Shown here: one piece after another, positions 1 through 64,000 of the stretch
Position numbering within the stretch: the stretch's first letter is position 1
How the letters are laid out: each line of letters begins with the position of its first letter
IMG/VR virus record: IMGVR_UViG_3300003323_000915
Span: 13,249 to 77,248 of that record
DNA from: a virus
Strand: one strand, 5' to 3'
Length of the DNA: 64,000 nt
Notes under the pieces: generated by a model
What the model was told of the DNA's origin: nothing
Seen by the model: only the letters and a program-made list of their open reading frames with translations
The model's database searches: none
Translations under genes and position numbers: made by a program

Positions 1-564
1 CCACCAGAAGTTCGCAAGATGGCGATGAAAAATATGATCGCTTTTGTCGGGTTTAGCGCATTAGTGTTGACTATTGCAAGTGCGGCCGGCGCCGATGTTG
101 AGCATGACCCACGCAGCTCTGATTTTGCCAAGATGAGAATCGGAGACACACGTTACGATATCCTTGCCGGATTCCAGCAGGTGATACGCCTTTTCGCTCA
201 GCTTTCTTCCGGGCAACGGAAGAGCACAAGCACCGGTAAAATTACAGATCTTGATGGCAAGAAATTCCCGTTCGAAAATCGTGGTGATGTAGCATTGCGA
301 TTTGCTCGATCAAAGCTGGCCCCATCCGCAGGCAGCACGGTGAATTTACTTACAGGAAAAGACATTGTAGGCCAGGAGGTTACCATTGAAGGCGAGGCGG
401 TGAAGAATGTGATCCCTCTTTACATCCAAGATATTTATTCATTATACCAGAAAGAGACGCCAACTGGTCTTGTCTCATCGTTGATCCCGGCATTTTTCGG
501 GGTTAGTGTACAGAACTATAGCAAGAAGAAGGAGAAGCCAAAAGAACCAATTTCTCCATGGTAA
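1..564 (+). CDS. C-terminal part of a large virion/ejected (polyvalent-type) protein; 5'-partial
   Basis: Frame is open from base 1. The C-terminus (GKDIVGQEV...VIPLYIQDI...LIPAFFGVSVQNY) resembles the ends of large phage ejection proteins. Confidence 0.55.
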   Translation, partial: PPEVRKMAMKNMIAFVGFSALVLTIASAAGADVEHDPRSSDFAKMRIGDTRYDILAGFQQVIRLFAQLSSGQRKSTSTGKITDLDGKKFPFENRGDVALRFARSKLAPSAGSTVNLLTGKDIVGQEVTIEGEAVKNVIPLYIQDIYSLYQKETPTGLVSSLIPAFFGVSVQNYSKKKEKPKEPISPW

Positions 565-589
565 CTATTTTCATTAAATTTACTCTTAA

Positions 590-1105
590 ATGTCGCACTC
601 TATGTTAAACGAAACACTATTCCATCCTGAAACCGGCACCTTCCGAGCAGTAACAGGGGGCGCATATAATCTTCCAAATTCCTACGGCGATATTGTTTCC
701 GGATCATCCTTCCCGGTGAAGGGGACAATCCCAATCGCAAATACCCATGTTGGTACATTCAAATCAACAGGCAAGGCTGTACGAGGAACAGGCACATTTT
801 TCACAAAGCTGATTCAGGGCAGTTTTCTATATGACGGGAATGTTTTACGTCAAATTGACTATGTGGTTGCTGATGATTTTCTGTTTCTGAAAGAAGGATT
901 CCCGACAGATGTTACGGCTGCAACTGCGGTGAATGTGTGTGTAAATCAGTTTTACAAAATGATTCTCGCTAAGAGCACGCATGCAACCGCATCTGCGACT
1001 TTGCAGGAAGCTCCATTTCGCCCAGGTGATCACACGGTAAATGGCGGTGCACCGTATAGCTACGATGCAACAACAGGAGAAATTTCATTTCAGGTATCGC
1101 AATAA
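590..1105 (+). CDS. Hypothetical, possibly virion structural protein
   Basis: 171-aa ORF, Gly/Thr-rich with beta-type composition. Confidence 0.55.
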   Translation: MSHSMLNETLFHPETGTFRAVTGGAYNLPNSYGDIVSGSSFPVKGTIPIANTHVGTFKSTGKAVRGTGTFFTKLIQGSFLYDGNVLRQIDYVVADDFLFLKEGFPTDVTAATAVNVCVNQFYKMILAKSTHATASATLQEAPFRPGDHTVNGGAPYSYDATTGEISFQVSQ

Positions 1106-1169
1106 AAATGAAACAATACCGGATAAATAAGGTGTTTACTTGGAATAAAAGTTGTGGTATTTTTATATC

Positions 1170-1328
1170 ATGCTTTTCTATTTCATCCTTGCCGGAATTG
1201 TTCTCGCATTCGTGATTGCGAGGCTCGTGATGTTGTGTTACGAGATAACTAAAGCTTTCAAACAAATAGAGGATTATTATGGAAAAGAAAAAAAAAGAAA
1301 AATCGAAGCCGAAAAAAACGGTAGTTAA
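1170..1328 (+). CDS. Small single-TM protein (52 aa)
   Basis: Hand-translated MLFYFILAGIVLAFVIARLVML...; below the ORF-track cutoff. Confidence 0.4.
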   Translation: MLFYFILAGIVLAFVIARLVMLCYEITKAFKQIEDYYGKEKKRKIEAEKNGS

Positions 1329-1398
1329 ACCTAAAACATCAGAATCTTCTGGTCCGCCCAACCCCGTTCCAGTTCCTCCTGGCTCAGGCAATGCTTAA
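1279..1398 (+). CDS. Small basic/Pro-rich peptide (39 aa)
   Basis: MEKKKKEKSKPKKTVVKPKTSESSGPPNPVPVPPGSGNA; its stop overlaps the next ORF's start region. Confidence 0.35.
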   Translation: MEKKKKEKSKPKKTVVKPKTSESSGPPNPVPVPPGSGNA

Positions 1399-1801
1399 CA
1401 AACCGTTAATCATAATCTACAGCCTCATTGTTTTGGCGCTAAATTTCATCTGGATGCCGGTCTACATCGGCGGATGGAGAGAAGTTATACACCCATTTTA
1501 TTACAAGCCAGAACAGGGCATAACTATCCCGGAATATTTCGATTTCATTGGCAGATGCCTGTCGTACATATTCATCTCGGTGGTTGTTACTATCCATAGT
1601 GAAAAGTATAAGTACCACTTGACAATCATTTCCTATCTGTGGTTTCTGTACCTCATTGATTTTATTCTCACGTATAATGATCCGGTCAAGTTTGGGGCTA
1701 TTTTTGGATTAACAGTTCCGCTATCGTATTCGATGTATATGGCAACCGGTTTATTGATTTGGCTTGTTGTTGAACTTTATAAAAGCAAACGTTATGTTTA
1801 G
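1391..1801 (+). CDS. Multi-pass membrane protein
   Basis: About 4 hydrophobic segments in 136 aa. Confidence 0.65.
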   Translation: MLNKPLIIIYSLIVLALNFIWMPVYIGGWREVIHPFYYKPEQGITIPEYFDFIGRCLSYIFISVVVTIHSEKYKYHLTIISYLWFLYLIDFILTYNDPVKFGAIFGLTVPLSYSMYMATGLLIWLVVELYKSKRYV

Positions 1802-2066
1802 ATATTTGCTCGCCCAGGCGACTGTTACACCTATCCCTGACGGGATCTTCTGGTACTCATTATCCACACTTTTGGCCTTATCGTTAATCTGGGTTCTGCA
1901 ACGATATGTAAACAAAACTGAAAAATTGCTTGAGAGGCTTGTTGCCGACGTGTCTTTATTGAAAATAAATGAGGCAACCCAGGATACTACTCTAAAAGAA
2001 CACGGAAAGGATATCCTCGCGCTCGAGACACGGATCAATGGGTTGCCTCATGTTAACTACAAATGA
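1794..2066 (+). CDS. Single-TM coiled-coil protein (holin/antiholin-like)
   Basis: TM segment followed by a heptad-like tail; upstream of the lysin. Confidence 0.5.
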   Translation: MFRYLLAQATVTPIPDGIFWYSLSTLLALSLIWVLQRYVNKTEKLLERLVADVSLLKINEATQDTTLKEHGKDILALETRINGLPHVNYK

Positions 2067-2168
2067 TGAATAAAAGCCACATCAAAAACTGAGCGATGGC
2101 TAATATTTTTAGCGATATAACAGTCCTACGAAACATAGCAGCAATAGTGCATTAAATAATCTTGCCAA

Positions 2169-2510
2169 ATGCCACTGACCGAGCTGGAAACCAGGTTGAT
2201 CATACTAGAAGAGCGGTCGGAGAACGCGAGGTTGCAGATTGCCAGGTTTGTTTCTCATCTCGAAAGCGAGCAACGCGTCACCGGGAACATATCAAAACGA
2301 GTTGATATGTGCGAAAAGATGATCGGCAATGCAGAGCACCAGATAGAAATGATGGATAAAATTTTACGGAATGGTAACGGTGGATTGGTTGTAAGAATCG
2401 ACAGACTCGAGCAACGGAACGACGGGAATAAAAATCGCCTAGTTTTAATCATCAGTATCGCCTCCACACTTATCAGTTTGATAACACTCATTTTACACAC
2501 AACGCGATGA
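2169..2510 (+). CDS. Coiled-coil protein with C-terminal TM (XhlA-like/holin-associated)
   Basis: LRNGNGGLVVRIDRLE plus a hydrophobic C-terminus; ATGA overlap with the lysin. Confidence 0.55.
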   Translation: MPLTELETRLIILEERSENARLQIARFVSHLESEQRVTGNISKRVDMCEKMIGNAEHQIEMMDKILRNGNGGLVVRIDRLEQRNDGNKNRLVLIISIASTLISLITLILHTTR

Positions 2511-2935
2511 AAGTAGTAATTGAAAGGGTTTATTTACCACAAGAGACATTGTCAAGTCTTTACGTTGTAAAGGACGATGATTTTGCTGCTGACTTTTTAA
2601 TATTCAAGTGCAAAGCCCTTGAGCCTCCAGACAAAGGAAATCAACACAACATCTCATGCATCCCAGAAGGGACGTATTGGGTACACAAAGAGGCAACATC
2701 AGAGGGGCATGAGTACCCGCACTTCCGCGTTGAGAATGTTCCTGGTAGAGGCGGCATACTCTGGCACGGTGGCAATTATTTCAAAGACACATTGGGTTGT
2801 CTCCTTGTTGGGGACTCATTTGGTGACAGAAATAAGGACGGTGTTTTAGATGTTTTAAACTCCCGGGCAACTCTCCAAAAATTATACGATCTGCTCCCGG
2901 ATAGATTCCAAGCTACTTATAAGAAAAAGCCATGA
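2507..2935 (+). CDS. DUF5675-family putative endolysin (L,D-transpeptidase-like)
   Basis: SCIPEGTY, VPGRGGILWHGGN and DTLGCLLVG motifs with conserved His/Cys. Confidence 0.8.
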   Translation: MKVVIERVYLPQETLSSLYVVKDDDFAADFLIFKCKALEPPDKGNQHNISCIPEGTYWVHKEATSEGHEYPHFRVENVPGRGGILWHGGNYFKDTLGCLLVGDSFGDRNKDGVLDVLNSRATLQKLYDLLPDRFQATYKKKP

Positions 2936-3225
2936 AATACGTCATCAGTAATATAATCGAGTCGCTCCATAACAATCCTGGCGGATTCTCTGCGCGGAAG
3001 CTGAGTGCGTTGTATTGCCTTATCGTCGGCATGGTTGTGACATTTAAGTTCGGGAATTCAAACAATAGCGTTGAGCTTACCATCATATGGGTGCTCGCCG
3101 CATTTCTATTTCTAGGCATCATAACATTTCAGCAGATCACTGATTTCAAGAACGGCACGAAAGTAACCAAGGAGAATAAAACCACGGTCGTTCAGACACA
3201 AACAGAAATAAAAAAGCCCGAATAA
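2932..3225 (+). CDS. Putative holin
   Basis: Two TM segments, SARKL motif, charged C-terminus; coupled to the lysin. Confidence 0.6.
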   Translation: MKYVISNIIESLHNNPGGFSARKLSALYCLIVGMVVTFKFGNSNNSVELTIIWVLAAFLFLGIITFQQITDFKNGTKVTKENKTTVVQTQTEIKKPE

Positions 3226-3236
3226 ATCGGGCTTTT
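3212..3236. terminator. Bidirectional intrinsic terminator
   Basis: AAAAGCCCGA-ataaa-TCGGGCTTTT between convergent genes. Confidence 0.8.
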
Positions 3237-3239
3237 AGT

Positions 3240-3545
3240 TTAAGCAGCGGGCTGTTCAGTTGCCGGCGGCTCTGGCGTTACCGCCGCGATCTGTTTTAGC
3301 TTATCTGCCACTCCCTGAAGTTCAGTTAATGCAGCAGCTTGTTCATCTGGCGATAATCCGCCAGCACCGAGTTGATTCGTTAGACGAGTGATGTCGTCTG
3401 CAATGTTGTTTGTGGCTTCGTTGATCTGTGCGAAGGCCGCGTCGAAATCTTGCTTTGTGACCATGGTACGTAAGATATGTTTAAGTAAGTGAATAATTTC
3501 AGATTCTCCTCCGTTGTGAATGTATACGTGGACGTCGAGTTTCAT
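3240..3545 (-). CDS. Hypothetical helical protein
   Basis: 101-aa Ala/Gln-rich ORF ending at the terminator. Confidence 0.6.
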   Translation of the reverse strand: MKLDVHVYIHNGGESEIIHLLKHILRTMVTKQDFDAAFAQINEATNNIADDITRLTNQLGAGGLSPDEQAAALTELQGVADKLKQIAAVTPEPPATEQPAA

Positions 3546-3639
3546 AGTGCGAATATAGGCAACAAAAATTATTCCGCGATTTTCACTATAATTGTATCCA
3601 ATATCTATCTCCGATGCACACGTGAGACTGACGCCTTTG

Positions 3640-3670
3640 AAACCCCTGACTTAGTTAGGGGTTTTTGTTT
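3640..3670. terminator. Intrinsic terminator
   Basis: AAACCCCTGAC-tta-GTTAGGGGTTT followed by a T-run. Confidence 0.65.
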
Positions 3671-4034
3671 AACCGGCAGAGTACAGAAAGTACGGAGGGT
3701 TTAATTCAAGTATTGGCGGTATCTGTTCAACGACTTGTTCCAATCCGCTAATAAAGTCATCATTGAAATCTTCGTCATCAGAAAATGGGCTTCCTAATAT
3801 ACGTTTTGAAATCTCAATAAAATTATGGCGTCCTTTAATGTTAAGTAGGAATCTGCAAATCTTAACCAGTTTTTCAACATCCTTTACATCAATCCGGTTT
3901 TCATCTGGAGCCCATTTGTCGTTAGGATCTGACCAATTGTATGAATGGACATGGAAAAAAGTATTCAATACATATTTCTTCCGGAAGTATGCCTCCTCGC
4001 CTGTTGGAGTGAATAACGATTGATCAAGTCCCAT
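3669..4034 (-). CDS. Conserved phage hypothetical protein
   Basis: MGLDQ...AYFRK N-terminus typical of a widespread phage family. Confidence 0.65.
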   Translation of the reverse strand: MGLDQSLFTPTGEEAYFRKKYVLNTFFHVHSYNWSDPNDKWAPDENRIDVKDVEKLVKICRFLLNIKGRHNFIEISKRILGSPFSDDEDFNDDFISGLEQVVEQIPPILELNPPYFLYSAG

Positions 4035-4035
4035 C

Positions 4036-4782
4036 TCAGTTTAATTTACCAATAACATCCTGCGCCGGCATCACAAAATAATCTTCATCCTCAATCTTCA
4101 CAGGACAATCTGCGTTTGGTAGGTATACAATTAGATCGCCGACGTTACGCCCTTCATGGTGCGAATGTTCAATCGTAGCGAGCAACCATTTATTCTCCAG
4201 CTTCGACTTAGTAATAATCCCGGCCTTTGTTGTAATCTCCTCCCATGTGTCCTTCTTCGGCTTCACTAAGATCCATTCGCCTTGTGTGATTATCTTTCCG
4301 TCACGCACCACGCAGATCAGGTCCGTGACGCACATGCGGTACACCTCACGGCCTTTCTCCTTCTCCAGCATATTCTCGTCCTCGGTGACCTGCGGCATGA
4401 AATAGACCGTGTCTCCTGCCTGCACATCAACCATTTTGGAGATGTCGGCCATGGTCACCACATCGTACTTATCGAATGTGCTCGGGTAATACGACTTATC
4501 CGCGTGATTCCGGTACCCCTCGTTGATTCTGACTACGATATCATCGTGGCCAACATATTTGTGATACGCGGGCATGCCGTCGTCAATTGCGCGATAGGCA
4601 GTATCGGAAAATGCTTGCGGTACTGAGAGAACCTTGCCGCAGATTCTTTTATGCTCGTTGCGGTCCATGTCCGTATCATCGATCCACGCAGTATTAAGGA
4701 GGATAATGCCGGATTTTGTTTTCCTTTCATTGTATCTGCTTTCAATTTCTACGATGAAATAATCTTGAATTGGTTCGATCAT
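4036..4782 (-). CDS. Tandem two-domain GroES (cpn10)-like co-chaperonin
   Basis: Two mobile-loop motifs (KTKSGIIL, TTKAGII), two GD-x-V-Y strands, and a C-terminal YFVMPAQDVIGKL. Confidence 0.7.
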   Translation of the reverse strand: MIEPIQDYFIVEIESRYNERKTKSGIILLNTAWIDDTDMDRNEHKRICGKVLSVPQAFSDTAYRAIDDGMPAYHKYVGHDDIVVRINEGYRNHADKSYYPSTFDKYDVVTMADISKMVDVQAGDTVYFMPQVTEDENMLEKEKGREVYRMCVTDLICVVRDGKIITQGEWILVKPKKDTWEEITTKAGIITKSKLENKWLLATIEHSHHEGRNVGDLIVYLPNADCPVKIEDEDYFVMPAQDVIGKLN

Positions 4783-4786
4783 AGAT

Positions 4787-4811
4787 CAAAAGTATCGTAA
4801 CATTTGTTACT
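4787..4811 (-). promoter_or_regulatory. Bacteroidota -7 promoter element (TACTTTTG) with adjacent palindromic operator
   Basis: Plus-strand CAAAAGTA at 4787-4794 and GTAACATTTGTTACT at 4797-4811. Confidence 0.6.
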
Positions 4812-4852
4812 AACCAAGGAATTAGTTACGTTTGTGAACAGGGATGGCAAAG

Positions 4853-4879
4853 AAAAAACCGCCGGCGAACCGGAGGTTT
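4853..4879 (-). terminator. Intrinsic terminator with UUCG loop
   Basis: Minus strand AAACCTCCGG-TTCG-CCGGCGGTTTTTT, after ORF 4900-5145. Confidence 0.75.
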
Positions 4880-4899
4880 AAGGAGTGGGGCTGGAAATC

Positions 4900-5145
4900 T
4901 TAAGCGTCCAGCAGCGTTTTGATCTGCGCTACAGTTTGAGCAACGTAGAATTTCTTCAGTACGCCAGGGCCAAACGATGTAGTGATTGATGACTTAACGC
5001 CGGTGAAATAAGTGTTTTTGAAGTTGTAGACACTCGCTGGATCTACACTTTGAATATCAGCGACGATAAAGTTTTGAGTGTATTTTTGGAATAAGTCGTT
5101 GCCTGTTCCGAACTCATACACATCAATGTTGATATTGGTTGCCAT
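4900..5145 (-). CDS. Small hypothetical protein (possible capsid accessory protein)
   Basis: 81-aa ORF with its own terminator. Confidence 0.6.
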   Translation of the reverse strand: MATNINIDVYEFGTGNDLFQKYTQNFIVADIQSVDPASVYNFKNTYFTGVKSSITTSFGPGVLKKFYVAQTVAQIKTLLDA

Positions 5146-5192
5146 GTTGTCAAATGTTTTAGGTTTGTTATAACAGTCTTAAAGATACGCAA

Positions 5193-5996
5193 TTGGAAAA
5201 TAAATTACTATTCAAGCATTCCTGCTTCTCTGGGGATCTCATCTACGCGATGGCTGGCATCAAGGCAATCTGTGAGAACAGCGGGCACAAAGCAGTGATT
5301 TACCAATGGCTTGATCAAAAAGCGCGTATCTATGACGGCGCCGAGCATCCGTACGGAAACTCAATGATGAACCAATACGCGTTCGACATGCTGAAGCCAC
5401 TGATCGAAGCGCAGCCGTACGTAGAAGCATTTCTTCCATGGCAAGGCGAGAAGGTGATGGTCGATCTGGACATGCTTCGCCAAGTGAAATCGCACATGCC
5501 TTATGGCAATATCGTGACGTGGCTGCCGATGGTGTTCGCGGAAATGCGGCCGGAGTATTGGAAGCCTTGGATATCATACGATATTTTCAAGGATAATATA
5601 AGTCCGAAAGCACAAGTAATGAATAGAATTCTTATTAATCGGACTTCCCGATACCAAGGCGCATGGATTGACTATTTCCATCTCAAAAAATACGAAGGGC
5701 AGATGGTGTTCACTGGGACTGAGCAAGAGTACAAAACGTTCAAAGCCGACTGGAATTTAGACTTGCCTTATCTGGAGCTGAAAGATTTCCATCAGCTTGC
5801 CGTGGCAATATCCTCCTGCAAACTTTTCATCGGCAACCAGTCAATGTGCTTCGCTATCGCAGAGGCATTGAAAGTTCCGCGTCTTTTGGAAGTATGCGAC
5901 TTCGCGCCGAACGTGCATCCGTGCGGTGATGGTGGATATTACTTCCGCGTGACAGAGGTGTTTCAGTATTATGTGGATAAACTGATGTCAGAATGA
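5193..5996 (+). CDS. GT9-family (ADP-heptose:LPS heptosyltransferase-like) glycosyltransferase
   Basis: HSCFSGDLIY N-terminal GD motif; LAVAISSCKLFIGNQSMCFAIAEALKVP GT-B C-terminal motif; TTG start. Confidence 0.75.
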   Translation: MENKLLFKHSCFSGDLIYAMAGIKAICENSGHKAVIYQWLDQKARIYDGAEHPYGNSMMNQYAFDMLKPLIEAQPYVEAFLPWQGEKVMVDLDMLRQVKSHMPYGNIVTWLPMVFAEMRPEYWKPWISYDIFKDNISPKAQVMNRILINRTSRYQGAWIDYFHLKKYEGQMVFTGTEQEYKTFKADWNLDLPYLELKDFHQLAVAISSCKLFIGNQSMCFAIAEALKVPRLLEVCDFAPNVHPCGDGGYYFRVTEVFQYYVDKLMSE

Positions 5997-6310
5997 AAAA
6001 GAATACCAAGCAACAAATTGACCACTTACGAATAGCCCTCAGCATGACAGGTCTGGCAGTTAATAATCCTACCTGTGATTTAATCTTGACGGTACAATCA
6101 GAGATGAAGCGCCTAGGTGAAAAATACTCGCTGCGTGATGCCGCCGCTGTTGAGGTGTTTATTGAAAATAAGTATAAACCGAAAACCGAAGATAAAAATG
6201 AACAAGAAAGTATTCTACATGCCCGGCGAAGAACTGACGGAAGAAGAAAAGAAAATTGCTTCCGAGACACTCAAGCAACAACAGGAGAAAACCCAAAAGG
6301 AACTTGCTGA
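5993..6310 (+). CDS. Hypothetical protein
   Basis: ATGA-coupled to the upstream gene; 3' end overlaps groES. Confidence 0.5.
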   Translation: MKKNTKQQIDHLRIALSMTGLAVNNPTCDLILTVQSEMKRLGEKYSLRDAAAVEVFIENKYKPKTEDKNEQESILHARRRTDGRRKENCFRDTQATTGENPKGTC

Positions 6311-6638
6311 TCGCGCCGACGCAACGGCACAAAAAAAATCCACTGTCGATTTCATGAACGTGAATTTTGAGCCGTTCGAAGATCGTATTCTTGTTTATCC
6401 TGATCCGGTGGAGGCAACAACGAAGGGAGGCCTTTACAAGCCTGATGCTGTTATCGAGAAAGCAAAGCCAGTGACCGGAACTGTTGTTAAAGTCGGCCCT
6501 GGTAAACCAAACTTCAAACTCAACATCGTTCCTGGTGATAGGATATCGTACGGGAATTATGCTGGCACATCCATACAATTCGGTGAGATAAATTATCTGA
6601 TCATGCGGTTCGCTGACTGTTTCGGGAAGGTATCATGA
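6198..6638 (+). CDS. groES: Co-chaperonin GroES with N-terminal extension (start uncertain)
   Basis: FEPFEDRILV...TTKGGLYKPD...GTVVKVGPG...GDRISYGNYAGT...YLIMR. Confidence 0.85.
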   Translation: MNKKVFYMPGEELTEEEKKIASETLKQQQEKTQKELADRADATAQKKSTVDFMNVNFEPFEDRILVYPDPVEATTKGGLYKPDAVIEKAKPVTGTVVKVGPGKPNFKLNIVPGDRISYGNYAGTSIQFGEINYLIMRFADCFGKVS

Positions 6639-8077
6639 TTGAACTACCGAAAGTAACGCTCATAGCTATAACCACGCGTGATTACGGATCAACCGTGATG
6701 GCTCTTAAGAAGAGCCTTGAGCACATCAAGCCAGCAGACGTAATTTTATTCACAGACATCGCATTCGAAGATCCAGATTACCGGTGCGTGCTGGTCTCAA
6801 AAATGAACTGGGATGATTATAATCGGTTCGTCTGCACCGAATTATACAAGCACATCAACACCGAATACATCCTTCTGATTCAACATGATGGGTGGGTGCT
6901 CGATGGGGATCAATGGACCGATGACTTCCTGAACTACGACTACATCGGAGCGCCGTGGCTTTACAAGGACACCAGAAATGTCGGCAACGGCGGCTTCTCT
7001 CTGAGATCTCGCAGGCTACACGAAATACTGGCTACCGACAAGCTAATTAACGACAATGACGTCTATTCACCGGAAGATGAGGTCATCTGTCGATTATATC
7101 GTAGTTACCTTGAGAAGAACTACGCGATCCGTTTTGCGCCAGAAGAGCTCGCGCATCAATTCAGTTTTGAATGTCATGCGCCGAAAAGAAAAACGTTTGG
7201 ATTCCATAATTTCTTCCATGAACCATTCAAAGAATTTGTTATTCTGAAGAGGTCACACGCCATGGGTGACATCATTATGATGGAGCCTGTGATGGAGTAC
7301 TTTCACAACAAAGGATATCGTGTCGTGCTCGATGTTCAACCAGAGTATTTCCATCTTTTCCAATACCATCATTATCCTGTTCTGCACATCTCGCAGCTTC
7401 CATCAACTGATGGAATACGCTCTATCAATCTTGACATGTCGTACGAGGTAAAGCCAAAGCAGTTGGTTTTGAGGTCGTACTACGAGACATGCGGAATTAC
7501 CGATGGAGTCCTGCGCAACTCGGTTCTGAATTTTCCAGTCGACGATACAACGCGTCTTTTCAAAAAATACATTGTGTTGCACGTGGATGACACTGGCGTA
7601 CCTCAACGCGACGGATCGCGAAAGGACGGCATTCCCCATCGCGATGTGCATGGAGTTAACTGGGAGCTTGTGATTACATCCCTTGAGGACATGGGATACA
7701 CAGTCATACAGGTTGGTGGCCGAGATGATGGCCGGGTGAAGATGAATACGTCTACGAAGAACATGCTAATGTACCTGATCGCCGGAGCTGACTTTTTTAT
7801 AGGCGTTGATAGCGGGCCAAGTCAAATTGCTGTGAGTTTAGGAATTCGATCAATCATTTTCTTCGGCTCAGTGAATCCTGCATTCCGTTATCGTGATATG
7901 AGTAAAATTCGGGTGATACAAAACCATTGTGATAAGGCCGGGTGCTACCACTCTGTGCTCAGCGTTCGCGGTATTGATTGTGTGTACAATGAAAAGAAGC
8001 CACCATGCATTACGCATACCACGTATTCCGTGCAAGAACAAATAAAGCAACACATTAAATCTTTCGAAAATGAGTGA
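6635..8077 (+). CDS. DUF5672 (GT-A-like) domain fused to a GT9 heptosyltransferase-like domain
   Basis: N-terminal IQHDGW, YDYIGAPW, VGNGGFSLRS. C-terminal RSHAMGDII, FIGVDSGPSQIA, IIFFGS and a 4-Cys cluster. Confidence 0.8.
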   Translation: MIELPKVTLIAITTRDYGSTVMALKKSLEHIKPADVILFTDIAFEDPDYRCVLVSKMNWDDYNRFVCTELYKHINTEYILLIQHDGWVLDGDQWTDDFLNYDYIGAPWLYKDTRNVGNGGFSLRSRRLHEILATDKLINDNDVYSPEDEVICRLYRSYLEKNYAIRFAPEELAHQFSFECHAPKRKTFGFHNFFHEPFKEFVILKRSHAMGDIIMMEPVMEYFHNKGYRVVLDVQPEYFHLFQYHHYPVLHISQLPSTDGIRSINLDMSYEVKPKQLVLRSYYETCGITDGVLRNSVLNFPVDDTTRLFKKYIVLHVDDTGVPQRDGSRKDGIPHRDVHGVNWELVITSLEDMGYTVIQVGGRDDGRVKMNTSTKNMLMYLIAGADFFIGVDSGPSQIAVSLGIRSIIFFGSVNPAFRYRDMSKIRVIQNHCDKAGCYHSVLSVRGIDCVYNEKKPPCITHTTYSVQEQIKQHIKSFENE

Positions 8078-8594
8078 ACAAAAACAATACATGAGTGAAG
8101 CGGCTAAGGTGAGAGATTTGCCAAACGTGATGAAGTATATTACCGGAAGGGTTGCTGACATTGGAGCTGGGCATGATCCGATCACACCAGATTGTATTGC
8201 TTTTGATGGTCGTGATTTGTCAACAATCACTGTGCCTGGTGAGATTTTTATTACCGATGCCCATGGCATGTTTGATACAATTTTTTCATCTCACTTTCTT
8301 GAGCATGTCCCGAATCCAATTAATTACATTTACAATTGGCATCGTCATTTAAACGTTGGAGGTCATGTAGTACTCTATCTGCCAGAAAAAAGTTACTATA
8401 ATAACCACGATAATCCAGAGCATATGTTCAATTGGTCATTCGATGATTTTATGTTTTGGATAAGAAGGTCGGTTTGTGGTGACGGTAAAGATTTTAAAGG
8501 AAATCAGGTTCCAGCCTTGTTTAGTGTCATTGACTCAGGCCTTGATGTTGGTTATGACAAATATTCGTTTTATGTAATCCTAAGAAAATTATAA
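8070..8594 (+). CDS. Class I SAM-dependent methyltransferase
   Basis: VADIGAG, FDTIFSSHFLEH, LNVGG motifs. Confidence 0.8.
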   Translation: MSEQKQYMSEAAKVRDLPNVMKYITGRVADIGAGHDPITPDCIAFDGRDLSTITVPGEIFITDAHGMFDTIFSSHFLEHVPNPINYIYNWHRHLNVGGHVVLYLPEKSYYNNHDNPEHMFNWSFDDFMFWIRRSVCGDGKDFKGNQVPALFSVIDSGLDVGYDKYSFYVILRKL

Positions 8595-8597
8595 TTT

Positions 8598-9488
8598 ATG
8601 CCAACACTCGGAGGAAGCACATTCGTCTACAACGCCATCGCGCAAGACTACAATATCATTGAAACACTGAACTGCCTGTACGACATCTGTGACGAGGTGA
8701 GTGTGGCAATGGGCGGTGACGATGGGACAATTGAACTAATCTGTTCTTGGATTAAAGAGGCAACACTGAAGTCGTCAAAGCCAATTATATCGCAAATAAT
8801 TTCCGAATCAGAATGGAATGAACAACAAGGCCGCGAGAAGCTTTCTTATTTTTCAAATGTAGCAATTGGTAATTTAACGACTGACTACAACCTGTACGTT
8901 CAAGCGGACGAAGTTGTAAGTGAACAATGCATGCCATTCATCCGCCAGGCGATCGAGACCGGCAAGGAGGCATTCATGCTCACCAGAATAAACTGCTGGC
9001 AATCGGCTTACACGATGCTTGCTGTGGCACAGGATCGTAAGCCTTGCAGCACAGAGGTGATTCGTCTTACCAAGACAAAATACCGATGCGTGGATGATGC
9101 TGAGTCGCTGGGTGTGCCGGAGGTATCGTTCGAGTTCACACCGCATATCCGGATATACCATGTTGGATTTGTGCGCGACAAGGATAAGCATTTGACTAAG
9201 ATCTTGCACATGCAAGAGAAAGTGTTCTTATGGGAAGTAGATAAACGCATACACAACAACACCGATGGTTTTGACTGCTGGAAGTGGGGGTTCGATCATC
9301 GAGATGTTATGCCGATAAAAGAAAAGCTGCCGAAGTACATCCGGCAGTGGGCACAAGAAAGACTGGTTCCTCCGTTCAACGATTCCCCTGAAGGAAAAGA
9401 GTACGCGAAAGAATGGGTTAAATACGCGTATCCGGGTCAGGAGTATTCTGAAGATTTGTGGTGGCGATGGGCGAAGAAGTACCAGTGA
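8598..9488 (+). CDS. GT2-like (GT-A fold) glycosyltransferase
   Basis: CDEVSVAMGGDDGT, YVQADE (DxD-like), IYHVGFVR. Confidence 0.7.
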   Translation: MPTLGGSTFVYNAIAQDYNIIETLNCLYDICDEVSVAMGGDDGTIELICSWIKEATLKSSKPIISQIISESEWNEQQGREKLSYFSNVAIGNLTTDYNLYVQADEVVSEQCMPFIRQAIETGKEAFMLTRINCWQSAYTMLAVAQDRKPCSTEVIRLTKTKYRCVDDAESLGVPEVSFEFTPHIRIYHVGFVRDKDKHLTKILHMQEKVFLWEVDKRIHNNTDGFDCWKWGFDHRDVMPIKEKLPKYIRQWAQERLVPPFNDSPEGKEYAKEWVKYAYPGQEYSEDLWWRWAKKYQ

Positions 9489-9663
9489 TATCTTCGTCAT
9501 GTTCAAGACTTTGAATAACATCAACAAGTGATTCGAATTGACTATAGTCTTCTTCCGGATCTGTCGGATTAAAAATGATCTGAATCACGCTCGCTGTGGA
9601 GAAATGTTTTATCGACACATGCTTTCCTGTTATCTCTGCAAAATTGATGTTTTTCCAACTCAT
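9418..9663 (-). CDS. Hypothetical protein
   Basis: 81-aa ORF coupled to the upstream ORF. Confidence 0.45.
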   Translation of the reverse strand: MSWKNINFAEITGKHVSIKHFSTASVIQIIFNPTDPEEDYSQFESLVDVIQSLEHDEDITGTSSPIATTNLQNTPDPDTRI

Positions 9664-9962
9664 ATGTTTGACATTATTAAACTTAAACAGGCAGCTTTTG
9701 CTGATGTGTACTGAATGTCAGTCGCCCACCATGTATTGAAAATCCATTCACTAAACGATCTCTCAATATCCATCTCCGCCGGCAAATCCATATCGCTGTT
9801 TACACTCTGCGTATGATTCAAGGTGGCGTCCATCGCTTCATCATCGTACCATGAATTCGATACAAATCGGACATACGATGCGTCATCAGGAATAATGATC
9901 ACACCTGGCTTTTGATCATTGACGTTTCTCCTTAAAAATGTTTTTCCGTCTCGTGTTATCAT
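9660..9962 (-). CDS. Hypothetical protein
   Basis: ATG at 9962 with an A-rich leader. Confidence 0.55.
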   Translation of the reverse strand: MITRDGKTFLRRNVNDQKPGVIIIPDDASYVRFVSNSWYDDEAMDATLNHTQSVNSDMDLPAEMDIERSFSEWIFNTWWATDIQYTSAKAACLSLIMSNI

Positions 9963-10157
9963 GGCATTGTTTTTTTTAAATAAAAGATAGGGCTTACATG
10001 CAGCACAACCCGGGACCACTCCCTTTTTTTAGACTGCAATGCCTATGTCTTTGATGTCGATTAGTAAGATTTTTTTGTTCTTTAATGATGTATTTTGAGT
10101 TGATCTCCTAAGTTAGATAATTTTCTCATATCAGAAATATTTTGGTATATTTATACT

Positions 10158-11279
10158 GTGAAGTTGATATTGAAAATTAAACTTTTGCCAACTGACGAAC
10201 AGGCTAACTTGCTTATCAATACCATGAAGCAAGCCAATACTGTTTGTAATGCCATCTCTGATGTGGCTTGGCAAGAAAAGATTTTCAATAACCTTAAACT
10301 GCATCACAAAGTTTACCATTATTACAAAAGAAACTTTCAACTTTCTTCCCAAATGCTTATTAGGCAAATAGCTAAAGTTGCTGATGCCTATAAGTTGGAT
10401 AAGAAAACTAAACGCACTTTTAAGCCACTTGGTAGTATTGCTTATGATAGTAGGATAATGACCTACAAATCCAACAATGTAGTTTCCTTGTGGTGTATTG
10501 GTGGTAGAGAAAAGATTAACTTTGTTTGTCATAACCCTTCTTATATTCCTTACATTAAAGGGGAAGCTGATTTGGTTTACAAGAAACGTAAGTTTTACCT
10601 TTTCCAAACTGTTGATGTTCCCGAAGAAGATGTTGATGATATAGAAGAATTTATTGGTTGCGATTTTGGTATAAACTCGATTGTAACTACTTCTGATGGT
10701 GTTGAGCATTCTGCTGATGGGCTTAACGCATACCGTGAACATCGGCAAAGGGTTCGGAGTTCTATTCAAAGCAAAGGCACACGCAATTCTCGCAAGTTGT
10801 TGAAACGGCTTTCTGGCAAAGAAAGGACTCACGCTTCCATTGTTAATCACACTATTGCAAAATTCATTGTTCAATCTGCTAAAGAGCAAGGTATGGGAAT
10901 CGCTTTGGAGGACCTTACTGGCATTCGATTTACGAGCAAAAAGAGAAACAAAAAGTTTCGCACGAAACTTGGTAAATGGAATTTTTCTATGCTTAGACAG
11001 TATATTGAATACAAGGCGTTGCTTAATGGTGTGAAAGTCATAGCTATTGCTCCTGCATATACTTCTCAGACTTGCAGTATTTGCAAACACATTGGAAGAC
11101 GAAATAATAAGCACTTTAAGTGCAACAACTGCGGAAATGATATGGATGCCGATGTTAACGCATCGCTGAATATCGCTACGCTTGGGCGTGCCGTAAATCA
11201 CGCTGGAAGATGGAATGATATGTGCTGTACTGTGCATTCGTTTGCGTCTAAAAACCACCGATATTTAGTTGGTGGGTAG
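10158..11279 (+). CDS. tnpB: TnpB RNA-guided endonuclease (IS200/IS605 family)
   Basis: RuvC-I GCDFG, RuvC-II IALEDL, Zn finger YTSQTCSIC...CNNCG, RuvC-III DADVNAS; all three catalytic residues present. Confidence 0.93.
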   Translation: MKLILKIKLLPTDEQANLLINTMKQANTVCNAISDVAWQEKIFNNLKLHHKVYHYYKRNFQLSSQMLIRQIAKVADAYKLDKKTKRTFKPLGSIAYDSRIMTYKSNNVVSLWCIGGREKINFVCHNPSYIPYIKGEADLVYKKRKFYLFQTVDVPEEDVDDIEEFIGCDFGINSIVTTSDGVEHSADGLNAYREHRQRVRSSIQSKGTRNSRKLLKRLSGKERTHASIVNHTIAKFIVQSAKEQGMGIALEDLTGIRFTSKKRNKKFRTKLGKWNFSMLRQYIEYKALLNGVKVIAIAPAYTSQTCSICKHIGRRNNKHFKCNNCGNDMDADVNASLNIATLGRAVNHAGRWNDMCCTVHSFASKNHRYLVGG

Positions 11280-11304
11280 TTTACTTTAAAACATCATGAA
11301 TACT
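11170..11304 (+). ncRNA. Putative omegaRNA overlapping the tnpB 3' end, with flanking guide
   Basis: Right-end hairpin CCACCGA...TTGGTGG (11255-11275), then GTAGTTTAC ending at 11284; predicted guide begins TTTAAAACATCATG. The 5' limit is a guess. Confidence 0.6.
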
Positions 11305-11309
11305 ATTTG

Positions 11310-12023
11310 TCAAAATTTCTTTATCACATACCCCACGCCAATCGTCGGCTGCACTTGATCTGTCCAGGGCCGCCCATACATAAACGGCAGGTAGCTTACA
11401 CCGATAAACACGCCCCATCGCTTATCGCGGATATTGTCAACCAGTACGTTCGTAGTGCCGGTGATCCTTGAGTTCCTGTTGCTGAATATCGTGGTGCTGT
11501 AATATTTCTCTGTGCCAAACATCCATTTCTTCTTCACCGATATAACTGTCTTTGCCGTGTCCAGGTAATCATAGTCATAATGTGCGTGCAGTGAGTCATA
11601 CACCTTGGCGCGGAATGATAGATAACCATCTGAGACCTTCAAGTTCAAATAGGATCTGTTCACTCCGGCGCTGTCGGTATAATGGTAGTGGTTGACGGTG
11701 GTGTTGCCTTCGCCATGCGCGGAGAATTGGTTTGATATATAGGCGCGCATGTCTTTAAATTTTATATCGAATTGCTTATTGAGATCATCGACTATTTTCG
11801 GATACGCCTGAGCGATCTGTTTTGTCTGCAAAATGGCCGCATCTTTCTCAGCAACAGTTTGTCCGAGTTTGTTGGTATGGTATTTTATGATTGCGTCTTT
11901 CTCGATGGCAGAAGACATAAGATCCTCTGCTTCGTGTTGCTTTTTCTGTAGCCTGTCGAACAGGAATAACGCAAGTAACACAAGTCCTGTGATGATAGCG
12001 ATGTAGGTGAGGTGGATTTTCAT
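11310..12023 (-). CDS. Membrane-anchored protein, putative Bacteroidota-phage spanin-like
   Basis: N-terminal TM, coiled coil, C-terminal KRWGVFIGVSY...IGVGY amphipathic beta strands. Confidence 0.55.
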   Translation of the reverse strand: MKIHLTYIAIITGLVLLALFLFDRLQKKQHEAEDLMSSAIEKDAIIKYHTNKLGQTVAEKDAAILQTKQIAQAYPKIVDDLNKQFDIKFKDMRAYISNQFSAHGEGNTTVNHYHYTDSAGVNRSYLNLKVSDGYLSFRAKVYDSLHAHYDYDYLDTAKTVISVKKKWMFGTEKYYSTTIFSNRNSRITGTTNVLVDNIRDKRWGVFIGVSYLPFMYGRPWTDQVQPTIGVGYVIKKF

Positions 12024-12048
12024 GTGAATAAGGTTAGTAAAAAGGATC

Positions 12049-12249
12049 TCATGATTCGATTATTTTTTCATATCCACGACGCTTCTCAATTATCTCTATG
12101 GAGAGCCATGTGCAATCATACTGGGTTTTCATTTCAAATTTCTGCCCAATGTCTGGAGGAAACATCCCCGTACCGCGTGGGTGACCAGTGTACACGAAGA
12201 CATCGCCTATTTTGATTTCATTAATTGATTTTATCTTAACTGTTTTCAT
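12049..12249 (-). CDS. Hypothetical protein
   Basis: Small ORF in the leftward operon. Confidence 0.5.
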   Translation of the reverse strand: MKTVKIKSINEIKIGDVFVYTGHPRGTGMFPPDIGQKFEMKTQYDCTWLSIEIIEKRRGYEKIIES

Positions 12250-12265
12250 TGGAGTTGTTTTGTAA

Positions 12266-12625
12266 TTAGTTCTTTTGCTTAATATCAAAATATAAATTTT
12301 TCGCCTTCTCGTAGAAATCGCCCATGTTCATCTTTGGATATGGATTTGTTGGTCTATTTTCGATTCCATGACTATAAAACATGTCGTGTATAAAGTCAAG
12401 TAGCTTGTCATTACTGTCCTTCAGTTGATCGCGTTCTTTTTGAAGGGAGTCGATTTCATGTTGAAGGTAATGCATATGCTCGGCATCTGTAATACGCTGA
12501 TCATGATGATCCGACTCCCTTCGTTCAGTTTCCTGTCTCTCGATTCCCCTGGAGATCCACTCACATTCTTCTGGATTAAAGCAATCACGTCCAATGACGC
12601 CACCGCAGCCTTTACATATTCTCAT
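12266..12625 (-). CDS. Hypothetical protein with N-terminal Cys cluster and coiled coil
   Basis: CKGC...C...C followed by heptad repeats. Confidence 0.55.
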   Translation of the reverse strand: MRICKGCGGVIGRDCFNPEECEWISRGIERQETERRESDHHDQRITDAEHMHYLQHEIDSLQKERDQLKDSNDKLLDFIHDMFYSHGIENRPTNPYPKMNMGDFYEKAKNLYFDIKQKN

Positions 12626-12626
12626 A

Positions 12627-13193
12627 CTATTTTGATTTTGGTGGTTTAGGGAGTGGACGCCAGTGGGTGACTTGCATTTCATATTCGTAATTGTAGTCCC
12701 AATCACCTCTGGAATTATAGTGGGACAAATCAATGTTGCCATCATCATCTATTATCATCACCTGTTCTGAAGTTCCGTCACTTTCAATCACGGGAAAACG
12801 TTTTTTCACACTTATCCACTCCTCCTTATCTGCTAGAAGAGATTCGAGTTCTTTGATGCGGGCCTGATCTGATAACCATTGTCCAGTAAATCCTTTCAAT
12901 GACTCCTCCAACTCATTTATCTTCGATTCGTATTTTTCGATAAGCTCTTCCTCAGATTCAGCAACGGCAATCATTACACGGTTTGTGTCAATCTCCTTTT
13001 CTTTTTCACCTTTGAAATACTCCAATCGTTTATTATCTTCTTCGAGTTCCTTAATCTTCTCATCAAACTCCCTTTTAGCTCGGTTGTAGCCATCAACGAA
13101 TGCTTTACGCTGCTTTCTAACAACCATGGATTCTATATCATTGTCAGGATCATGTTGAATAAACATCTTCTCTGCTTCTTCTTGTGGTGTCAT
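12627..13193 (-). CDS. DUF551-domain protein
   Basis: EWISVKKRFP...VTHWRPLPKPP. Confidence 0.8.
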   Translation of the reverse strand: MTPQEEAEKMFIQHDPDNDIESMVVRKQRKAFVDGYNRAKREFDEKIKELEEDNKRLEYFKGEKEKEIDTNRVMIAVAESEEELIEKYESKINELEESLKGFTGQWLSDQARIKELESLLADKEEWISVKKRFPVIESDGTSEQVMIIDDDGNIDLSHYNSRGDWDYNYEYEMQVTHWRPLPKPPKSK

Positions 13194-13465
13194 GGCTTAG
13201 GCATTAAGTTTAAAATACTGTCTTTGTCAACGTAAGCGGATATATTCTTTTTGAGGTATGATTTACAATCGTAATCATCAAGATCCTCATGCTCACATGG
13301 TTCATACGAGTACAAAGCTTTCGCATTCTCTGCCGCTGCCTTCAACGCCTCGCATCCATACGATCTAAGCAATCTGTACAATTCATAATGCGACCAATAT
13401 GTTTTGGTGGGAGTTTTTGAAATGTAATCTTTTAAAAATTCCTCCGGTGTCCTTAGTGCTTTCAT
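13190..13465 (-). CDS. Hypothetical protein
   Basis: ALKAAAENA...VDKDSILN, a common Bacteroidota-phage pattern. Confidence 0.6.
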   Translation of the reverse strand: MKALRTPEEFLKDYISKTPTKTYWSHYELYRLLRSYGCEALKAAAENAKALYSYEPCEHEDLDDYDCKSYLKKNISAYVDKDSILNLMPKP

Positions 13466-13644
13466 ATCTCAAGAGTGTTTATAATCGATTGCTTAATCTT
13501 TTCGAAGTCTATGTCGATGGTATCCAGTAGACGCGGTAAGTCTTTAGGATTAGATTTTTTAAGGCTTGTAATGATCTTTTCGAAAGCCTCGATAGTTCGG
13601 TGACATTTCAAAAGCTCAAGGTGGTATTTTTCAAGTTGGCTCAT
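13462..13644 (-). CDS. Hypothetical protein
   Basis: Coupled ORF. Confidence 0.5.
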   Translation of the reverse strand: MSQLEKYHLELLKCHRTIEAFEKIITSLKKSNPKDLPRLLDTIDIDFEKIKQSIINTLEI

Positions 13645-13904
13645 TTTAGTGAATTTTTAAATTCAGTTAACAGATCGTCAGTAGTCAACCATCTGCCTTC
13701 CATATCCCATTGGTTATAGTGCACAAGAATGGCGTTTTTAGATGCCCAGTTGGAAAACTTCTTAGCGAACTCGTCTGCGTAGGATTCGATCATTCCGCAT
13801 ACTTCAGCAGGATGCTTTATATTTCCATCACCATCAACTAATGACTTTAATATTACCATCAACTCTTCCGGTTTATCTTTCCAAAAATCACTCATACCTT
13901 CCAT
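13641..13904 (-). CDS. Hypothetical protein
   Basis: Coupled ORF ending TTDDLLTEFK. Confidence 0.55.
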   Translation of the reverse strand: MEGMSDFWKDKPEELMVILKSLVDGDGNIKHPAEVCGMIESYADEFAKKFSNWASKNAILVHYNQWDMEGRWLTTDDLLTEFKNSLK

Positions 13905-14074
13905 TTTGATTTTATAAAACTAATGTTCGCAGACCTCATTTTCGGAGAGGATATTTTCATGGCGTATTCGATGATATATAGTGCCCGCACGTCAGGGTCA
14001 CTTACCTTGCCTTTGGTTTTTATGTCTATTCTCATATCTTTTAACTTTTTTCTTTGTTCAATTCCTGATGACGT

Positions 14075-14653
14075 TTAAAGATGACTTTCGATTAAATGCA
14101 CCAGCACATGAATAACTTTAATGTGCACCTCCTGTATCCTGGCAGCATGTCCAAAATATGGAACAACAATCGCTACGTCCGTGGGCTTGAGTAAGTCCAT
14201 GATCGACCCGCCTTGATTGCCAGTCAAAAATACGACTTTCATTTCTTTGAAGTGGGCAGCACGCACAGCAGTGAACACGTTCTCCGACAGCCCGCTTGTG
14301 CTGATGGCTAGCAGTAAGTCTCCAGGCTTCCCATGCGCCATTATCCAGCGAGCAAACACCGCGGCGTAGCTGTAGTCATTACTCACACAAGTCAAGTGCC
14401 CAGGATCTGATATAGCGATAGCCTCGATAGGGTCACGGTCTCTGTAATACCTGCCGGTTAGCTCGCTGGCGAAGTGCATTGCGTCACTCATAGATCCACC
14501 GTTGCCGCAGGAAATTATTTTCTTGCCAGACTTTATGGCCGTGATCATCGCTGTTGCTGCAAGTTCTATTGCAAGCAGATTGTCCGGGTCGTTGGTGAAT
14601 CGCTGTAGGACTACCTGCGCTTCTTCGAGTTCGGATTGGATGGTGGGTGTCAT
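14075..14653 (-). CDS. gmhA: D-sedoheptulose-7-phosphate isomerase (SIS domain)
   Basis: KIISCGNGGSMSDAMHFASELTGRY, HLTCVSNDY, LLAISTSG.SENV, RIQEVHIKVIH. Confidence 0.93.
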   Translation of the reverse strand: MTPTIQSELEEAQVVLQRFTNDPDNLLAIELAATAMITAIKSGKKIISCGNGGSMSDAMHFASELTGRYYRDRDPIEAIAISDPGHLTCVSNDYSYAAVFARWIMAHGKPGDLLLAISTSGLSENVFTAVRAAHFKEMKVVFLTGNQGGSIMDLLKPTDVAIVVPYFGHAARIQEVHIKVIHVLVHLIESHL

Positions 14654-14940
14654 GATTTAAGGTGGCTAATATGCTTCTCTATCAATTGATCTGCTATCTC
14701 GGATACTTTAGTGGAAACTGCCTCTTTTAATTTACCATATGATATACTGTTCCATATAGCGTCCTTTATAACCTTGCTGACCATTTCTTCAACGGTAGAT
14801 TGGAAATCATAATTCTCAACGGCTCGTTTAATGCCGTCCTCAAGTTGTTGCTTTACAGCTTCGTTATGAACGACCATTTGATGTATGACCTTTTGCGCTG
14901 ATATTTCAAGCTCAATTCTGAAGTTAGTGTAGTCTTCCAT
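14650..14940 (-). CDS. Hypothetical helical protein
   Basis: ORF coupled to gmhA. Confidence 0.55.
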   Translation of the reverse strand: MEDYTNFRIELEISAQKVIHQMVVHNEAVKQQLEDGIKRAVENYDFQSTVEEMVSKVIKDAIWNSISYGKLKEAVSTKVSEIADQLIEKHISHLKS

Positions 14941-14996
14941 TGATTCAGTGTTAAATGTTTGATGATATAATTTCCATATAGAAGGTAGAACTGATA

Positions 14997-15323
14997 TCAT
15001 ACCCCAAGTTGCTTTTTAATCTCACTGTATTTCATAGTTGGATTTGCCTTCCGAATTTTTATCACATCAACCAATGTCTTGAGTTGCACTTTATTCACAT
15101 TGCGCGGTCCTGCCACGGGCCGCAGTCCGACTTTGAATATGATATGCTGCGCGCGCCTGACGGAAATGCCGAGGATCTGCGCGACTTCTCTTGTTGTGTA
15201 GTATGCTCGCTCTATCCACTCTCCGTCGATATTGCGGAATATCTTCTCCACGGATAGCACATACACAACCTCATTAGTCGGCGGTAATTTTTTTAAGTCG
15301 TATAGGTTCTTGATTACACGCAT
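14997..15323 (-). CDS. HTH (MerR/excisionase-like) DNA-binding protein
   Basis: YYTTREVAQILGISVRRAQHII. Confidence 0.65.
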   Translation of the reverse strand: MRVIKNLYDLKKLPPTNEVVYVLSVEKIFRNIDGEWIERAYYTTREVAQILGISVRRAQHIIFKVGLRPVAGPRNVNKVQLKTLVDVIKIRKANPTMKYSEIKKQLGV

Positions 15324-15607
15324 TAAAATATCTGATGAGAAAGCCAAATACAAAACACCATGAAAACAAGCGCAACAGTGATGCCAGACATGAACGCATT
15401 CCAGACGGAACAAAATATATATCCATCGGTGAAGTAGTACTCAAAGAAATTTCTGTATCCGTTCCGGTAGAATTGCACTGTACTAATGATTGATGTGATG
15501 ATCCAGATTATAAATGCAACAATGTACATCGTGATCATTACTTTCACGCCATCAGCAGTCATTGGTCCGCCGCTGTATATTGGTATTATGATTGGATATG
15601 ATTGCAT
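15323..15607 (-). CDS. Two-TM membrane protein
   Basis: Hydrophobic segments. Confidence 0.55.
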   Translation of the reverse strand: MQSYPIIIPIYSGGPMTADGVKVMITMYIVAFIIWIITSIISTVQFYRNGYRNFFEYYFTDGYIFCSVWNAFMSGITVALVFMVFCIWLSHQIF

Positions 15608-15795
15608 CAGTTGAATATTTTAAGTAATGCCAATAAAATTAAAAGGAAGACAACTAAACCAACAGATATCAACATTGGACTCAATACCCACCACCACGAC
15701 CAGTCGATGTAGTGCGTTAATTTCAATACGATAAACGCAATTGTCAAAAGGCCGGTGAATCCGATGCCTGAGCTTGATGATGAATTTTTTGACAT
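15607..15795 (-). CDS. Conserved small phage membrane protein
   Basis: GIGFTGLLTIAFIVLKLTHYIDWSWWWVLSP family signature. Confidence 0.75.
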   Translation of the reverse strand: MSKNSSSSSGIGFTGLLTIAFIVLKLTHYIDWSWWWVLSPMLISVGLVVFLLILLALLKIFN

Positions 15796-15807
15796 GGTTT
15801 TATTGGT

Positions 15808-16113
15808 TTAAGCTTCAACTTTTTCGTTAACAATAACTTCGTATCCTTTCGCTGCCTCCCACACTTGGCGGAGGAACTCTTTATACTTGCTCATTTCCGG
15901 CGTGGACTTCAGTTTTATGCCGAATGCATGGGCTACATTGAACATGATCCGCAGCTCCATCATGGCGCCGATGTCGGTGCAGGCGCGGTATTGGAATGCG
16001 AGCCAGCGTTCGAATGTAGTGAGCTTGGCGCCCATGATAAGCCGTGATTGCAGGCTTTCTGTTTCTTCGAGTGTGATTGTTTTCATAAGGGGATTATTTT
16101 CGTAGTAGTTCAT
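15808..16113 (-). CDS. Hypothetical protein
   Basis: ORF in the operon. Confidence 0.55.
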   Translation of the reverse strand: MNYYENNPLMKTITLEETESLQSRLIMGAKLTTFERWLAFQYRACTDIGAMMELRIMFNVAHAFGIKLKSTPEMSKYKEFLRQVWEAAKGYEVIVNEKVEA

Positions 16114-16975
16114 GGCTTGCAGCGATTAAAGTTTCAAGATCTTTGAGTGAGATGCCTTTTTTGCAGCCGATGTCGACGTGGCTTATTTTGAACTGCCAAA
16201 TTCCAATTACCCTGGAGTAATTTGAAACCGCCTCAAACCAGCGCTCAAGATCAAACACTAGTATTTGCTCAGTACCGTAAACAACATATCCGTCTTTGAT
16301 TGTAACTTCGAATTTGCTATCCTCAGCTTCAAGCACCATTGTTTTGAATTTTGGTTTTGGTTCGGCATACACTGGCTCGAAGAGTGCAGTGTTATTAATA
16401 AGCACATCGTCACCAACACACACATCGCCTGGATTTGCGTCTTTCTCACACCATTGACCATAGTCGTTTTTATAAAGCATTGTTCCGTAATTCCATCGGA
16501 GTAAGTTTGATACCACTTTGTACCCGATGGGTTCTCGTTCTTCTTTATCTGGTTTTTGATCGGATTGATTAACCGAGAAATGATTCATGATCTCTTCGAC
16601 GGTGGCTTTGCGGACGTAATAGGTATTAGTTGCCCATCGTTCTGTTGCCTTAATTCCATAAACGTTTATAAATTCATTACTGACCTCACTTACTTTATAC
16701 ATACCCAAAGGTAATAATGGGCCTGAATCCGTAACACTAATGACCCATTCCCCAACATGAATCTCATCCCCTTCAACCATTGCCGCGAGTGCGAGAACTA
16801 ATTCTGGATTAGAGGCGTCAACTACCGTACGAGAATGCTTCAGGCACGGCATTGAGACATCTTTTTGATTGCGCAGGAACTCATCAGTATAACCTAGTGC
16901 GCAAAGCTTTGGTATTAATTCTTCGATTTGTTTCGGTGTTCCTTGTATGGCGAGTGGTGTTGCAAATTTTTTCAT
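16094..16975 (-). CDS. Hypothetical multidomain protein
   Basis: About 293-aa ORF; NPELVLALAAM and RKATVEEI motifs typical of Bacteroidota phages. Confidence 0.65.
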   Translation of the reverse strand: MKKFATPLAIQGTPKQIEELIPKLCALGYTDEFLRNQKDVSMPCLKHSRTVVDASNPELVLALAAMVEGDEIHVGEWVISVTDSGPLLPLGMYKVSEVSNEFINVYGIKATERWATNTYYVRKATVEEIMNHFSVNQSDQKPDKEEREPIGYKVVSNLLRWNYGTMLYKNDYGQWCEKDANPGDVCVGDDVLINNTALFEPVYAEPKPKFKTMVLEAEDSKFEVTIKDGYVVYGTEQILVFDLERWFEAVSNYSRVIGIWQFKISHVDIGCKKGISLKDLETLIAASHELLRK

Positions 16976-17340
16976 ATTGCACAAATGTTTTTGTTACTCA
17001 ATACAATGTTCCCTTTCACGCTGTGGATATATATCGAAGTTAGTTTGCCTTCGATTTTGTATTTCACATTGTACCAAACACCATTATCGCCAATACCATA
17101 ATAGGTAGCGGCGCCTGATCGCATTTCAAGTTCTCGGATAACAATGTTGTCATTGCCAGTCACGGCCTTAAAGAACAGACGATCGCATGACAGACCGGTC
17201 TTCGTTGTGGTTACCTGCACTTGGCGTAGGCCGCAGCCGTCTTTGTCTTTCACATACATCAAATCGAAATGTTCCTTGCTGGTGAACATGAAAGAATTGC
17301 AGGAACTTAAAATGAGTGCTAATAGGATGAAGGTTTTCAT
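16972..17340 (-). CDS. Putative lipoprotein
   Basis: MKTFILLALILSSC lipobox-like signal peptide. Confidence 0.6.
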   Translation of the reverse strand: MKTFILLALILSSCNSFMFTSKEHFDLMYVKDKDGCGLRQVQVTTTKTGLSCDRLFFKAVTGNDNIVIRELEMRSGAATYYGIGDNGVWYNVKYKIEGKLTSIYIHSVKGNIVLSNKNICAI

Positions 17341-17353
17341 AATTAGTTTGCAG

Positions 17354-17515
17354 TTATTGTTCGTTGATAAAGTAAATCCCATTCATTGGCGGTCCGTCGT
17401 ATGGCTCGTGCTTCATACTACACGCATCGTTGATCGATGAGAAAAACCATGCTTCGAACCAGTCGGTTGTGTTGTAAACTCTATAGTTAATGCGGATGGT
17501 GTAGAGGCGGTTCAT
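17354..17515 (-). CDS. Small hypothetical protein (53 aa)
   Basis: Hand-translated MNRLYTIRINY...FINEQ. Confidence 0.45.
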   Translation of the reverse strand: MNRLYTIRINYRVYNTTDWFEAWFFSSINDACSMKHEPYDGPPMNGIYFINEQ

Positions 17516-17551
17516 TTTTTTTCTAGCATTTAGGTTCCCCCTTCCAATATT

Positions 17552-17785
17552 TTATCTACAGATTAGCCGATAACCGACCCATGCAGGTTTGATTCCATTT
17601 AACTTTCCTTTGCTTTTACCTTTGACGGCTTTCGAATTTTTATCGTTGGGATGCGCGTCGGCTTTATATCGATGATCAAACGCCATCATATTATTTTCAT
17701 TGATATATAAATCGGGATTATCATCTTCCTTGACTAATATCCCCAAGCGGATCATTAGATCAATAATATGTGTTGGTTGTTCCAT
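17552..17785 (-). CDS. Hypothetical protein
   Basis: 77-aa ORF preceded by the 11-mer. Confidence 0.55.
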   Translation of the reverse strand: MEQPTHIIDLMIRLGILVKEDDNPDLYINENNMMAFDHRYKADAHPNDKNSKAVKGKSKGKLNGIKPAWVGYRLICR

Positions 17786-17793
17786 GTCTAAAA

Positions 17794-18168
17794 TTAGTTT
17801 GCTTTGATGTTTGGTTGTTCAATCGATATATTGTCTCTGTGATCCTGGCATGGCTTAGATAAACAACCGGATGCGCAGAATAAACTTTGCTCTATGCGTG
17901 TTAATTCGTCGGCTGTTTGTCCTGTGTGGCATGCGATTGTCCTGGATGTGCCGTCTTTGAATTTTAATTCAAGAACTGGCGTAGCCCAGTAACTTCCGCT
18001 GATGCCGCCTAAAATTTCTTTATTGAAATCTTCTGTAAATCCTGATTCACTCGACCAAACTTGAGTTGCTGTCCAAAACCAATCCTCATGCATACCCATC
18101 GTAGCTTCTTCAATATTTGGAGTTGAGATGATGATTTGTTTTGCGAGAATGAAGTTGTAGTCTGCCAT
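17794..18168 (-). CDS. Conserved phage hypothetical protein
   Basis: GMHEDWFWTA...GISGSYWATP; ends KAN* inside the 11-mer. Confidence 0.65.
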   Translation of the reverse strand: MADYNFILAKQIIISTPNIEEATMGMHEDWFWTATQVWSSESGFTEDFNKEILGGISGSYWATPVLELKFKDGTSRTIACHTGQTADELTRIEQSLFCASGCLSKPCQDHRDNISIEQPNIKAN

Positions 18169-18179
18169 GATTCCTAAAA

Positions 18180-18335
18180 TTAGTTTGCTTTGTTTTTTAA
18201 TTTCTTCACGCGCCAAACACCCATGATTATCGCGCAATCTTTATCGTGTGGATCTGCATACCATACTTGGATCTCTTTAGCGGATGCTATATAGAAATAG
18301 TATTTACCGATCTTACTTTGGGTGTACAGTTCCAT
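18180..18335 (-). CDS. Small hypothetical protein (51 aa)
   Basis: Hand-translated MELYTQSK...KLKNKAN*; bounded by an 11-mer at each end. Confidence 0.55.
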   Translation of the reverse strand: MELYTQSKIGKYYFYIASAKEIQVWYADPHDKDCAIIMGVWRVKKLKNKAN

Positions 18336-18337
18336 AA

Positions 18338-18697
18338 TTAGTTTGCGCTTAAAGACCTGTGCTTGATTAAATTCGTTTCATGGATGTGCTCCCAGAGCCA
18401 GACTGCCCAGGGTTCGTCGCTAATGTCGAAGATAACGGTTTCGCCGCCGCGGGTGTAGCTGTATTCTATTTTGGTGCCAGTGAATATAAATTTCTCTACG
18501 TGGAAGATCGAGCGCGATAAAATAAACTCGATTCCGCCGGCTATCTGCTTTAAATAGAACCCGTACTTCTTCACGTCTACCGTTCCGGCCATCATTCGCA
18601 CAACAGCGTACTTCTGCATTCGCATTAATTCCATGGCATGCTTTCGTAATGCCGTTCGCTCTTTCTTGTCTTCAATGCCAATGAATTGTGTTTTCAT
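18338..18697 (-). CDS. Hypothetical protein
   Basis: Bounded by 11-mers; ends SAN*. Confidence 0.6.
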   Translation of the reverse strand: MKTQFIGIEDKKERTALRKHAMELMRMQKYAVVRMMAGTVDVKKYGFYLKQIAGGIEFILSRSIFHVEKFIFTGTKIEYSYTRGGETVIFDISDEPWAVWLWEHIHETNLIKHRSLSAN

Positions 18698-18717
18698 AAT
18701 TAGTTTGCTTTGTGTAA

Positions 18718-18892
18718 AAAGATAGGCGTAAATACTCCCTATTTTCATCCTGGTTGCTGCTGACCTCTAGGGTAGTCAAGGCAAGGGCCGTAGCTCTACA
18801 GCAGCTTATTCCAGCCAAGTATTTACAATCCTATCTTTATAAAGTCCCGGACACACGAAGAAAGACCCTCTCTGAAAAACTTCGATGCCGGG
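18718..18892 (-). ncRNA. Candidate structured intergenic RNA (two hairpin domains)
   Basis: Nested complementary segments 18718-18736/18818-18838, 18750-18753/18811-18814, 18756-18762/18799-18805; second hairpin 18846-18892. Confidence 0.45.
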
Positions 18893-18896
18893 GGTG

Positions 18897-19217
18897 TTAT
18901 GTTGTTGCTTTTCTAATGGTTTTGTCTATCTGCTTAACCAACTCAATAGGAGGTACTGAATCTTCCGAATACATAGCGATTTTGCCAATGAATTCATTAG
19001 CCGCTTTCAATGCCTCCAATAATTCAGGCGCGGCGGCAATTAGTTTGGCGTCAGCTTCTATATCATTCCCACCCATTGCACCGATAGTATTAATCACAGT
19101 TGTTCTAATACCAGGATCATCATAATCTTCATTCGGTTCAACAAACCAACTTGAAAGGCTTACTATTTTATGGTCTTGATATTCCCATGGCCCCGGCGTG
19201 TGCTTTAGATCTTTCAT
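18897..19217 (-). CDS. Conserved phage early protein
   Basis: HTPGPW...ADAKLIAAAPELLEALK family signature. Confidence 0.75.
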   Translation of the reverse strand: MKDLKHTPGPWEYQDHKIVSLSSWFVEPNEDYDDPGIRTTVINTIGAMGGNDIEADAKLIAAAPELLEALKAANEFIGKIAMYSEDSVPPIELVKQIDKTIRKATT

Positions 19218-19528
19218 ACCATCATTCCTTTAAGTTCTGACTTCTTACACTTGTCGATTTTCTTGGTACGCAGGATGATGTTATTTTCCTCACAGTAGCG
19301 CGACAATAACGGCATATGCTTTTGTTCGTCCGGTTGTGGAATTAGTTTGCGCTTCACAAGTTCTCCCATTGTTACCGTTCGGTAATGGTCATCGTAGCCG
19401 TATTGGAACGGGATGATGAATGTTTGTTCAGTGGGTAGCGCGAGATCCACAGTCACGCGCGCGCTGAAGTATGAGTTGCCGTTGGTTTTATCAAACCATT
19501 CGAGGCAAAGTATATCGAGAGTTTTCAT
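19214..19528 (-). CDS. Conserved phage early protein
   Basis: WFDKTNGNSYFSARV...PFQYGY. Confidence 0.65.
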   Translation of the reverse strand: MKTLDILCLEWFDKTNGNSYFSARVTVDLALPTEQTFIIPFQYGYDDHYRTVTMGELVKRKLIPQPDEQKHMPLLSRYCEENNIILRTKKIDKCKKSELKGMMV

Positions 19529-19917
19529 ATCCACTCCTGTTTAAGTGCATAACCGCCGTCTTTGTCAAATCCGGATGTATCGCCGTTGCGGCCATATCTT
19601 CCTTTAGGTAATTTGAATCCTTTAGGATACAGTACCCGGCCAAGTGAGTACACCACGCTGAATCCCATATCCATTCCACAGCCGGAAACTTTTAATGCGC
19701 CATTGTCCGGATTGCGTTTGTATCCGATCGCGTGTGCGACGTACCAGCTAATATCTGATACTTCACCTCTTAGCACAATTGCCACGCTTATGTCGCGGGA
19801 CATTCCAGAGGAGGAACGGTGCCTTAAGATCGTGTAAACTTTTTTACCTGGCTTGAGATGTTTGCGGAGGAACTTAATCGCGTTCTCCTTTAATTCGGCT
19901 TGTTCTGAAGTTTTCAT
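19525..19917 (-). CDS. Conserved phage early protein
   Basis: VYTILRHRSSSGMSR...GCGMDMGF. Confidence 0.7.
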   Translation of the reverse strand: MKTSEQAELKENAIKFLRKHLKPGKKVYTILRHRSSSGMSRDISVAIVLRGEVSDISWYVAHAIGYKRNPDNGALKVSGCGMDMGFSVVYSLGRVLYPKGFKLPKGRYGRNGDTSGFDKDGGYALKQEWI

Positions 19918-19961
19918 AATTTTTACCCCGCTTTCCGAGTAGCAGTAACGTTTTGATAGAT

Positions 19962-19986
19962 CAAAGATAGTAACATTTGTTACTAT
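19962..19986 (-). promoter_or_regulatory. -7 promoter element (TATCTTTG) overlapped by a 20-bp palindrome
   Basis: CAAAGATA at 19962-19969; ATAGTAACA-TT-TGTTACTAT at 19967-19986. Confidence 0.7.
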
Positions 19987-20008
19987 GTCAGTAGGTATAG
20001 TAAAATAA

Positions 20009-20602
20009 TTATGTAACTATCTGTTTAACAGATTTATTATTTTTCATTATACCATGGTGTTTTAGAAGTTTATATACCACGGGGATACAGATTTCGCATT
20101 CCTCGGCGATGGCGGCAATGGTGGCCTTTGCGTAATACATTTCAATTGCCTTACTGGCTAATTCCTCATTATCAAAAACAGACTTTCGTCCCAATTTGAC
20201 TCCAATTCTCTTTTTATGTGCGAGGGCATTTTTCGTCCGTTCGCTTATCATATTCCTTTCGAATTCCGCGAACACGCCGGCGATCTGGAAAGCCATGCGG
20301 CCAATGGCGGTGGTGGTGTCGAAATTGTCGGAGATCGAAATAAAGGTAGCTTTACGCTTGTCGAATTCGTTTATCAACTCTAATAGATGGCGCAATGATC
20401 GGCCTAGCCTGTCAAGCTTTTGAACAACAACAACGTCCCCCGGCTGAAGATCAGATAAAAGCCTCTCGAGATCTTCACGCTCAGTCTTGGTGCCGGATAT
20501 TTTCTCTTGGTAGATGATCTCACAGCCGTATGTGGTCAGCGCGTGAACTTGGCGACCAAGGTCTTGTTCGGTTGTAGATACTCGTGCGTAACCTCGTTTC
20601 AT
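20009..20602 (-). CDS. Small serine recombinase (resolvase/invertase family)
   Basis: GYARVST catalytic Ser, KLDRLGRS, FAEFERNMISERTK, GVKLGRK, C-terminal HTH. Confidence 0.93.
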   Translation of the reverse strand: MKRGYARVSTTEQDLGRQVHALTTYGCEIIYQEKISGTKTEREDLERLLSDLQPGDVVVVQKLDRLGRSLRHLLELINEFDKRKATFISISDNFDTTTAIGRMAFQIAGVFAEFERNMISERTKNALAHKKRIGVKLGRKSVFDNEELASKAIEMYYAKATIAAIAEECEICIPVVYKLLKHHGIMKNNKSVKQIVT

Positions 20603-20604
20603 GG

Positions 20605-20826
20605 TTATCCGCAAATTATCCAGTAGATCCAAAAACCAAAACACAACGAAAGGAAGAACACCACAACTATTGCCACGAGGCAAAAAACACCCTTCCACCA
20701 TAGGTCAATTTCGTCCTCATGTTTTTTTATTGTGATCGTCTTTCCAATAAAGTAAGGAACGAACACGAACGCCGCAATAATTGCGGGATACATCAGGCTA
20801 ATCCAAATCCGGTATGTCATTTTCAT
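20605..20826 (-). CDS. Two-TM membrane protein
   Basis: Hydrophobic ORF upstream of the recombinase. Confidence 0.5.
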   Translation of the reverse strand: MKMTYRIWISLMYPAIIAAFVFVPYFIGKTITIKKHEDEIDLWWKGVFCLVAIVVVFFLSLCFGFWIYWIICG

Positions 20827-21050
20827 CTTGGGTATACTGTGAGGGATCTTTAACAAATCGGAAGATAATCTCTAAGACTATCGCGATCACGATGATGACG
20901 TATAGCGCGGCTGCCATCAGTGATAAGCCGGACATGATACGTAAACCTTATTCAGGTGTTTGCGGTGGAATTTATTGCCACCGACATTTGAATGCTCGAT
21001 TGAATTGCAACGTGTGGTTGCGATCAATAGGAGAATGATGAGTAGTGTTT

Positions 21051-21248
21051 TCATTGGTTTGGGAGGTTAGACTCCAACATTTCAGTTAATTGCTTTTCAA
21101 ATACTTTAAGCTCGCCGACAACAGCCGACATATTGCCGGTGCCAAGTCCGCGATCGTGGACTAATTTCAATGCAGTTATAGCCGCCTGAACTTCAATAAT
21201 GGCTAACAACTTTTCGTGTGCGGGTGATTTGCTTGTGATGCGATCCAT
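21051..21248 (-). CDS. Hypothetical protein
   Basis: First ORF after the promoter at 21300. Confidence 0.55.
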   Translation of the reverse strand: MDRITSKSPAHEKLLAIIEVQAAITALKLVHDRGLGTGNMSAVVGELKVFEKQLTEMLESNLPNQ

Positions 21249-21299
21249 ATTTTTACCCCGGTTTAAAGTGTACCGGAAACCTTTCTGTGAATTGATGTT

Positions 21300-21330
21300 C
21301 AAATATACGTAGACAGTAACAAATGTTACT
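21300..21330 (-). promoter_or_regulatory. -7 promoter element (TATATTTG) with upstream palindrome
   Basis: CAAATATA at 21300-21307; AGTAACA-AA-TGTTACT at 21315-21330. Confidence 0.7.
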
Positions 21331-21381
21331 AATCTAGTGTAGAAATATCTTGTAAGTAATTGACAGTGAGAGAGAAAATTT

Positions 21382-21627
21382 TTAGCGTCCGTCGAGATTT
21401 TTCAGCTCAGCGAAGTTGGAATAGTATTCAAAGTATTCCTGAAATTGATCTGTAGTAAGCTGCAACCCGGGTTGCATGGACTCAATAGCGAGGGTCAATA
21501 AAGGCATGAAATGAGCACCGCCGGTTTTGCCTTGAGCGGCTAAGCGGTTCGCGATGTGGTCGCGGACTTGAATGAGATCAGGATGGCTGTTGGTGTGATC
21601 TATGAGTTGTTGGATTATTGGGGACAT
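21382..21627 (-). CDS. Hypothetical protein
   Basis: 81-aa ORF. Confidence 0.55.
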   Translation of the reverse strand: MSPIIQQLIDHTNSHPDLIQVRDHIANRLAAQGKTGGAHFMPLLTLAIESMQPGLQLTTDQFQEYFEYYSNFAELKNLDGR

Positions 21628-21636
21628 ATGATTAGG

Positions 21637-22071
21637 TTAAGCTGTGGCGCGGTATGTTGGTATTTCTGAAAGAGTAACAGCCGGTTGGATGTGACCAATA
21701 CGATTTTTACTCATTGGATACTTCTCACTTACAAGCTCCAAAGCCTTTAAATATGACTCCAGTGCCTTAACTCCTAAATCGGAAATGCCGATTGCCGTAG
21801 AACCAGGTACCCTCAAATACTCGTAAGATCCAATAAAGCCCTTTGTCAAAAGCCCATGGCAATAACCGTGCATTTTCCTGATCTCTCTGTTATTGTTGGT
21901 GATATTCTCAAGAAATGCCTGCCGACTTACAACATTGCGCTCAATAGTGCCCAAATAATGGTTTAAACAACTCAAAAGCCAAAGTTCTTGTTTGTTGATC
22001 TTGAAGATTTTAAACACCTCGAATGAGGCCTTTTTGTAGATAAAATCGTGCTGGCAAGGATCTATCAACAT
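21637..22071 (-). CDS. Possible winged-helix DNA-binding protein
   Basis: MarR-like pattern (ELWLL...CHGLLTKGFI...ISDLG). Confidence 0.45.
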   Translation of the reverse strand: MLIDPCQHDFIYKKASFEVFKIFKINKQELWLLSCLNHYLGTIERNVVSRQAFLENITNNNREIRKMHGYCHGLLTKGFIGSYEYLRVPGSTAIGISDLGVKALESYLKALELVSEKYPMSKNRIGHIQPAVTLSEIPTYRATA

Positions 22072-22423
22072 ACGTTAGAATTCATCTTGCTTGTATTATA
22101 AGTGACATGAATTGTCGCGCCAATTCGCGCCGCCGCCCCGTACGCGTGTGTTATTTGGAATTATTCTAAACAAAACTACTTATTTACCACCAAAATAATA
22201 TTCTGTTCCAATAACCATTAATTAAATGGTGAATTAATTAATCACCATGCGTCAAAATTAGTTTATTCCAGCATAGAAAGCAAGAAAGCATTATGCTTTG
22301 AAAAAAAATTGAGTCAAAGTCGAGGCCTGGGGTCTTGGATTTCCGGTTTCCCATCACTGGCCAAGCCGGGGGCTCCGCTGCCGGGTGGCGCCACTTACCA
22401 TGCACACAAACTACGGGGTGGTA

Positions 22424-22678
22424 TCAAAACGGGCACCATCCCGGACCATGCGCGGCTACCCATTCCTTGATCGCCGCATCCGACTTATCGACCGGATCTT
22501 CTCGTACAATGATCCGCGGCGCCGCGGATACCTCGGCTTTTGTGAGCCATTCTTGGACTCGGTTGGAGATGGTGTTCCGGATTTTTTCTCCACCATCATG
22601 GATGACCCAATCACCGGATTTTAGCATCTCTTGGACAATCGGCAAGGCGAGTATTTGGTGCTGTTTTTCGTTGAGCAT
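22424..22678 (-). CDS. Hypothetical protein
   Basis: 84-aa ORF. Confidence 0.55.
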   Translation of the reverse strand: MLNEKQHQILALPIVQEMLKSGDWVIHDGGEKIRNTISNRVQEWLTKAEVSAAPRIIVREDPVDKSDAAIKEWVAAHGPGWCPF

Positions 22679-22721
22679 TTTGAGTGATTTTTGAGGTTAA
22701 AATTTATAGTAACATTTGTCA

Positions 22722-22943
22722 ACTGTACTAACTGTACTGGTACTGTACTGGTTACTGTACTAGTGCAGTTGCCTAGCATACTGGTATACTGTACTGCTCA
22801 CTCTCCTATATGTAGGAGAGCAGTACAGTAGTACAGTTCGTTTTTGAGCTAAAAACGCGGTTTTTAGTGATTCTTCGAAATTAGCCTGATTTCGCGGTTT
22901 TGTCATTTTAGTACAGTTAGACAATTACACAGACCAGTACAGT
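22722..22943. repeat. Iteron array around a hairpin; putative replication origin
   Basis: ACTGTACT at 22722, 22731, 22742, 22754, 22788; hairpin CTCTCCTA-tatg-TAGGAGAG at 22801-22820; AGTACAGT at 22822, 22830, 22910, 22936. Confidence 0.75.
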
Positions 22944-22975
22944 TGATTCTGGTATTTTTGGCTCCTGTTTTTAGG

Positions 22976-23161
22976 TCAATTTTTGACCTGTTTTTTTCGT
23001 CTTCCGGTACCTGGTCTTTGGTGGTTTTCTTTAACCCCAAAAACGCCTTGAGCGATGTCGGTACAATGCCATCCGCAGCGCGTGCATTTTCGCCGGACGC
23101 CGACTTTGAGTTGTTTGAACCGGTACTTTGGATGCGGGCAAGTCTTCTGTTTGTCGGTCAT
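22976..23161 (-). CDS. Small Zn-ribbon-like protein
   Basis: CPH...CTRC. Confidence 0.45.
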   Translation of the reverse strand: MTDKQKTCPHPKYRFKQLKVGVRRKCTRCGWHCTDIAQGVFGVKENHQRPGTGRRKKQVKN

Positions 23162-23172
23162 ATGAATTTGGT

Positions 23173-25116
23173 TTAAAACGGCAATCCATCTGGAGGCTCG
23201 TCTGCCTCAACAGGTGCTGGTAGATCGAATGAAAGTTGCGGGGATGGTTCCGGATACTCGCTGTATTGTTGCGGTTCGGTGAATCCATCGGCGGTGATGA
23301 CCAGCTTCCATAAAGCCTTCGGGTCTTTATCGCTGCCGCTTTTAATGATCCAGCCATCTCGTCTGAATTTACGTATGAAGGTTTCGGCTTTGGTTTTACC
23401 GATTCCGAATTGGGCACGAAGCTCTTCCACAAGATCCCGGTAAACCATCGGGCCGTCGGCAAACGCTGCAACCAATAGCTGCCGGGTATTATTTTCGTTG
23501 TCCTGCTTACGCTCAGTGACAGTGCCGACCACTTCTGGTAGGCCATCCTTGTCGTGCCAAAATGAAAAAGTCTCAAATGGCTTGTCGCGCGAACTTTCGC
23601 ATTTGACCTTGGTGACGTTTTCCTGGGTATCCAATTCGAGCTCTATAGTCATCTCTGCCTTGTTTAGGAGCTCAGATCCGATGTGTCCGCGGGCGTTGCT
23701 GTCGGTTTTGTTCATGTGAAGGATGTTGATCACATGGCAATTGTATTTCAGGATCTGGCGCTCAAGCCAAACGATGAGTTCTGTGGACTGGTCCGGGTCG
23801 TTAATGTTGGACATCAAATCGCGGATACCATCGATGATCACAAGTTTTGGCGTTATGGACCAATAGCGCAGCGTATCGGCGATGATCTGCTGGCGTTCCG
23901 AGTAGGACTTACCCCGGAGGTCGAAAACCGGTATATGGTGTCCTGTGAGCGTCCGGATGCGTTCGCGCATTAGGTATGCCCGGCGCTTGCCCTGCTCGGT
24001 GTCGAAAAGAAGGATTTCTTTTGGGTTGGTGTTGGGCCTCTTAAGGTATTCTGCGATCAGCCAGGATATAAACAGCGACTTGCGGGATTTTTTCTTACCG
24101 ATGATGAGTGAGTGGTTCCCATGGGTTGCGATCGGGACGCCCTGAATGTATAAAAGCGGTATTTCAGCCGGTGGCTCCTGGTCGATCATCACATCGTCCC
24201 ACATTTCCTTAATCGCCAGCGGAAGCCGGGTTGGTAGTTCCCGGATGTACTGAATCGTCACCTCTTTGATGATATCCGCCAAGTCAAGTCCGTCATTTCT
24301 GGATGGATCAAGATCAATCACCCGGGAATCGGCGATGGTCTGCAACTTTTCGTTTGCCGACGCTGCTCCTTCGCGGCCTTTTGGATTTCGGACTGATCCA
24401 TCGGGCATCAGATCTCCATTGTCGCAGTCGTAGCATACCCAGATCGTGCGATTTTTTAAAACCGGCAGCTTCTCGTCGGTAAGACCCTTGGATCCGCCGG
24501 TGGCGACGTAGATAAATTCCTGAAGGTAATCTGAAAATTTCCGAGTGAGCATGGCTGCCGTCTTTTCAGATTCGACCAGGATCACTGTGGCTTTGGGGTA
24601 TTTTGTTAGGTGGTATTCGTAGAACATGGATGGGTAATACCCGGAGTCGCGCTGGAAAAGGTGCATCGGCGGGTTTTGGTGGTCCCGCTTCATAGCACCA
24701 TCTGCAAAATTGTACAGCATTTTCTTGGCACCCGTCAGGCGGCCATCGTGGTCGCGGAAATAAAAGGTAACTGTGTGTTGCCCGGTGATCTTTTTTGGAT
24801 CGGCTGGTACCGGGTCAATCGTTGTGTCCTGGAATATCCAGTTCCAATTTGGCTCCTCCAAAAATTTCTGCTTCACGCGCGGCGGTGGTTCGATGGCTTT
24901 GATTTGATGGGTTCCGTTCATGGCCGCGCCATTCAGGTGGCCCTTCCATCCGCAATTATTGCAAAGCCATACACCTTTGTCGATGTTTACCGACAGGCAT
25001 TTACCTTTTTTGTTGTGAGCCTTTCGCTCCGATGAGCATTCCGGACATAAGGTGTAAACCTGTCCCGTTGTTCGGCCAGGCGGAATGGAGATGTTATAGT
25101 CGGAAAAATCAGACAT
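23173..25116 (-). CDS. Primase-helicase (Zn-binding domain, TOPRIM, RecA-type ATPase)
   Basis: CPEC...CNNC; ILVESEKTA and CYDCD TOPRIM motifs; Walker A GKKKSRKS, Walker B LVIIDG, ILHMNK, ARGHIGS. Confidence 0.88.
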   Translation of the reverse strand: MSDFSDYNISIPPGRTTGQVYTLCPECSSERKAHNKKGKCLSVNIDKGVWLCNNCGWKGHLNGAAMNGTHQIKAIEPPPRVKQKFLEEPNWNWIFQDTTIDPVPADPKKITGQHTVTFYFRDHDGRLTGAKKMLYNFADGAMKRDHQNPPMHLFQRDSGYYPSMFYEYHLTKYPKATVILVESEKTAAMLTRKFSDYLQEFIYVATGGSKGLTDEKLPVLKNRTIWVCYDCDNGDLMPDGSVRNPKGREGAASANEKLQTIADSRVIDLDPSRNDGLDLADIIKEVTIQYIRELPTRLPLAIKEMWDDVMIDQEPPAEIPLLYIQGVPIATHGNHSLIIGKKKSRKSLFISWLIAEYLKRPNTNPKEILLFDTEQGKRRAYLMRERIRTLTGHHIPVFDLRGKSYSERQQIIADTLRYWSITPKLVIIDGIRDLMSNINDPDQSTELIVWLERQILKYNCHVINILHMNKTDSNARGHIGSELLNKAEMTIELELDTQENVTKVKCESSRDKPFETFSFWHDKDGLPEVVGTVTERKQDNENNTRQLLVAAFADGPMVYRDLVEELRAQFGIGKTKAETFIRKFRRDGWIIKSGSDKDPKALWKLVITADGFTEPQQYSEYPEPSPQLSFDLPAPVEADEPPDGLPF

Positions 25117-25136
25117 TGCACACGTTGATTAAGAAA

Positions 25137-25319
25137 TTAGCCTTCCTTTTTACTTCTGATCAGATCGATAACAGCTTCTTCAACAGAAAAGTCTTGATCT
25201 TTGGTGACGGCCAATTTTCGACGGTGCTTCCGGATAATAGTCATGACATCTTCCGGAAAATTGTAACGGACGTGTGTAGTTTCCCGCTTTACATTGGGAT
25301 CGTTTGGTCTTCGTGACAT
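25137..25319 (-). CDS. Small DNA-binding protein (ribbon-helix-helix-like)
   Basis: Basic N-terminus, alternating strand HVRYNF, two helices. Confidence 0.5.
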   Translation of the reverse strand: MSRRPNDPNVKRETTHVRYNFPEDVMTIIRKHRRKLAVTKDQDFSVEEAVIDLIRSKKEG

Positions 25320-25347
25320 GTTAAGTGATTATTATTGATGTGTTACT

Positions 25348-25355
25348 CAAACGTA
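25348..25355 (-). promoter_or_regulatory. -7 promoter element TACGTTTG for the primase operon
   Basis: Exact TAnnTTTG, followed by an AGTAACA half-site. Confidence 0.6.
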
Positions 25356-25474
25356 TGGCATATTTATTTCTTACACAACCGTTACCGGAGAAATATTTCC
25401 ACATGTTGAAGAGATTGTTCCACACTGATCCACAACTTAAGTTAAGTATCAGTGACTTATATCGATTGAGTTCA

Positions 25475-25489
25475 AGGCACGCTTATTGA
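25475..25489 (+). promoter_or_regulatory. Possible sigma-54 promoter
   Basis: AGGCACG-ctta-TTGA has -24/-12 spacing, 13 nt before the ATG at 25503. Confidence 0.45.
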
Positions 25490-25502
25490 GTGCGGCGGAA
25501 GG

Positions 25503-25688
25503 ATGAGCATTCTCACGATCTTAATCGTTCTTGTTGTTGCTGGCGTAGTTCTATGGGCCATCAATTCCTACATTCCGATGGACGCCAACATTAAAAAATT
25601 ACTAAACGTAGTGGCGATCATTCTTTTGGTAGTCTGGCTCCTGAAAGCCTTCGGTGTTTTCGGGTATTTATCGGCGACCCGGGTTTAA
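25503..25688 (+). CDS. Thivi_2564-family small membrane protein
   Basis: LIVLVVAGVVLWAINSYIPMDANIKKLLNVVAII signature. Confidence 0.8.
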   Translation: MSILTILIVLVVAGVVLWAINSYIPMDANIKKLLNVVAIILLVVWLLKAFGVFGYLSATRV

Positions 25689-25722
25689 AAAGGCCCATTG
25701 CTTCCGCTTTCAACAATGGGCC
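25687..25722 (-). terminator. Intrinsic terminator
   Basis: GGCCCATTG...CAATGGGCC followed by TTTTT on the minus strand. Confidence 0.7.
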
Positions 25723-25733
25723 GATGTAGCATT

Positions 25734-25874
25734 GCCTGTAATCATCGTGTAACCCTTACATGCATCAAATTCAAATCCATTGGACTTATCCCGTTTCCGG
25801 GGCCTCCGGCAGAAAGTCAATAAGCCGTTTTGAAGGGCGAAGTACGGCCATGCAAACACATACACTATACAGGC
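25734..25874 (-). ncRNA. Candidate multi-branched structured RNA
   Basis: Five or six nested helices including CCCG-GAAA-CGGG on the minus strand; terminator immediately downstream. Confidence 0.55.
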
Positions 25875-25880
25875 TTTCGT

Positions 25881-26198
25881 CTATCTGGGTGTGTATGACT
25901 TAGAAATTTTTCTCAAAGCATTTTTCACATTGAGAGCCTGCACATAAATGCAGTTCTGATTTACAACGAGTTCAAAATTTTGGAGGCGATCATAATTTCC
26001 CGATCCGTCACCGGTGATATTTACAGTAACAGGTTTGAACTTAGCCGGCAAAATTTCTTTAGTGACTTCGTTGTATTCGAACAGCGTGAGCCCGCGAATT
26101 TTGCGCTCCTTTTTCAAAAGGGTCAACTGCTTCTTTTGCTCAGCCTCGGCGGTGATGACAATCTCGTTGTCTTGAAATTCTTTTGTTGTTTCTTTCAT
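25881..26198 (-). CDS. Conserved Bacteroidota-phage hypothetical protein
   Basis: GLTLFEYN...CIYVQALNVKNA. Confidence 0.65.
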   Translation of the reverse strand: MKETTKEFQDNEIVITAEAEQKKQLTLLKKERKIRGLTLFEYNEVTKEILPAKFKPVTVNITGDGSGNYDRLQNFELVVNQNCIYVQALNVKNALRKISKSYTPR

Positions 26199-26602
26199 GA
26201 TTTCAAAAAATCAGAATTGTTCCAAATATTTCCAACCACTTCCCATGAAAGCCAATTTCTATTTTGAGTTTCTTGAATGGGATGTTTTCTATCAACGCTA
26301 AGTCCAACAAATTGACCTCCTATGAATTTAATGATTACAAATACATCTTCATCGATAGGCTTCAGTATATCGTCTTCGTAAATATCGCGACCATTTTTAT
26401 CCGGAAGGCCGATATACTGCATGATTTCAACATCAGACGCTACGACTTTCATGAATCCACCATTACCAAAAGATAATTCATAAAATTTATGTTTTGGATC
26501 TCCTCCGCTCCATCCTTCACCGTACTTTAAAATTCCATTCAGGAAATACATCCGATGTAATCCTTCACGCTTATCCCACGCCCGAAATTTTATCTCTTTC
26601 AT
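26195..26602 (-). CDS. YopX-family protein
   Basis: EIKFRAWDK, MQYIGLPDKNGRDIYEDDI, EVVGNI. Confidence 0.88.
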   Translation of the reverse strand: MKEIKFRAWDKREGLHRMYFLNGILKYGEGWSGGDPKHKFYELSFGNGGFMKVVASDVEIMQYIGLPDKNGRDIYEDDILKPIDEDVFVIIKFIGGQFVGLSVDRKHPIQETQNRNWLSWEVVGNIWNNSDFLKS

Positions 26603-26883
26603 AACTCTCCATTTACAGCTGCACACAATAAAACGATGGTCTGCCGAAGAGTGTTGAAATTTTTAGCATCTGATAGATCAGATAAAAAATCATTTGACCT
26701 AAGAGATGCCCAATAACCTTTAAACTCATTCACCGGGAATAAATCACTGAAGGTTTCGTAACCTGGGTTTGGCTTCCAGTAAAGCCAGACAGAACAAAAA
26801 TTAAAACAAAGCCCAGACTTCGGCATGAAACCTTCCTTCATGCATTCCAGGTAAAACGCCAAAAAAACTTTTTTCTTCGCCAT
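26599..26883 (-). CDS. Hypothetical protein
   Basis: Coupled ORF. Confidence 0.55.
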   Translation of the reverse strand: MAKKKVFLAFYLECMKEGFMPKSGLCFNFCSVWLYWKPNPGYETFSDLFPVNEFKGYWASLRSNDFLSDLSDAKNFNTLRQTIVLLCAAVNGEL

Positions 26884-27167
26884 ACGGTTTGTGTTTTAGT
26901 ATTCGACTGAATTATACTTGCTGATAGCCATACTTTTGCAATTCGTGATGTAATCTCATCGAGCCTTTCAGGCGAAGTAAACTCCGATCCATTACAGTAC
27001 ACCGACGTATAAGTAATTCCGTCTTCAACAAACTCACTCAATGCGTTGATGTTGTAGAACAAGTAATCTCGCTCTATGCAATCTTTCAAGCTGTATTGAA
27101 GCCCCATATCACTTTGAGTCCGAGTCTCATCAGTCCATGTTTTGATCATAATTGTTATTGGTTGCAT
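26838..27167 (-). CDS. Hypothetical protein
   Basis: ORF in the operon. Confidence 0.55.
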   Translation of the reverse strand: MQPITIMIKTWTDETRTQSDMGLQYSLKDCIERDYLFYNINALSEFVEDGITYTSVYCNGSEFTSPERLDEITSRIAKVWLSASIIQSNTKTQTVWRRKKFFWRFTWNA

Positions 27168-27169
27168 AT

Positions 27170-27787
27170 TTAAAAAGGTAAGTCCGGATCTTCAAAATAA
27201 ATAACACTCGGCTTTGTAACAACGACAGTTTCCCAGGTGAATATAGTTTTTATTCTCCTTTTAAAACGTAACCATCTCCATCTGAATCTTTGGTAAAGGT
27301 CACTCTTAATGTTATTAAAATAATCTATACACTGAGGCTTGTCATATATACAGTAAAGCATCAAAAGAGCAAACCATCCAATCGGTGATTCTTCATGCTC
27401 GATATATCCATTAATTAGCGGTAAGCCTTTTGAAATTTCCGGCCATGGGTTATTTACTTTATTTAACCGCCGCAACGGACGATGAAATACGTATCGACCA
27501 AATCTTATCCGAGAAAGACAAACCCATATAGGGAGGCGATACCATCCACCGAAGCAATGCCAACAAGTATCCCAATCGTAAGCCTTGTAAGGATATGTAT
27601 TGCTGTATCGAGCATGAAGACCAGAACCGCCACAAGATCTACATTTTTTACCATCAATCTTTTGCAGATCATAACCGACACACTCTCCGTATCGGGATAA
27701 AACTTTATCCTTGATGGAATAAAATGCATGCGCCTTAGTGGACCGATTAGCATGATGCAAAAGCCAAGAAAGAATAATTTTTTTCAT
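27170..27787 (-). CDS. Hypothetical protein with DnaJ-type CxxCxGxG motifs
   Basis: CRSCGGSG...CWHC; ends DPDLPF. Confidence 0.6.
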   Translation of the reverse strand: MKKIILSWLLHHANRSTKAHAFYSIKDKVLSRYGECVGYDLQKIDGKKCRSCGGSGLHARYSNTYPYKAYDWDTCWHCFGGWYRLPIWVCLSRIRFGRYVFHRPLRRLNKVNNPWPEISKGLPLINGYIEHEESPIGWFALLMLYCIYDKPQCIDYFNNIKSDLYQRFRWRWLRFKRRIKTIFTWETVVVTKPSVIYFEDPDLPF

Positions 27788-28023
27788 TTTGAAAAATCAT
27801 TATTCCCAACAATCTCGTTATACACACTCATGCAACCTTGTCGGTAACCCCAAGTATATATTCCATTGTACAAATCACAATAATTTTTTGCCATTCGCTT
27901 AGTCCAGAAAATCCCAGCCTTTTCACCGTTAAGCGTTTCGATATACCAAAACAGTATTCCTTTTTTAAGGATGTACTTCATCGGCTCATGCTTGATGATG
28001 TAGTCGAGTCGTTGTTGGTTCAT
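27784..28023 (-). CDS. Hypothetical protein
   Basis: Coupled ORF. Confidence 0.5.
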   Translation of the reverse strand: MNQQRLDYIIKHEPMKYILKKGILFWYIETLNGEKAGIFWTKRMAKNYCDLYNGIYTWGYRQGCMSVYNEIVGNNDFSK

Positions 28024-28205
28024 ACATTCTCAATTTTAAGTTCATGCGGCATCAACTCATGGATTTTACCATCTTCATCTTTAATCTCAAACCGAGCCCC
28101 AAGTGAATTGTCGGCTCCTCGCTTGTATCTCACATTGACGATCACGCCGATTACCTGTGTTGATTTAATGGTGGCTGTTTTGCCTTTGTAGTTTTCGAAG
28201 TTCAT
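28020..28205 (-). CDS. Small SH3/KOW-like hypothetical protein
   Basis: Beta-rich 61-aa ORF. Confidence 0.5.
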   Translation of the reverse strand: MNFENYKGKTATIKSTQVIGVIVNVRYKRGADNSLGARFEIKDEDGKIHELMPHELKIENV

Positions 28206-28206
28206 A

Positions 28207-28428
28207 TTATTTTTCGTCGAAGGTGAAACAAACAGTTTGACGTTCGTGATTATTGAAAACAAATTTTTGGTTCGGCAGCACATGCATGATGTATCCAGAT
28301 GTAAATTCAACTGGTTCGTCATGGTCATCCACATCAACAACAATATTGTCGCTGAATTTAAATAGCACCTTCACTGGGATGTTAACGATGGCTATTTCGT
28401 TATGAATCGGAGGTCCAACTTTTTTCAT
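28207..28428 (-). CDS. Hypothetical protein
   Basis: ORF in the operon. Confidence 0.5.
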   Translation of the reverse strand: MKKVGPPIHNEIAIVNIPVKVLFKFSDNIVVDVDDHDEPVEFTSGYIMHVLPNQKFVFNNHERQTVCFTFDEK

Positions 28429-28430
28429 AA

Positions 28431-28664
28431 TTAATTATAAAAAGCCATTTCCATCACCAGATATTTACTGGATTGATTTTTATTCTTCTCTATCCATGCC
28501 TCACAAGCTTGGAAAGCCAAGATGAGCTCAGAGTCATCGACCGGATCAAATGGTGCGGAGTACAGGATATTCCAACATGGCTTCGTTGCGGCCTTCGGCG
28601 GAAAAACTGACAATAAAATATCAGATTCTTTCTCATACTCCACTACACAATATTTCCACTCCAT
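28431..28664 (-). CDS. Hypothetical protein
   Basis: ORF in the operon. Confidence 0.5.
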   Translation of the reverse strand: MEWKYCVVEYEKESDILLSVFPPKAATKPCWNILYSAPFDPVDDSELILAFQACEAWIEKNKNQSSKYLVMEMAFYN

Positions 28665-28712
28665 ATTCGCAATTTTAAAACATTAACAAATTTTACTATT
28701 TTTACGAGACTT

Positions 28713-28955
28713 ATGGCAAAGACTAAAGCGAGCAAGCAACCTCAAATTATATCACTCCGGTACCTTTGTGAAAAGGCGGATGTAAAACACTACAAGGTTT
28801 ACAACAATCTTCGCGGTGAATACTCATCCCTTTCCCATGATGAGAAAGCGAAGCTTGCAAATACTTTATTCGATGAGGTGACTCCATTTTTGAATGGTCT
28901 CGGTTATTACATCACCATTGCCAGGATCAAAGATCCAGTTCCAAAGCAGAAGTAG
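28713..28955 (+). CDS. Putative HTH transcriptional regulator
   Basis: ISLRYLCEKADVKHYKVYNNLRG HTH-like segment; isolated counter-oriented gene. Confidence 0.5.
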   Translation: MAKTKASKQPQIISLRYLCEKADVKHYKVYNNLRGEYSSLSHDEKAKLANTLFDEVTPFLNGLGYYITIARIKDPVPKQK

Positions 28956-29490
28956 TCTCATCCTCCATAAACGAATCCTCCTCTTTCTTTTTCTTCTTGT
29001 CTTTTTTCAGGATCGGCTTGTGCTGATTGATTTGCTCTATCGACATTTCCTTTGTGTATTGCGAAAACTCTTCGCCTTCGATAGTAACGCCGACCATCAA
29101 TGAATCTTCCGGATACGGGATAACGAACACCTGCGTCTCTTCTTCCTTATAACCCTGCTCAATCTGCATATCGGCGAACTTCCGATTTGCTTTCAGAACT
29201 TTAAGTCCTTTTGTTGGCGGAATGGTGATATCAAACGGAGCCTCAACATCAGGAGTTCCGCCATTTAAAACCTCCATGAATTTTTCTTTTATGTTTTCCA
29301 GGCGATCGATAGCGCGCGAGGCAAGTGAGGATTGTTTTTCAAGTTCTTGGACTTGCTCCTCTTCAAGTTCAATCTTTTCAGTGTGAATGATAGTCTCAGC
29401 AGCATTATCCTGAATCCATTTTGCAAGATTCTCCGGAGTAAATGTTTGTGGTAAGCAGCGGTGTAGCATAGGTTTAATTGTTTTGTTCAA
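28927..29490 (-). CDS. Conserved Bacteroidota-phage acidic protein
   Basis: 187-aa ORF with a coiled-coil core. Confidence 0.6.
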   Translation of the reverse strand: MNKTIKPMLHRCLPQTFTPENLAKWIQDNAAETIIHTEKIELEEEQVQELEKQSSLASRAIDRLENIKEKFMEVLNGGTPDVEAPFDITIPPTKGLKVLKANRKFADMQIEQGYKEEETQVFVIPYPEDSLMVGVTIEGEEFSQYTKEMSIEQINQHKPILKKDKKKKKEEDSFMEDETTSALELDL

Positions 29491-29683
29491 GTTCTTTTAA
29501 AATTCCATCAACCTCTGCGAACTCTTTCTTAAGGAGATTCCGCAGGCATTGAATTTCTTTCTTTGTTGAATTGCCGCGATAGCCGTTCATTAAGTGGTAT
29601 ATCTTCGTGTACACCGTCGATCCTTTCCCGTTGAATGAGCTTTCAAGTTCGTTTTGAAGGTGCTTTATATTGAATAATCCCAT
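29474..29683 (-). CDS. Putative small HTH-like regulator
   Basis: First gene of the leftward operon; YTKIYHLMNG resembles 28713-28955. Confidence 0.45.
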   Translation of the reverse strand: MGLFNIKHLQNELESSFNGKGSTVYTKIYHLMNGYRGNSTKKEIQCLRNLLKKEFAEVDGILKELEQNN

Positions 29684-29863
29684 GTCTGTCGTTTGATGTC
29701 ACAATTATAGGAATAAAAAGATTATCAAAAAAATTCCTGAAAGAATTTTCAAAATATTTTACGAAAAATTTTGTGAATCGAAATATTCTGTTTTGCTTTG
29801 TATCCACATTAATCGACAGAAGCTGTCAGAAACTAACTGTTACTTTTATGAAAAAATAAAATT

Positions 29864-30709
29864 ATGAGCCAATTAGCAGCATTTGATCAAAAACTCGCTC
29901 AGGCGAAAAACATTAAAGAAGTATTACAGATTCCTGAAGTGAAGGAACGCGCGATAAAGAACTACCAAGCGACAACAGGCAGGACCGACGGAGAGAACAG
30001 ATATGAACAAGAGCGCTTCGCGTATCTTCAATTGATCGTCGACAAGCCGGATCTTGCAAAAGTTGATAAGTTCTACCACTTCGGCGCAATTGTGTATGCA
30101 TTGACTACCGGCCTTTCATTCCGGGATAACAAACTGTATGTCATTCCAAACGGGAACGGATTAAAGATCCAGTCATCACCAGCCGGTAAAAGAGAAATGC
30201 TTGAGATGATGCCTAACGTCAAGAGCGCTCCGCAAGCGGTGCTTGTCATGAAGGGCGACTTGTTTGTACACGACAAGGCTAATCACAAAGTGATAAAGCA
30301 CGAAACAACAGAGAAGTCATCCGAAAGTATGAAGCTTGAAAATATCCGAGCTGCATATCAGCGCATCAATTACAAGGACGGATCATACATCGACACAGTG
30401 GTGTACTATGATGATCTGGTAAAAGCAAAATCAAAAAGCAAAGCAAAGTCTGATCAGTCATTCTGGAACGAGTGGCCTGGGCAGGCATGCGAGAAGGTTG
30501 CTACCAACAGAGCATTCAGGTTGTATCACAAATATCCAGATAACGTTGTACTAATCGGGAACATGGAATCAACTGGCGAGGATGAATCGACTGAGTATGC
30601 TCAAGTGATTGATGAGCCTGTTAATAAAGGACAGACAAGAACAGAGCAAGTCGATGAGTCTACCGGCGAAATAACACAGTCTTCAGAAGACCAAGAATCA
30701 TTCATGTAA
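29864..30709 (+). CDS. recT: RecT/Red-beta-like single-strand annealing protein
   Basis: ALTTGLSF...LYVIP...AG...VMKGDLF...AAY...CEKVA pattern; acidic tail (VDESTGEI). Confidence 0.65.
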   Translation: MSQLAAFDQKLAQAKNIKEVLQIPEVKERAIKNYQATTGRTDGENRYEQERFAYLQLIVDKPDLAKVDKFYHFGAIVYALTTGLSFRDNKLYVIPNGNGLKIQSSPAGKREMLEMMPNVKSAPQAVLVMKGDLFVHDKANHKVIKHETTEKSSESMKLENIRAAYQRINYKDGSYIDTVVYYDDLVKAKSKSKAKSDQSFWNEWPGQACEKVATNRAFRLYHKYPDNVVLIGNMESTGEDESTEYAQVIDEPVNKGQTRTEQVDESTGEITQSSEDQESFM

Positions 30710-30894
30710 TGGAAGAGTTCATCAACCTTGTCCTTCAGATGCGTAACGCGCAGAAAGAATATTTCTTGGCACGTAAGAAAAAAGACGACCGCAAGTCAGC
30801 AATTGCTCTCGTCGACAGTAAGAGCTTTGAGCGACAGGTTGATGACTTCATCGAGAAGTACAAATCGGACAAAAGACAAGCTAAACTTTTTTGA
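30709..30894 (+). CDS. Conserved small phage protein
   Basis: MRNAQKEYF...SKSFERQVD; ends QAKLF. Confidence 0.65.
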   Translation: MEEFINLVLQMRNAQKEYFLARKKKDDRKSAIALVDSKSFERQVDDFIEKYKSDKRQAKLF

Positions 30895-30895
30895 T

Positions 30896-31108
30896 ATGCA
30901 CTTCGAAAACGCATCCAAGGAGTCATGGGTATTATGGCAAAACTCAATGGATAATGAAGACGAGATGCCAGGAGAGCCAGCACTTCTTATTGAGAAATAC
31001 AACGATATTATATCGATTCGTCAGGAAGACCGCTACATCAACATTAATCTCGAAATGATCGATGAATTGTGTAAGCGATTGAAGCAGATCAACAAAGGTT
31101 CGTTATAA
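30896..31108 (+). CDS. Hypothetical protein
   Basis: ATG at 30896. Confidence 0.5.
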   Translation: MHFENASKESWVLWQNSMDNEDEMPGEPALLIEKYNDIISIRQEDRYININLEMIDELCKRLKQINKGSL

Positions 31109-31142
31109 CCTACAGAGAGGCGTTACTTAAACTTTATAACTC

Positions 31143-31553
31143 ATGAACATTCATGATAAGATAAAAGCTGGCGACGATGGTAAATGGCATGTCAGATTTG
31201 AACACACTACTATAGATAAGAATGAACGCAATTTTGGCACAGGTACTACAATATTTTGGCAAACATACCAAAGTGGTTGGGATGCTGTTGAAGGGCTGAT
31301 TAAATATTGCACAGATAAAGACATTCATTTTTCTGATTTCGACCGCGAAGCTTGGTCTAGATACTACTCAGATTATGACAAGTTATTAAGCAGGCAGTCA
31401 ACAATGCAGGAGATGTTGCACGCATTGAAGGATTGCTATATGACGATGTACGGCGGTAACTCTATAAATATCGAAGACGCTATTCGTAGAGCCAAACATG
31501 CAGATGATTTTGAGAACAGGATTATTTCAGTGATTAAAAAAGCAACAGAATGA
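31143..31553 (+). CDS. Hypothetical protein
   Basis: 136-aa ORF. Confidence 0.55.
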   Translation: MNIHDKIKAGDDGKWHVRFEHTTIDKNERNFGTGTTIFWQTYQSGWDAVEGLIKYCTDKDIHFSDFDREAWSRYYSDYDKLLSRQSTMQEMLHALKDCYMTMYGGNSINIEDAIRRAKHADDFENRIISVIKKATE

Positions 31554-31578
31554 CCACCACAGACGAATAATACAAAAC

Positions 31579-31839
31579 ATGACAAACAAAAAATATTTTA
31601 AGATCGCATTTACCATTATCCTGACATTTTCAGCGATAATTATGATGTCATTTGTTGCTGATAGCATGCATGAATTTCTTGGAGACTGGCATTGTAATGG
31701 TGCGGGATGTCATTCTGGATCTGGCGCGCATGATGCAACGTGGCATTGGGGATGGCGGCACTGGATGTTTTTTACATGTGGCTTTTGCCTCTTTATTTTA
31801 AATGTTGTTCGTGTTATAATAATTGCAGACGAAAAATGA
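31579..31839 (+). CDS. Two-TM membrane protein
   Basis: GDWHC...WHWGWRHW between two TM segments. Confidence 0.6.
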   Translation: MTNKKYFKIAFTIILTFSAIIMMSFVADSMHEFLGDWHCNGAGCHSGSGAHDATWHWGWRHWMFFTCGFCLFILNVVRVIIIADEK

Positions 31840-32054
31840 TCAACAAAAAATTCACCGACAGCACCACTGTACGAGAAGCTTGGTATTACCCTGAGAACAA
31901 AGAACTCATTGTTGAGTTCACAACAGGGAAGCGTTACAGCTACGCTGGCGTGCCTGAAGAAATCTGGAACGGATTTATTTCGGCCGCATCCGCTGGAGTT
32001 TACCTATCAAATAAAGTTAAAGGTCAGTATCCGTATAAACTTGTAACAGAATGA
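31836..32054 (+). CDS. KTSC-domain protein
   Basis: ELIVEFTTGKRYSYAGVP...FISAASAGVYL. Confidence 0.85.
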   Translation: MINKKFTDSTTVREAWYYPENKELIVEFTTGKRYSYAGVPEEIWNGFISAASAGVYLSNKVKGQYPYKLVTE

Positions 32055-32338
32055 TGAGCGATCAACAGGCAGCTGCGATGGAGTTCATTAAGCCAGGCTC
32101 TAGTGTGCCCTTTGAGATCAAGATGGATATATTCGCAAAAATATGCAATGATACTAAACGAGCAAGCTTTTACATTACCAAAAATGTAAGAACTCGCAAG
32201 TGGAGAATCCATTTAAGCGGCATCCATAAGGATTTTATAGGAACTGACCTTGTAGCATTGCTTGATGAAGCTGGTCAGTATGTTGTTGATAACACAAAAG
32301 AATCAGAATCACATAATATTTTAATGCCACAAAAATGA
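32051..32338 (+). CDS. Hypothetical protein
   Basis: Coupled ORF. Confidence 0.55.
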   Translation: MMSDQQAAAMEFIKPGSSVPFEIKMDIFAKICNDTKRASFYITKNVRTRKWRIHLSGIHKDFIGTDLVALLDEAGQYVVDNTKESESHNILMPQK

Positions 32339-33558
32339 TCGAAGAAATAACTCTCCCCGTAAAACTCGAACCGATCCTGAAGCAAATCCAGGATAACGTT
32401 CCGTCCATGATCAAAGGCCGCGACGCGGCAGTTGGCGCGATGGAGAAAATCGTTGATGTGAACGACGATAACATTGAAGAAGCAAATAAATTATTAATCC
32501 GGGTTGACGCCACGTATCAGAAGATATACAACATCCGAACAGGAATCACTAAGTCTTTCGATGATGCCAAGGAATTTCTAATGCAGTTCGAAAAAGATCT
32601 TAGTAAGGATAGCAAGTCGAATCATGTACACCGAATCAGGTCTCTTATCGGTGCACATAATCAGAAAAAAATCGACGAAAATAAGCGCGTTCAGGAGCAA
32701 GCACGCATCCAGAAGGGAAAAGAAAACTATAAAGCGGAAATTATCGCTCGGATAAAGAAAAATCTCGCCGACATGGTCATCGAGCGCGTGCGAAAAGTAC
32801 AGGATGGCAGCCGGGATTACTTCAACGCATGCACACTTGATGATTTTGATAAGCGTGCGCAGGTTTTTAAGAGCAATCAGCCAAAATTGAAGACTGAAGA
32901 GTGGTCAAAATGCTTCATGACTGAGATAAACAAGTCTTTGATCACTGATGAAGCGTACGCTGAGCTTTGTCTTGAGCTTCAAAAAGAAGAGACGTACGAA
33001 AAATGGAATGAAACTGTGATCACAGCCATCATGCCGAAAATAAACGAGTGGATCGGGCGAATTCCGGAACTTAAAGACAAGCTTATTGCACTGAAAAACG
33101 CTTCCGATGAAGAAGCGAAGAAGAAATTACTTGCAGAACAGGAGACGAAGGCAAAAAAAGAAGATGAAGAACGTCAGCTTGAGCTCAACGAGATGAAAAA
33201 ATTGAGCGACGAACAAATTGAGCGCGACAAAGAGGTTGAAAAGCTACAAAACGACTTCCGTGAGCAAGCTGTGACGCAAAAACTGGAAGATGCCGGTCCG
33301 GTGAAGCTGCTTTTGAAGTTTAAAGACGAAAAACCAGTGAAGGCGATCACTGAAATGGTGTATCACTGCTTCATGAACGAAAAATTCCCACCGATACAGA
33401 AAAAGAACAAGGCCGGCGAGCTTCAATTTGACGAGCACGGATTCCCGATTTACGTGGACTGGGTTGATACGCTTGTGAAGTTTTTTGTGAAGTATTGTGA
33501 CACTGGAATCAACGGAATTGAGCTTAAGGAAGTGTCACGTGTAATCGTTCGAAAATGA
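32335..33558 (+). CDS. Long coiled-coil protein in the recombination module
   Basis: 407 aa, Lys/Glu-rich helical. Confidence 0.7.
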   Translation: MIEEITLPVKLEPILKQIQDNVPSMIKGRDAAVGAMEKIVDVNDDNIEEANKLLIRVDATYQKIYNIRTGITKSFDDAKEFLMQFEKDLSKDSKSNHVHRIRSLIGAHNQKKIDENKRVQEQARIQKGKENYKAEIIARIKKNLADMVIERVRKVQDGSRDYFNACTLDDFDKRAQVFKSNQPKLKTEEWSKCFMTEINKSLITDEAYAELCLELQKEETYEKWNETVITAIMPKINEWIGRIPELKDKLIALKNASDEEAKKKLLAEQETKAKKEDEERQLELNEMKKLSDEQIERDKEVEKLQNDFREQAVTQKLEDAGPVKLLLKFKDEKPVKAITEMVYHCFMNEKFPPIQKKNKAGELQFDEHGFPIYVDWVDTLVKFFVKYCDTGINGIELKEVSRVIVRK

Positions 33559-33770
33559 TAACCAATGACACCACGGAACTTATCGACACTCATAGATATG
33601 AATTGGAATATGTATACGATAAGGATGTATGGACCGTACCTGTTGTACTAACCACTGAAAGAAGAGAAAAGATGTTAAATGACAATTCAATAAGCAGGGT
33701 TAGGTTTACCCCTATTTTGAGGTATGACGGACTTTTAAGTTTTACGTTTAATCACGCTGATTTAGTGTAA
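33555..33770 (+). CDS. Hypothetical protein
   Basis: Coupled ORF. Confidence 0.45.
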   Translation: MITNDTTELIDTHRYELEYVYDKDVWTVPVVLTTERREKMLNDNSISRVRFTPILRYDGLLSFTFNHADLV

Positions 33771-33771
33771 A

Positions 33772-34368
33772 ATGACCTACTTCGATCATCAATACGTATC
33801 CAACTCCGATCTTAAGGCTATCATCCACAAGACAGAACAGGTACGTGCTGAGCCGGAGAATTTGAAGGATATTTTTGAAGCCGGAACGCTAAATCACCAC
33901 GCGCTTCTTGAGCCACATAAGGCAGACAAAACTCACATTGGATATGTGACGGCAAAGCGAATGGCAGATACGGTTTTGCGAGATGAGATGTGCCGAAAGC
34001 TGATAATGATGCCCGACTTTCGTAGAGAGCACGAATGGTACAAGAAAGATATTTTCGGTTTAGAAGGAGCCAGGTGTAAGACAGATGGAGATAGCAGAAT
34101 GATGTCTACCATCTTCGAGTACAAGGGGCTTTCAATCACAACCGAAAATGGATTTGACAGCGCGATTGAAAATCATGACTACGACCAGTCGGCGTTTTTT
34201 TACTTGAACGTTGTAGGATATAAAAATTACCTCATAGTAGGGGTATCTAAGAAGTCTCCTGATAAATTATTCAAGAGACTCATCGATCGTGATCATCGAT
34301 GGTATTCATCCGGCGGAATAAAGACCGAGAAGGCGATTAAAGCTTGGAAAAATTTTGGATTTGTTTAA
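33772..34368 (+). CDS. PD-(D/E)xK exonuclease (RecE/DUF3799-like)
   Basis: VSNSDLK, GTLNHHALLEP, ARCKTD...FEYK, YDQSAFFY. Confidence 0.75.
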   Translation: MTYFDHQYVSNSDLKAIIHKTEQVRAEPENLKDIFEAGTLNHHALLEPHKADKTHIGYVTAKRMADTVLRDEMCRKLIMMPDFRREHEWYKKDIFGLEGARCKTDGDSRMMSTIFEYKGLSITTENGFDSAIENHDYDQSAFFYLNVVGYKNYLIVGVSKKSPDKLFKRLIDRDHRWYSSGGIKTEKAIKAWKNFGFV

Positions 34369-34380
34369 AAAATAAAAACT

Positions 34381-34779
34381 ATGAGTTTAGGAATTGGGGC
34401 AATGCTGCATTCACTTGGTGGAGGATCAGCACATTCACCAAATGAATACTACGGAAAAGAAATCAGTGATATCAAAATGGATGATAAGTCTTTGTTTATT
34501 GACTTCACCAATTGTGTAAAGATAAGAATATTCGATGATGGACAATCGTGCTGCGAATCAAGATATATGAGAACTGATGACGATATGAGGTCATTGATTG
34601 GCAAGACGCTTGTTTCTATTGAAACTAAAGATGCGCCTGACATCGAGGATGAATACGGAGTACACCAAGTAGTTTTTCTTGAAATAAGAACCAACGATGG
34701 ATGGATTACAATATCAAACCACAATGAACATAATGGTTATTATGGTGGATTTGGACTTTCAATTGAAGAAATAAAATAA
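34381..34779 (+). CDS. Conserved phage hypothetical protein
   Basis: QSCCESRY...NEHNGYYGG. Confidence 0.65.
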   Translation: MSLGIGAMLHSLGGGSAHSPNEYYGKEISDIKMDDKSLFIDFTNCVKIRIFDDGQSCCESRYMRTDDDMRSLIGKTLVSIETKDAPDIEDEYGVHQVVFLEIRTNDGWITISNHNEHNGYYGGFGLSIEEIK

Positions 34780-34784
34780 AAAAT

Positions 34785-35063
34785 ATGATAACACTGAAAA
34801 TTGATGTAATGAAGATTGACAAGACCAAGCTGTTCGAAGGAAAGAATGGCGCAAAGTACCTTGATCTTGTTATAATGGATAGTAAGAATGACAAATACGG
34901 TAACGACTACATGGTTGTTCAGGCTGTCAGTAAAGAAGACCAGGAGAAAGGTGTAAGAGGAAACATTCTTGGCAACGGCAAAAATGTTGGGACGAAGTCA
35001 AGCGGACAATCGTCAGAACAATCATCAAGCAGTAGTTCAAACATTGATGAATTGCCATTCTGA
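34785..35063 (+). CDS. Putative phage single-stranded DNA-binding protein
   Basis: IDVMKIDK...GAKYLD...ILGNGK, Ser-rich linker, DELPF tip. Confidence 0.7.
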   Translation: MITLKIDVMKIDKTKLFEGKNGAKYLDLVIMDSKNDKYGNDYMVVQAVSKEDQEKGVRGNILGNGKNVGTKSSGQSSEQSSSSSSNIDELPF

Positions 35064-35066
35064 CCT

Positions 35067-35486
35067 ATGACAGTATTCTGCGCAGGAACATTCGATTTAC
35101 TTCATGTCGGACACATCAATCTGCTTTTGTTCTGCCGGCAACAAGCCGGGCACAACGGAAAAGTGATTATGTCGATCGATTCGGACAAGAAAATAAAAAA
35201 AGACAAAGGTGATGATCGTCCGATATTCAAGTACACTGACCGATTACTTGCGCTTGAGTCCATCAGATTAAATAATCTTCGTGTTGTTGATTTGGTGATT
35301 GAGCACCCAAGTAATGAATACTTGCTTGATTCAATCAAGCTATACAAACCGGATGCTATAGTCGTTGGTGGAGATTACCAGGACAAAGAAGTGATCGGTA
35401 GTGGCGTATCAAAAGTTATTTACTATCCGCGAGATTACCGGTTCTCGTCCTCCGGAATCATTGAAGCAATAAAACGAAAACTATGA
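35067..35486 (+). CDS. rfaE2: Heptose-1-phosphate nucleotidyltransferase (HldE/RfaE domain II; HldC-type)
   Basis: GTFDLLHVGH, DSDKKIKKDKGDDRP, KPDAIVVGGDY, FSSS. Confidence 0.85.
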   Translation: MTVFCAGTFDLLHVGHINLLLFCRQQAGHNGKVIMSIDSDKKIKKDKGDDRPIFKYTDRLLALESIRLNNLRVVDLVIEHPSNEYLLDSIKLYKPDAIVVGGDYQDKEVIGSGVSKVIYYPRDYRFSSSGIIEAIKRKL

Positions 35487-36352
35487 TCTTCCAAGAACTA
35501 CTCGAAAAAGCGCCGAAGTTGAAGATCGCCGTAATCGGTGATTACATTATCGACAAATATATTTTCGGATCAGTTGACAGGATCAGCCCGGAGGCTCCCG
35601 TGCCCGTAGTTGTACCGAACAGGACATTCACTCGGCCTGGCGGTGCTGGTAATGTTGTAAAAAATCTTCTCAACATCGGAGTCGATGCATATCTGTTTAC
35701 CACCGGAGATCGGTTCCATGAACTTCCACGGGATGTCGTATTTTATCACCCAGGAGAATTTCCGAAAAAAACGCGAGTGATATCCGGCACGCATCACTTA
35801 CTTAGGATGGACGAGGAATCTGTATTTGATGTGGTGTACGATGACGTGCTTTGGAAAGAAGATTTTGAGGTGATATTGAGATCACTCGATGCTGTTGTTT
35901 TTTCCGACTACCACAAAGGAGTAATCAACCCAACTGTGTCGAATACGATCATAGCCATGTGCAACGAGAAGGGGATACCTGTGATTGTGGATGCTAAGAA
36001 AGATTTTGACAAGTACACGAATGCGACGATATTGAAATGCAATCAGAAGGAGGCACAGAATATCAATCCGATAATCGAGCGATCGAATCTGTGCCTAAAT
36101 TATTTTGTGGTGACATGTGGCGAAAATGGCATTTCATGGTTTACCGACTCCGGTAATGGAGTTGATGGCATCCCGGTAGACATTGTTGACGTCTGTGGTG
36201 CCGGCGACACCGTGACAGCCATACTCGCAGCATCATACGCAGCTGGATTCAATATCCAGAAATCAATTACACTCGCCAATATTGCTGCCGCTGAGACATG
36301 CAAGCATATTGGGGTATATCCGATAACGAAAGAAGACTTATTAAGATTATGA
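35483..36352 (+). CDS. rfaE1: Heptose-7-phosphate kinase (HldE/RfaE domain I, PfkB family; HldA-type)
   Basis: VIGDYIIDKY...RISPEAPVPVV, PGGAGNV, SDYHKG, DVCGAGDTV. Confidence 0.92.
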   Translation: MIFQELLEKAPKLKIAVIGDYIIDKYIFGSVDRISPEAPVPVVVPNRTFTRPGGAGNVVKNLLNIGVDAYLFTTGDRFHELPRDVVFYHPGEFPKKTRVISGTHHLLRMDEESVFDVVYDDVLWKEDFEVILRSLDAVVFSDYHKGVINPTVSNTIIAMCNEKGIPVIVDAKKDFDKYTNATILKCNQKEAQNINPIIERSNLCLNYFVVTCGENGISWFTDSGNGVDGIPVDIVDVCGAGDTVTAILAASYAAGFNIQKSITLANIAAAETCKHIGVYPITKEDLLRL

Positions 36353-36464
36353 GCCATTACAGCATTTTCAAGGAAGGCGATCATGTTGAAGTTAATTCAT
36401 GGCACACAAAAATTTATTTGAAAGGGATTCATGGCAAGTTTAACTCTGTAAGTTTTGAAAAGGT

Positions 36465-36677
36465 ATGAAATACACTCTTGTGACGCATCAATTTTCGCTT
36501 TTCGACTACAACGAAATGCGTCCAAAAGTGAAGGTGCCACTTAAGCGCATCAGTAAGGAACGCATGGAGCAGGCGATGATCGAGCATAAAAAAGGAAAAG
36601 ACGGGAAACTTCTGAATGTGCTGCGCGACATAAACGATTCACTTGAACGATACTGTAATAATAAAAATATAAAATGA
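36465..36677 (+). CDS. Hypothetical protein
   Basis: 70-aa ORF containing QFSLF. Confidence 0.5.
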   Translation: MKYTLVTHQFSLFDYNEMRPKVKVPLKRISKERMEQAMIEHKKGKDGKLLNVLRDINDSLERYCNNKNIK

Positions 36678-37408
36678 AGATAACGAAGGCGCGAATAGTA
36701 AGTAAATCGGTAATTGAATTTGATCCAATATTTAAAGATGAATTTTCAATACCTTTTGTTCCACAGGCGTATTTGCAAGGGAGCGGTATCTATAAAATAG
36801 TGAATATTTTTACAGGTGAGATCTATGTAGGTGCTACCAAGAATTTTTACAGGAGACTTATGTCCCACAAGAGTTCAATAGTATCAGGGCACACTAAAAG
36901 TAAAAAACTAACAGAGGCCGCTAAAAAATATGGCATACATAATTTCAATTTTGTAATTATAGAACACACAGAGTTGCGCAATCTGTCTGAACGTGAACAA
37001 TTCTACATAGATTTATTAAAACCACAGTATAACGTAGCTGTGCCTGGAGCCACTAAAAGTGAAGAAACAATAGAAAAGATCAGAAGATCTATTTCGGGCA
37101 TCAAGCATCCGGCATGGAGAAATGAGATAAAAAGAATTGCGCAAACAGGGATTAAGACATCACCACGATCTGAGATTGGAAAGATTAACATGTCCAACGC
37201 TCAGAAAAAATTGCATAGTAGCGGCTACAAAAGCCCAAGATCAAAAGCTGTATTACAATATGATCAATCTGGAAATTTTATCCGAGAATACTATAGTGCG
37301 TCAGAAGCCGGTAGACATATTGGCGTTACTGGTGATGCGGTGACTGCGAATGCAACAGGCAGAAATAGGACATGTCAAGGGTTTGTATTTAAATACAAAA
37401 TACAATGA
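36674..37408 (+). CDS. GIY-YIG homing endonuclease with NUMOD DNA-binding repeats
   Basis: SGIYKIVN...YVG...RRLMSH, EREQFYID, SEETIEKI, KAVLQYD...SASEA. Confidence 0.88.
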   Translation: MKITKARIVSKSVIEFDPIFKDEFSIPFVPQAYLQGSGIYKIVNIFTGEIYVGATKNFYRRLMSHKSSIVSGHTKSKKLTEAAKKYGIHNFNFVIIEHTELRNLSEREQFYIDLLKPQYNVAVPGATKSEETIEKIRRSISGIKHPAWRNEIKRIAQTGIKTSPRSEIGKINMSNAQKKLHSSGYKSPRSKAVLQYDQSGNFIREYYSASEAGRHIGVTGDAVTANATGRNRTCQGFVFKYKIQ

Positions 37409-37776
37409 AAATAGCTATTGATGTAGATAGTACGATCGTGTTTAACCAGTATCCGTATTTCGGTGACTCAGTCCCAAATGTCGAAAAAGTATTAAAGCGA
37501 ATTATTACTGCCGGACATGAAATAATAATTCTGACAATGAGAGATGGCAGATTGCTGGACGATGCAGTTGAATGGTTTTTAAAGAATAGCATACCAGTTA
37601 AGTACATTAATTGCAACCCAGAGTTTGAGACTGGATCAAGAAAGGTGTACGCAAATCTATACATCGATGACCATAATCTCGGCATTCCACTTATTCATAA
37701 CTACGAAGTACATCCAAAACCATTCGTTGACTGGCTTGCAGTTGAAAAAATATTGGAAGCAAAAGGATATTTATGA
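37405..37776 (+). CDS. Capless HAD-superfamily phosphatase (BT0820-like)
   Basis: IAIDVDSTI (DxD), ILTMR, RKVYANLYIDDHN. Confidence 0.8.
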   Translation: MKIAIDVDSTIVFNQYPYFGDSVPNVEKVLKRIITAGHEIIILTMRDGRLLDDAVEWFLKNSIPVKYINCNPEFETGSRKVYANLYIDDHNLGIPLIHNYEVHPKPFVDWLAVEKILEAKGYL

Positions 37777-37997
37777 ACCGAATCAATCAATTTAATTTCG
37801 AGCCAGGAATCTATGTGTGTGCCGCGTACATAATGGTTGTGGTTACTGAATTAGTTACGCATCACGATGACGGAACCGAACTACAAGAGCTACCAGACCC
37901 CATGGTGGTATTCAGATCACTGGAAGACAAGATCGAAAAATACACACGACATTCTATGAGATTAAGTGCCTTCAAAAGTAAATACAAGAGAGCATGA
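37773..37997 (+). CDS. Small hypothetical protein (DUF1653-like)
   Basis: PGIY...MVVFRSL...R...F pattern. Confidence 0.45.
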   Translation: MNRINQFNFEPGIYVCAAYIMVVVTELVTHHDDGTELQELPDPMVVFRSLEDKIEKYTRHSMRLSAFKSKYKRA

Positions 37998-38524
37998 TGG
38001 AAGCATGGAAAGACATTCCTGGTTATGACGGATACCAAGCAAGTAATTCAGGACGCATTAAAAGTGTAGGAAGAATCGTAACATCGAAGGGGTTTGGTGG
38101 ATGCTTATTTACAGTGCATGAAAAAATTTTAAAACAAGAAGTAACCAGAGATGGATATCTAAGGGTTACGTTGAGTCTAAATGGAAAGACTAAAAGATTT
38201 TCCGTTCACAGAATTGTTGCAGAGTTATTTATCACAAAGAAAGAGGGTAAACCATTCGTTAACCACATCAATGGCATAAAATCAGACAATAGGGTAGAAA
38301 ATTTGGAATGGTGCACGATTTCGGAAAACGAAAAGCATGCGTATAATTGCCTAGGCAAAATACCCCCACAAGCAAAACTTGTTTTAGACACTCAAACCGG
38401 TGTGTTCTATTCTTCGGTCACTAAAGCCGCGACAGCAAAAAACATTAATCCAAAATTTTTACTGGAATTACTCGGTGTAAAAGGCATGAACAGAGTAAAC
38501 AAAACAGGATTAATTAAAGTATGA
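37994..38524 (+). CDS. NUMOD4-HNH homing endonuclease
   Basis: EAWKDIPGY..YQASNSGRIKS; VHRIVA...VNHINGIKSDNRVENLEW. Confidence 0.9.
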   Translation: MMEAWKDIPGYDGYQASNSGRIKSVGRIVTSKGFGGCLFTVHEKILKQEVTRDGYLRVTLSLNGKTKRFSVHRIVAELFITKKEGKPFVNHINGIKSDNRVENLEWCTISENEKHAYNCLGKIPPQAKLVLDTQTGVFYSSVTKAATAKNINPKFLLELLGVKGMNRVNKTGLIKV

Positions 38525-39789
38525 TCACACTTCGCGATTATCAAATCAAAGCTGTTTCTGAGCTTGTACCAATTCTTACTAAATACAATCTTGCGTACTT
38601 AGCCGCTGAAGTGCGATGTGGTAAAAACTTCATGAGCATGGAGACTGCTAAGCAATTAGGATGGCGTAAGATATGCTTTATCACTAAAAAGTCAGCATTC
38701 AGTGGTGTAAAACTGGATTATCAGAATTTCGGATATCAGTTTCAGTTGTTTGATGTTTTCAACTTCGAGCAGTCACACAATATCCATCCGGTGTACGACG
38801 GGTACATCATCGATGAGGCACATAGTATTGGAGCATTTCCGAAGCCAGGCGCACACTGTAAAGAGATCCGAAAATTAATTCACGCTAAAAAAAGTCCATG
38901 CCTGCTGATGTCCGGCACCCCAACAGCTGAATCTTATTCACAAATATTCCATCAATTATGGGTGTCACCATTTACGCCATTCCAAGGATATGGACACCGA
39001 TCCGGAGAGTTTTACGGATGGGCGAAGGAGTATGTGGACGTAAAGCAAAAGTTTATCAATGGATTTGCGATCAACGACTACAAAAAAGCGAATAAAGAAA
39101 AAATCGAAGAAGTGCTGAAACACTACATGGTCACCGTCTCTCAGCAAGACGCCGGATTTACATCATTTGTCCAAGAAGAGGTATTCTACGTTGACATCGA
39201 CAAGCGCCTATATCAGCTGATGAATGTCTTGAAAGAAAAGAAGATCTATCAAATGAAGACCACGGGCGATTACATCGTTGCCGATACACCAGCTCGCATG
39301 CAGCAATGCTTCCATCAGCTCAGCAGCGGCACCATCATTACCGGTGAAGATCCGTCTAAAAAATATCATGTTATTGATGAATCAAAGGCCCATTTCATTA
39401 AGCAGAAATTTGCCGGTAAAAAGATCGCGATCTATTACTACTACGTCAGCGAAGGAGAGCTTCTGCGCCGGCTGTTCCCAATGAACACCGATTCCCCGGA
39501 ATTGTTCAACGCCAGCGACAACCTTGTATTTATCCGGCAGATGGTATCTGGAAGTCTAGGCGTAAACATTTCAACGTGTGACTGGCTTCTGATGTATAAC
39601 ATTGGCTTTTCGGCAAATATTTACTGGCAGGTACGCGCACGCATGCAGACGAAGGACCGGACAGCGCCGAGCAGGCTTGGATGGATTTTCAGCAAAAACG
39701 GGATTGAGAAATACGTACTGAAGGTTTTACAGAAAAAGAAGAACTTCACAACTGCGTACTTCATCAGGGATTTCAAGATCGACGTGTAA
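38521..39789 (+). CDS. SF2 (SNF2-like) helicase
   Basis: LRDYQ, EVRCGK, IIDEAH, MSGTP, QVRAR. Confidence 0.85.
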   Translation: MITLRDYQIKAVSELVPILTKYNLAYLAAEVRCGKNFMSMETAKQLGWRKICFITKKSAFSGVKLDYQNFGYQFQLFDVFNFEQSHNIHPVYDGYIIDEAHSIGAFPKPGAHCKEIRKLIHAKKSPCLLMSGTPTAESYSQIFHQLWVSPFTPFQGYGHRSGEFYGWAKEYVDVKQKFINGFAINDYKKANKEKIEEVLKHYMVTVSQQDAGFTSFVQEEVFYVDIDKRLYQLMNVLKEKKIYQMKTTGDYIVADTPARMQQCFHQLSSGTIITGEDPSKKYHVIDESKAHFIKQKFAGKKIAIYYYYVSEGELLRRLFPMNTDSPELFNASDNLVFIRQMVSGSLGVNISTCDWLLMYNIGFSANIYWQVRARMQTKDRTAPSRLGWIFSKNGIEKYVLKVLQKKKNFTTAYFIRDFKIDV

Positions 39790-40067
39790 TGGCCGGTGAG
39801 TCAAAACTTCAGACTAAAATAAAAAACAAACTCAGGCTGGATGGATGGTTTGTCACAAAAATTTCAATGACAAGCAGGCCCGGGTGGCCAGATTTATACC
39901 TTCTTAAAGATGGCAGAAGCGTGTGGTTGGAGATAAAGGACGGTAAAAAACTGAAAGAATTGCAGATATACATACGCGACGAGATTCGGAAATTTGGCGG
40001 AGAATCGTATTCAGCCGCCAATTGGGATGAGTTCATCGCCTTGAACCTCATATCGACTTGCAAATGA
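39789..40067 (+). CDS. VRR-NUC nuclease (Holliday-junction resolvase-like)
   Basis: ESKLQ...GWPDL...WLEIK...LQ. Confidence 0.85.
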   Translation: MAGESKLQTKIKNKLRLDGWFVTKISMTSRPGWPDLYLLKDGRSVWLEIKDGKKLKELQIYIRDEIRKFGGESYSAANWDEFIALNLISTCK

Positions 40068-40069
40068 TC

Positions 40070-40085
40070 GTAACATTTGTTACTA
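40070..40085. promoter_or_regulatory. Palindromic operator copy
   Basis: GTAACATTTGTTACTA, intergenic. Confidence 0.6.
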
Positions 40086-40142
40086 TTGTATTGCCACACG
40101 GTTTTGAGGGAGTTTCCGTGTTTGGTTAATAGTAACAGGTTT

Positions 40143-40176
40143 AGCCGGGGCATGTGGTTGTGTCCCGGCTTATTTT
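40143..40176 (+). terminator. Intrinsic terminator-like hairpin
   Basis: AGCCGGGGCA...TGTCCCGGCT-TATTTT. Confidence 0.6.
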
Positions 40177-40187
40177 AAACTAAATCT

Positions 40188-40385
40188 ATGAAGATCGTAA
40201 TATCAATCGCCTGGGGAGTTGCTTGGTTTGTAGCGGCTCTTGTTGAATCAATCCTGATAGGAGCAACGAGCTACAGCGATATGAATTCATTCGGAAAAAT
40301 CGCGACCATTATGACCTGCGTTCCGGTTGCGTATTGGGTAATCTTGGCGATTATTGGAACAGCGCAAAATATTTTCAAAAAATGA
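40188..40385 (+). CDS. Two-TM membrane protein
   Basis: Hydrophobic ORF. Confidence 0.55.
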   Translation: MKIVISIAWGVAWFVAALVESILIGATSYSDMNSFGKIATIMTCVPVAYWVILAIIGTAQNIFKK

Positions 40386-40741
40386 CACAACACGAAGCAT
40401 TAAATGTTTTAATAAAATCACTTGGTGATACAAATCCTATAAGCGACGGTTATCACACATTTGAAGAATTGTATGATCATAGAATTACCCTTTACGTGGC
40501 TCTCTGTAAGCAATTATCAAAAGAACGGCATGACATCTGGAGGACAGCAATCCATTCTGATAACAGTGTATGGGATGGATGGTTCTTGCTAGGCATCGGT
40601 TATAATGCCGGTGAACAGATAACATACCATCTCCCTGTATCAAGATGGGAAGAGTGCGACTTCGCTATACAAATACACAAGGCGCCAACATTCGACGGGC
40701 ACAGTTCGGCACAGGTGATCCAAAGAATAAAAAACTTATAA
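40382..40741 (+). CDS. WDGH-type conserved phage domain protein
   Basis: SDGYHTFEELYDHR...QITYHLP...APTFDGH. Confidence 0.75.
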   Translation: MTQHEALNVLIKSLGDTNPISDGYHTFEELYDHRITLYVALCKQLSKERHDIWRTAIHSDNSVWDGWFLLGIGYNAGEQITYHLPVSRWEECDFAIQIHKAPTFDGHSSAQVIQRIKNL

Positions 40742-41206
40742 ATGAGAATAATCGTATCATTCATTCTCCTCCTTCTGCCGACATGGCTCGAAGTGTACAA
40801 AGACCGCAACGGCGATGTTCATCCGAATCATGATTGGATTTTTCGCGGAGTGCTTTGCCTTATCGTTGGCTTTTTGCTTGGACTCGTATCGACTACCAAT
40901 CACCACTTTTTATTGCCGTGTATAAAGTACACGATATCATCAGCACTGTTGTTTGCCGGCATATTCCCGTACTGGATCAACTTCGTTCAGCTCAAAAATG
41001 GGATAACAACATATGCTAAAGTCCCAAAATTGCACTTGTATGGATATAGACTACTATCCAAATCAGAGGTACTTGACCATGTATTAAACCACCTTTCTGA
41101 TAGCGCCTGGCCAGATAAAACAAAATGGTGGAGATCAATTGGATGGCTTGGCAGGCTTATTGTGAATATGATCCTTATTACCATTGCTGTCCTTCTTGTA
41201 GTATGA
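40742..41206 (+). CDS. Multi-pass membrane protein
   Basis: 3-4 TM segments. Confidence 0.6.
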   Translation: MRIIVSFILLLLPTWLEVYKDRNGDVHPNHDWIFRGVLCLIVGFLLGLVSTTNHHFLLPCIKYTISSALLFAGIFPYWINFVQLKNGITTYAKVPKLHLYGYRLLSKSEVLDHVLNHLSDSAWPDKTKWWRSIGWLGRLIVNMILITIAVLLVV

Positions 41207-41571
41207 AAACACTGATCCTTGGATTGCTATTAATTTCGGCGAATCTTTCCGCTCAGAATTTTTATTCCGAGTTGAACGAATACCGAAAAAGACATTTTCT
41301 TCGGCCGCTTGAAGTTGACTCAATGCTCGAGATCGAATCCAAAATTCAGATCAATAAAATCATCAATAGGTGGCATGGCGGCCTTGTTCACGGATCGGTG
41401 AATGATAAAAATCACAAATTCAAGACTGAAGTTTTGAATAAAAATTGTGAGTCAGATCTGATATGCTGGCTCGAAAGCCCTCCGCATAAGAAGGCAATTT
41501 TAAGTCGTAAGGCGCGAAAAATAGGCTATGCTAAAATCAATAACATAGCCTGCGCAAGACTTACAGATTAG
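41203..41571 (+). CDS. Secreted CAP (SCP/PR-1)-domain protein
   Basis: Signal peptide; LNEYRKRH.L.PL, WLESPPHKKAIL, KIGYA. Confidence 0.7.
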   Translation: MKTLILGLLLISANLSAQNFYSELNEYRKRHFLRPLEVDSMLEIESKIQINKIINRWHGGLVHGSVNDKNHKFKTEVLNKNCESDLICWLESPPHKKAILSRKARKIGYAKINNIACARLTD

Positions 41572-42056
41572 CGGCCGCGCTTCAATATTGCACGAACTTT
41601 ATTCTTGTACATCGTACCTCCGCCTTTTGTCGGGCTGTCTGTACCATACGTCATAGCCATTGGCTTCAATCTTCCGCCGGACTTGCCGGTTGATTTTTTC
41701 TCAGGCGCTGGAGTCTTTTTATTCTCAACAACGGCAGCTGGTTTCGGAGTGACTTTTTTAATTTCAGGCTTATTTACCGGAATTTGCACGTCAACTTTAT
41801 CGGCATCTTTCTTCACGGTGGTCACGCCGGCACGATATGGTTTCCCGTCTTTGTAGGCAATGTCCTGTTTTTTTGCGCGGGCATCTTCAATAAAGTCGGC
41901 ATCTTTGTTCTCAGCGTTCTCTTTTCCATAACGCTTGTCACCAGTCAATGCGCGTGACGGTGTATACGTTTTTGTTTCTGCGCCTCTCTTGAAAGAGAGT
42001 GACACACCTGATTTTTTTGGTTGGCCTGGACCTGTCTTGTTACTGTAGGTTTTCAT
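41568..42056 (-). CDS. Lys-rich basic protein
   Basis: 162 aa, low-complexity basic. Confidence 0.55.
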   Translation of the reverse strand: MKTYSNKTGPGQPKKSGVSLSFKRGAETKTYTPSRALTGDKRYGKENAENKDADFIEDARAKKQDIAYKDGKPYRAGVTTVKKDADKVDVQIPVNKPEIKKVTPKPAAVVENKKTPAPEKKSTGKSGGRLKPMAMTYGTDSPTKGGGTMYKNKVRAILKRGR

Positions 42057-42061
42057 TTTCG

Positions 42062-42069
42062 TATCTTTG
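42062..42069 (+). promoter_or_regulatory. -7 promoter element TATCTTTG for the packaging operon
   Basis: Exact TAnnTTTG, 14 nt before the ATG at 42084. Confidence 0.6.
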
Positions 42070-42083
42070 GTTAAAATTTTAGT

Positions 42084-42620
42084 ATGGTAAAATTTTCAGA
42101 CTTTGATGTATGTCAATCGTTCGTACACAAAGATAAAGCAAAAATACTGTCATACATATCCCTGCTTTACGATCGGGAATCATCACTCAACGGAATCCAG
42201 AATTTATCCGACCGAAAGAGGGAAGCTTGCAGTCGAGCGAAGCTTGATGCGAGAGATCCAGAGATAATATCCATTATGGACATGCAGCATGAGCAAGTCA
42301 ACAAACTGATATTCGCCTACCTGTCGCAGTTTCAGAATAGTAACGCATATCATAAGCTGTGCTCCGATCAGCAACTATTCTGGGATATCCAGAAAATATT
42401 AATGAGCCCAGGTGGAACGGATGATGAAGATAAATTGATGGAGAAGTACAAGAAGCGCGGAGATTTATCAAAAACCGCCGATCAATTGCTGACAACAATA
42501 AATAAGCTGTTCTCTGAAATATACAAGGATGACGACGTCCAAGAAGTTGCCGCCACAATGATGAGGCAGATGCTTCGTCCAGAGGACAGAGTAAGACAGA
42601 AAGAGAGGACTAATGTTTAA
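42084..42620 (+). CDS. Putative terminase small subunit
   Basis: Helical protein directly upstream of and overlapping terL; position-based call. Confidence 0.45.
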   Translation: MVKFSDFDVCQSFVHKDKAKILSYISLLYDRESSLNGIQNLSDRKREACSRAKLDARDPEIISIMDMQHEQVNKLIFAYLSQFQNSNAYHKLCSDQQLFWDIQKILMSPGGTDDEDKLMEKYKKRGDLSKTADQLLTTINKLFSEIYKDDDVQEVAATMMRQMLRPEDRVRQKERTNV

Positions 42621-44754
42621 TCCGACAAACAATCCATATCGATTCCAGTATCTAATCACTGCAATAACCGGAGGAGGCATTCAACAGGTATTTCTTCCGG
42701 ATGTTCCGCCTGACGCTGAAATTCTTTTCCATAAAGAACAAAAATGGGTTCGCCCTCAGCCAACGGAAGCAACTCGTAGAGCCATCAGGGAATACGCGAA
42801 AAGAGTACAGGAGGATAAAAATTATATCCACCCGATGCAGATGCAGATCAATGAATGGGCGGATCAAGAATGGGAAAGGTCTGAGAAAGGCGTCTGGATA
42901 TGGATTAAAGGTGTGCCTACGTATATCACCGGTTTTTATTACTGGTATTTAACTTCTTGGCAGACGACGTTCGGATTTCCGATGTATCGCGAAACCGACA
43001 AGGAGCTCACATACCTGCTTCAATTCTGCGAAGAAGATCCGGACTGCTACGGTTTATTATTGAACACAGTCCGTCGGTACGGTAAATCTTCCCTGATGGG
43101 TGGATGGGGAATGTATCGAACAACACGTAACAAAAATCATTATACTGGCTGCCAAGGAGAAAATGATCACAAGGCAGGATTGTTTTATACCCAGATGATT
43201 CGATCGCCATTTAAAAAATTGCCGTTTTATTTTTTACCGAGATACGACACTACATCGGCATTAACCTCCGACATAAAATTTGAACGTCCGGTTGAGAGAA
43301 GCAGACTCGCCGTGATTGGTGATTTTGATGAATCTGAAGATCTTGAATCAAGACTTGATTACCGAGCATCTGGTGTTGCCGAATACGACGGTAGTGTACT
43401 GCATACTTACCTCATGGAGGAGGCCGGTAAGATATTGAATTGTAATGTGAATGACCGGTGGGCTATCGTGAAACCTTGTCTTCGGAAAGGTAAAGATCTG
43501 CGGGGAAAAGCCTTCATGGGCACTACCGTAGAATTTATGGATTCAACAGGTAAGGGAGGACGCGCTTATAAAAAATTATTTTACGAAAGCGACTTTGATC
43601 AGAAGCAGCCTGACAAGAGAACGAAGAGTGGACTGTATGCATGCTTCCTCCCTGGAGATTGCGCACATGAAAGTTTCTTAGATGAATGGGGACGACCGAA
43701 GCGAGAAGAGGCGAAAGAATGGATCTTACTCGAGCGTGAATCGTATAAGGACAACCCGAAAGAATTATCCGGCGTGATCCGTCGGTACCCATTATACATC
43801 CGAGAGATTTTCTACATCAACACCGATCGCTGCGAATTCAACGCCACAATTCTTCAAGACAGAAAATCAGAACTTGAATCATTACCCGAGCCAATTCTTG
43901 TTAAAGGTGAATTTTACTGGGTTGACAATAAAAGATTTGGCGAGGTTCGGTTCAGGCACAATCAGTACACTGGCTGGGCATGGATACATTCACTGATTAC
44001 AAATCCAAAAGAAACAAACCTTGTTCAGCGAAAACTTGGACATGACAGGCCTATTTTTGCTCCAACAAACGACGCGAAATTTATTGCCGGAGTTGACCCG
44101 GTTGATCACGGTGTGGTTATCGAAGGCAAAGGTGGGGATGAAGAATACATCAGCACGCGCCGGTCGAAGCCGGTGCTGTTTGTGAAGCGGAAATACGACT
44201 CATCGATTGATGGTATCATAAGTCAAGAAATTTTAGAGCAACGCGCGAAAGAAAAATTTCCATACAAAACCAATCGGTACGTCGCTATGATGGATGTTCG
44301 TCCAAACGACCCGCTTGTTTTTTACGAACGAGCGTTGATGATGATGTGGTACTTTGGATGCAGCCTGCATGCAGAGTCTCAAAAGCCAGGCATCATGAAT
44401 TATTTTCACGAGCACGGATGCGGTGACTTTATTTTACAAAAGTATGTAGCCGAAAGTGGGTACAAGCGGAACATGACCATGGACGGAACACCAGCCAGCG
44501 GACCAATCATTCAGGAGTACACCGGCGCGCTGGCGACTTACATTGAGTACTTCGGACACACCATACCGTTTGTTGATCTCGTTGAAGATTTATTGATTTT
44601 CAATCCAAAAAAGACAACGGAACATGACTACTCTGTGGCGGCCGGGTTCACGGAAATGGCGTGCAAGATTCAGCCGAAAACTTACACTTTACCGGTGATC
44701 GATATTCACGATTTCATGCCCGGTTTTGATGAATATGGGAATGTCGTTGCATAA
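42613..44754 (+). CDS. terL: Terminase large subunit (crAss-like)
   Basis: YITGFYYWYL, RRYGKSS Walker A, YLMEEAGK Walker B, AGVDPVD nuclease, TEHD. Confidence 0.9.
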   Translation: MFNPTNNPYRFQYLITAITGGGIQQVFLPDVPPDAEILFHKEQKWVRPQPTEATRRAIREYAKRVQEDKNYIHPMQMQINEWADQEWERSEKGVWIWIKGVPTYITGFYYWYLTSWQTTFGFPMYRETDKELTYLLQFCEEDPDCYGLLLNTVRRYGKSSLMGGWGMYRTTRNKNHYTGCQGENDHKAGLFYTQMIRSPFKKLPFYFLPRYDTTSALTSDIKFERPVERSRLAVIGDFDESEDLESRLDYRASGVAEYDGSVLHTYLMEEAGKILNCNVNDRWAIVKPCLRKGKDLRGKAFMGTTVEFMDSTGKGGRAYKKLFYESDFDQKQPDKRTKSGLYACFLPGDCAHESFLDEWGRPKREEAKEWILLERESYKDNPKELSGVIRRYPLYIREIFYINTDRCEFNATILQDRKSELESLPEPILVKGEFYWVDNKRFGEVRFRHNQYTGWAWIHSLITNPKETNLVQRKLGHDRPIFAPTNDAKFIAGVDPVDHGVVIEGKGGDEEYISTRRSKPVLFVKRKYDSSIDGIISQEILEQRAKEKFPYKTNRYVAMMDVRPNDPLVFYERALMMMWYFGCSLHAESQKPGIMNYFHEHGCGDFILQKYVAESGYKRNMTMDGTPASGPIIQEYTGALATYIEYFGHTIPFVDLVEDLLIFNPKKTTEHDYSVAAGFTEMACKIQPKTYTLPVIDIHDFMPGFDEYGNVVA

Positions 44755-44788
44755 TCGCTAAATTTGGTAAAATATTCATTTCCAGGAT

Positions 44789-45100
44789 ATGGCCAAGACG
44801 AATCCACGCAAGACATTGGATGAGGTTTTAGAAAGCACAGAATTTGAGTTAAATCCATCCCATGTATCCGATTGGCATTACGGCTATTCACCCGAACAAT
44901 TCCTGACCATTAAGAAGGAAGTCCCAAAAGAACGGTTCGGAAAATTCAACATTGAAGCGGCAATAACAAACCCAAAATCCATACGATTCAGGCAGATGGC
45001 ATCACAATTCGATTACGGAAAAGCCGGTGATTATCTGTTTTTGGACATGGGCGGCGGAATGATGGGAATACCTTACAAACTTTTTAAAAGACTGTTCTGA
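44789..45100 (+). CDS. Hypothetical protein
   Basis: Between terL and portal; TAAATTTG element at 44759. Confidence 0.55.
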   Translation: MAKTNPRKTLDEVLESTEFELNPSHVSDWHYGYSPEQFLTIKKEVPKERFGKFNIEAAITNPKSIRFRQMASQFDYGKAGDYLFLDMGGGMMGIPYKLFKRLF

Positions 45101-45101
45101 A

Positions 45102-47483
45102 ATGGATCAAATAGGCGAAACACAACTGGTCGACTCGACATTTGCCTTAAAAGGCTCAATGTTCCCAAATGAATATGTAAGTCCGTTGATCAAAGAACTC
45201 CCGGAATACGGAGTGATGTACGCCCGAGCGATCTTTTACTCCGCAAACAAATTCGGGGGATACACCTTCTGGAATGACAGCGAATTCCAGGCATTGACCG
45301 AGATATCCCAAGGCAGACAGAGTATCAGCGACCTGCGCAAGATGTTTGGGTTCTTCAAGGATAAAAGCGACGACCCGGCCGATGATGGCTCGTCTTCGCT
45401 TGCTTATTTGAATCTTCAGGTATTAAATCTTGCACCAAAGTACATCAACCGGGCGGTGGCGAAGGTGATGAATTTGGAATACGAAGTCCAGCTTGAGGCG
45501 GTAGATCCGGTTTCGGTCCACGATAAAAAGAATTACGAGGCATCTATTGCCGCGTTCTACGAATTCAAAAACTGGCTCGCTGACATCAAAATGACGCCGC
45601 GGGACTTTTTCCCGGATCTTGATTTGGATGTTTTACCGGAATATCCGGACGAATTAATGATGGAAATGCTGGTAAATCCAAAGCTCCAGCGATGTATCGA
45701 CGGAGAGAACGCGATATCTTTGATCCATCAAATCAATGATTTCAACCAAAAGATGCGACTCGCAACCAACGATAAAGTGGTTTACGGCCGCGGGCACTTA
45801 CATGTTTACCGTGATGAGAACGGAATTCCGCGTGTTGACCGGATAAACCCAAAATATTATGTCGGCAGCTACGTTGAAAATGAGAATTTCAATGAACAGG
45901 AGTATGCCGGGTATTATGATTTCCCGACTATAAATCAATTCCGGAAAGAATCTCGCGATACATTAACAGAAGAGCAGATTGAATTTGTAATTCAGAAATA
46001 TGCCAACGAGAACAGTATCCAGAACTACAACAATGCATCGCGCGAGAACGCAAAATACGACGGACTGAATTATATCCCGGTTCTGCGTTTCTACTACCTG
46101 AGTAATGATGACCGTGTATTTGTCACACGTCCGAATAAGTACGGCAATCCGACGATTATGGAACGTGGACTTGAGTGGAAGCCACGCGAAGACGATAAAA
46201 GATTCAGTCCTGATGGTGATTCGCAGATCGTAAGAAATTCGTACACCTCGGTTTATGGAGGTACCTGGGTATTGGACAGCAACATAATTTACGACTACGG
46301 ACGGAAATCTTACCCAAGATCCAATCTTGTGGATGTCCGATTGCCTATCATAACCTTTGCGCCAAATTACAAAGATGGACGCACGGTGAGCTTCGCCGCG
46401 CAAATGATCGAGCCGCTATTCATGATCAATCTGGCTTGGAACAAAATCAAGGAAATTTTAGCGAAAGGCTGGATGGGTGTTCAAGAGATTGACTTTACGC
46501 AACTTGAAGCTGTGTCGCTCGGTAAAGGCGGGAAATCGTGGAGCCCGAGAGAAGTATACAAGCATTTCCTCCAAACGCAACGATTAATCAAGCGATCGCC
46601 GGTAAACAAATACGATCAGAATCGTTCTGGGAGCGCCGTTGACAGCAATCCATCGGGACTTCAAATGTCAGATTATTTCAGCGCCTTTACCACTGGCATA
46701 AACATGCTCGAGCAAATGACCGGGACCACAGTCGCGGAGCAGATAAATACACCAGACAGACTCGCCGTCGGTGTTATGGAGCAATCACAGGCTACCGGGG
46801 ACTTGGATATGGAGTATTTATTCAACTCGCACCGGTATTTATACAAAGCCGCAAGTGAACAGTTGCTATATCTCGTACAAGAAGCCAAGCGTGATGGCGT
46901 TGGTATCGCCGGATTTATTCCGGCCCTCGGGAAACATTTCACAGTTCCGGATGCGGTTGCAGACTGTGATTACGGACTATTTTTAACAAAGGCACCAGGG
47001 CCTCAACAATGGGCCGAGTTCTACCAAGAGCTTGCTATTGGTATTGAGAAAGGGCAGATATCAAATTTCGACGCTGCATTTATTCGTGAAATAAAGAACC
47101 TGAAGCAGGCGCGCCAGATACTCGGCATCCGTATGAAAATCAACGAGCGCAAGGCAGGTCAGCTAATGCAGGCTAACCAGCAGGCACAAATGGACGCTAA
47201 CCAGCAGGCCGCGCAGCTTAAGAACCAAGGAACAATGGCTGAACTTGAACGTAAGTCACAACTTGACCAAGAAGCAATTCGTTTGCAAGGATTGATCGAT
47301 GAGCATTTACTGATCAAAGAAAAAGAACTTGATGCGGCCATCGCAGACAAATCCGATCTCGCTAAAAAGCAGATCGCTAAACAGACAAGCGTTGACGAGA
47401 TCATCAAGCAGGCAGTCAGAAACAAGCCGGAATACGCAAAAGCGGAAGCTCGTGTAGAGAAGGCGAGTGAACCAAAAAAATAA
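45102..47483 (+). CDS. Portal protein (crAss-like)
   Basis: 793 aa after terL; YLNLQVLNLAPKYI, EAVDP, C-terminal Gln-rich barrel helix. Confidence 0.85.
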   Translation: MDQIGETQLVDSTFALKGSMFPNEYVSPLIKELPEYGVMYARAIFYSANKFGGYTFWNDSEFQALTEISQGRQSISDLRKMFGFFKDKSDDPADDGSSSLAYLNLQVLNLAPKYINRAVAKVMNLEYEVQLEAVDPVSVHDKKNYEASIAAFYEFKNWLADIKMTPRDFFPDLDLDVLPEYPDELMMEMLVNPKLQRCIDGENAISLIHQINDFNQKMRLATNDKVVYGRGHLHVYRDENGIPRVDRINPKYYVGSYVENENFNEQEYAGYYDFPTINQFRKESRDTLTEEQIEFVIQKYANENSIQNYNNASRENAKYDGLNYIPVLRFYYLSNDDRVFVTRPNKYGNPTIMERGLEWKPREDDKRFSPDGDSQIVRNSYTSVYGGTWVLDSNIIYDYGRKSYPRSNLVDVRLPIITFAPNYKDGRTVSFAAQMIEPLFMINLAWNKIKEILAKGWMGVQEIDFTQLEAVSLGKGGKSWSPREVYKHFLQTQRLIKRSPVNKYDQNRSGSAVDSNPSGLQMSDYFSAFTTGINMLEQMTGTTVAEQINTPDRLAVGVMEQSQATGDLDMEYLFNSHRYLYKAASEQLLYLVQEAKRDGVGIAGFIPALGKHFTVPDAVADCDYGLFLTKAPGPQQWAEFYQELAIGIEKGQISNFDAAFIREIKNLKQARQILGIRMKINERKAGQLMQANQQAQMDANQQAAQLKNQGTMAELERKSQLDQEAIRLQGLIDEHLLIKEKELDAAIADKSDLAKKQIAKQTSVDEIIKQAVRNKPEYAKAEARVEKASEPKK

Positions 47484-47489
47484 TTTTAG

Positions 47490-47497
47490 TATCTTTG
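47490..47497 (+). promoter_or_regulatory. -7 promoter element TATCTTTG for scaffold/capsid genes
   Basis: Exact TAnnTTTG upstream of 47514. Confidence 0.6.
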
Positions 47498-47513
47498 AGA
47501 TAAATAAAAAGTT

Positions 47514-48779
47514 ATGGCAAAAGAAATTTATTCATTCGACGACGACAAAATGGTAGCGGTTGAGCCTCCAAAAAAAGAGGAGAAACAACCCGAAGACACA
47601 TCTGCACCAGACGAAGAGAACGAAGAAGAACCGGAAGAAGGTGAGGAGGAAGAAAAGAAAGAAGAAGCCTCTGAAGATGATAACACCAAGGAAGAATTAG
47701 AGGAAGAAATTGAAAGTGAAGAGCATCCAGCCGAAGAAGAGCAAGAAAAAACAGAGAGCAAGTCTGACGAAACTCCAGATAGTGAGATAACGCCAGATGA
47801 GGTAATTCAAGATCTATTCTCGGAAAAATATGGCATCAAATCTGAATCAGAATTCCAAGAAATTCTGGATCAGTCGATCGAGCTACTTGACGAAAATCAG
47901 AAGCTCGAAGCCAAAATAAAAGAACTCGAGAGTGCGCCAAAAGGTCCGGCATTCAAGAGTGAAAATCAAAAAGCCATTTATGAAATGATCAAGGATTACG
48001 ATCCAGATCGCGTTCCTGATGGGCTCAGTATGATCGCCTCTTTGGTTGGGATGGATCTTAAGACCACCGACACAAAATTGATTCTGCAACAGGAATTCAT
48101 CATGCAGCATCCGGAACTATCCATTGACCGGGCTCGTAAGAAATTCGAAAATGAATACAATAAGTTGTACGCCATCGACGAGGAATCATTTGACGACGCC
48201 GAAAAACTGAAAGAGAAGAAGGAAGATGTGGAGAGCGACCTGATAATCGCCCGCAAGCGCGCAACAAAGTTCATCCAAGAAAAACAGCAAGAATTTAAAA
48301 CAAAAAGCGAGGAAAAAGAGGAATCAGCAAAGGTAAACGAAGAAGTTCAGGCATCGATCGCAAAGACAACGTCTGAATTTAACGAGTACTTCGATGGTCT
48401 TCATACCCTCGTGATACCGAAGGAAGAAGGCGACAAGACGCCTTTTAAGTACAAATTCAGCACTGAAGAACTTAAAAGGATCAAAATTGTAGTCGACAAC
48501 CATCTCAAAAATCCTGGCGCGTATGACGCGAAAGGTAAGTTAGTTGGAGGTTTTGACGCTCACCAAAACTTCGAAACGGCAGCATTTGCTGTCTGCGGTC
48601 TAAGAATAACCGAGGAAGCCTTGAAATTCGCAAAGAATATGGCTCAGAGGATGAAGGCCGAGGATATCGCAAAACGCAAACCAGAAAGAAAATCGAGCGA
48701 AAAGAGCCAGCCGGTAAGCATGAGCATCGACGCTCAGGCAGAACGTTTGGCGCAAAAAAAGAAGGCAGAAAGGTCATAG
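47514..48779 (+). CDS. Acidic scaffolding-like protein
   Basis: Very Glu-rich N-terminus; between portal and capsid genes. Confidence 0.7.
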   Translation: MAKEIYSFDDDKMVAVEPPKKEEKQPEDTSAPDEENEEEPEEGEEEEKKEEASEDDNTKEELEEEIESEEHPAEEEQEKTESKSDETPDSEITPDEVIQDLFSEKYGIKSESEFQEILDQSIELLDENQKLEAKIKELESAPKGPAFKSENQKAIYEMIKDYDPDRVPDGLSMIASLVGMDLKTTDTKLILQQEFIMQHPELSIDRARKKFENEYNKLYAIDEESFDDAEKLKEKKEDVESDLIIARKRATKFIQEKQQEFKTKSEEKEESAKVNEEVQASIAKTTSEFNEYFDGLHTLVIPKEEGDKTPFKYKFSTEELKRIKIVVDNHLKNPGAYDAKGKLVGGFDAHQNFETAAFAVCGLRITEEALKFAKNMAQRMKAEDIAKRKPERKSSEKSQPVSMSIDAQAERLAQKKKAERS

Positions 48780-48828
48780 TGTGCAAATCGGTAGGGAAAG
48801 GATATCAAAACTTTAACCTAACGAAACA

Positions 48829-50283
48829 ATGGCAATATTCACCGAAGTAAACACTTGGCAGGACTTCGCCGTCGCAGCACGCGAAGAAAACCCGCTGATT
48901 TCCCAAATGAGCTTTATCCATAAACCTCAGGTTGGGTCAACAATGTTCGATGTCAATCCACTTGAAACCGACATCGGCGAAATGTTCAAAATGGGCCTCA
49001 TGGAAGAGGTCAAAGGTGAGGAAATCATCCACCACGAAGCCGCAAAACGTTTCGATGCTCCGTACATCAACACGGACTCGACAATTACGAACGTATACGG
49101 AATCGGAGCTACCGGCAACGGCGATGACGCCCTGTATACAGGCATCGATTATATCCAGCTGGCAGCTGTAAGCCATAGTCCGCAAACCGGTGCTCTTGCG
49201 CTGAAGTATTCATACCCACGCACTGGTCAATTGATCCAGTTCAAAAACAAAGGTGTATGGCGTATTAGCGGAAAAAGAGAGTCTATCGCCGGGGCTCACC
49301 GCCTTTACATTGTGAAGGTAGATTCTTCGTTCCCGTCACTGGCGAACACAATCACGAACGCGGCCGGCGTATACGGTGGTGATCAATTCTCCGTAATTGG
49401 ATCTGCTTTCGAGGAAGCTTCATACGGCATGCAAAAAGGTATCGTGCCTGCGTCAAAAACATACACGAACTACCTGCAAGCATTCGCTGATTACTATGAT
49501 CAGACAGATTTCGAGGCAACCAACGAAACGTACCCTTTCGTGTATCAAGGAAAGGAAATCAACTTCATCTATCCTCGCGGGTTTTCCGATACCGAAATGC
49601 GCTTCGCTTTCCTTGAGCAAGCTGGCCTATTCTTGACTCCTCGCGGAGCCGCCATTCCTGGTTTTGACAAAAACAACAACGCTGTTACAATCTCCACAAC
49701 GCAAGGCTACATGCCGAACCTGGAGCTTAACGCGCCGAAGTTGTATTATGACAACAACCCGACGGTTGCTCTCTTCGAACAAATCATCCGCCTGCGCCGG
49801 AAACTAAACCAAGGCCGAGAATGCTTAATGCAATGCGGTTACGAGTTCTTACTGAAAGCGAAGGATATCATCACACAATTTGGTGTGAATGGTGGTATGG
49901 TTTACAATCGTACCGCTCTGGATTTGAACATTGATCAGATCAAGATCGGCGGATTCACCTTCAACATGAAGGAGTTGATGATCCTAAATCACCCTGATAT
50001 CACCGCACTCCCTGGATTTAACTATCCATGGTACTTCATTATCGCTCCTATGGATAAAACCAAAGACGCGAAAACAGGTATCATGAAAGATGCTTTCACC
50101 ATCATGTGGAAGAAATCAATCGGTGGTGGATCACGCGGTCACTACCAGATGTTCATGACTGGCGCGATGGCCGATACCCCTACGGACGATCAGAACGTAA
50201 GACGTATACACATCCGCTCACGTAAAGGCACCAGAGTTGTTGGCGCTTCCAAGTTCATCTTGGGGCAACGCTTACAGCCATAA
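48829..50283 (+). CDS. Major capsid protein (crAss-like HK97 fold)
   Basis: 484 aa; IGSAFEEAS, YTNYLQ, GGFTFN; synteny and strong downstream terminators. Confidence 0.85.
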   Translation: MAIFTEVNTWQDFAVAAREENPLISQMSFIHKPQVGSTMFDVNPLETDIGEMFKMGLMEEVKGEEIIHHEAAKRFDAPYINTDSTITNVYGIGATGNGDDALYTGIDYIQLAAVSHSPQTGALALKYSYPRTGQLIQFKNKGVWRISGKRESIAGAHRLYIVKVDSSFPSLANTITNAAGVYGGDQFSVIGSAFEEASYGMQKGIVPASKTYTNYLQAFADYYDQTDFEATNETYPFVYQGKEINFIYPRGFSDTEMRFAFLEQAGLFLTPRGAAIPGFDKNNNAVTISTTQGYMPNLELNAPKLYYDNNPTVALFEQIIRLRRKLNQGRECLMQCGYEFLLKAKDIITQFGVNGGMVYNRTALDLNIDQIKIGGFTFNMKELMILNHPDITALPGFNYPWYFIIAPMDKTKDAKTGIMKDAFTIMWKKSIGGGSRGHYQMFMTGAMADTPTDDQNVRRIHIRSRKGTRVVGASKFILGQRLQP

Positions 50284-50284
50284 G

Positions 50285-50342
50285 CTTAGGTGCCATACCC
50301 TAAGTTTTTTTGAAAGGTTTCCGGTTTCGACCGGAGCCTTTT
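50285..50342 (+). terminator. Tandem intrinsic terminators after the capsid gene
   Basis: CTTAGG...CCTAAG-T7 and AAAGGTTTCCGGT-TTCG-ACCGGAGCCTTTT. Confidence 0.75.
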
Positions 50343-50393
50343 ATTTATACCCAAAAAAGTAAAAAATATTACTAAACATTTAAATCGTAACAT

Positions 50394-51518
50394 ATGTCAA
50401 AAAAAGATAAAGAAACAGGTTCGCTCCCAACGATGGAAGACCTGTCGTTCATGGATAATGCTTCCGCGACAGAATCAAGCAATGAACAAGAAAGCGAGGA
50501 AGCATCGGAAGAAGATGATCCCACTGGAGAGGTAAGTGGTGAACAAAAAAGATACGTCAAAAAATCAAAGCGTCCAGTCTTAAATGAAGATGGAACTCCA
50601 TACACCGGCCCCGTAGCGCGTGTTTTCCGGGAAGACGGCAAGGAGCAGAAACGGAAAGCGGTAAACTTCCAAGGACTTAGCTCCCAGATGCTTCCGCCGA
50701 TCACGCGAAAAAAATTCGCCATATACGAGATTATCAACAAAGGACACGTTGATCCACTGACAAATCAGCCATCTGAAAATGTTGGGCTCATTCTCCCGGG
50801 AAGTTATGTGGTGTATGACCCATTTGACACTGATGTACTGCGACGACACAAGACGCTGAAGAATGTAACACGGTTTGAGACAGTGGTTATAGCCGGTCAA
50901 AATGTTGCAAAGGAAGTTGTGGAGGACATTGAGTTCCCAGACGGTATTAAAAATGTTGCCATTGAGAAAGATTACGCGATGTACATTCTTCTTGAAAACC
51001 ACCCCTTGAACGAGTCAAACCGATTCAGAAATAAAAGTATGGCGGCGGCGTTCAGGAGGATCGACATCAATAAGCGTGCATGGGGTGAAGGAACAATGGC
51101 CAACATGGATCTTGCCTTTGAGGCGGAACGAGCTGTTGTTGACATGAGAAACGCCGATGAAATCATTGGATACGCACATGCGGCAGGGATACCGACGCTT
51201 GGGCGGTCAACTGATAACGGAGACAATTCCATTAAAAAAGATCTTCGGATTTATGCGCGTAAGAACCCTAAAGACTTCTTCCGCCTCAGCAAGGATACAT
51301 ATGCAGCAATCAAGGTTTCTGTTCTTGATGCCATTGATCTTGGACTCATTGAATACGTGGTTGATAAACGGGCTTGGGAGTTCAGTACCGACGGAGAAGA
51401 GATTGGACGTCATTTACCAGGTGAGGAACCGAACGATGCGCTCATCAAATTGTTCAAAAAAAAGGAGTATCGTGAGAAGTACGAGAAGCTTCAAAATCAG
51501 CTCAATTATTGGGATTAA
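50394..51518 (+). CDS. Conserved crAss-like protein downstream of the capsid gene
   Basis: LLENHPLN, LRIYARKNPKDF, AIDLGLI; synteny. Confidence 0.65.
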   Translation: MSKKDKETGSLPTMEDLSFMDNASATESSNEQESEEASEEDDPTGEVSGEQKRYVKKSKRPVLNEDGTPYTGPVARVFREDGKEQKRKAVNFQGLSSQMLPPITRKKFAIYEIINKGHVDPLTNQPSENVGLILPGSYVVYDPFDTDVLRRHKTLKNVTRFETVVIAGQNVAKEVVEDIEFPDGIKNVAIEKDYAMYILLENHPLNESNRFRNKSMAAAFRRIDINKRAWGEGTMANMDLAFEAERAVVDMRNADEIIGYAHAAGIPTLGRSTDNGDNSIKKDLRIYARKNPKDFFRLSKDTYAAIKVSVLDAIDLGLIEYVVDKRAWEFSTDGEEIGRHLPGEEPNDALIKLFKKKEYREKYEKLQNQLNYWD

Positions 51519-51569
51519 AATTCAAAGATTAAATTTTGTAATTTAGGGGTCGTAACTGACCCCTTTTTT

Positions 51570-52241
51570 ATGGCGCTGAATCCATCGTTTACAATCACAC
51601 AACAAGATGGCGGTCTTACGGCCTTGGCTGTCAATACCACAGTGTACGGTCCTCCGAATCAAAACAGAAACGATGCAGCTGAGTTTATTCTTTGGTCAAA
51701 GACTGACAAGAATGGACTGCGCACATTTATGAATCCTGATCAGGGGAATGTGCTCACAAACTTGCAATACACATTAGCAACAAGCGTTGACGGATGGTAT
51801 GAATTGATTCGTGTACGAGTTCAGCCATACGATCCAGATGCAAATTATGTAGAGCAGCAATCATCCGGCGGGCATATAACACAATATGCCAGCGTAGTCT
51901 ACTACACCGACGGGAATATTTATAAATCTGTTGCTGCATCAACAGGACAAAGTCCGTTAGATCCAAATTATTTTGCACTGGTTCCGGTTGATTCACTCGG
52001 TGACATGCTTGCAAACACGAACATTGAAGTGTATTATCAGAATTTTTACTCTGAATACCGCACCAATGTATGTATCCGAGATAAAGACGACAATAATTGC
52101 AGATGTGGCAATAAGAATGATGGAGAGATTGATGGGCTTTATTCACTGAAACAATCAGCAGACACAAATTACGCCAACGGATATCCAGAGGTGATGGAAA
52201 AAATTATACGAGAACTCGAAAACTCCTGCACACAATGCTAA
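51570..52241 (+). CDS. Virion structural protein (fibre attachment candidate)
   Basis: DGWY motif and Cys-rich C-terminus, upstream of the fibre gene. Confidence 0.55.
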   Translation: MALNPSFTITQQDGGLTALAVNTTVYGPPNQNRNDAAEFILWSKTDKNGLRTFMNPDQGNVLTNLQYTLATSVDGWYELIRVRVQPYDPDANYVEQQSSGGHITQYASVVYYTDGNIYKSVAASTGQSPLDPNYFALVPVDSLGDMLANTNIEVYYQNFYSEYRTNVCIRDKDDNNCRCGNKNDGEIDGLYSLKQSADTNYANGYPEVMEKIIRELENSCTQC

Positions 52242-55200
52242 TAGAGGAAGCGTTTGAGATTTTATCGAAAGCTAATGATAGGATAGCTCAGCTTGGATCT
52301 GACTACGTTGATCAAGCAGGTACTCCGAAACAACCAAGAACCCTCCAAGAGCTTATTCGAGTTCGACAGCTTTACAATCTTCTTAATAAATTCATTCTCA
52401 TCAATAATGGCGGCACTGCGATCAATGGAACATTTGGTCAAAATGACGCCGCGTTAAATCGACTTTTGCTTGTCCTTAAAAAGAAAGCAAAAATTTATAC
52501 ATCACCAGCAATACCAAATCCGATTCATTCATTCGTAACAGAATCTTGTTGCGGATCATCATTACCGAAGTCTGGAAATAATGGAGACTTATTGATGTGG
52601 CTGGATGGTGATTGGATAAATTTTGCGAAAGGAAGCGATGGCCAGTCTTTAGTGTCAACACCGACCGGCCTTGCGTGGAGCAACGCTGTTGGAAATGGAA
52701 TTCCATCTGGCGGATCTGCCGGGCAGTATTTAAAGAAAAATAGCAATACATCTTACGATGTTGTCTGGGGCACTATTCAAACCATTGACATCAACGGAGT
52801 GACCGCATCTCCTTCGGAAATAAATATTCTTGATGGCGCAATAATTACAACTGCCGAACTGAACTATTTATCCGGATTATCTGGACCGTTAACAACACTT
52901 CTTGCTGGTAAAATTTCAACAGCACTTGCCAACGGTAGCTTTTTAGTTGGTAATGCAAGCAATGTCGCCACGGCTGTTACTCCAACGGGGGATGTTGTGT
53001 TTAACAACACTGGAGTTTTCGCGATAAGCTCAGGTGTAATAGTTGATGCGGATGTTAATGCCTCTGCGGCGATATCAAGATCAAAAATTGCAGCAGGCAC
53101 ATCCAACCGTATTGTCATCAACAGCAGTACTGGTGTGCTTAATGATGCCGCTGCTATAACCGCGAACAGATTACTTGTATCAGATGCAAATGGTATTCCA
53201 ATGGCAAGCGCTGTGGCGTCAAGTGTAGTGCCATTTTTAGATCCATCATCTTCGATTCAAACTCAATTGAATGGAAAACTTAGCGCAACAATATCATCAC
53301 CTGCACAAGGTGATATCCTTGTTTATAATGGAACGACATACATTAATTACGCAGTCGGAACGAATGGACAGGTGTTGATGTCAAATGGCACTACAGTAGT
53401 ATGGGGTTCTGCGACAGCAAATGGATTGCCAACCGGAGGCACGACACATCAGTACTTAAGAAAATCTTCAAACTCGGATTACGTCACTGAATGGGAGACA
53501 CTCATTCTTGCTGATATTAGTGATATATCCACAACATTTACAGAGATCAATCTATTATCGGGACTCACCGCTACGTCAGCTCAATTAAATTATACCGTCG
53601 GTGTAACAGCGCCGATACAAGGACAAATTGACAATAAGATGGGAAGATCCCTATCTTATAATGCACTTTGGGTTGGTAATGCAGGAAATATTGCCTCTGA
53701 ACTTGCGCCTGGCATCGATGGGTATGTGCTGACCATGGTTGGCACTGCACCACAATGGCAACCACAAACTCCACCAGGTAACGTATCAGGAGTGGGTCCC
53801 ACTACTGATAATGCGATAGTTCGATGGAATGGAATATCTGCAAGTTCTATTCAGAACTCAGGAATTATAATCGATGATTCGAATAACATCGATGGAGTGG
53901 CTAATCTACGGATAGAGACAGGTGGGGCAATAAGAACCGACGTAGCTAACACCAGCAGTGTCCTTCTTCAGGCTTATGATGTTGATGGTGCTGCTTATAC
54001 GACCTTTGGTACGTTGACGGCAGGGAATGTGCCAACCTTCAATCTTGCTGATGCTGTAACGATAAATTCGGCCTACATCTATCGAGCAGGTGGCACTGAT
54101 GTGTCGCTCGCAGATGGAGGCACAGGCGTTAGTCTTTCAGATCCTGGCGCAAATAAAATCTTGGCATGGGACGACACTGACAACTCTATCGGATTTTGGA
54201 CACTTGGTTCAGGACTATCGTACGACCATTCAACCCACACCTTGTCCGCCACTGGCACAGGATCAGTAGGTGGCCCGGGCTCATCAACCGATAACGCTAT
54301 AGCTCGATGGGACGGAACAACCGGCACAGTGATTCAAAATTCAGGTGTAATCATTGATGACTCAAATAATGTAACTGGCATCGCTAATATTACACTTACA
54401 ACCGGATCAGCGGTAAGAACAGGGACATCCAACACGAATACCGTTTTACTTCAAGCATATAATACCGGATCAACTTCATACACAACATTCGGTACGCTTA
54501 CCGCAGGAGCCACTCCGACGTTTGATCTCGGCACTACTACGACAATCGGCACTGCATATATATACAGAATTGGAGGAACTGACGTTTCTCTTGCTGATGG
54601 CGGTACTGGCGCAAGTTTATCTGCGCCTGGTTCTGATCGAATTATGTTCTATGATGTCTCTGCGACATCTACAGCTTATTTGGCTACAGGTACTACATTA
54701 ACAATTATCGGCACAACGATCGATGTTGCGGCTCATGGTATAGCAAATTCTAATTTCAGACAGTCGTCCGCGTTGAGCATTGTCGGTAATGCAACCAATG
54801 CCACAGCCGACGTGGCGGATATATCGTCATCATCCGACGGAGATGTTCTGCGTAGGTCAGGCACAACGCTTGGTTTTGGAACAATTACAGGATCAAGTAT
54901 TACGTTGAGTAATGGTAACGCTACAACGTGGAACGGGACGACCAAAACCATAGATTGGGGCGGAACAACAAGTTCCAATGTATCTGTCACAGGGAATTAT
55001 TCGATTTCACTAACAGATACTACTACTGACTCTGGAAGAAATCCGACAGCTTCTTTATCTCTCACTAAAACTACTGGTTCTGGAACAGCTGATGCTAACA
55101 TACTGCTGAGTGCTTCATTTACAACATTGGCAGGGGAAGGTTTTTCAGAGAATGTAACTACAGCTAAAACATTGGATTTTAATGGAGGTATAAATCTAAC

Positions 55201-58200
55201 GTACACACAAACAGGAACAATAGCCGGCAATTCATATACCACATACGCAACTATAGAGCCTGGAGCCATTGGTCTTATATCCACATCAAACAGGACCACA
55301 AATAGTGATATCGCTCTTACAATTGTAACCGGTGAAGGATTGTCTTTTGGTAAATCTGACGGATCAACAGCCGCAACCGGATCATATTCATTCGCCAGTG
55401 GAGTAAATGTATCAGCTGTCGGAAGAACAGGATTTGCTTCTGGATTAGGGAACGACTCAACTAGACAAGTTACATCTAGCGGAATTGCGGCGATTGCTAT
55501 GTACGCAACTACTAGTGCACAGACATCAGGACATGGAGCATTAGCAAATTATTCAGCGATCATAGGTGGAGTAGATCACAATATCCCATCAACAGCATTA
55601 AGATCTGTTGTTTTAGGTGGATCTTTAATCAAAGTATCAGCAAGCGTAACTGACACAGCTCACGCGCAAAATCTAAGAATAGGCTCCAATTCATATTTTG
55701 GATCTTTCTCCACAACACCATCAGCGAAAATACATATCAGTTCCGGTAGCACGACAGCTGGCACCGCGCCAATAAAGTTCACTCTTGGTGGGTCCCTGAT
55801 GACCACCCCAGAGAATGGAGCCATGGAAGCAGTGAACTCCCATATTTATTGGACTGATTCAACTGGAGTCAGATGGCAGCTTGACCAGCAATTCACCAAT
55901 CCAATGACAACCATTGGTGATATTATTCAAGCAACAACATCCGGCGCGCCAGCAAGATTGGCTTCTGTTGCCACTGGCAACGTGCTTCTTTCTGGAGGTG
56001 TGGCAACGGCTAATTTCTGGGGAAAGGTAAATCTTACTACACACGTATCATCTATCCTTCCGGTTGCGAATGGAGGGACTGGTACAGCTACACCTGGGCT
56101 AGTAGCTGGGGCAAACGTTACGATTACCGGGACATGGCCAAATCAAACTATTGCCTCAACTGGCGGAGGGGGAGGTAGCTCAACACTAACGATAAATACA
56201 CAGACATCATCATACACATTGGTTCTTACCGATGGTACGGACACTCTTGTCGAGATGAATTCATCCACCGGAAACAATGTGACGGTGCCACCAAACTCAT
56301 CAGTAGCATTCCCGATAGGAACTCAAATTCCAGTATCGCAATTAGGCACAGGACTAACATCAATTGTTGCGGGGGCTGGAGTAACAATTTATACTTCAGC
56401 TGGATCTCTTGCTGGTGCTGGGCAGTACACAGTGATGGTATTGATTAAGCGTGGAACGAACGAATGGTATCTTGAGAATGGCGTTGCAGCGGCAGGCGGA
56501 TCAGGAACTGTAACATCTGTATCTATCGTGACTGCAAACGGGATATCTGGATCAGTAGCCACAGCTACTACTACACCCGCAATCACTCTTTCCCTTGGTG
56601 CAATCACACCAACATTTGTCGGAACTACATCGGCCACCGAAATAAATTATGTCACAGGAGTAACATCTGGAATACAGTCACAAATTGATTTAAAAAGTAA
56701 TCTTTATTTAACACACAACACTCAAACTGGAACAACATATACACTGGTGCTTTCTGATAAAAATAGCGCAATAGTGGAGATGAATAATGCCAGTGCAAAC
56801 ACCTTGACAGTGCCACCAAATTCAAGTGTGGCATTCCCTACAGGTACACAGATACCAGTAACTCAGTTCGGTGCAGGGCAAACAACAATTGTGGCTGGCT
56901 CTGGGGTCACGATACACACATCAAGCGGTGTATTAACCAGTCCAGGGCAATACGCAATCATGGTTCTTGAGAAAAGAGGAACTAATGAATGGTATTTATG
57001 GAATGGTGTTCAAGGTATAACAAATACCGCTGCCAACAATGAGTTGATGAAATCAGATGGCACAAACGCAGTGCCAAGCGGACTATTTATGTCATCGACA
57101 ATTATGTCAGGATTAACCGGATTGAATGGTAATGTTAAGATTGCGGGGACTTCCTGGGTGGCAACTAGACGCCTAGAGACAGAGGAAAACTCAGCTAGTT
57201 CAAACACAGTATTGTATCCTATACGGTTGAATAATATAACTTCAGGAACGCCAGCTGCCGGAATCGGAGTAGGCATAGAGTTCTACAGTCAAACTGCTAG
57301 TACCAACAAAGAGATTGGCAGTACAATAGAATCAATTGCGACATCAGTGACATCGACGTCCGAGAACTTCGATTTGGTATTCAAGACGATGACATCTGGC
57401 GCGACGGCTACCGAGAAGTTAAGAATAGTAAGTGATGGAACTTTTAATCTAGGTAGTAGTTCAGTATCAGGATCTACGCGAGCATTCCAAGTTGTTGGAT
57501 CTGCCACAGATATTGGGGTTACATTTAATTTGAAAGGCGCTGAATCATTTTCAATTTATGACTCCACCAATAAAGGATTGCTATATACTCCGAGTACCAA
57601 CACACTTTTCACAAACAGAGATGCAAACCTAACAATTTCCGGATTTGGCGGGACTTCCGCTAGGTCGTTAATATTTGACACCGGGTTAACACTATCTGGA
57701 ACAGGTGGCAATTTAGATCTTAGACCTGGATCATCTGGCAGTGGAGAATCCAGCTATGGAAGTATATTATTGAATGGCAATAAGATTGTGGTTGGCATAA
57801 GCGGTGGAACCGGAACATCAGCGTCAATATCAACAGACGCAGGAACAAGTGCCAGAAACAGCGGACGAGATCTTAATATAACTGGTGGGAACGCATACTC
57901 TGTATCAGGGAATGGAAATGGAGGAAACATAATAATATCTGGAGGAACTGGACATGGATCAGGTGTAGGTGGGAATGTCGGTATCTTCAAGACATCACCA
58001 ACATCTAAATTGCATATTACTGCTGGGTCAGCGACCGCTAATACAGCGCCATTGCAAATGGACTCAGGCGCAGTCGAAACAACAATTAGATCGGGAATAT
58101 TTGAATATAATAATTCATTTTACTTTAGCAATTCAGCATTAAACAGAATAGGTGTTCCGGGTAGAATTTTTGAAAGCTTTGCTGATGGAGGAAATTCATC

Positions 58201-58630
58201 CACCACAGAAACCGATCTTCATACGTACACCACTAAAGCAAACACGTTGTTAAACAACGGAGAAAGCCTTGAAGTGGAATACGGGGGGTCATTTGTTAGC
58301 TCAGCTACAGCAACCAGACAAATAAAAATTTATTTTGGAGGCAGTGTTATACTGGACACTGGGGCATTGACATTGACATTGTCATCTCAATGGACAGCAT
58401 ACATAACGATTATGCGAAAGAATTCAACCACTGTTCGGTATATGTGCTCATTGACTACAGAAGGCGCGGCATTAGCGGCTTACACATCTGCCGGGGAATT
58501 GGGTTCGTTGACATTATCGAACACAAACATCGTTAAAGTTACCGGGACAGCAGCCGGCACAGGAGCCGCCAGCAATGACATTGTTTTAAAAATCGCGAAA
58601 GGTAACTGGGAACCAGTATCAAATAATTAA
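52235..58630 (+). CDS. Giant Ser/Thr/Gly-rich tail fibre-like protein with internal duplications
   Basis: 2131 aa; GGT.GQ.L.K.S, TDNAI.RW.G, VANGGTG and TVPPNSSVAFP.GTQI fibre modules. Confidence 0.8.
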   Translation: MLIEEAFEILSKANDRIAQLGSDYVDQAGTPKQPRTLQELIRVRQLYNLLNKFILINNGGTAINGTFGQNDAALNRLLLVLKKKAKIYTSPAIPNPIHSFVTESCCGSSLPKSGNNGDLLMWLDGDWINFAKGSDGQSLVSTPTGLAWSNAVGNGIPSGGSAGQYLKKNSNTSYDVVWGTIQTIDINGVTASPSEINILDGAIITTAELNYLSGLSGPLTTLLAGKISTALANGSFLVGNASNVATAVTPTGDVVFNNTGVFAISSGVIVDADVNASAAISRSKIAAGTSNRIVINSSTGVLNDAAAITANRLLVSDANGIPMASAVASSVVPFLDPSSSIQTQLNGKLSATISSPAQGDILVYNGTTYINYAVGTNGQVLMSNGTTVVWGSATANGLPTGGTTHQYLRKSSNSDYVTEWETLILADISDISTTFTEINLLSGLTATSAQLNYTVGVTAPIQGQIDNKMGRSLSYNALWVGNAGNIASELAPGIDGYVLTMVGTAPQWQPQTPPGNVSGVGPTTDNAIVRWNGISASSIQNSGIIIDDSNNIDGVANLRIETGGAIRTDVANTSSVLLQAYDVDGAAYTTFGTLTAGNVPTFNLADAVTINSAYIYRAGGTDVSLADGGTGVSLSDPGANKILAWDDTDNSIGFWTLGSGLSYDHSTHTLSATGTGSVGGPGSSTDNAIARWDGTTGTVIQNSGVIIDDSNNVTGIANITLTTGSAVRTGTSNTNTVLLQAYNTGSTSYTTFGTLTAGATPTFDLGTTTTIGTAYIYRIGGTDVSLADGGTGASLSAPGSDRIMFYDVSATSTAYLATGTTLTIIGTTIDVAAHGIANSNFRQSSALSIVGNATNATADVADISSSSDGDVLRRSGTTLGFGTITGSSITLSNGNATTWNGTTKTIDWGGTTSSNVSVTGNYSISLTDTTTDSGRNPTASLSLTKTTGSGTADANILLSASFTTLAGEGFSENVTTAKTLDFNGGINLTYTQTGTIAGNSYTTYATIEPGAIGLISTSNRTTNSDIALTIVTGEGLSFGKSDGSTAATGSYSFASGVNVSAVGRTGFASGLGNDSTRQVTSSGIAAIAMYATTSAQTSGHGALANYSAIIGGVDHNIPSTALRSVVLGGSLIKVSASVTDTAHAQNLRIGSNSYFGSFSTTPSAKIHISSGSTTAGTAPIKFTLGGSLMTTPENGAMEAVNSHIYWTDSTGVRWQLDQQFTNPMTTIGDIIQATTSGAPARLASVATGNVLLSGGVATANFWGKVNLTTHVSSILPVANGGTGTATPGLVAGANVTITGTWPNQTIASTGGGGGSSTLTINTQTSSYTLVLTDGTDTLVEMNSSTGNNVTVPPNSSVAFPIGTQIPVSQLGTGLTSIVAGAGVTIYTSAGSLAGAGQYTVMVLIKRGTNEWYLENGVAAAGGSGTVTSVSIVTANGISGSVATATTTPAITLSLGAITPTFVGTTSATEINYVTGVTSGIQSQIDLKSNLYLTHNTQTGTTYTLVLSDKNSAIVEMNNASANTLTVPPNSSVAFPTGTQIPVTQFGAGQTTIVAGSGVTIHTSSGVLTSPGQYAIMVLEKRGTNEWYLWNGVQGITNTAANNELMKSDGTNAVPSGLFMSSTIMSGLTGLNGNVKIAGTSWVATRRLETEENSASSNTVLYPIRLNNITSGTPAAGIGVGIEFYSQTASTNKEIGSTIESIATSVTSTSENFDLVFKTMTSGATATEKLRIVSDGTFNLGSSSVSGSTRAFQVVGSATDIGVTFNLKGAESFSIYDSTNKGLLYTPSTNTLFTNRDANLTISGFGGTSARSLIFDTGLTLSGTGGNLDLRPGSSGSGESSYGSILLNGNKIVVGISGGTGTSASISTDAGTSARNSGRDLNITGGNAYSVSGNGNGGNIIISGGTGHGSGVGGNVGIFKTSPTSKLHITAGSATANTAPLQMDSGAVETTIRSGIFEYNNSFYFSNSALNRIGVPGRIFESFADGGNSSTTETDLHTYTTKANTLLNNGESLEVEYGGSFVSSATATRQIKIYFGGSVILDTGALTLTLSSQWTAYITIMRKNSTTVRYMCSLTTEGAALAAYTSAGELGSLTLSNTNIVKVTGTAAGTGAASNDIVLKIAKGNWEPVSNN

Positions 58631-58632
58631 TT

Positions 58633-58773
58633 ATGCTAAGCAGACCAATTTTATGCGTATTACTAAATATCAACAACGGAGGGATCGTAGTTCCTGATTG
58701 GGTTTTAAAAACTGGCATTTGGAATAATTCTGCATATTGGGATAATTCAGCTTTTTATAGGAACATACCTTAA
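58633..58773 (+). CDS. Small Trp-rich virion-associated peptide (46 aa)
   Basis: Hand-translated ...WVLKTGIWNNSAYWDNSAFY. Confidence 0.5.
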   Translation: MLSRPILCVLLNINNGGIVVPDWVLKTGIWNNSAYWDNSAFYRNIP

Positions 58774-58783
58774 TTAAAATATT

Positions 58784-60127
58784 ATGTCTCAATTTACTTT
58801 TACCGGCGGAAATGGCTCTTCAGGGCAGACGGGACTACAGATAATAAATGGATTGAACAACAACTTCAATGAGATTTATGGAGGAAGTGTTTCATGGCTT
58901 ACATCAGGATCTACAACTGTCACAAATCCTACTATAGTTGGAAACATAACATTTAATGGACTACAAACAATTTCTGGCACCACGCCACAGATGGTGTTTT
59001 CACCTGCCTCTGATGTTAATAGAATAAAATTTAGCACACTACAGGGTTCTGATTATGGGGACTATTGGATCACTTTGAAGGACAATGATTTTGGTGATAC
59101 AGAGCATGATCAGGTATTTAATTTTGGATTTAATACTAATGGTTCTGGCGGGAGAGTCAACACTAGTAACGGTGCGGTGTGGTTTTCGATGGAGTCGCAT
59201 TTTAATGGCATATCCGATGATGACTTTGAGATCCACATGCCGGAAGTTTTAAGCCGCGATGGCGCAACTAATGTTCGGGTCTTAAGCATGAACATAGCTA
59301 AAGATATGTCTAATTCGGAGAGTTTTTGGCATATAAAGAAACAAGAATGGCGTCCATTGTTGACTGACAACCCATACTTTTCAATACAAGACGGGACTGC
59401 CGAAATAACAAACACTTCATCCGGACAAGCAAATTTAAACATCGTAGGATCTGGCGGATCTTCGTCAATAGTAACATTTAACGATGGGCTTAAATTCCTG
59501 AATAGCTCAGTAACAAAATCAGCATTCGTATTTAACAATGATGACAACGGAACCAATAATGCACTTGTAACGAGTAACAACGTAAACGGCTCACCAGGAC
59601 CTACTGGCTTTAATATTACTGCAGGTGGCGCAAACGCTAGTCTTTGGTACTATGTACCGTCAAATCATAATAATTACCTGAGAAGCAACGATGGCGGAAA
59701 CTGGACTTTTTACTCTGCAACAGGATATGTATTTGATAACTCTGCTCCTGTACAGATAACGAATTTAACCACTGCCGGCGTTGTCATAACAGATGCCAGC
59801 GGCAATATCAGTTCATCAACATTTGAAGCTTCATCATCAGTCACGCCGTCAACACAAGCAAGTGGACGAAGTTTAGCTTCTGGAGACAAGGGGACGATAA
59901 TAGTCACATCAAATACAAGTCCTATTAGCATAACCATACCAACAGGACTTTCAATTGGCTTTTTTTGTCGCGTCTCCCAAGGGTCTTCTGGAACAGTGAC
60001 AGTATCTGGCGCTGGCGGAACTACAGTTATAGGCGGAACAGCAGGTACAGCAATTACAACAAATGTCGGTGACATAGTAGAGGTATATTGTACTGGAACA
60101 AACACGTATTCAATTAACTTACACTAA
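58784..60127 (+). CDS. Second fibre/spike-like virion protein
   Basis: INGLNNNFNEIY anchor motif; C-terminal module like those in the giant fibre. Confidence 0.7.
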   Translation: MSQFTFTGGNGSSGQTGLQIINGLNNNFNEIYGGSVSWLTSGSTTVTNPTIVGNITFNGLQTISGTTPQMVFSPASDVNRIKFSTLQGSDYGDYWITLKDNDFGDTEHDQVFNFGFNTNGSGGRVNTSNGAVWFSMESHFNGISDDDFEIHMPEVLSRDGATNVRVLSMNIAKDMSNSESFWHIKKQEWRPLLTDNPYFSIQDGTAEITNTSSGQANLNIVGSGGSSSIVTFNDGLKFLNSSVTKSAFVFNNDDNGTNNALVTSNNVNGSPGPTGFNITAGGANASLWYYVPSNHNNYLRSNDGGNWTFYSATGYVFDNSAPVQITNLTTAGVVITDASGNISSSTFEASSSVTPSTQASGRSLASGDKGTIIVTSNTSPISITIPTGLSIGFFCRVSQGSSGTVTVSGAGGTTVIGGTAGTAITTNVGDIVEVYCTGTNTYSINLH

Positions 60128-60142
60128 TTTATATCACAGTAA

Positions 60143-61624
60143 ATGAATTTTGCTGTAATAGGATCATCCTCTTCATCAAAAAACAAGGCTCATCCGCCGA
60201 GCGCAGCGCAATATTTTTCGATAAGTAATTATTCTGGTAGCAGGCAGGCTTTGATTAGAATTCCTCAAGGATACTTTGATAATTCTAATAGTTATCCATT
60301 AATGATTGGATTACCCGGGTATGGCGCAACGGATAGAACCGGCGGAAGTTTTGCTAACGTCAATAACTCTGGAGAGGGATTTGGTCAGTTCTTACTTGCA
60401 AACGCATCGCCGCAATTTGAACGTGCACTATGGATAATTCCTGAGAATTTAGTATTCAATGTTGATTATAGTAGTTCAGAATTTGTGGCCGCTAAGGCTT
60501 ACATGACTACTCATTACAGGGTTGATACAAATCGCATATCAATCACAGGATTATCCGGAGGTGCGATTGGATGTTTGTCAGCATTCATAAATAATCAATC
60601 TGAAATAGCCTCCATGACATTTGTTTCAGGGCCGGCGATTGATAGCGCATGGAGTACAGCATCAGGAATCGGCATATGGCATCATCAAGGAACAGCAGAC
60701 GCTACGTTTGGCAGAACTATTGGAGGAACGTTGTACAGAGCAAACGGAGGATCTGGGGCGTTCAACAATCTTGATCCGGCCGCCAGGACATCATATTATT
60801 ATCCGCTTGGACACACGTCGTCAGTGTGGGACACAAATGTTTATAATCCATCAACCGCGCCACACGATGTGTACGCATGGATGCTTAAGTTTTCAAAAGA
60901 CACTTCACAACAAGCAACGCTGCATGTCGAATTCGCGGAGAGTTCACTTGATGTTAGAGATTATCGTGAGGCACTGATACAGGTTAACAACTTAAGTTCT
61001 GGATCAACAAAAACAGCATTATTGTCTAGGCTGTCCACGCTCAGGACAACCATTGATAAAGGTGGATCAAGATACTTTATTTCATTCCAAGATAGCTCAA
61101 TAGGATCACTTGGATCTGGTTACAATATCTTTGTGTCGCCGTTAACAACGAATGCCGCGATCACCAATATTGTCGATCAGGATAATTCATCATCAACAAT
61201 CGGAGTTAAAATACAGCAGCAACTTGACGTCAGTGGTACCGCGGAGGCAGTTTCAAGCTTTAATGCAGGCAGACAAAAATCAAAAGGTTTTGTTTATCAG
61301 GCGAATCTACAAGGTGCGCTTGTTAACGCATCATTAACCAATGGAGTTGTGAGACTTACAAACATTCCGACCGGCAAGCTTGTTGATGTTTTAATTCATC
61401 ACCACCACAATTTCAACGATGATGACAATAATGCTATGTCATCTGAGACAAAATTGCAAGCCACTGTAAATGGTATAACGAATAGTCAATACTCAGCATA
61501 CAATAACGTTGACTATCTGTACTTCACCGGCGCGCCGGAATCAAGCGGAAATGTTGATATTGCAATAAGAAATGCCGGCGCGAGAAGCGCGGCAGTGCAA
61601 ATGTTAGAAATATTGGTGTATTAA
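60143..61624 (+). CDS. Alpha/beta-hydrolase (esterase) with C-terminal beta-sandwich
   Basis: VDTNRISITGLSGGA nucleophile elbow, QGTAD, LGH. Confidence 0.75.
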   Translation: MNFAVIGSSSSSKNKAHPPSAAQYFSISNYSGSRQALIRIPQGYFDNSNSYPLMIGLPGYGATDRTGGSFANVNNSGEGFGQFLLANASPQFERALWIIPENLVFNVDYSSSEFVAAKAYMTTHYRVDTNRISITGLSGGAIGCLSAFINNQSEIASMTFVSGPAIDSAWSTASGIGIWHHQGTADATFGRTIGGTLYRANGGSGAFNNLDPAARTSYYYPLGHTSSVWDTNVYNPSTAPHDVYAWMLKFSKDTSQQATLHVEFAESSLDVRDYREALIQVNNLSSGSTKTALLSRLSTLRTTIDKGGSRYFISFQDSSIGSLGSGYNIFVSPLTTNAAITNIVDQDNSSSTIGVKIQQQLDVSGTAEAVSSFNAGRQKSKGFVYQANLQGALVNASLTNGVVRLTNIPTGKLVDVLIHHHHNFNDDDNNAMSSETKLQATVNGITNSQYSAYNNVDYLYFTGAPESSGNVDIAIRNAGARSAAVQMLEILVY

Positions 61625-61636
61625 AACAAAAAATCT

Positions 61637-62407
61637 ATGAAAAGACAACCATTAATCATTGACGGTATTCAATATCTTGAATATATGCCTAACGACGGAA
61701 ATTCGGCAGGTCTGATAAACTATTACCATGGCACTGGCGGTTGCGGATCAGACATAAACAAAGTTGATTCAGAGTATTTCCCGGGACTTTTAGCTGCCGG
61801 GAAACTTGAGATACCATACACCGTGATTTGTCCTCAATTACCGGCACGGTATGTAAACGGTGTTTTGCAAGGATGGAACGAGAATGATTTCAATCCAATC
61901 ATTCGTGATCTTCTGCCGAAGTACAATTTAGATAAGCATTTAGTGGCGTTAAGCCTCGGCGGAATGTCATTCCAAAAGATGCTATCGAATAACCCAGGAG
62001 TATTTAAAACGGTGTCGGTTATTGCCGGTAAAAGCGACACGTTAGGATGGAACGCAATTCCTAGTCCAGAAAATGCCGCGATGCCTGAATTGGTTAAGTT
62101 GTCGTCAATCTTTTTCTATGGCACCGCGGACACGCAGATACCGAACGGATACAACAGCATGTTGAATTTGGCAAACATCCTTAAATCCAAGGGGGCCGAC
62201 AATACATGGGTGCCTTACGCTGGAATGGTACACAATATTTGGCCACAATCATTTACTGATTATTTTGTTTGGCTTTCAAGCAAGGTTGCGCCACTTCCAA
62301 AACCAGTACCTGATCCTGTTTTGACGTGGACACTGCTGAATGGAGTGTTAATTGGCACCACGGAAAGCGGTAAGACTGTCAACGTTGACCCAAGCTCAAT
62401 ATCGTAA
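61637..62407 (+). CDS. Alpha/beta-hydrolase (esterase/peptidase-like)
   Basis: YHGTGG, VICPQ, ALSLGG, YGTAD, GMVHNIW. Confidence 0.75.
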   Translation: MKRQPLIIDGIQYLEYMPNDGNSAGLINYYHGTGGCGSDINKVDSEYFPGLLAAGKLEIPYTVICPQLPARYVNGVLQGWNENDFNPIIRDLLPKYNLDKHLVALSLGGMSFQKMLSNNPGVFKTVSVIAGKSDTLGWNAIPSPENAAMPELVKLSSIFFYGTADTQIPNGYNSMLNLANILKSKGADNTWVPYAGMVHNIWPQSFTDYFVWLSSKVAPLPKPVPDPVLTWTLLNGVLIGTTESGKTVNVDPSSIS

Positions 62408-62462
62408 TTGCTTATCCGCTCAAATCATTATAACTTTGATTTGAACTAAAACACCAAAAAGT

Positions 62463-62912
62463 ATGGCAAAAATTGAAATCCAAAAAGATCAACTTGTCGG
62501 AGTAAGGAATGCGGCACAAACTTACATCAACCGTAACCCTGATCGTAGCAAGCTGCATTATGCGCTCGAAAAATTCTTAAAGAACACAAAATCAGAATTT
62601 GAAGAGTATCAGGATGCAGAGAATGATATCCGGGTTGATTGCGCGCTCGTTGATAAGGACACCAAGAAATTTGTCCTTGAGGGAAAAGAACTTGCAATCG
62701 ATCCTTCAAAGGCGAAAGACTTGCAGAAAAAAATGCGCGCACTTGGCCGTGAGGTTGTGTCAATTGACACCTTCTATTGCACTGAAATTCCTGCCGGACT
62801 TGAGGCGATATGGTATCAGGTTTTCAATGGCGTAATCTTCAAAGAAGACCAAGATCCAGTGCTTGCCGAAGGTAAACAAGTACAACTTGAAAGCTCCAAT
62901 GGAGTAAAATAA
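62463..62912 (+). CDS. Hypothetical protein (fibre-chaperone-like position)
   Basis: 149 aa; TAACTTTG promoter element at 62431. Confidence 0.55.
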   Translation: MAKIEIQKDQLVGVRNAAQTYINRNPDRSKLHYALEKFLKNTKSEFEEYQDAENDIRVDCALVDKDTKKFVLEGKELAIDPSKAKDLQKKMRALGREVVSIDTFYCTEIPAGLEAIWYQVFNGVIFKEDQDPVLAEGKQVQLESSNGVK

Positions 62913-62915
62913 TAA

Positions 62916-63578
62916 ATGATTGATGAGGTTTACCAGCTTGTTAATTTCATTGCGGACAAAAATGGCCGGGGGTATGTATCTCCGGCTCAATTCAATTTAC
63001 TCGCAAAGCAATGTCAGCTTGAATTCATCTCATCACGCCTCGGCAATATCCGCCAGTTAAATCAAAAAGGCGTACCTCCTTTTGGGTACAAATCAAATCG
63101 CAGGATAGATACAGATCTACGACCGTTCGTGTACGGACCTGTGACTATACCAATTAATCAGCAGGGCAATTTCGTGTATCCGTACAACTTCATGTGGCCG
63201 GATGCCTTCCATAAGATTGATTTCTCAGAAATGAACGAGATCAGCAGTGATGAATATCCTTCAGTAAAAAAGAACACTATCATCACGCCGACGGAAGATT
63301 ACCCGATTATCATATTCAAAAATCCGTACGGTTTCATTGATCCGTATACAATCGGATCTTTTAAACTGAGTTACGTACAATATCCACCAGATCCAGTTTG
63401 GGGGTACGATGTCGTAAATGACACTCCGGTATATAACGGTAGCAAGACAGTTGATTTTCTCCTCGGAAATATCAGCATGATGGATATCACCGCGCTGATC
63501 ATTGAGAAAATTGGAATTTTCCTGAACAAGGATCAATTGCTTCAATACTCGCAACTTAAAATACAGCAAGGCACATGA
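62916..63578 (+). CDS. Tail ring/tubular protein (crAss-like)
   Basis: IDEVYQLV...KNGRGYVSPAQFNLLA..CQLEF; Y...P..P.WGY. Confidence 0.7.
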   Translation: MIDEVYQLVNFIADKNGRGYVSPAQFNLLAKQCQLEFISSRLGNIRQLNQKGVPPFGYKSNRRIDTDLRPFVYGPVTIPINQQGNFVYPYNFMWPDAFHKIDFSEMNEISSDEYPSVKKNTIITPTEDYPIIIFKNPYGFIDPYTIGSFKLSYVQYPPDPVWGYDVVNDTPVYNGSKTVDFLLGNISMMDITALIIEKIGIFLNKDQLLQYSQLKIQQGT

Positions 63579-64000
63579 TAAAGACTCGTAAATATTACGC
63601 AGACAGGATCATCCTTGCTTTACAGAATGGATATCCAAACATTGACTTTAAGATTCAAGAACGGGAAGTTTTCCCGGTGATCGATGATGTGGTAAACAGG
63701 TTTGCCGAGAATGAATATTTTGACAACTGGCGAATGACCGGAGCGGGAATCGACGAACATTACATCACAACCTTCAGTGAGATAGATGTTGTTGATCAAG
63801 AGGATGAGGCGCCAAGCTATTTTGATTTCCCATCAAATTACGCGGCACTTCCGAATAATCGAGGTATCGATGAGATTTGGCCATTAAAATATCAGCTTAA
63901 GGGAGATGACCACTCTGTGGTGATCATGAATCACTCTGATTTCAGAAGATACAAAAACATGTACGCCGGTAAACTTGAAGGACGTCTTGGTGGTTACCCA
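63575..64000 (+). CDS. Virion/tail protein; 3'-partial
   Basis: ATGA-coupled ORF MIKTRKYYADRII... running off the window. Confidence 0.55.
   Translation, partial: MIKTRKYYADRIILALQNGYPNIDFKIQEREVFPVIDDVVNRFAENEYFDNWRMTGAGIDEHYITTFSEIDVVDQEDEAPSYFDFPSNYAALPNNRGIDEIWPLKYQLKGDDHSVVIMNHSDFRRYKNMYAGKLEGRLGGYP

Follow-up and report, generated by a model that had tools for sequence, protein, structure and literature searches.

The uncultured phage considered here, a 77-kb genome from a root metagenome of which the window covers 64,000 nucleotides, encodes a complete predicted set for making a heptose donor, namely GmhA, an HldA-type kinase, a phosphatase and an HldC-type transferase, and these four genes were compared together with a glycosyltransferase (GT) cassette (Table 1). 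We tentatively propose that the phage, whose host is probably a member of the Bacteroidota, may supply its own ADP-D,D-heptose to cytoplasmic glycosylation machinery whose targets are probably virion proteins. Donor synthesis would run from GmhA to the HldA-type kinase, then to a small HAD phosphatase in place of GmhB and finally to the HldC-type nucleotidyltransferase, and the product would most likely feed a soluble cytoplasmic cassette comprising a compact GT9 enzyme, a fusion of a GT-A domain with a TibC-like GT9 domain, a methyltransferase and a GT2-like enzyme. The cassette would be the old, lineage-wide part and the synthesis genes an add-on of one subclade, which may free the phage from a host supply of ADP-heptose that varies across the candidate Bacteroidota families and is missing in part of their genomes. 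Phage proteins are the most likely acceptors, Ser/Thr-rich fibres being candidates, and would be O-glycosylated prior to assembly, much as TibC and Aah heptosylate autotransporters.

Table 1. Features of the GT cassette and of the predicted heptose synthesis loci (positions in the window).
Feature	Position	Strand	Basis
Compact GT9-fold glycosyltransferase, 267 aa, TTG start	5193..5996	+	predicted structure
GroES/Cpn10-like co-chaperonin inside the GT cassette	6117..6638	+	Cpn10 61 bits, phrog_3188
Bifunctional 480-aa glycosyltransferase, DUF5672 GT-A + GT9 GT-B	6635..8077	+	profile and model
SAM-dependent methyltransferase	8070..8594	+	Methyltransf_23
GT2-like GT-A protein, final cassette gene	8598..9488	+	ESM Atlas look-alikes
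gmhA, predicted sedoheptulose-7-phosphate isomerase (step 1)	14075..14653	-	SIS_2, phrog_14703, structure match
HldC-type heptose-1-phosphate nucleotidyltransferase, predicted (step 4)	35067..35486	+	CTP_transf_like, phrog_7878, HxGH motif
HldA-type kinase, predicted	35483..36352	+	PfkB domain, rfaE_dom_I, phrog_8133
Conserved 70-aa ORF between kinase and HAD	36465..36677	+	homologues in G001, G003
GIY-YIG homing endonuclease, outside the pathway	36674..37408	+	TIGR01453 102 bits
Small capless HAD phosphatase, proposed heptose-1,7-bisphosphate 7-phosphatase (step 3)	37405..37776	+	BT0820-type HAD, phrog_1238

The open reading frames of all six genes singled out in the earlier note, i.e. the four synthesis genes and the two GT9 genes, were found where it had placed them, and their identities withstood HMM, structure and motif checks. 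SIS_2, rfaE_dom_I, rfaE_dom_II and Glyco_transf_9 each matched the predicted gene, the 267-aa GT being unmatched; all pathway HMM scores lie below the curated equivalog cut-offs, and the enzymatic activities given here are predictions from sequence and fold. The gmhA gene sits in a leftward early operon, overlapping its upstream gene by 4 nt; its product matches SIS_2 (E 1e-22), NF001628 and TIGR00441 (231 and 185 bits, neither reaching its curated cut-off) as well as the GmhA structures of V. cholerae (1x94, E 3e-58) and E. coli (E 8e-56), and keeps the equivalents of the catalytic residues E65 and H180. The nucleotidyltransferase gene, with rfaE_dom_II as top NCBIfam match (73 bits, below the cut-off), overlaps at its 3' end the start of the kinase gene by 4 nt. 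The kinase scores 215 bits against rfaE_dom_I (cut-off 345), contains a GAGD motif and has a single PDB sequence match, the Burkholderia HldA 4e84 (E 1.5e-28); this structure for the kinase and HldC 5x9q for the nucleotidyltransferase rank among the best PDB matches. The phosphatase shows a BT0820-type match (73 bits; PDB 2obb, E 1e-14) and invariant DxDxT and DD motifs. Its membership of the GmhB family was rejected, this BT0820-type capless HAD being proposed as a GmhB analogue.

Rather than the three operons previously described, there are two synthesis loci besides the GT cassette, because nucleotidyltransferase, kinase and HAD form a single module, which is interrupted by a GIY-YIG endonuclease in the studied phage only; no homologue of this endonuclease was found in the corresponding region of genomes G001 to G003. 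The neighbouring 70-aa ORF, without match in the PHROG search, has homologues (60-67% identical) in G001 and G003, where they occupy the equivalent place. The absence of HldD noticed in the window extends to the complete 77-kb genome, where no PF01370 epimerase was found, and the product would therefore remain D,D-heptose; the accompanying remark about ALPK1 is irrelevant to a phage from a root metagenome.

In the cassette, the 267-aa GT and 57 of its homologues gave no match in Pfam, NCBIfam and PHROG searches. It represents a genuine family (1955 representative homologue clusters) with an invariant G14-D15, and the ten best Foldseek PDB matches of its AlphaFold model (pLDDT 95.5) are all GT9 enzymes (WaaF at 3e-8, WaaC, TibC). 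The 480-aa GT combines a DUF5672 match (78 bits) with a short Glyco_transf_9 match (27 bits, exceeding its cut-off, 22); its model consists of a GT-A domain (aa 4-195), matched at Z 12-13 by GT6, GT8 and PBCV-1 A64R, and of a GT9 GT-B domain (aa 199-480), while D212, D392-S393-G394 and C432/C437/H439/C449/C458 are invariant. The methyltransferase is a probable sugar O-methyltransferase, and homologues of both GTs occur as fusions with similar methyltransferases. The GT2-like protein gave no match in a direct Pfam search; its ESM Atlas look-alike clusters score 0.98 (TM 0.74-0.78), with PF00535 in 39-41% of members. Counting this protein, the cassette totals four glycosyltransferase domains, with the methyltransferase alongside, and homologues of its parts are fused to each other in many combinations, which supports a single machine. 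The co-chaperonin gene probably starts at an internal Met near 6198.

Regarding the acceptor, TibC heptosylates proteins and prefers ADP-D,D-heptose (PMC4358343), i.e. the very sugar predicted as the phage product. For the 480-aa GT, TibC/Aah (BAHT family; PDB 4rap, 4rb4) is the top profile match (E 0.002) and TibC the top structural match (Z 21.6, rmsd 3.0, 263 residues), followed by WaaF (Z 20.2) and WaaC (Z 18.7), a ranking that argues for a protein acceptor. The TibC-like traits include a candidate catalytic Asp in the N-terminal GD motif and, ahead of the C-terminal helix, an inserted Cys4 cluster; this invariant Cys4/His cluster coincides in position with the iron finger of TibC. Conversely, the N-terminal beta-barrel of TibC is missing, with the GT-A domain there instead, the sugar-contact residues are partly lost (P300 to Asp, W305 to Gln), the Cys spacing differs and by sequence the enzyme falls outside the BAHT family. 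TibC leads WaaF by only a small margin, which counts against the protein acceptor. Also pointing to proteins are the GroES gene within the cassette, the finding of PBCV-1 A64R, which glycosylates a viral capsid, as one of the weaker GT-A matches, and the absence of a thymidylate-synthase-type hydroxymethylase from the complete genome. Ser+Thr make up 25-26% of the fibre-like proteins of the phage, compared with about 10% elsewhere; since many phages have Ser/Thr-rich fibres, this is no proof of glycosylation.

Alternatively, the GT9-fold enzymes could act like WaaC/WaaF/WaaQ on the inner side of the membrane, adding heptose and methylated sugars to the LPS/LOS core or to a lipid-linked glycan with donor supplied by the pathway, which would hide receptors from superinfecting phages or preserve the integrity of the envelope until lysis. 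Characterised GT9 enzymes are indeed mostly LPS-core heptosyltransferases, WaaF and WaaC nearly equal TibC for the 480-aa GT and are the best matches of the 267-aa GT, and D392 of the DSG motif resembles WaaC, not TibC. Besides, in the bacterium Sphingomonas arvum DUF5672 is encoded by a gene of its own within a Kdo-type polysaccharide cluster, and cyanophage LPS genes have been interpreted as remodelling the host envelope (PMC9529941). Such remodelling, the main rival reading, nevertheless appears less likely here, given the rank of TibC by profile and structure and the position of the Cys4 cluster; moreover, membrane-associated or lipid-carrier enzymes were not recognised among the phage ORFs scanned, and a near-universal cassette in a lineage whose records mostly carry no provirus flag is easier to reconcile with an essential role in the virion than with an exclusion moron. 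WaaC and WaaF are not known to carry an iron-finger Cys4 cluster.

Turning to inheritance, kinase, transferase and HAD are all present in five of 22 related records and all absent from the other 17, gmhA being found in four of these five and the HAD being confined, in the relatives compared, to genomes with the kinase. Among complete genomes, the four synthesis genes were observed as all or none (4/11, closest relatives only). Co-occurrence thus bears out the joint inheritance of the synthesis genes but not of pathway and cassette, the latter being far commoner (18-22 of the 22 records) and occurring without the pathway in seven of 11 complete relatives, so that the link between both is not obligatory. 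That the phage makes and transfers its own heptose donor, as originally suggested, is consistent with the complete four-enzyme set and the two GT9-fold enzymes, while the connection from pathway to GTs, including which donor the GT9 enzymes use, is one that we infer. The suggested long domestication agrees with an old acquisition, since the synthesis genes show 38-62% identity across four syntenic relatives, a divergence similar to that of the phage's own GT gene (52-57%). Nor is the assembly chimeric: in three relatives that end in direct terminal repeats, all pathway and GT genes are present and spaced in the same relative way.

This distribution could also mean that pathway and cassette are unrelated, the heptose genes being auxiliary ones that top up or redirect host heptose and pentose-phosphate metabolism and the GT9 donor being host-made. 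Most relatives have the cassette without the pathway, the loci lie 9-28 kb apart on different strands, an NAD-dependent epimerase takes the place of the pathway in two relatives, and GT9 is a family in which CAZy lists GlcNAc-transferase activity. We consider this improbable, as a GT9-like gene accompanies the module in unrelated cyanomyophages and, in 15 of 80 viral loci examined, is no more than 10 kb from the kinase. Furthermore, the candidate host families, linked to the phages by MAG binning, often make ADP-heptose (host-type heptose kinase in 27/40 and 34/41 genomes of the two families), and pathway-less phages can therefore still use it. The gaps in these counts speak for self-supply, as do two MAGs. 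In a Cyclobacteriaceae MAG with a pathway-bearing phage contig, the sole strong kinase match is on the phage contig itself; in a Chitinophagaceae MAG with a full-length homologue of the 480-aa GT (78-kb contig), the sole kinase match, with a host-type score, is on a different contig. Lastly, a heptose-containing glycan placed on a modified base of the phage DNA to evade restriction, phage GTs reportedly being able to build glycans on hydroxymethylated bases (Pyle et al. are said to have reported this in 2024), is very improbable in view of the missing hydroxymethylase, of the lack of a recognised DNA polymerase or other base-modification gene among the ORFs scanned and of the absence of phage DNA glucosyltransferases from the listed structural matches of the GTs.

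As for known systems, novelty is lower than first claimed: the nucleotidyltransferase-kinase-HAD module is already annotated in cyanomyophages and common in IMG/VR, with the kinase on at least 539 contigs and the transferase adjoining it in 78 of the 80 viral loci. A literature search yielded no study in which a heptose pathway of a phage had been characterised. The 'LPS gene' module of cyanomyophages (P-SSM2 PSSM2_307 to PSSM2_311; S-SSM7, S-CAM1, S-T4) shares the order transferase phrog_7878, kinase phrog_8133 and HAD phrog_1238, and PSSM2_309 is 38% identical to the phage nucleotidyltransferase. A methyltransferase lies near the S-T4 module, as in the phage cassette, and P-SSM2 and S-CAM1 have a GT9-like gene (phrog_8954) two genes from the module, though of another family than the GT9 genes of the studied phage. 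Unlike the latter, the cyanomyophage module carries a carbamoyltransferase, a cupin and an epimerase, gmhA was not found in the cyanophage and marine records searched, and the cyanomyophages are 180-250-kb myoviruses of cyanobacteria.

The bacterial split HldA/HldC pathway (Burkholderia, Neisseria type) shares GmhA, the PfkB-type beta-anomer kinase and the cytidylyltransferase-fold adenylyltransferase, whereas the phage would use a BT0820-type capless HAD at the GmhB step, lacks HldD, has its genes in two phage operons and scores below the equivalog cut-offs; the ADP-heptose pathway of E. coli was reportedly described by Kneidinger et al. in 2002. In virion glycosylation by chlorovirus PBCV-1 A064R, soluble viral GT domains are combined with a sugar methyltransferase, as in the phage cassette, with a Z of 11.8 between A64R domain 1 and the DUF5672 domain. 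This system and the mycobacteriophage capsid glycosylation that Freeman et al. are said to have described in 2023 differ by other sugars and by lacking a GT9 enzyme or heptose synthesis. The label "phosphoheptose isomerase" given to phrog_1238 in phages really denotes a HAD phosphatase of the type studied here.

This phage is known from an IMG/VR virus record of 77,248 bp, rated complete by CheckV, of which the window covers bases 13249-77248. Its interest lies mainly in completeness, compactness and direct testability, with four heptose synthesis genes and the enzymes likely to consume their product in 77 kb. All six genes named in the earlier note, which had proposed a phage-made NDP-heptose transferred by the phage's own GT9 heptosyltransferases, are open frames at the coordinates listed in the table, and their identification as gmhA, kinase, nucleotidyltransferase, phosphatase and two GT9 enzymes holds.

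Features of the phage genome considered in this analysis (window coordinates unless prefixed; L082 follows the numbering of the whole genome)
Feature	Coordinates	Strand	Remarks
GroES/Cpn10 C-terminal domain, long N-terminal extension	4036-4782	-	divergent, just upstream of the glycosyltransferase (GT) cassette
267-aa GT	5193-5996	+	first gene of the GT cassette (5193-9488)
GroES/Cpn10 C-terminal domain, long N-terminal extension	6117-6638	+	inside the GT cassette
480-aa GT	6635-8077	+	GT cassette
gmhA	14075-14653	-	heptose synthesis
Small serine recombinase (Resolvase N-terminal domain)	20009-20701	-	154 bits; early leftward operon
Nucleotidyltransferase	35067-35486	+	heptose synthesis
Kinase	35483-36352	+	heptose synthesis
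GIY-YIG homing endonuclease	36674-37408		splits kinase and HAD; missing from that region in three relatives
HAD phosphatase	37405-37776	+	heptose synthesis
HNH/NUMOD4 endonuclease	37994-38524		two genes beyond the GIY-YIG endonuclease
2131-aa protein	52235-58630		25-26% Ser+Thr, ~12% Gly; no Pfam domain
447-aa protein	58784-60127		25-26% Ser+Thr, ~12% Gly; no Pfam domain
1366-aa protein	L082:993-5093		ahead of the window; weak sub-cut-off match to the C-terminal domain of the crAss-virus muzzle protein

Regarding donor synthesis, the gmhA product is clearly predicted to be GmhA, the sedoheptulose-7-phosphate isomerase, as it matches SIS_2 (E 1e-22) and, over its full length (residues 4-191), the GmhA structures of Vibrio cholerae (E 3e-58) and Escherichia coli (E 8e-56), with scores just under the NCBIfam equivalog cut-offs (231 vs. 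265 for NF001628 and 185.5 vs. 209 for TIGR00441). The HMMER alignment to 2i22 retains the equivalents of Glu65 and His180, the two catalytic residues in E. coli numbering. The kinase matches PfkB (73 bits) and has rfaE_dom_I (TIGR02198) as top family, at 215 bits and under the cut-off of 345; its sole sequence match in the PDB is the Burkholderia HldA 4e84, and its GAGD motif (G239-A240-G241-D242) is invariant. As for the nucleotidyltransferase, a protein of cytidylyltransferase fold with an HVGH (HxGH) motif and a CTP_transf_like match of 51 bits, the top family is TIGR02199 (rfaE domain II; 73 bits vs. a cut-off of 181), with the glycerol-3-phosphate cytidylyltransferase model a close second at 56 bits, so that its specificity for ATP and heptose-1-phosphate is not readable from the sequence. 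The HAD protein, 123 aa long and of the capless type, is best matched by the BT0820 family (NF046079) and by PDB 2obb, itself without assigned function. The phosphatase put forward for the GmhB step thus stands as an HAD phosphatase, with intact DxDxT and DD motifs, but not as a member of the GmhB subfamily, since no GmhB model was matched at E <= 0.01. It may take over the GmhB job (heptose-1,7-bisphosphate phosphatase) because its motifs are intact and because it strictly co-occurs with, and is located beside, the kinase. The HldD epimerase had been reported missing from the window, and indeed no NAD-dependent epimerase was found in the whole phage genome, nor in any of the three relatives nearest to it.

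The co-occurrence of these genes across related phages was followed in the 22 IMG/VR records carrying the 480-aa GT, 11 of which are complete genomes. Kinase, transferase and HAD are all-or-none, being found in the same five records and absent from the rest, and gmhA is present in four of these five, the fifth being an 85%-complete provirus; the 267-aa GT occurs in 18 of the 22. Among the complete genomes, the pathway is restricted to this phage and the three relatives nearest to it, where pathway proteins are 38-62% identical and the GT 52-57%. This similar divergence, together with the agreement in relative positions of gmhA, the transferase-kinase-HAD genes and the 267-aa GT between this phage and G001 (one of these relatives, by coordinate comparison), points to a single old acquisition followed by probable vertical descent, in line with the long domestication proposed earlier, and rules out a chimeric assembly. 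The earlier interpretation is supported in part: the gene observation holds, but the layout in three operons does not. In one relative the HAD gene follows straight on the kinase and in two others nothing but small ORFs intervenes, and the GIY-YIG insertion is specific to this phage, so the pathway occupies two loci, with transferase, kinase and HAD forming one module.

This module is not unique to the phage at hand but a variant of a known, uncharacterised kind of phage module. A tblastn search with the kinase led to cyanomyophages, of which P-SSM2, S-SSM7, S-CAM1 and S-T4 have, in this order, the transferase, the kinase and a ~110-aa gene labelled 'phosphoheptose isomerase'; in P-SSM2 and S-CAM1 a GT9-like gene (phrog_8954) is located two genes upstream of the module, and gmhA was not found in the cyanomyophage records searched. 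The ~110-aa gene belongs to phrog_1238, the HAD's own family, whose second-best PHROG match is polynucleotide kinase, an enzyme carrying an HAD-type phosphatase domain; on sequence grounds, the label of phrog_1238, which spread to cyanophage genomes, is therefore a mis-annotation. Members of the family (window 37405-37776; L081:5719-6063 and L083:5667-6002 in two other viral loci) are ~110-125 aa long and are HAD phosphatases with DxDxT, not SIS-fold isomerases, and the annotation can be corrected to HAD phosphatase. Relatives of the kinase were found on at least 539 IMG/VR contigs, and in the best 80 of these loci the kinase has the transferase as a neighbour in 78, a GT9-like gene no more than 10 kb away in 15, and gmhA as a neighbour in three (L206, L211 and L241, where the kinase precedes the transferase). 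These three loci hold the same pathway in another gene arrangement. From the earliest cyanomyophage genomes onwards, phage heptose-activation genes have been called auxiliary genes for 'LPS'; no paper testing them was found. In the literature searched, a characterised phage heptose pathway and DUF5672 turned up in annotation-level mentions only, as is the case for viral heptosyltransferase and LPS genes in published surveys (PMC9529941; PMC10747093).

On the consuming side, the 480-aa GT matches DUF5672 and, over a stretch of 43 residues, Glyco_transf_9 (27.1 bits vs. a gathering threshold of 22). Its structural model (pLDDT 89) comprises two domains. Residues 4-195 adopt a GT-A fold (BoGT6a, Z 13.0; glycogenin, 12.3; PBCV-1 A64R, 11.8), a fold assigned here to DUF5672, for which Pfam gives no functional description. 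A stand-alone DUF5672 gene was also seen in a polysaccharide cluster of Sphingomonas arvum (L149:5147-15811), along with KpsF-like, KdsB-like, two GT2 and one GT1 genes. Residues 199-480 adopt the GT-B fold of GT9 enzymes, matching TibC, WaaF, 3tov and WaaC at Z 18-22, with TibC on top (Z 21.6, rmsd 3.0 over 263 residues; WaaF, 20.2; WaaC, 18.7), and a profile of 32 homologues searched against the PDB also returned TibC first (E 0.002; WaaC, E 0.44). Single-sequence PDB searches with the 480-aa and 267-aa GTs gave nothing useful, and BLASTP between the two was not significant. Invariant positions of the 480-aa GT are D212 (GD motif), D392-S393-G394 (DSG motif) and a cluster of C432, C437, H439, C449 and C458, located after the last strand and ahead of the C-terminal helix, where the model is of low confidence. 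This cluster is at the position of the TibC iron finger (Cys339/342/358/370; PMC4358343), although the Cys spacing differs. Of the conserved sugar-binding residues of TibC (Thr226, Lys230, Arg286 and Trp305), the profile alignment keeps Thr226 and pairs Lys230 with His beside a consensus Arg, while Arg286 falls within the aligned part. Membership of the BAHT family (TibC/Aah) was rejected, as the N-terminal beta-barrel of TibC is replaced by the GT-A domain (DUF5672), and Pro300 and Trp305, in the same alignment, by Asp and Gln.

Together with 57 homologues, the 267-aa GT has no match in Pfam, NCBIfam or PHROGs, and its family profile gave matches at chance level alone against the PDB. Its model (pLDDT 95.5) has GT9 structures exclusively among the Foldseek top ten, which bears out the earlier motif-level GT9 call and defines a large GT9-fold family (1955 representative clusters) missed by the HMM libraries tried. 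From these models, both enzymes are predicted to be of GT9 fold, with ADP-heptose as putative donor. Downstream of the 480-aa GT, a SAM methyltransferase is followed by a 296-aa protein grouped with GT2-like viral clusters in the ESM Atlas. Homologues of the compact GT9 are found fused to TylF, FkbM or Methyltransf_23 methyltransferases, to GT2 or to GT9 plus DUF5672, and 480-aa-type homologues to methyltransferase; from such fusions among its parts, the cassette looks like one machine making a methylated oligosaccharide.

As for the acceptor, our preferred reading, tentative and held at somewhat below an even chance, is that a phage-made donor serves the modification of a protein. It draws on the resemblance of the 480-aa GT to TibC and its Cys cluster, the fact that TibC prefers the D,D donor, the occurrence of the cassette in nearly all members of a lineage for the most part not flagged as proviral, the GroES gene embedded in it and the Ser- and Thr-rich fibre-like proteins. 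Taken as a whole, a wider picture remains rather doubtful, namely that a widespread lineage of ~60-85-kb Bacteroidota-associated phages would carry a virus-encoded protein O-heptosylation machine, in which a TibC-like GT9/GT-A fusion would act with the compact GT9, the GT2-like protein and the methyltransferase to place a methylated heptose glycan on virion fibres, one subclade being self-sufficient through an entire ADP-D,D-heptose pathway. If true, it would represent the first protein heptosylation outside bacterial autotransporters and provide a function for the long-unexplained cyanophage 'LPS genes'. Should the TibC-like reading be true, many phage 'LPS' genes would serve virion glycosylation and not host LPS, with a bearing on phage adsorption, stability and recognition. 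Remodelling of the host envelope, with LPS or another lipid-linked glycan as acceptor, is the main rival, though rather unlikely, considering that WaaF and WaaC score nearly at the level of TibC, that the DSG motif of the 480-aa GT resembles that of WaaC and that bacterial DUF5672 genes are located in polysaccharide clusters. That the pathway and the GT cassette are unrelated is improbable, and glycosylation of phage DNA very much so, as a thymidylate-synthase-type hydroxymethylase was not found.

The host is likely a member of the Bacteroidota, given that the large terminase resembles, at only 25% identity, those of Flavobacterium and Cellulophaga podophages and that full-length homologues of the 480-aa GT are on contigs, two of them ~78 kb, binned with Chitinophagaceae and Cyclobacteriaceae MAGs. 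In the Cyclobacteriaceae MAG with a pathway-bearing phage contig, the sole strong kinase match is on that very contig; in a Chitinophagaceae MAG with a full-length homologue of the 480-aa GT on a 78-kb contig, the sole kinase match is on another contig and has a host-type score. These two anecdotes, which rest on binning, fit with self-sufficiency of the phage for the heptose donor. Host-type heptose kinases, which score 300-378 bits against TIGR02198 in Bacteroidota vs. 215 for the phage, were found in 27 of the 40 other genomes from the same family as the Cyclobacteriaceae MAG, the count for the Chitinophagaceae family being 34 of 41; the predicted host supply is common but patchy.

Besides, the ORFs scanned include a primase-helicase, RecT, a PD-(D/E)XK nuclease, a helicase and the small serine recombinase, with no DNA polymerase recognised among them; no tRNA gene was found, and Pfam gave no match for the fibre/virion proteins or most early genes. 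Phage-collection nucleotide searches with two pieces of the window gave no match, and the window sequence was found in one DNA sequencing run only, that of a root metagenome and possibly the source sample itself, with no RNA run listed. The serine recombinase is the sole hint of lysogeny in the genome, and one relative is flagged as provirus by IMG/VR. The palindrome GTAACAWWTGTTAC (GTAACA-WW-TGTTAC) occurs at four sites vs. 0.05 expected (window 4797, 19970, 21316 and 40070), all intergenic; it was discarded as a tie between the GT cassette and the heptose genes, no site being directly before either. A ~35-aa segment seen by eye appears twice in the 2131-aa protein (around residues 1330-1400 and 1501-1545), for which a BLASTP self-comparison listed no internal repeat. 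Finally, the weak muzzle match of the 1366-aa protein hints at a possible distant structural kinship with crAss-like podophages.
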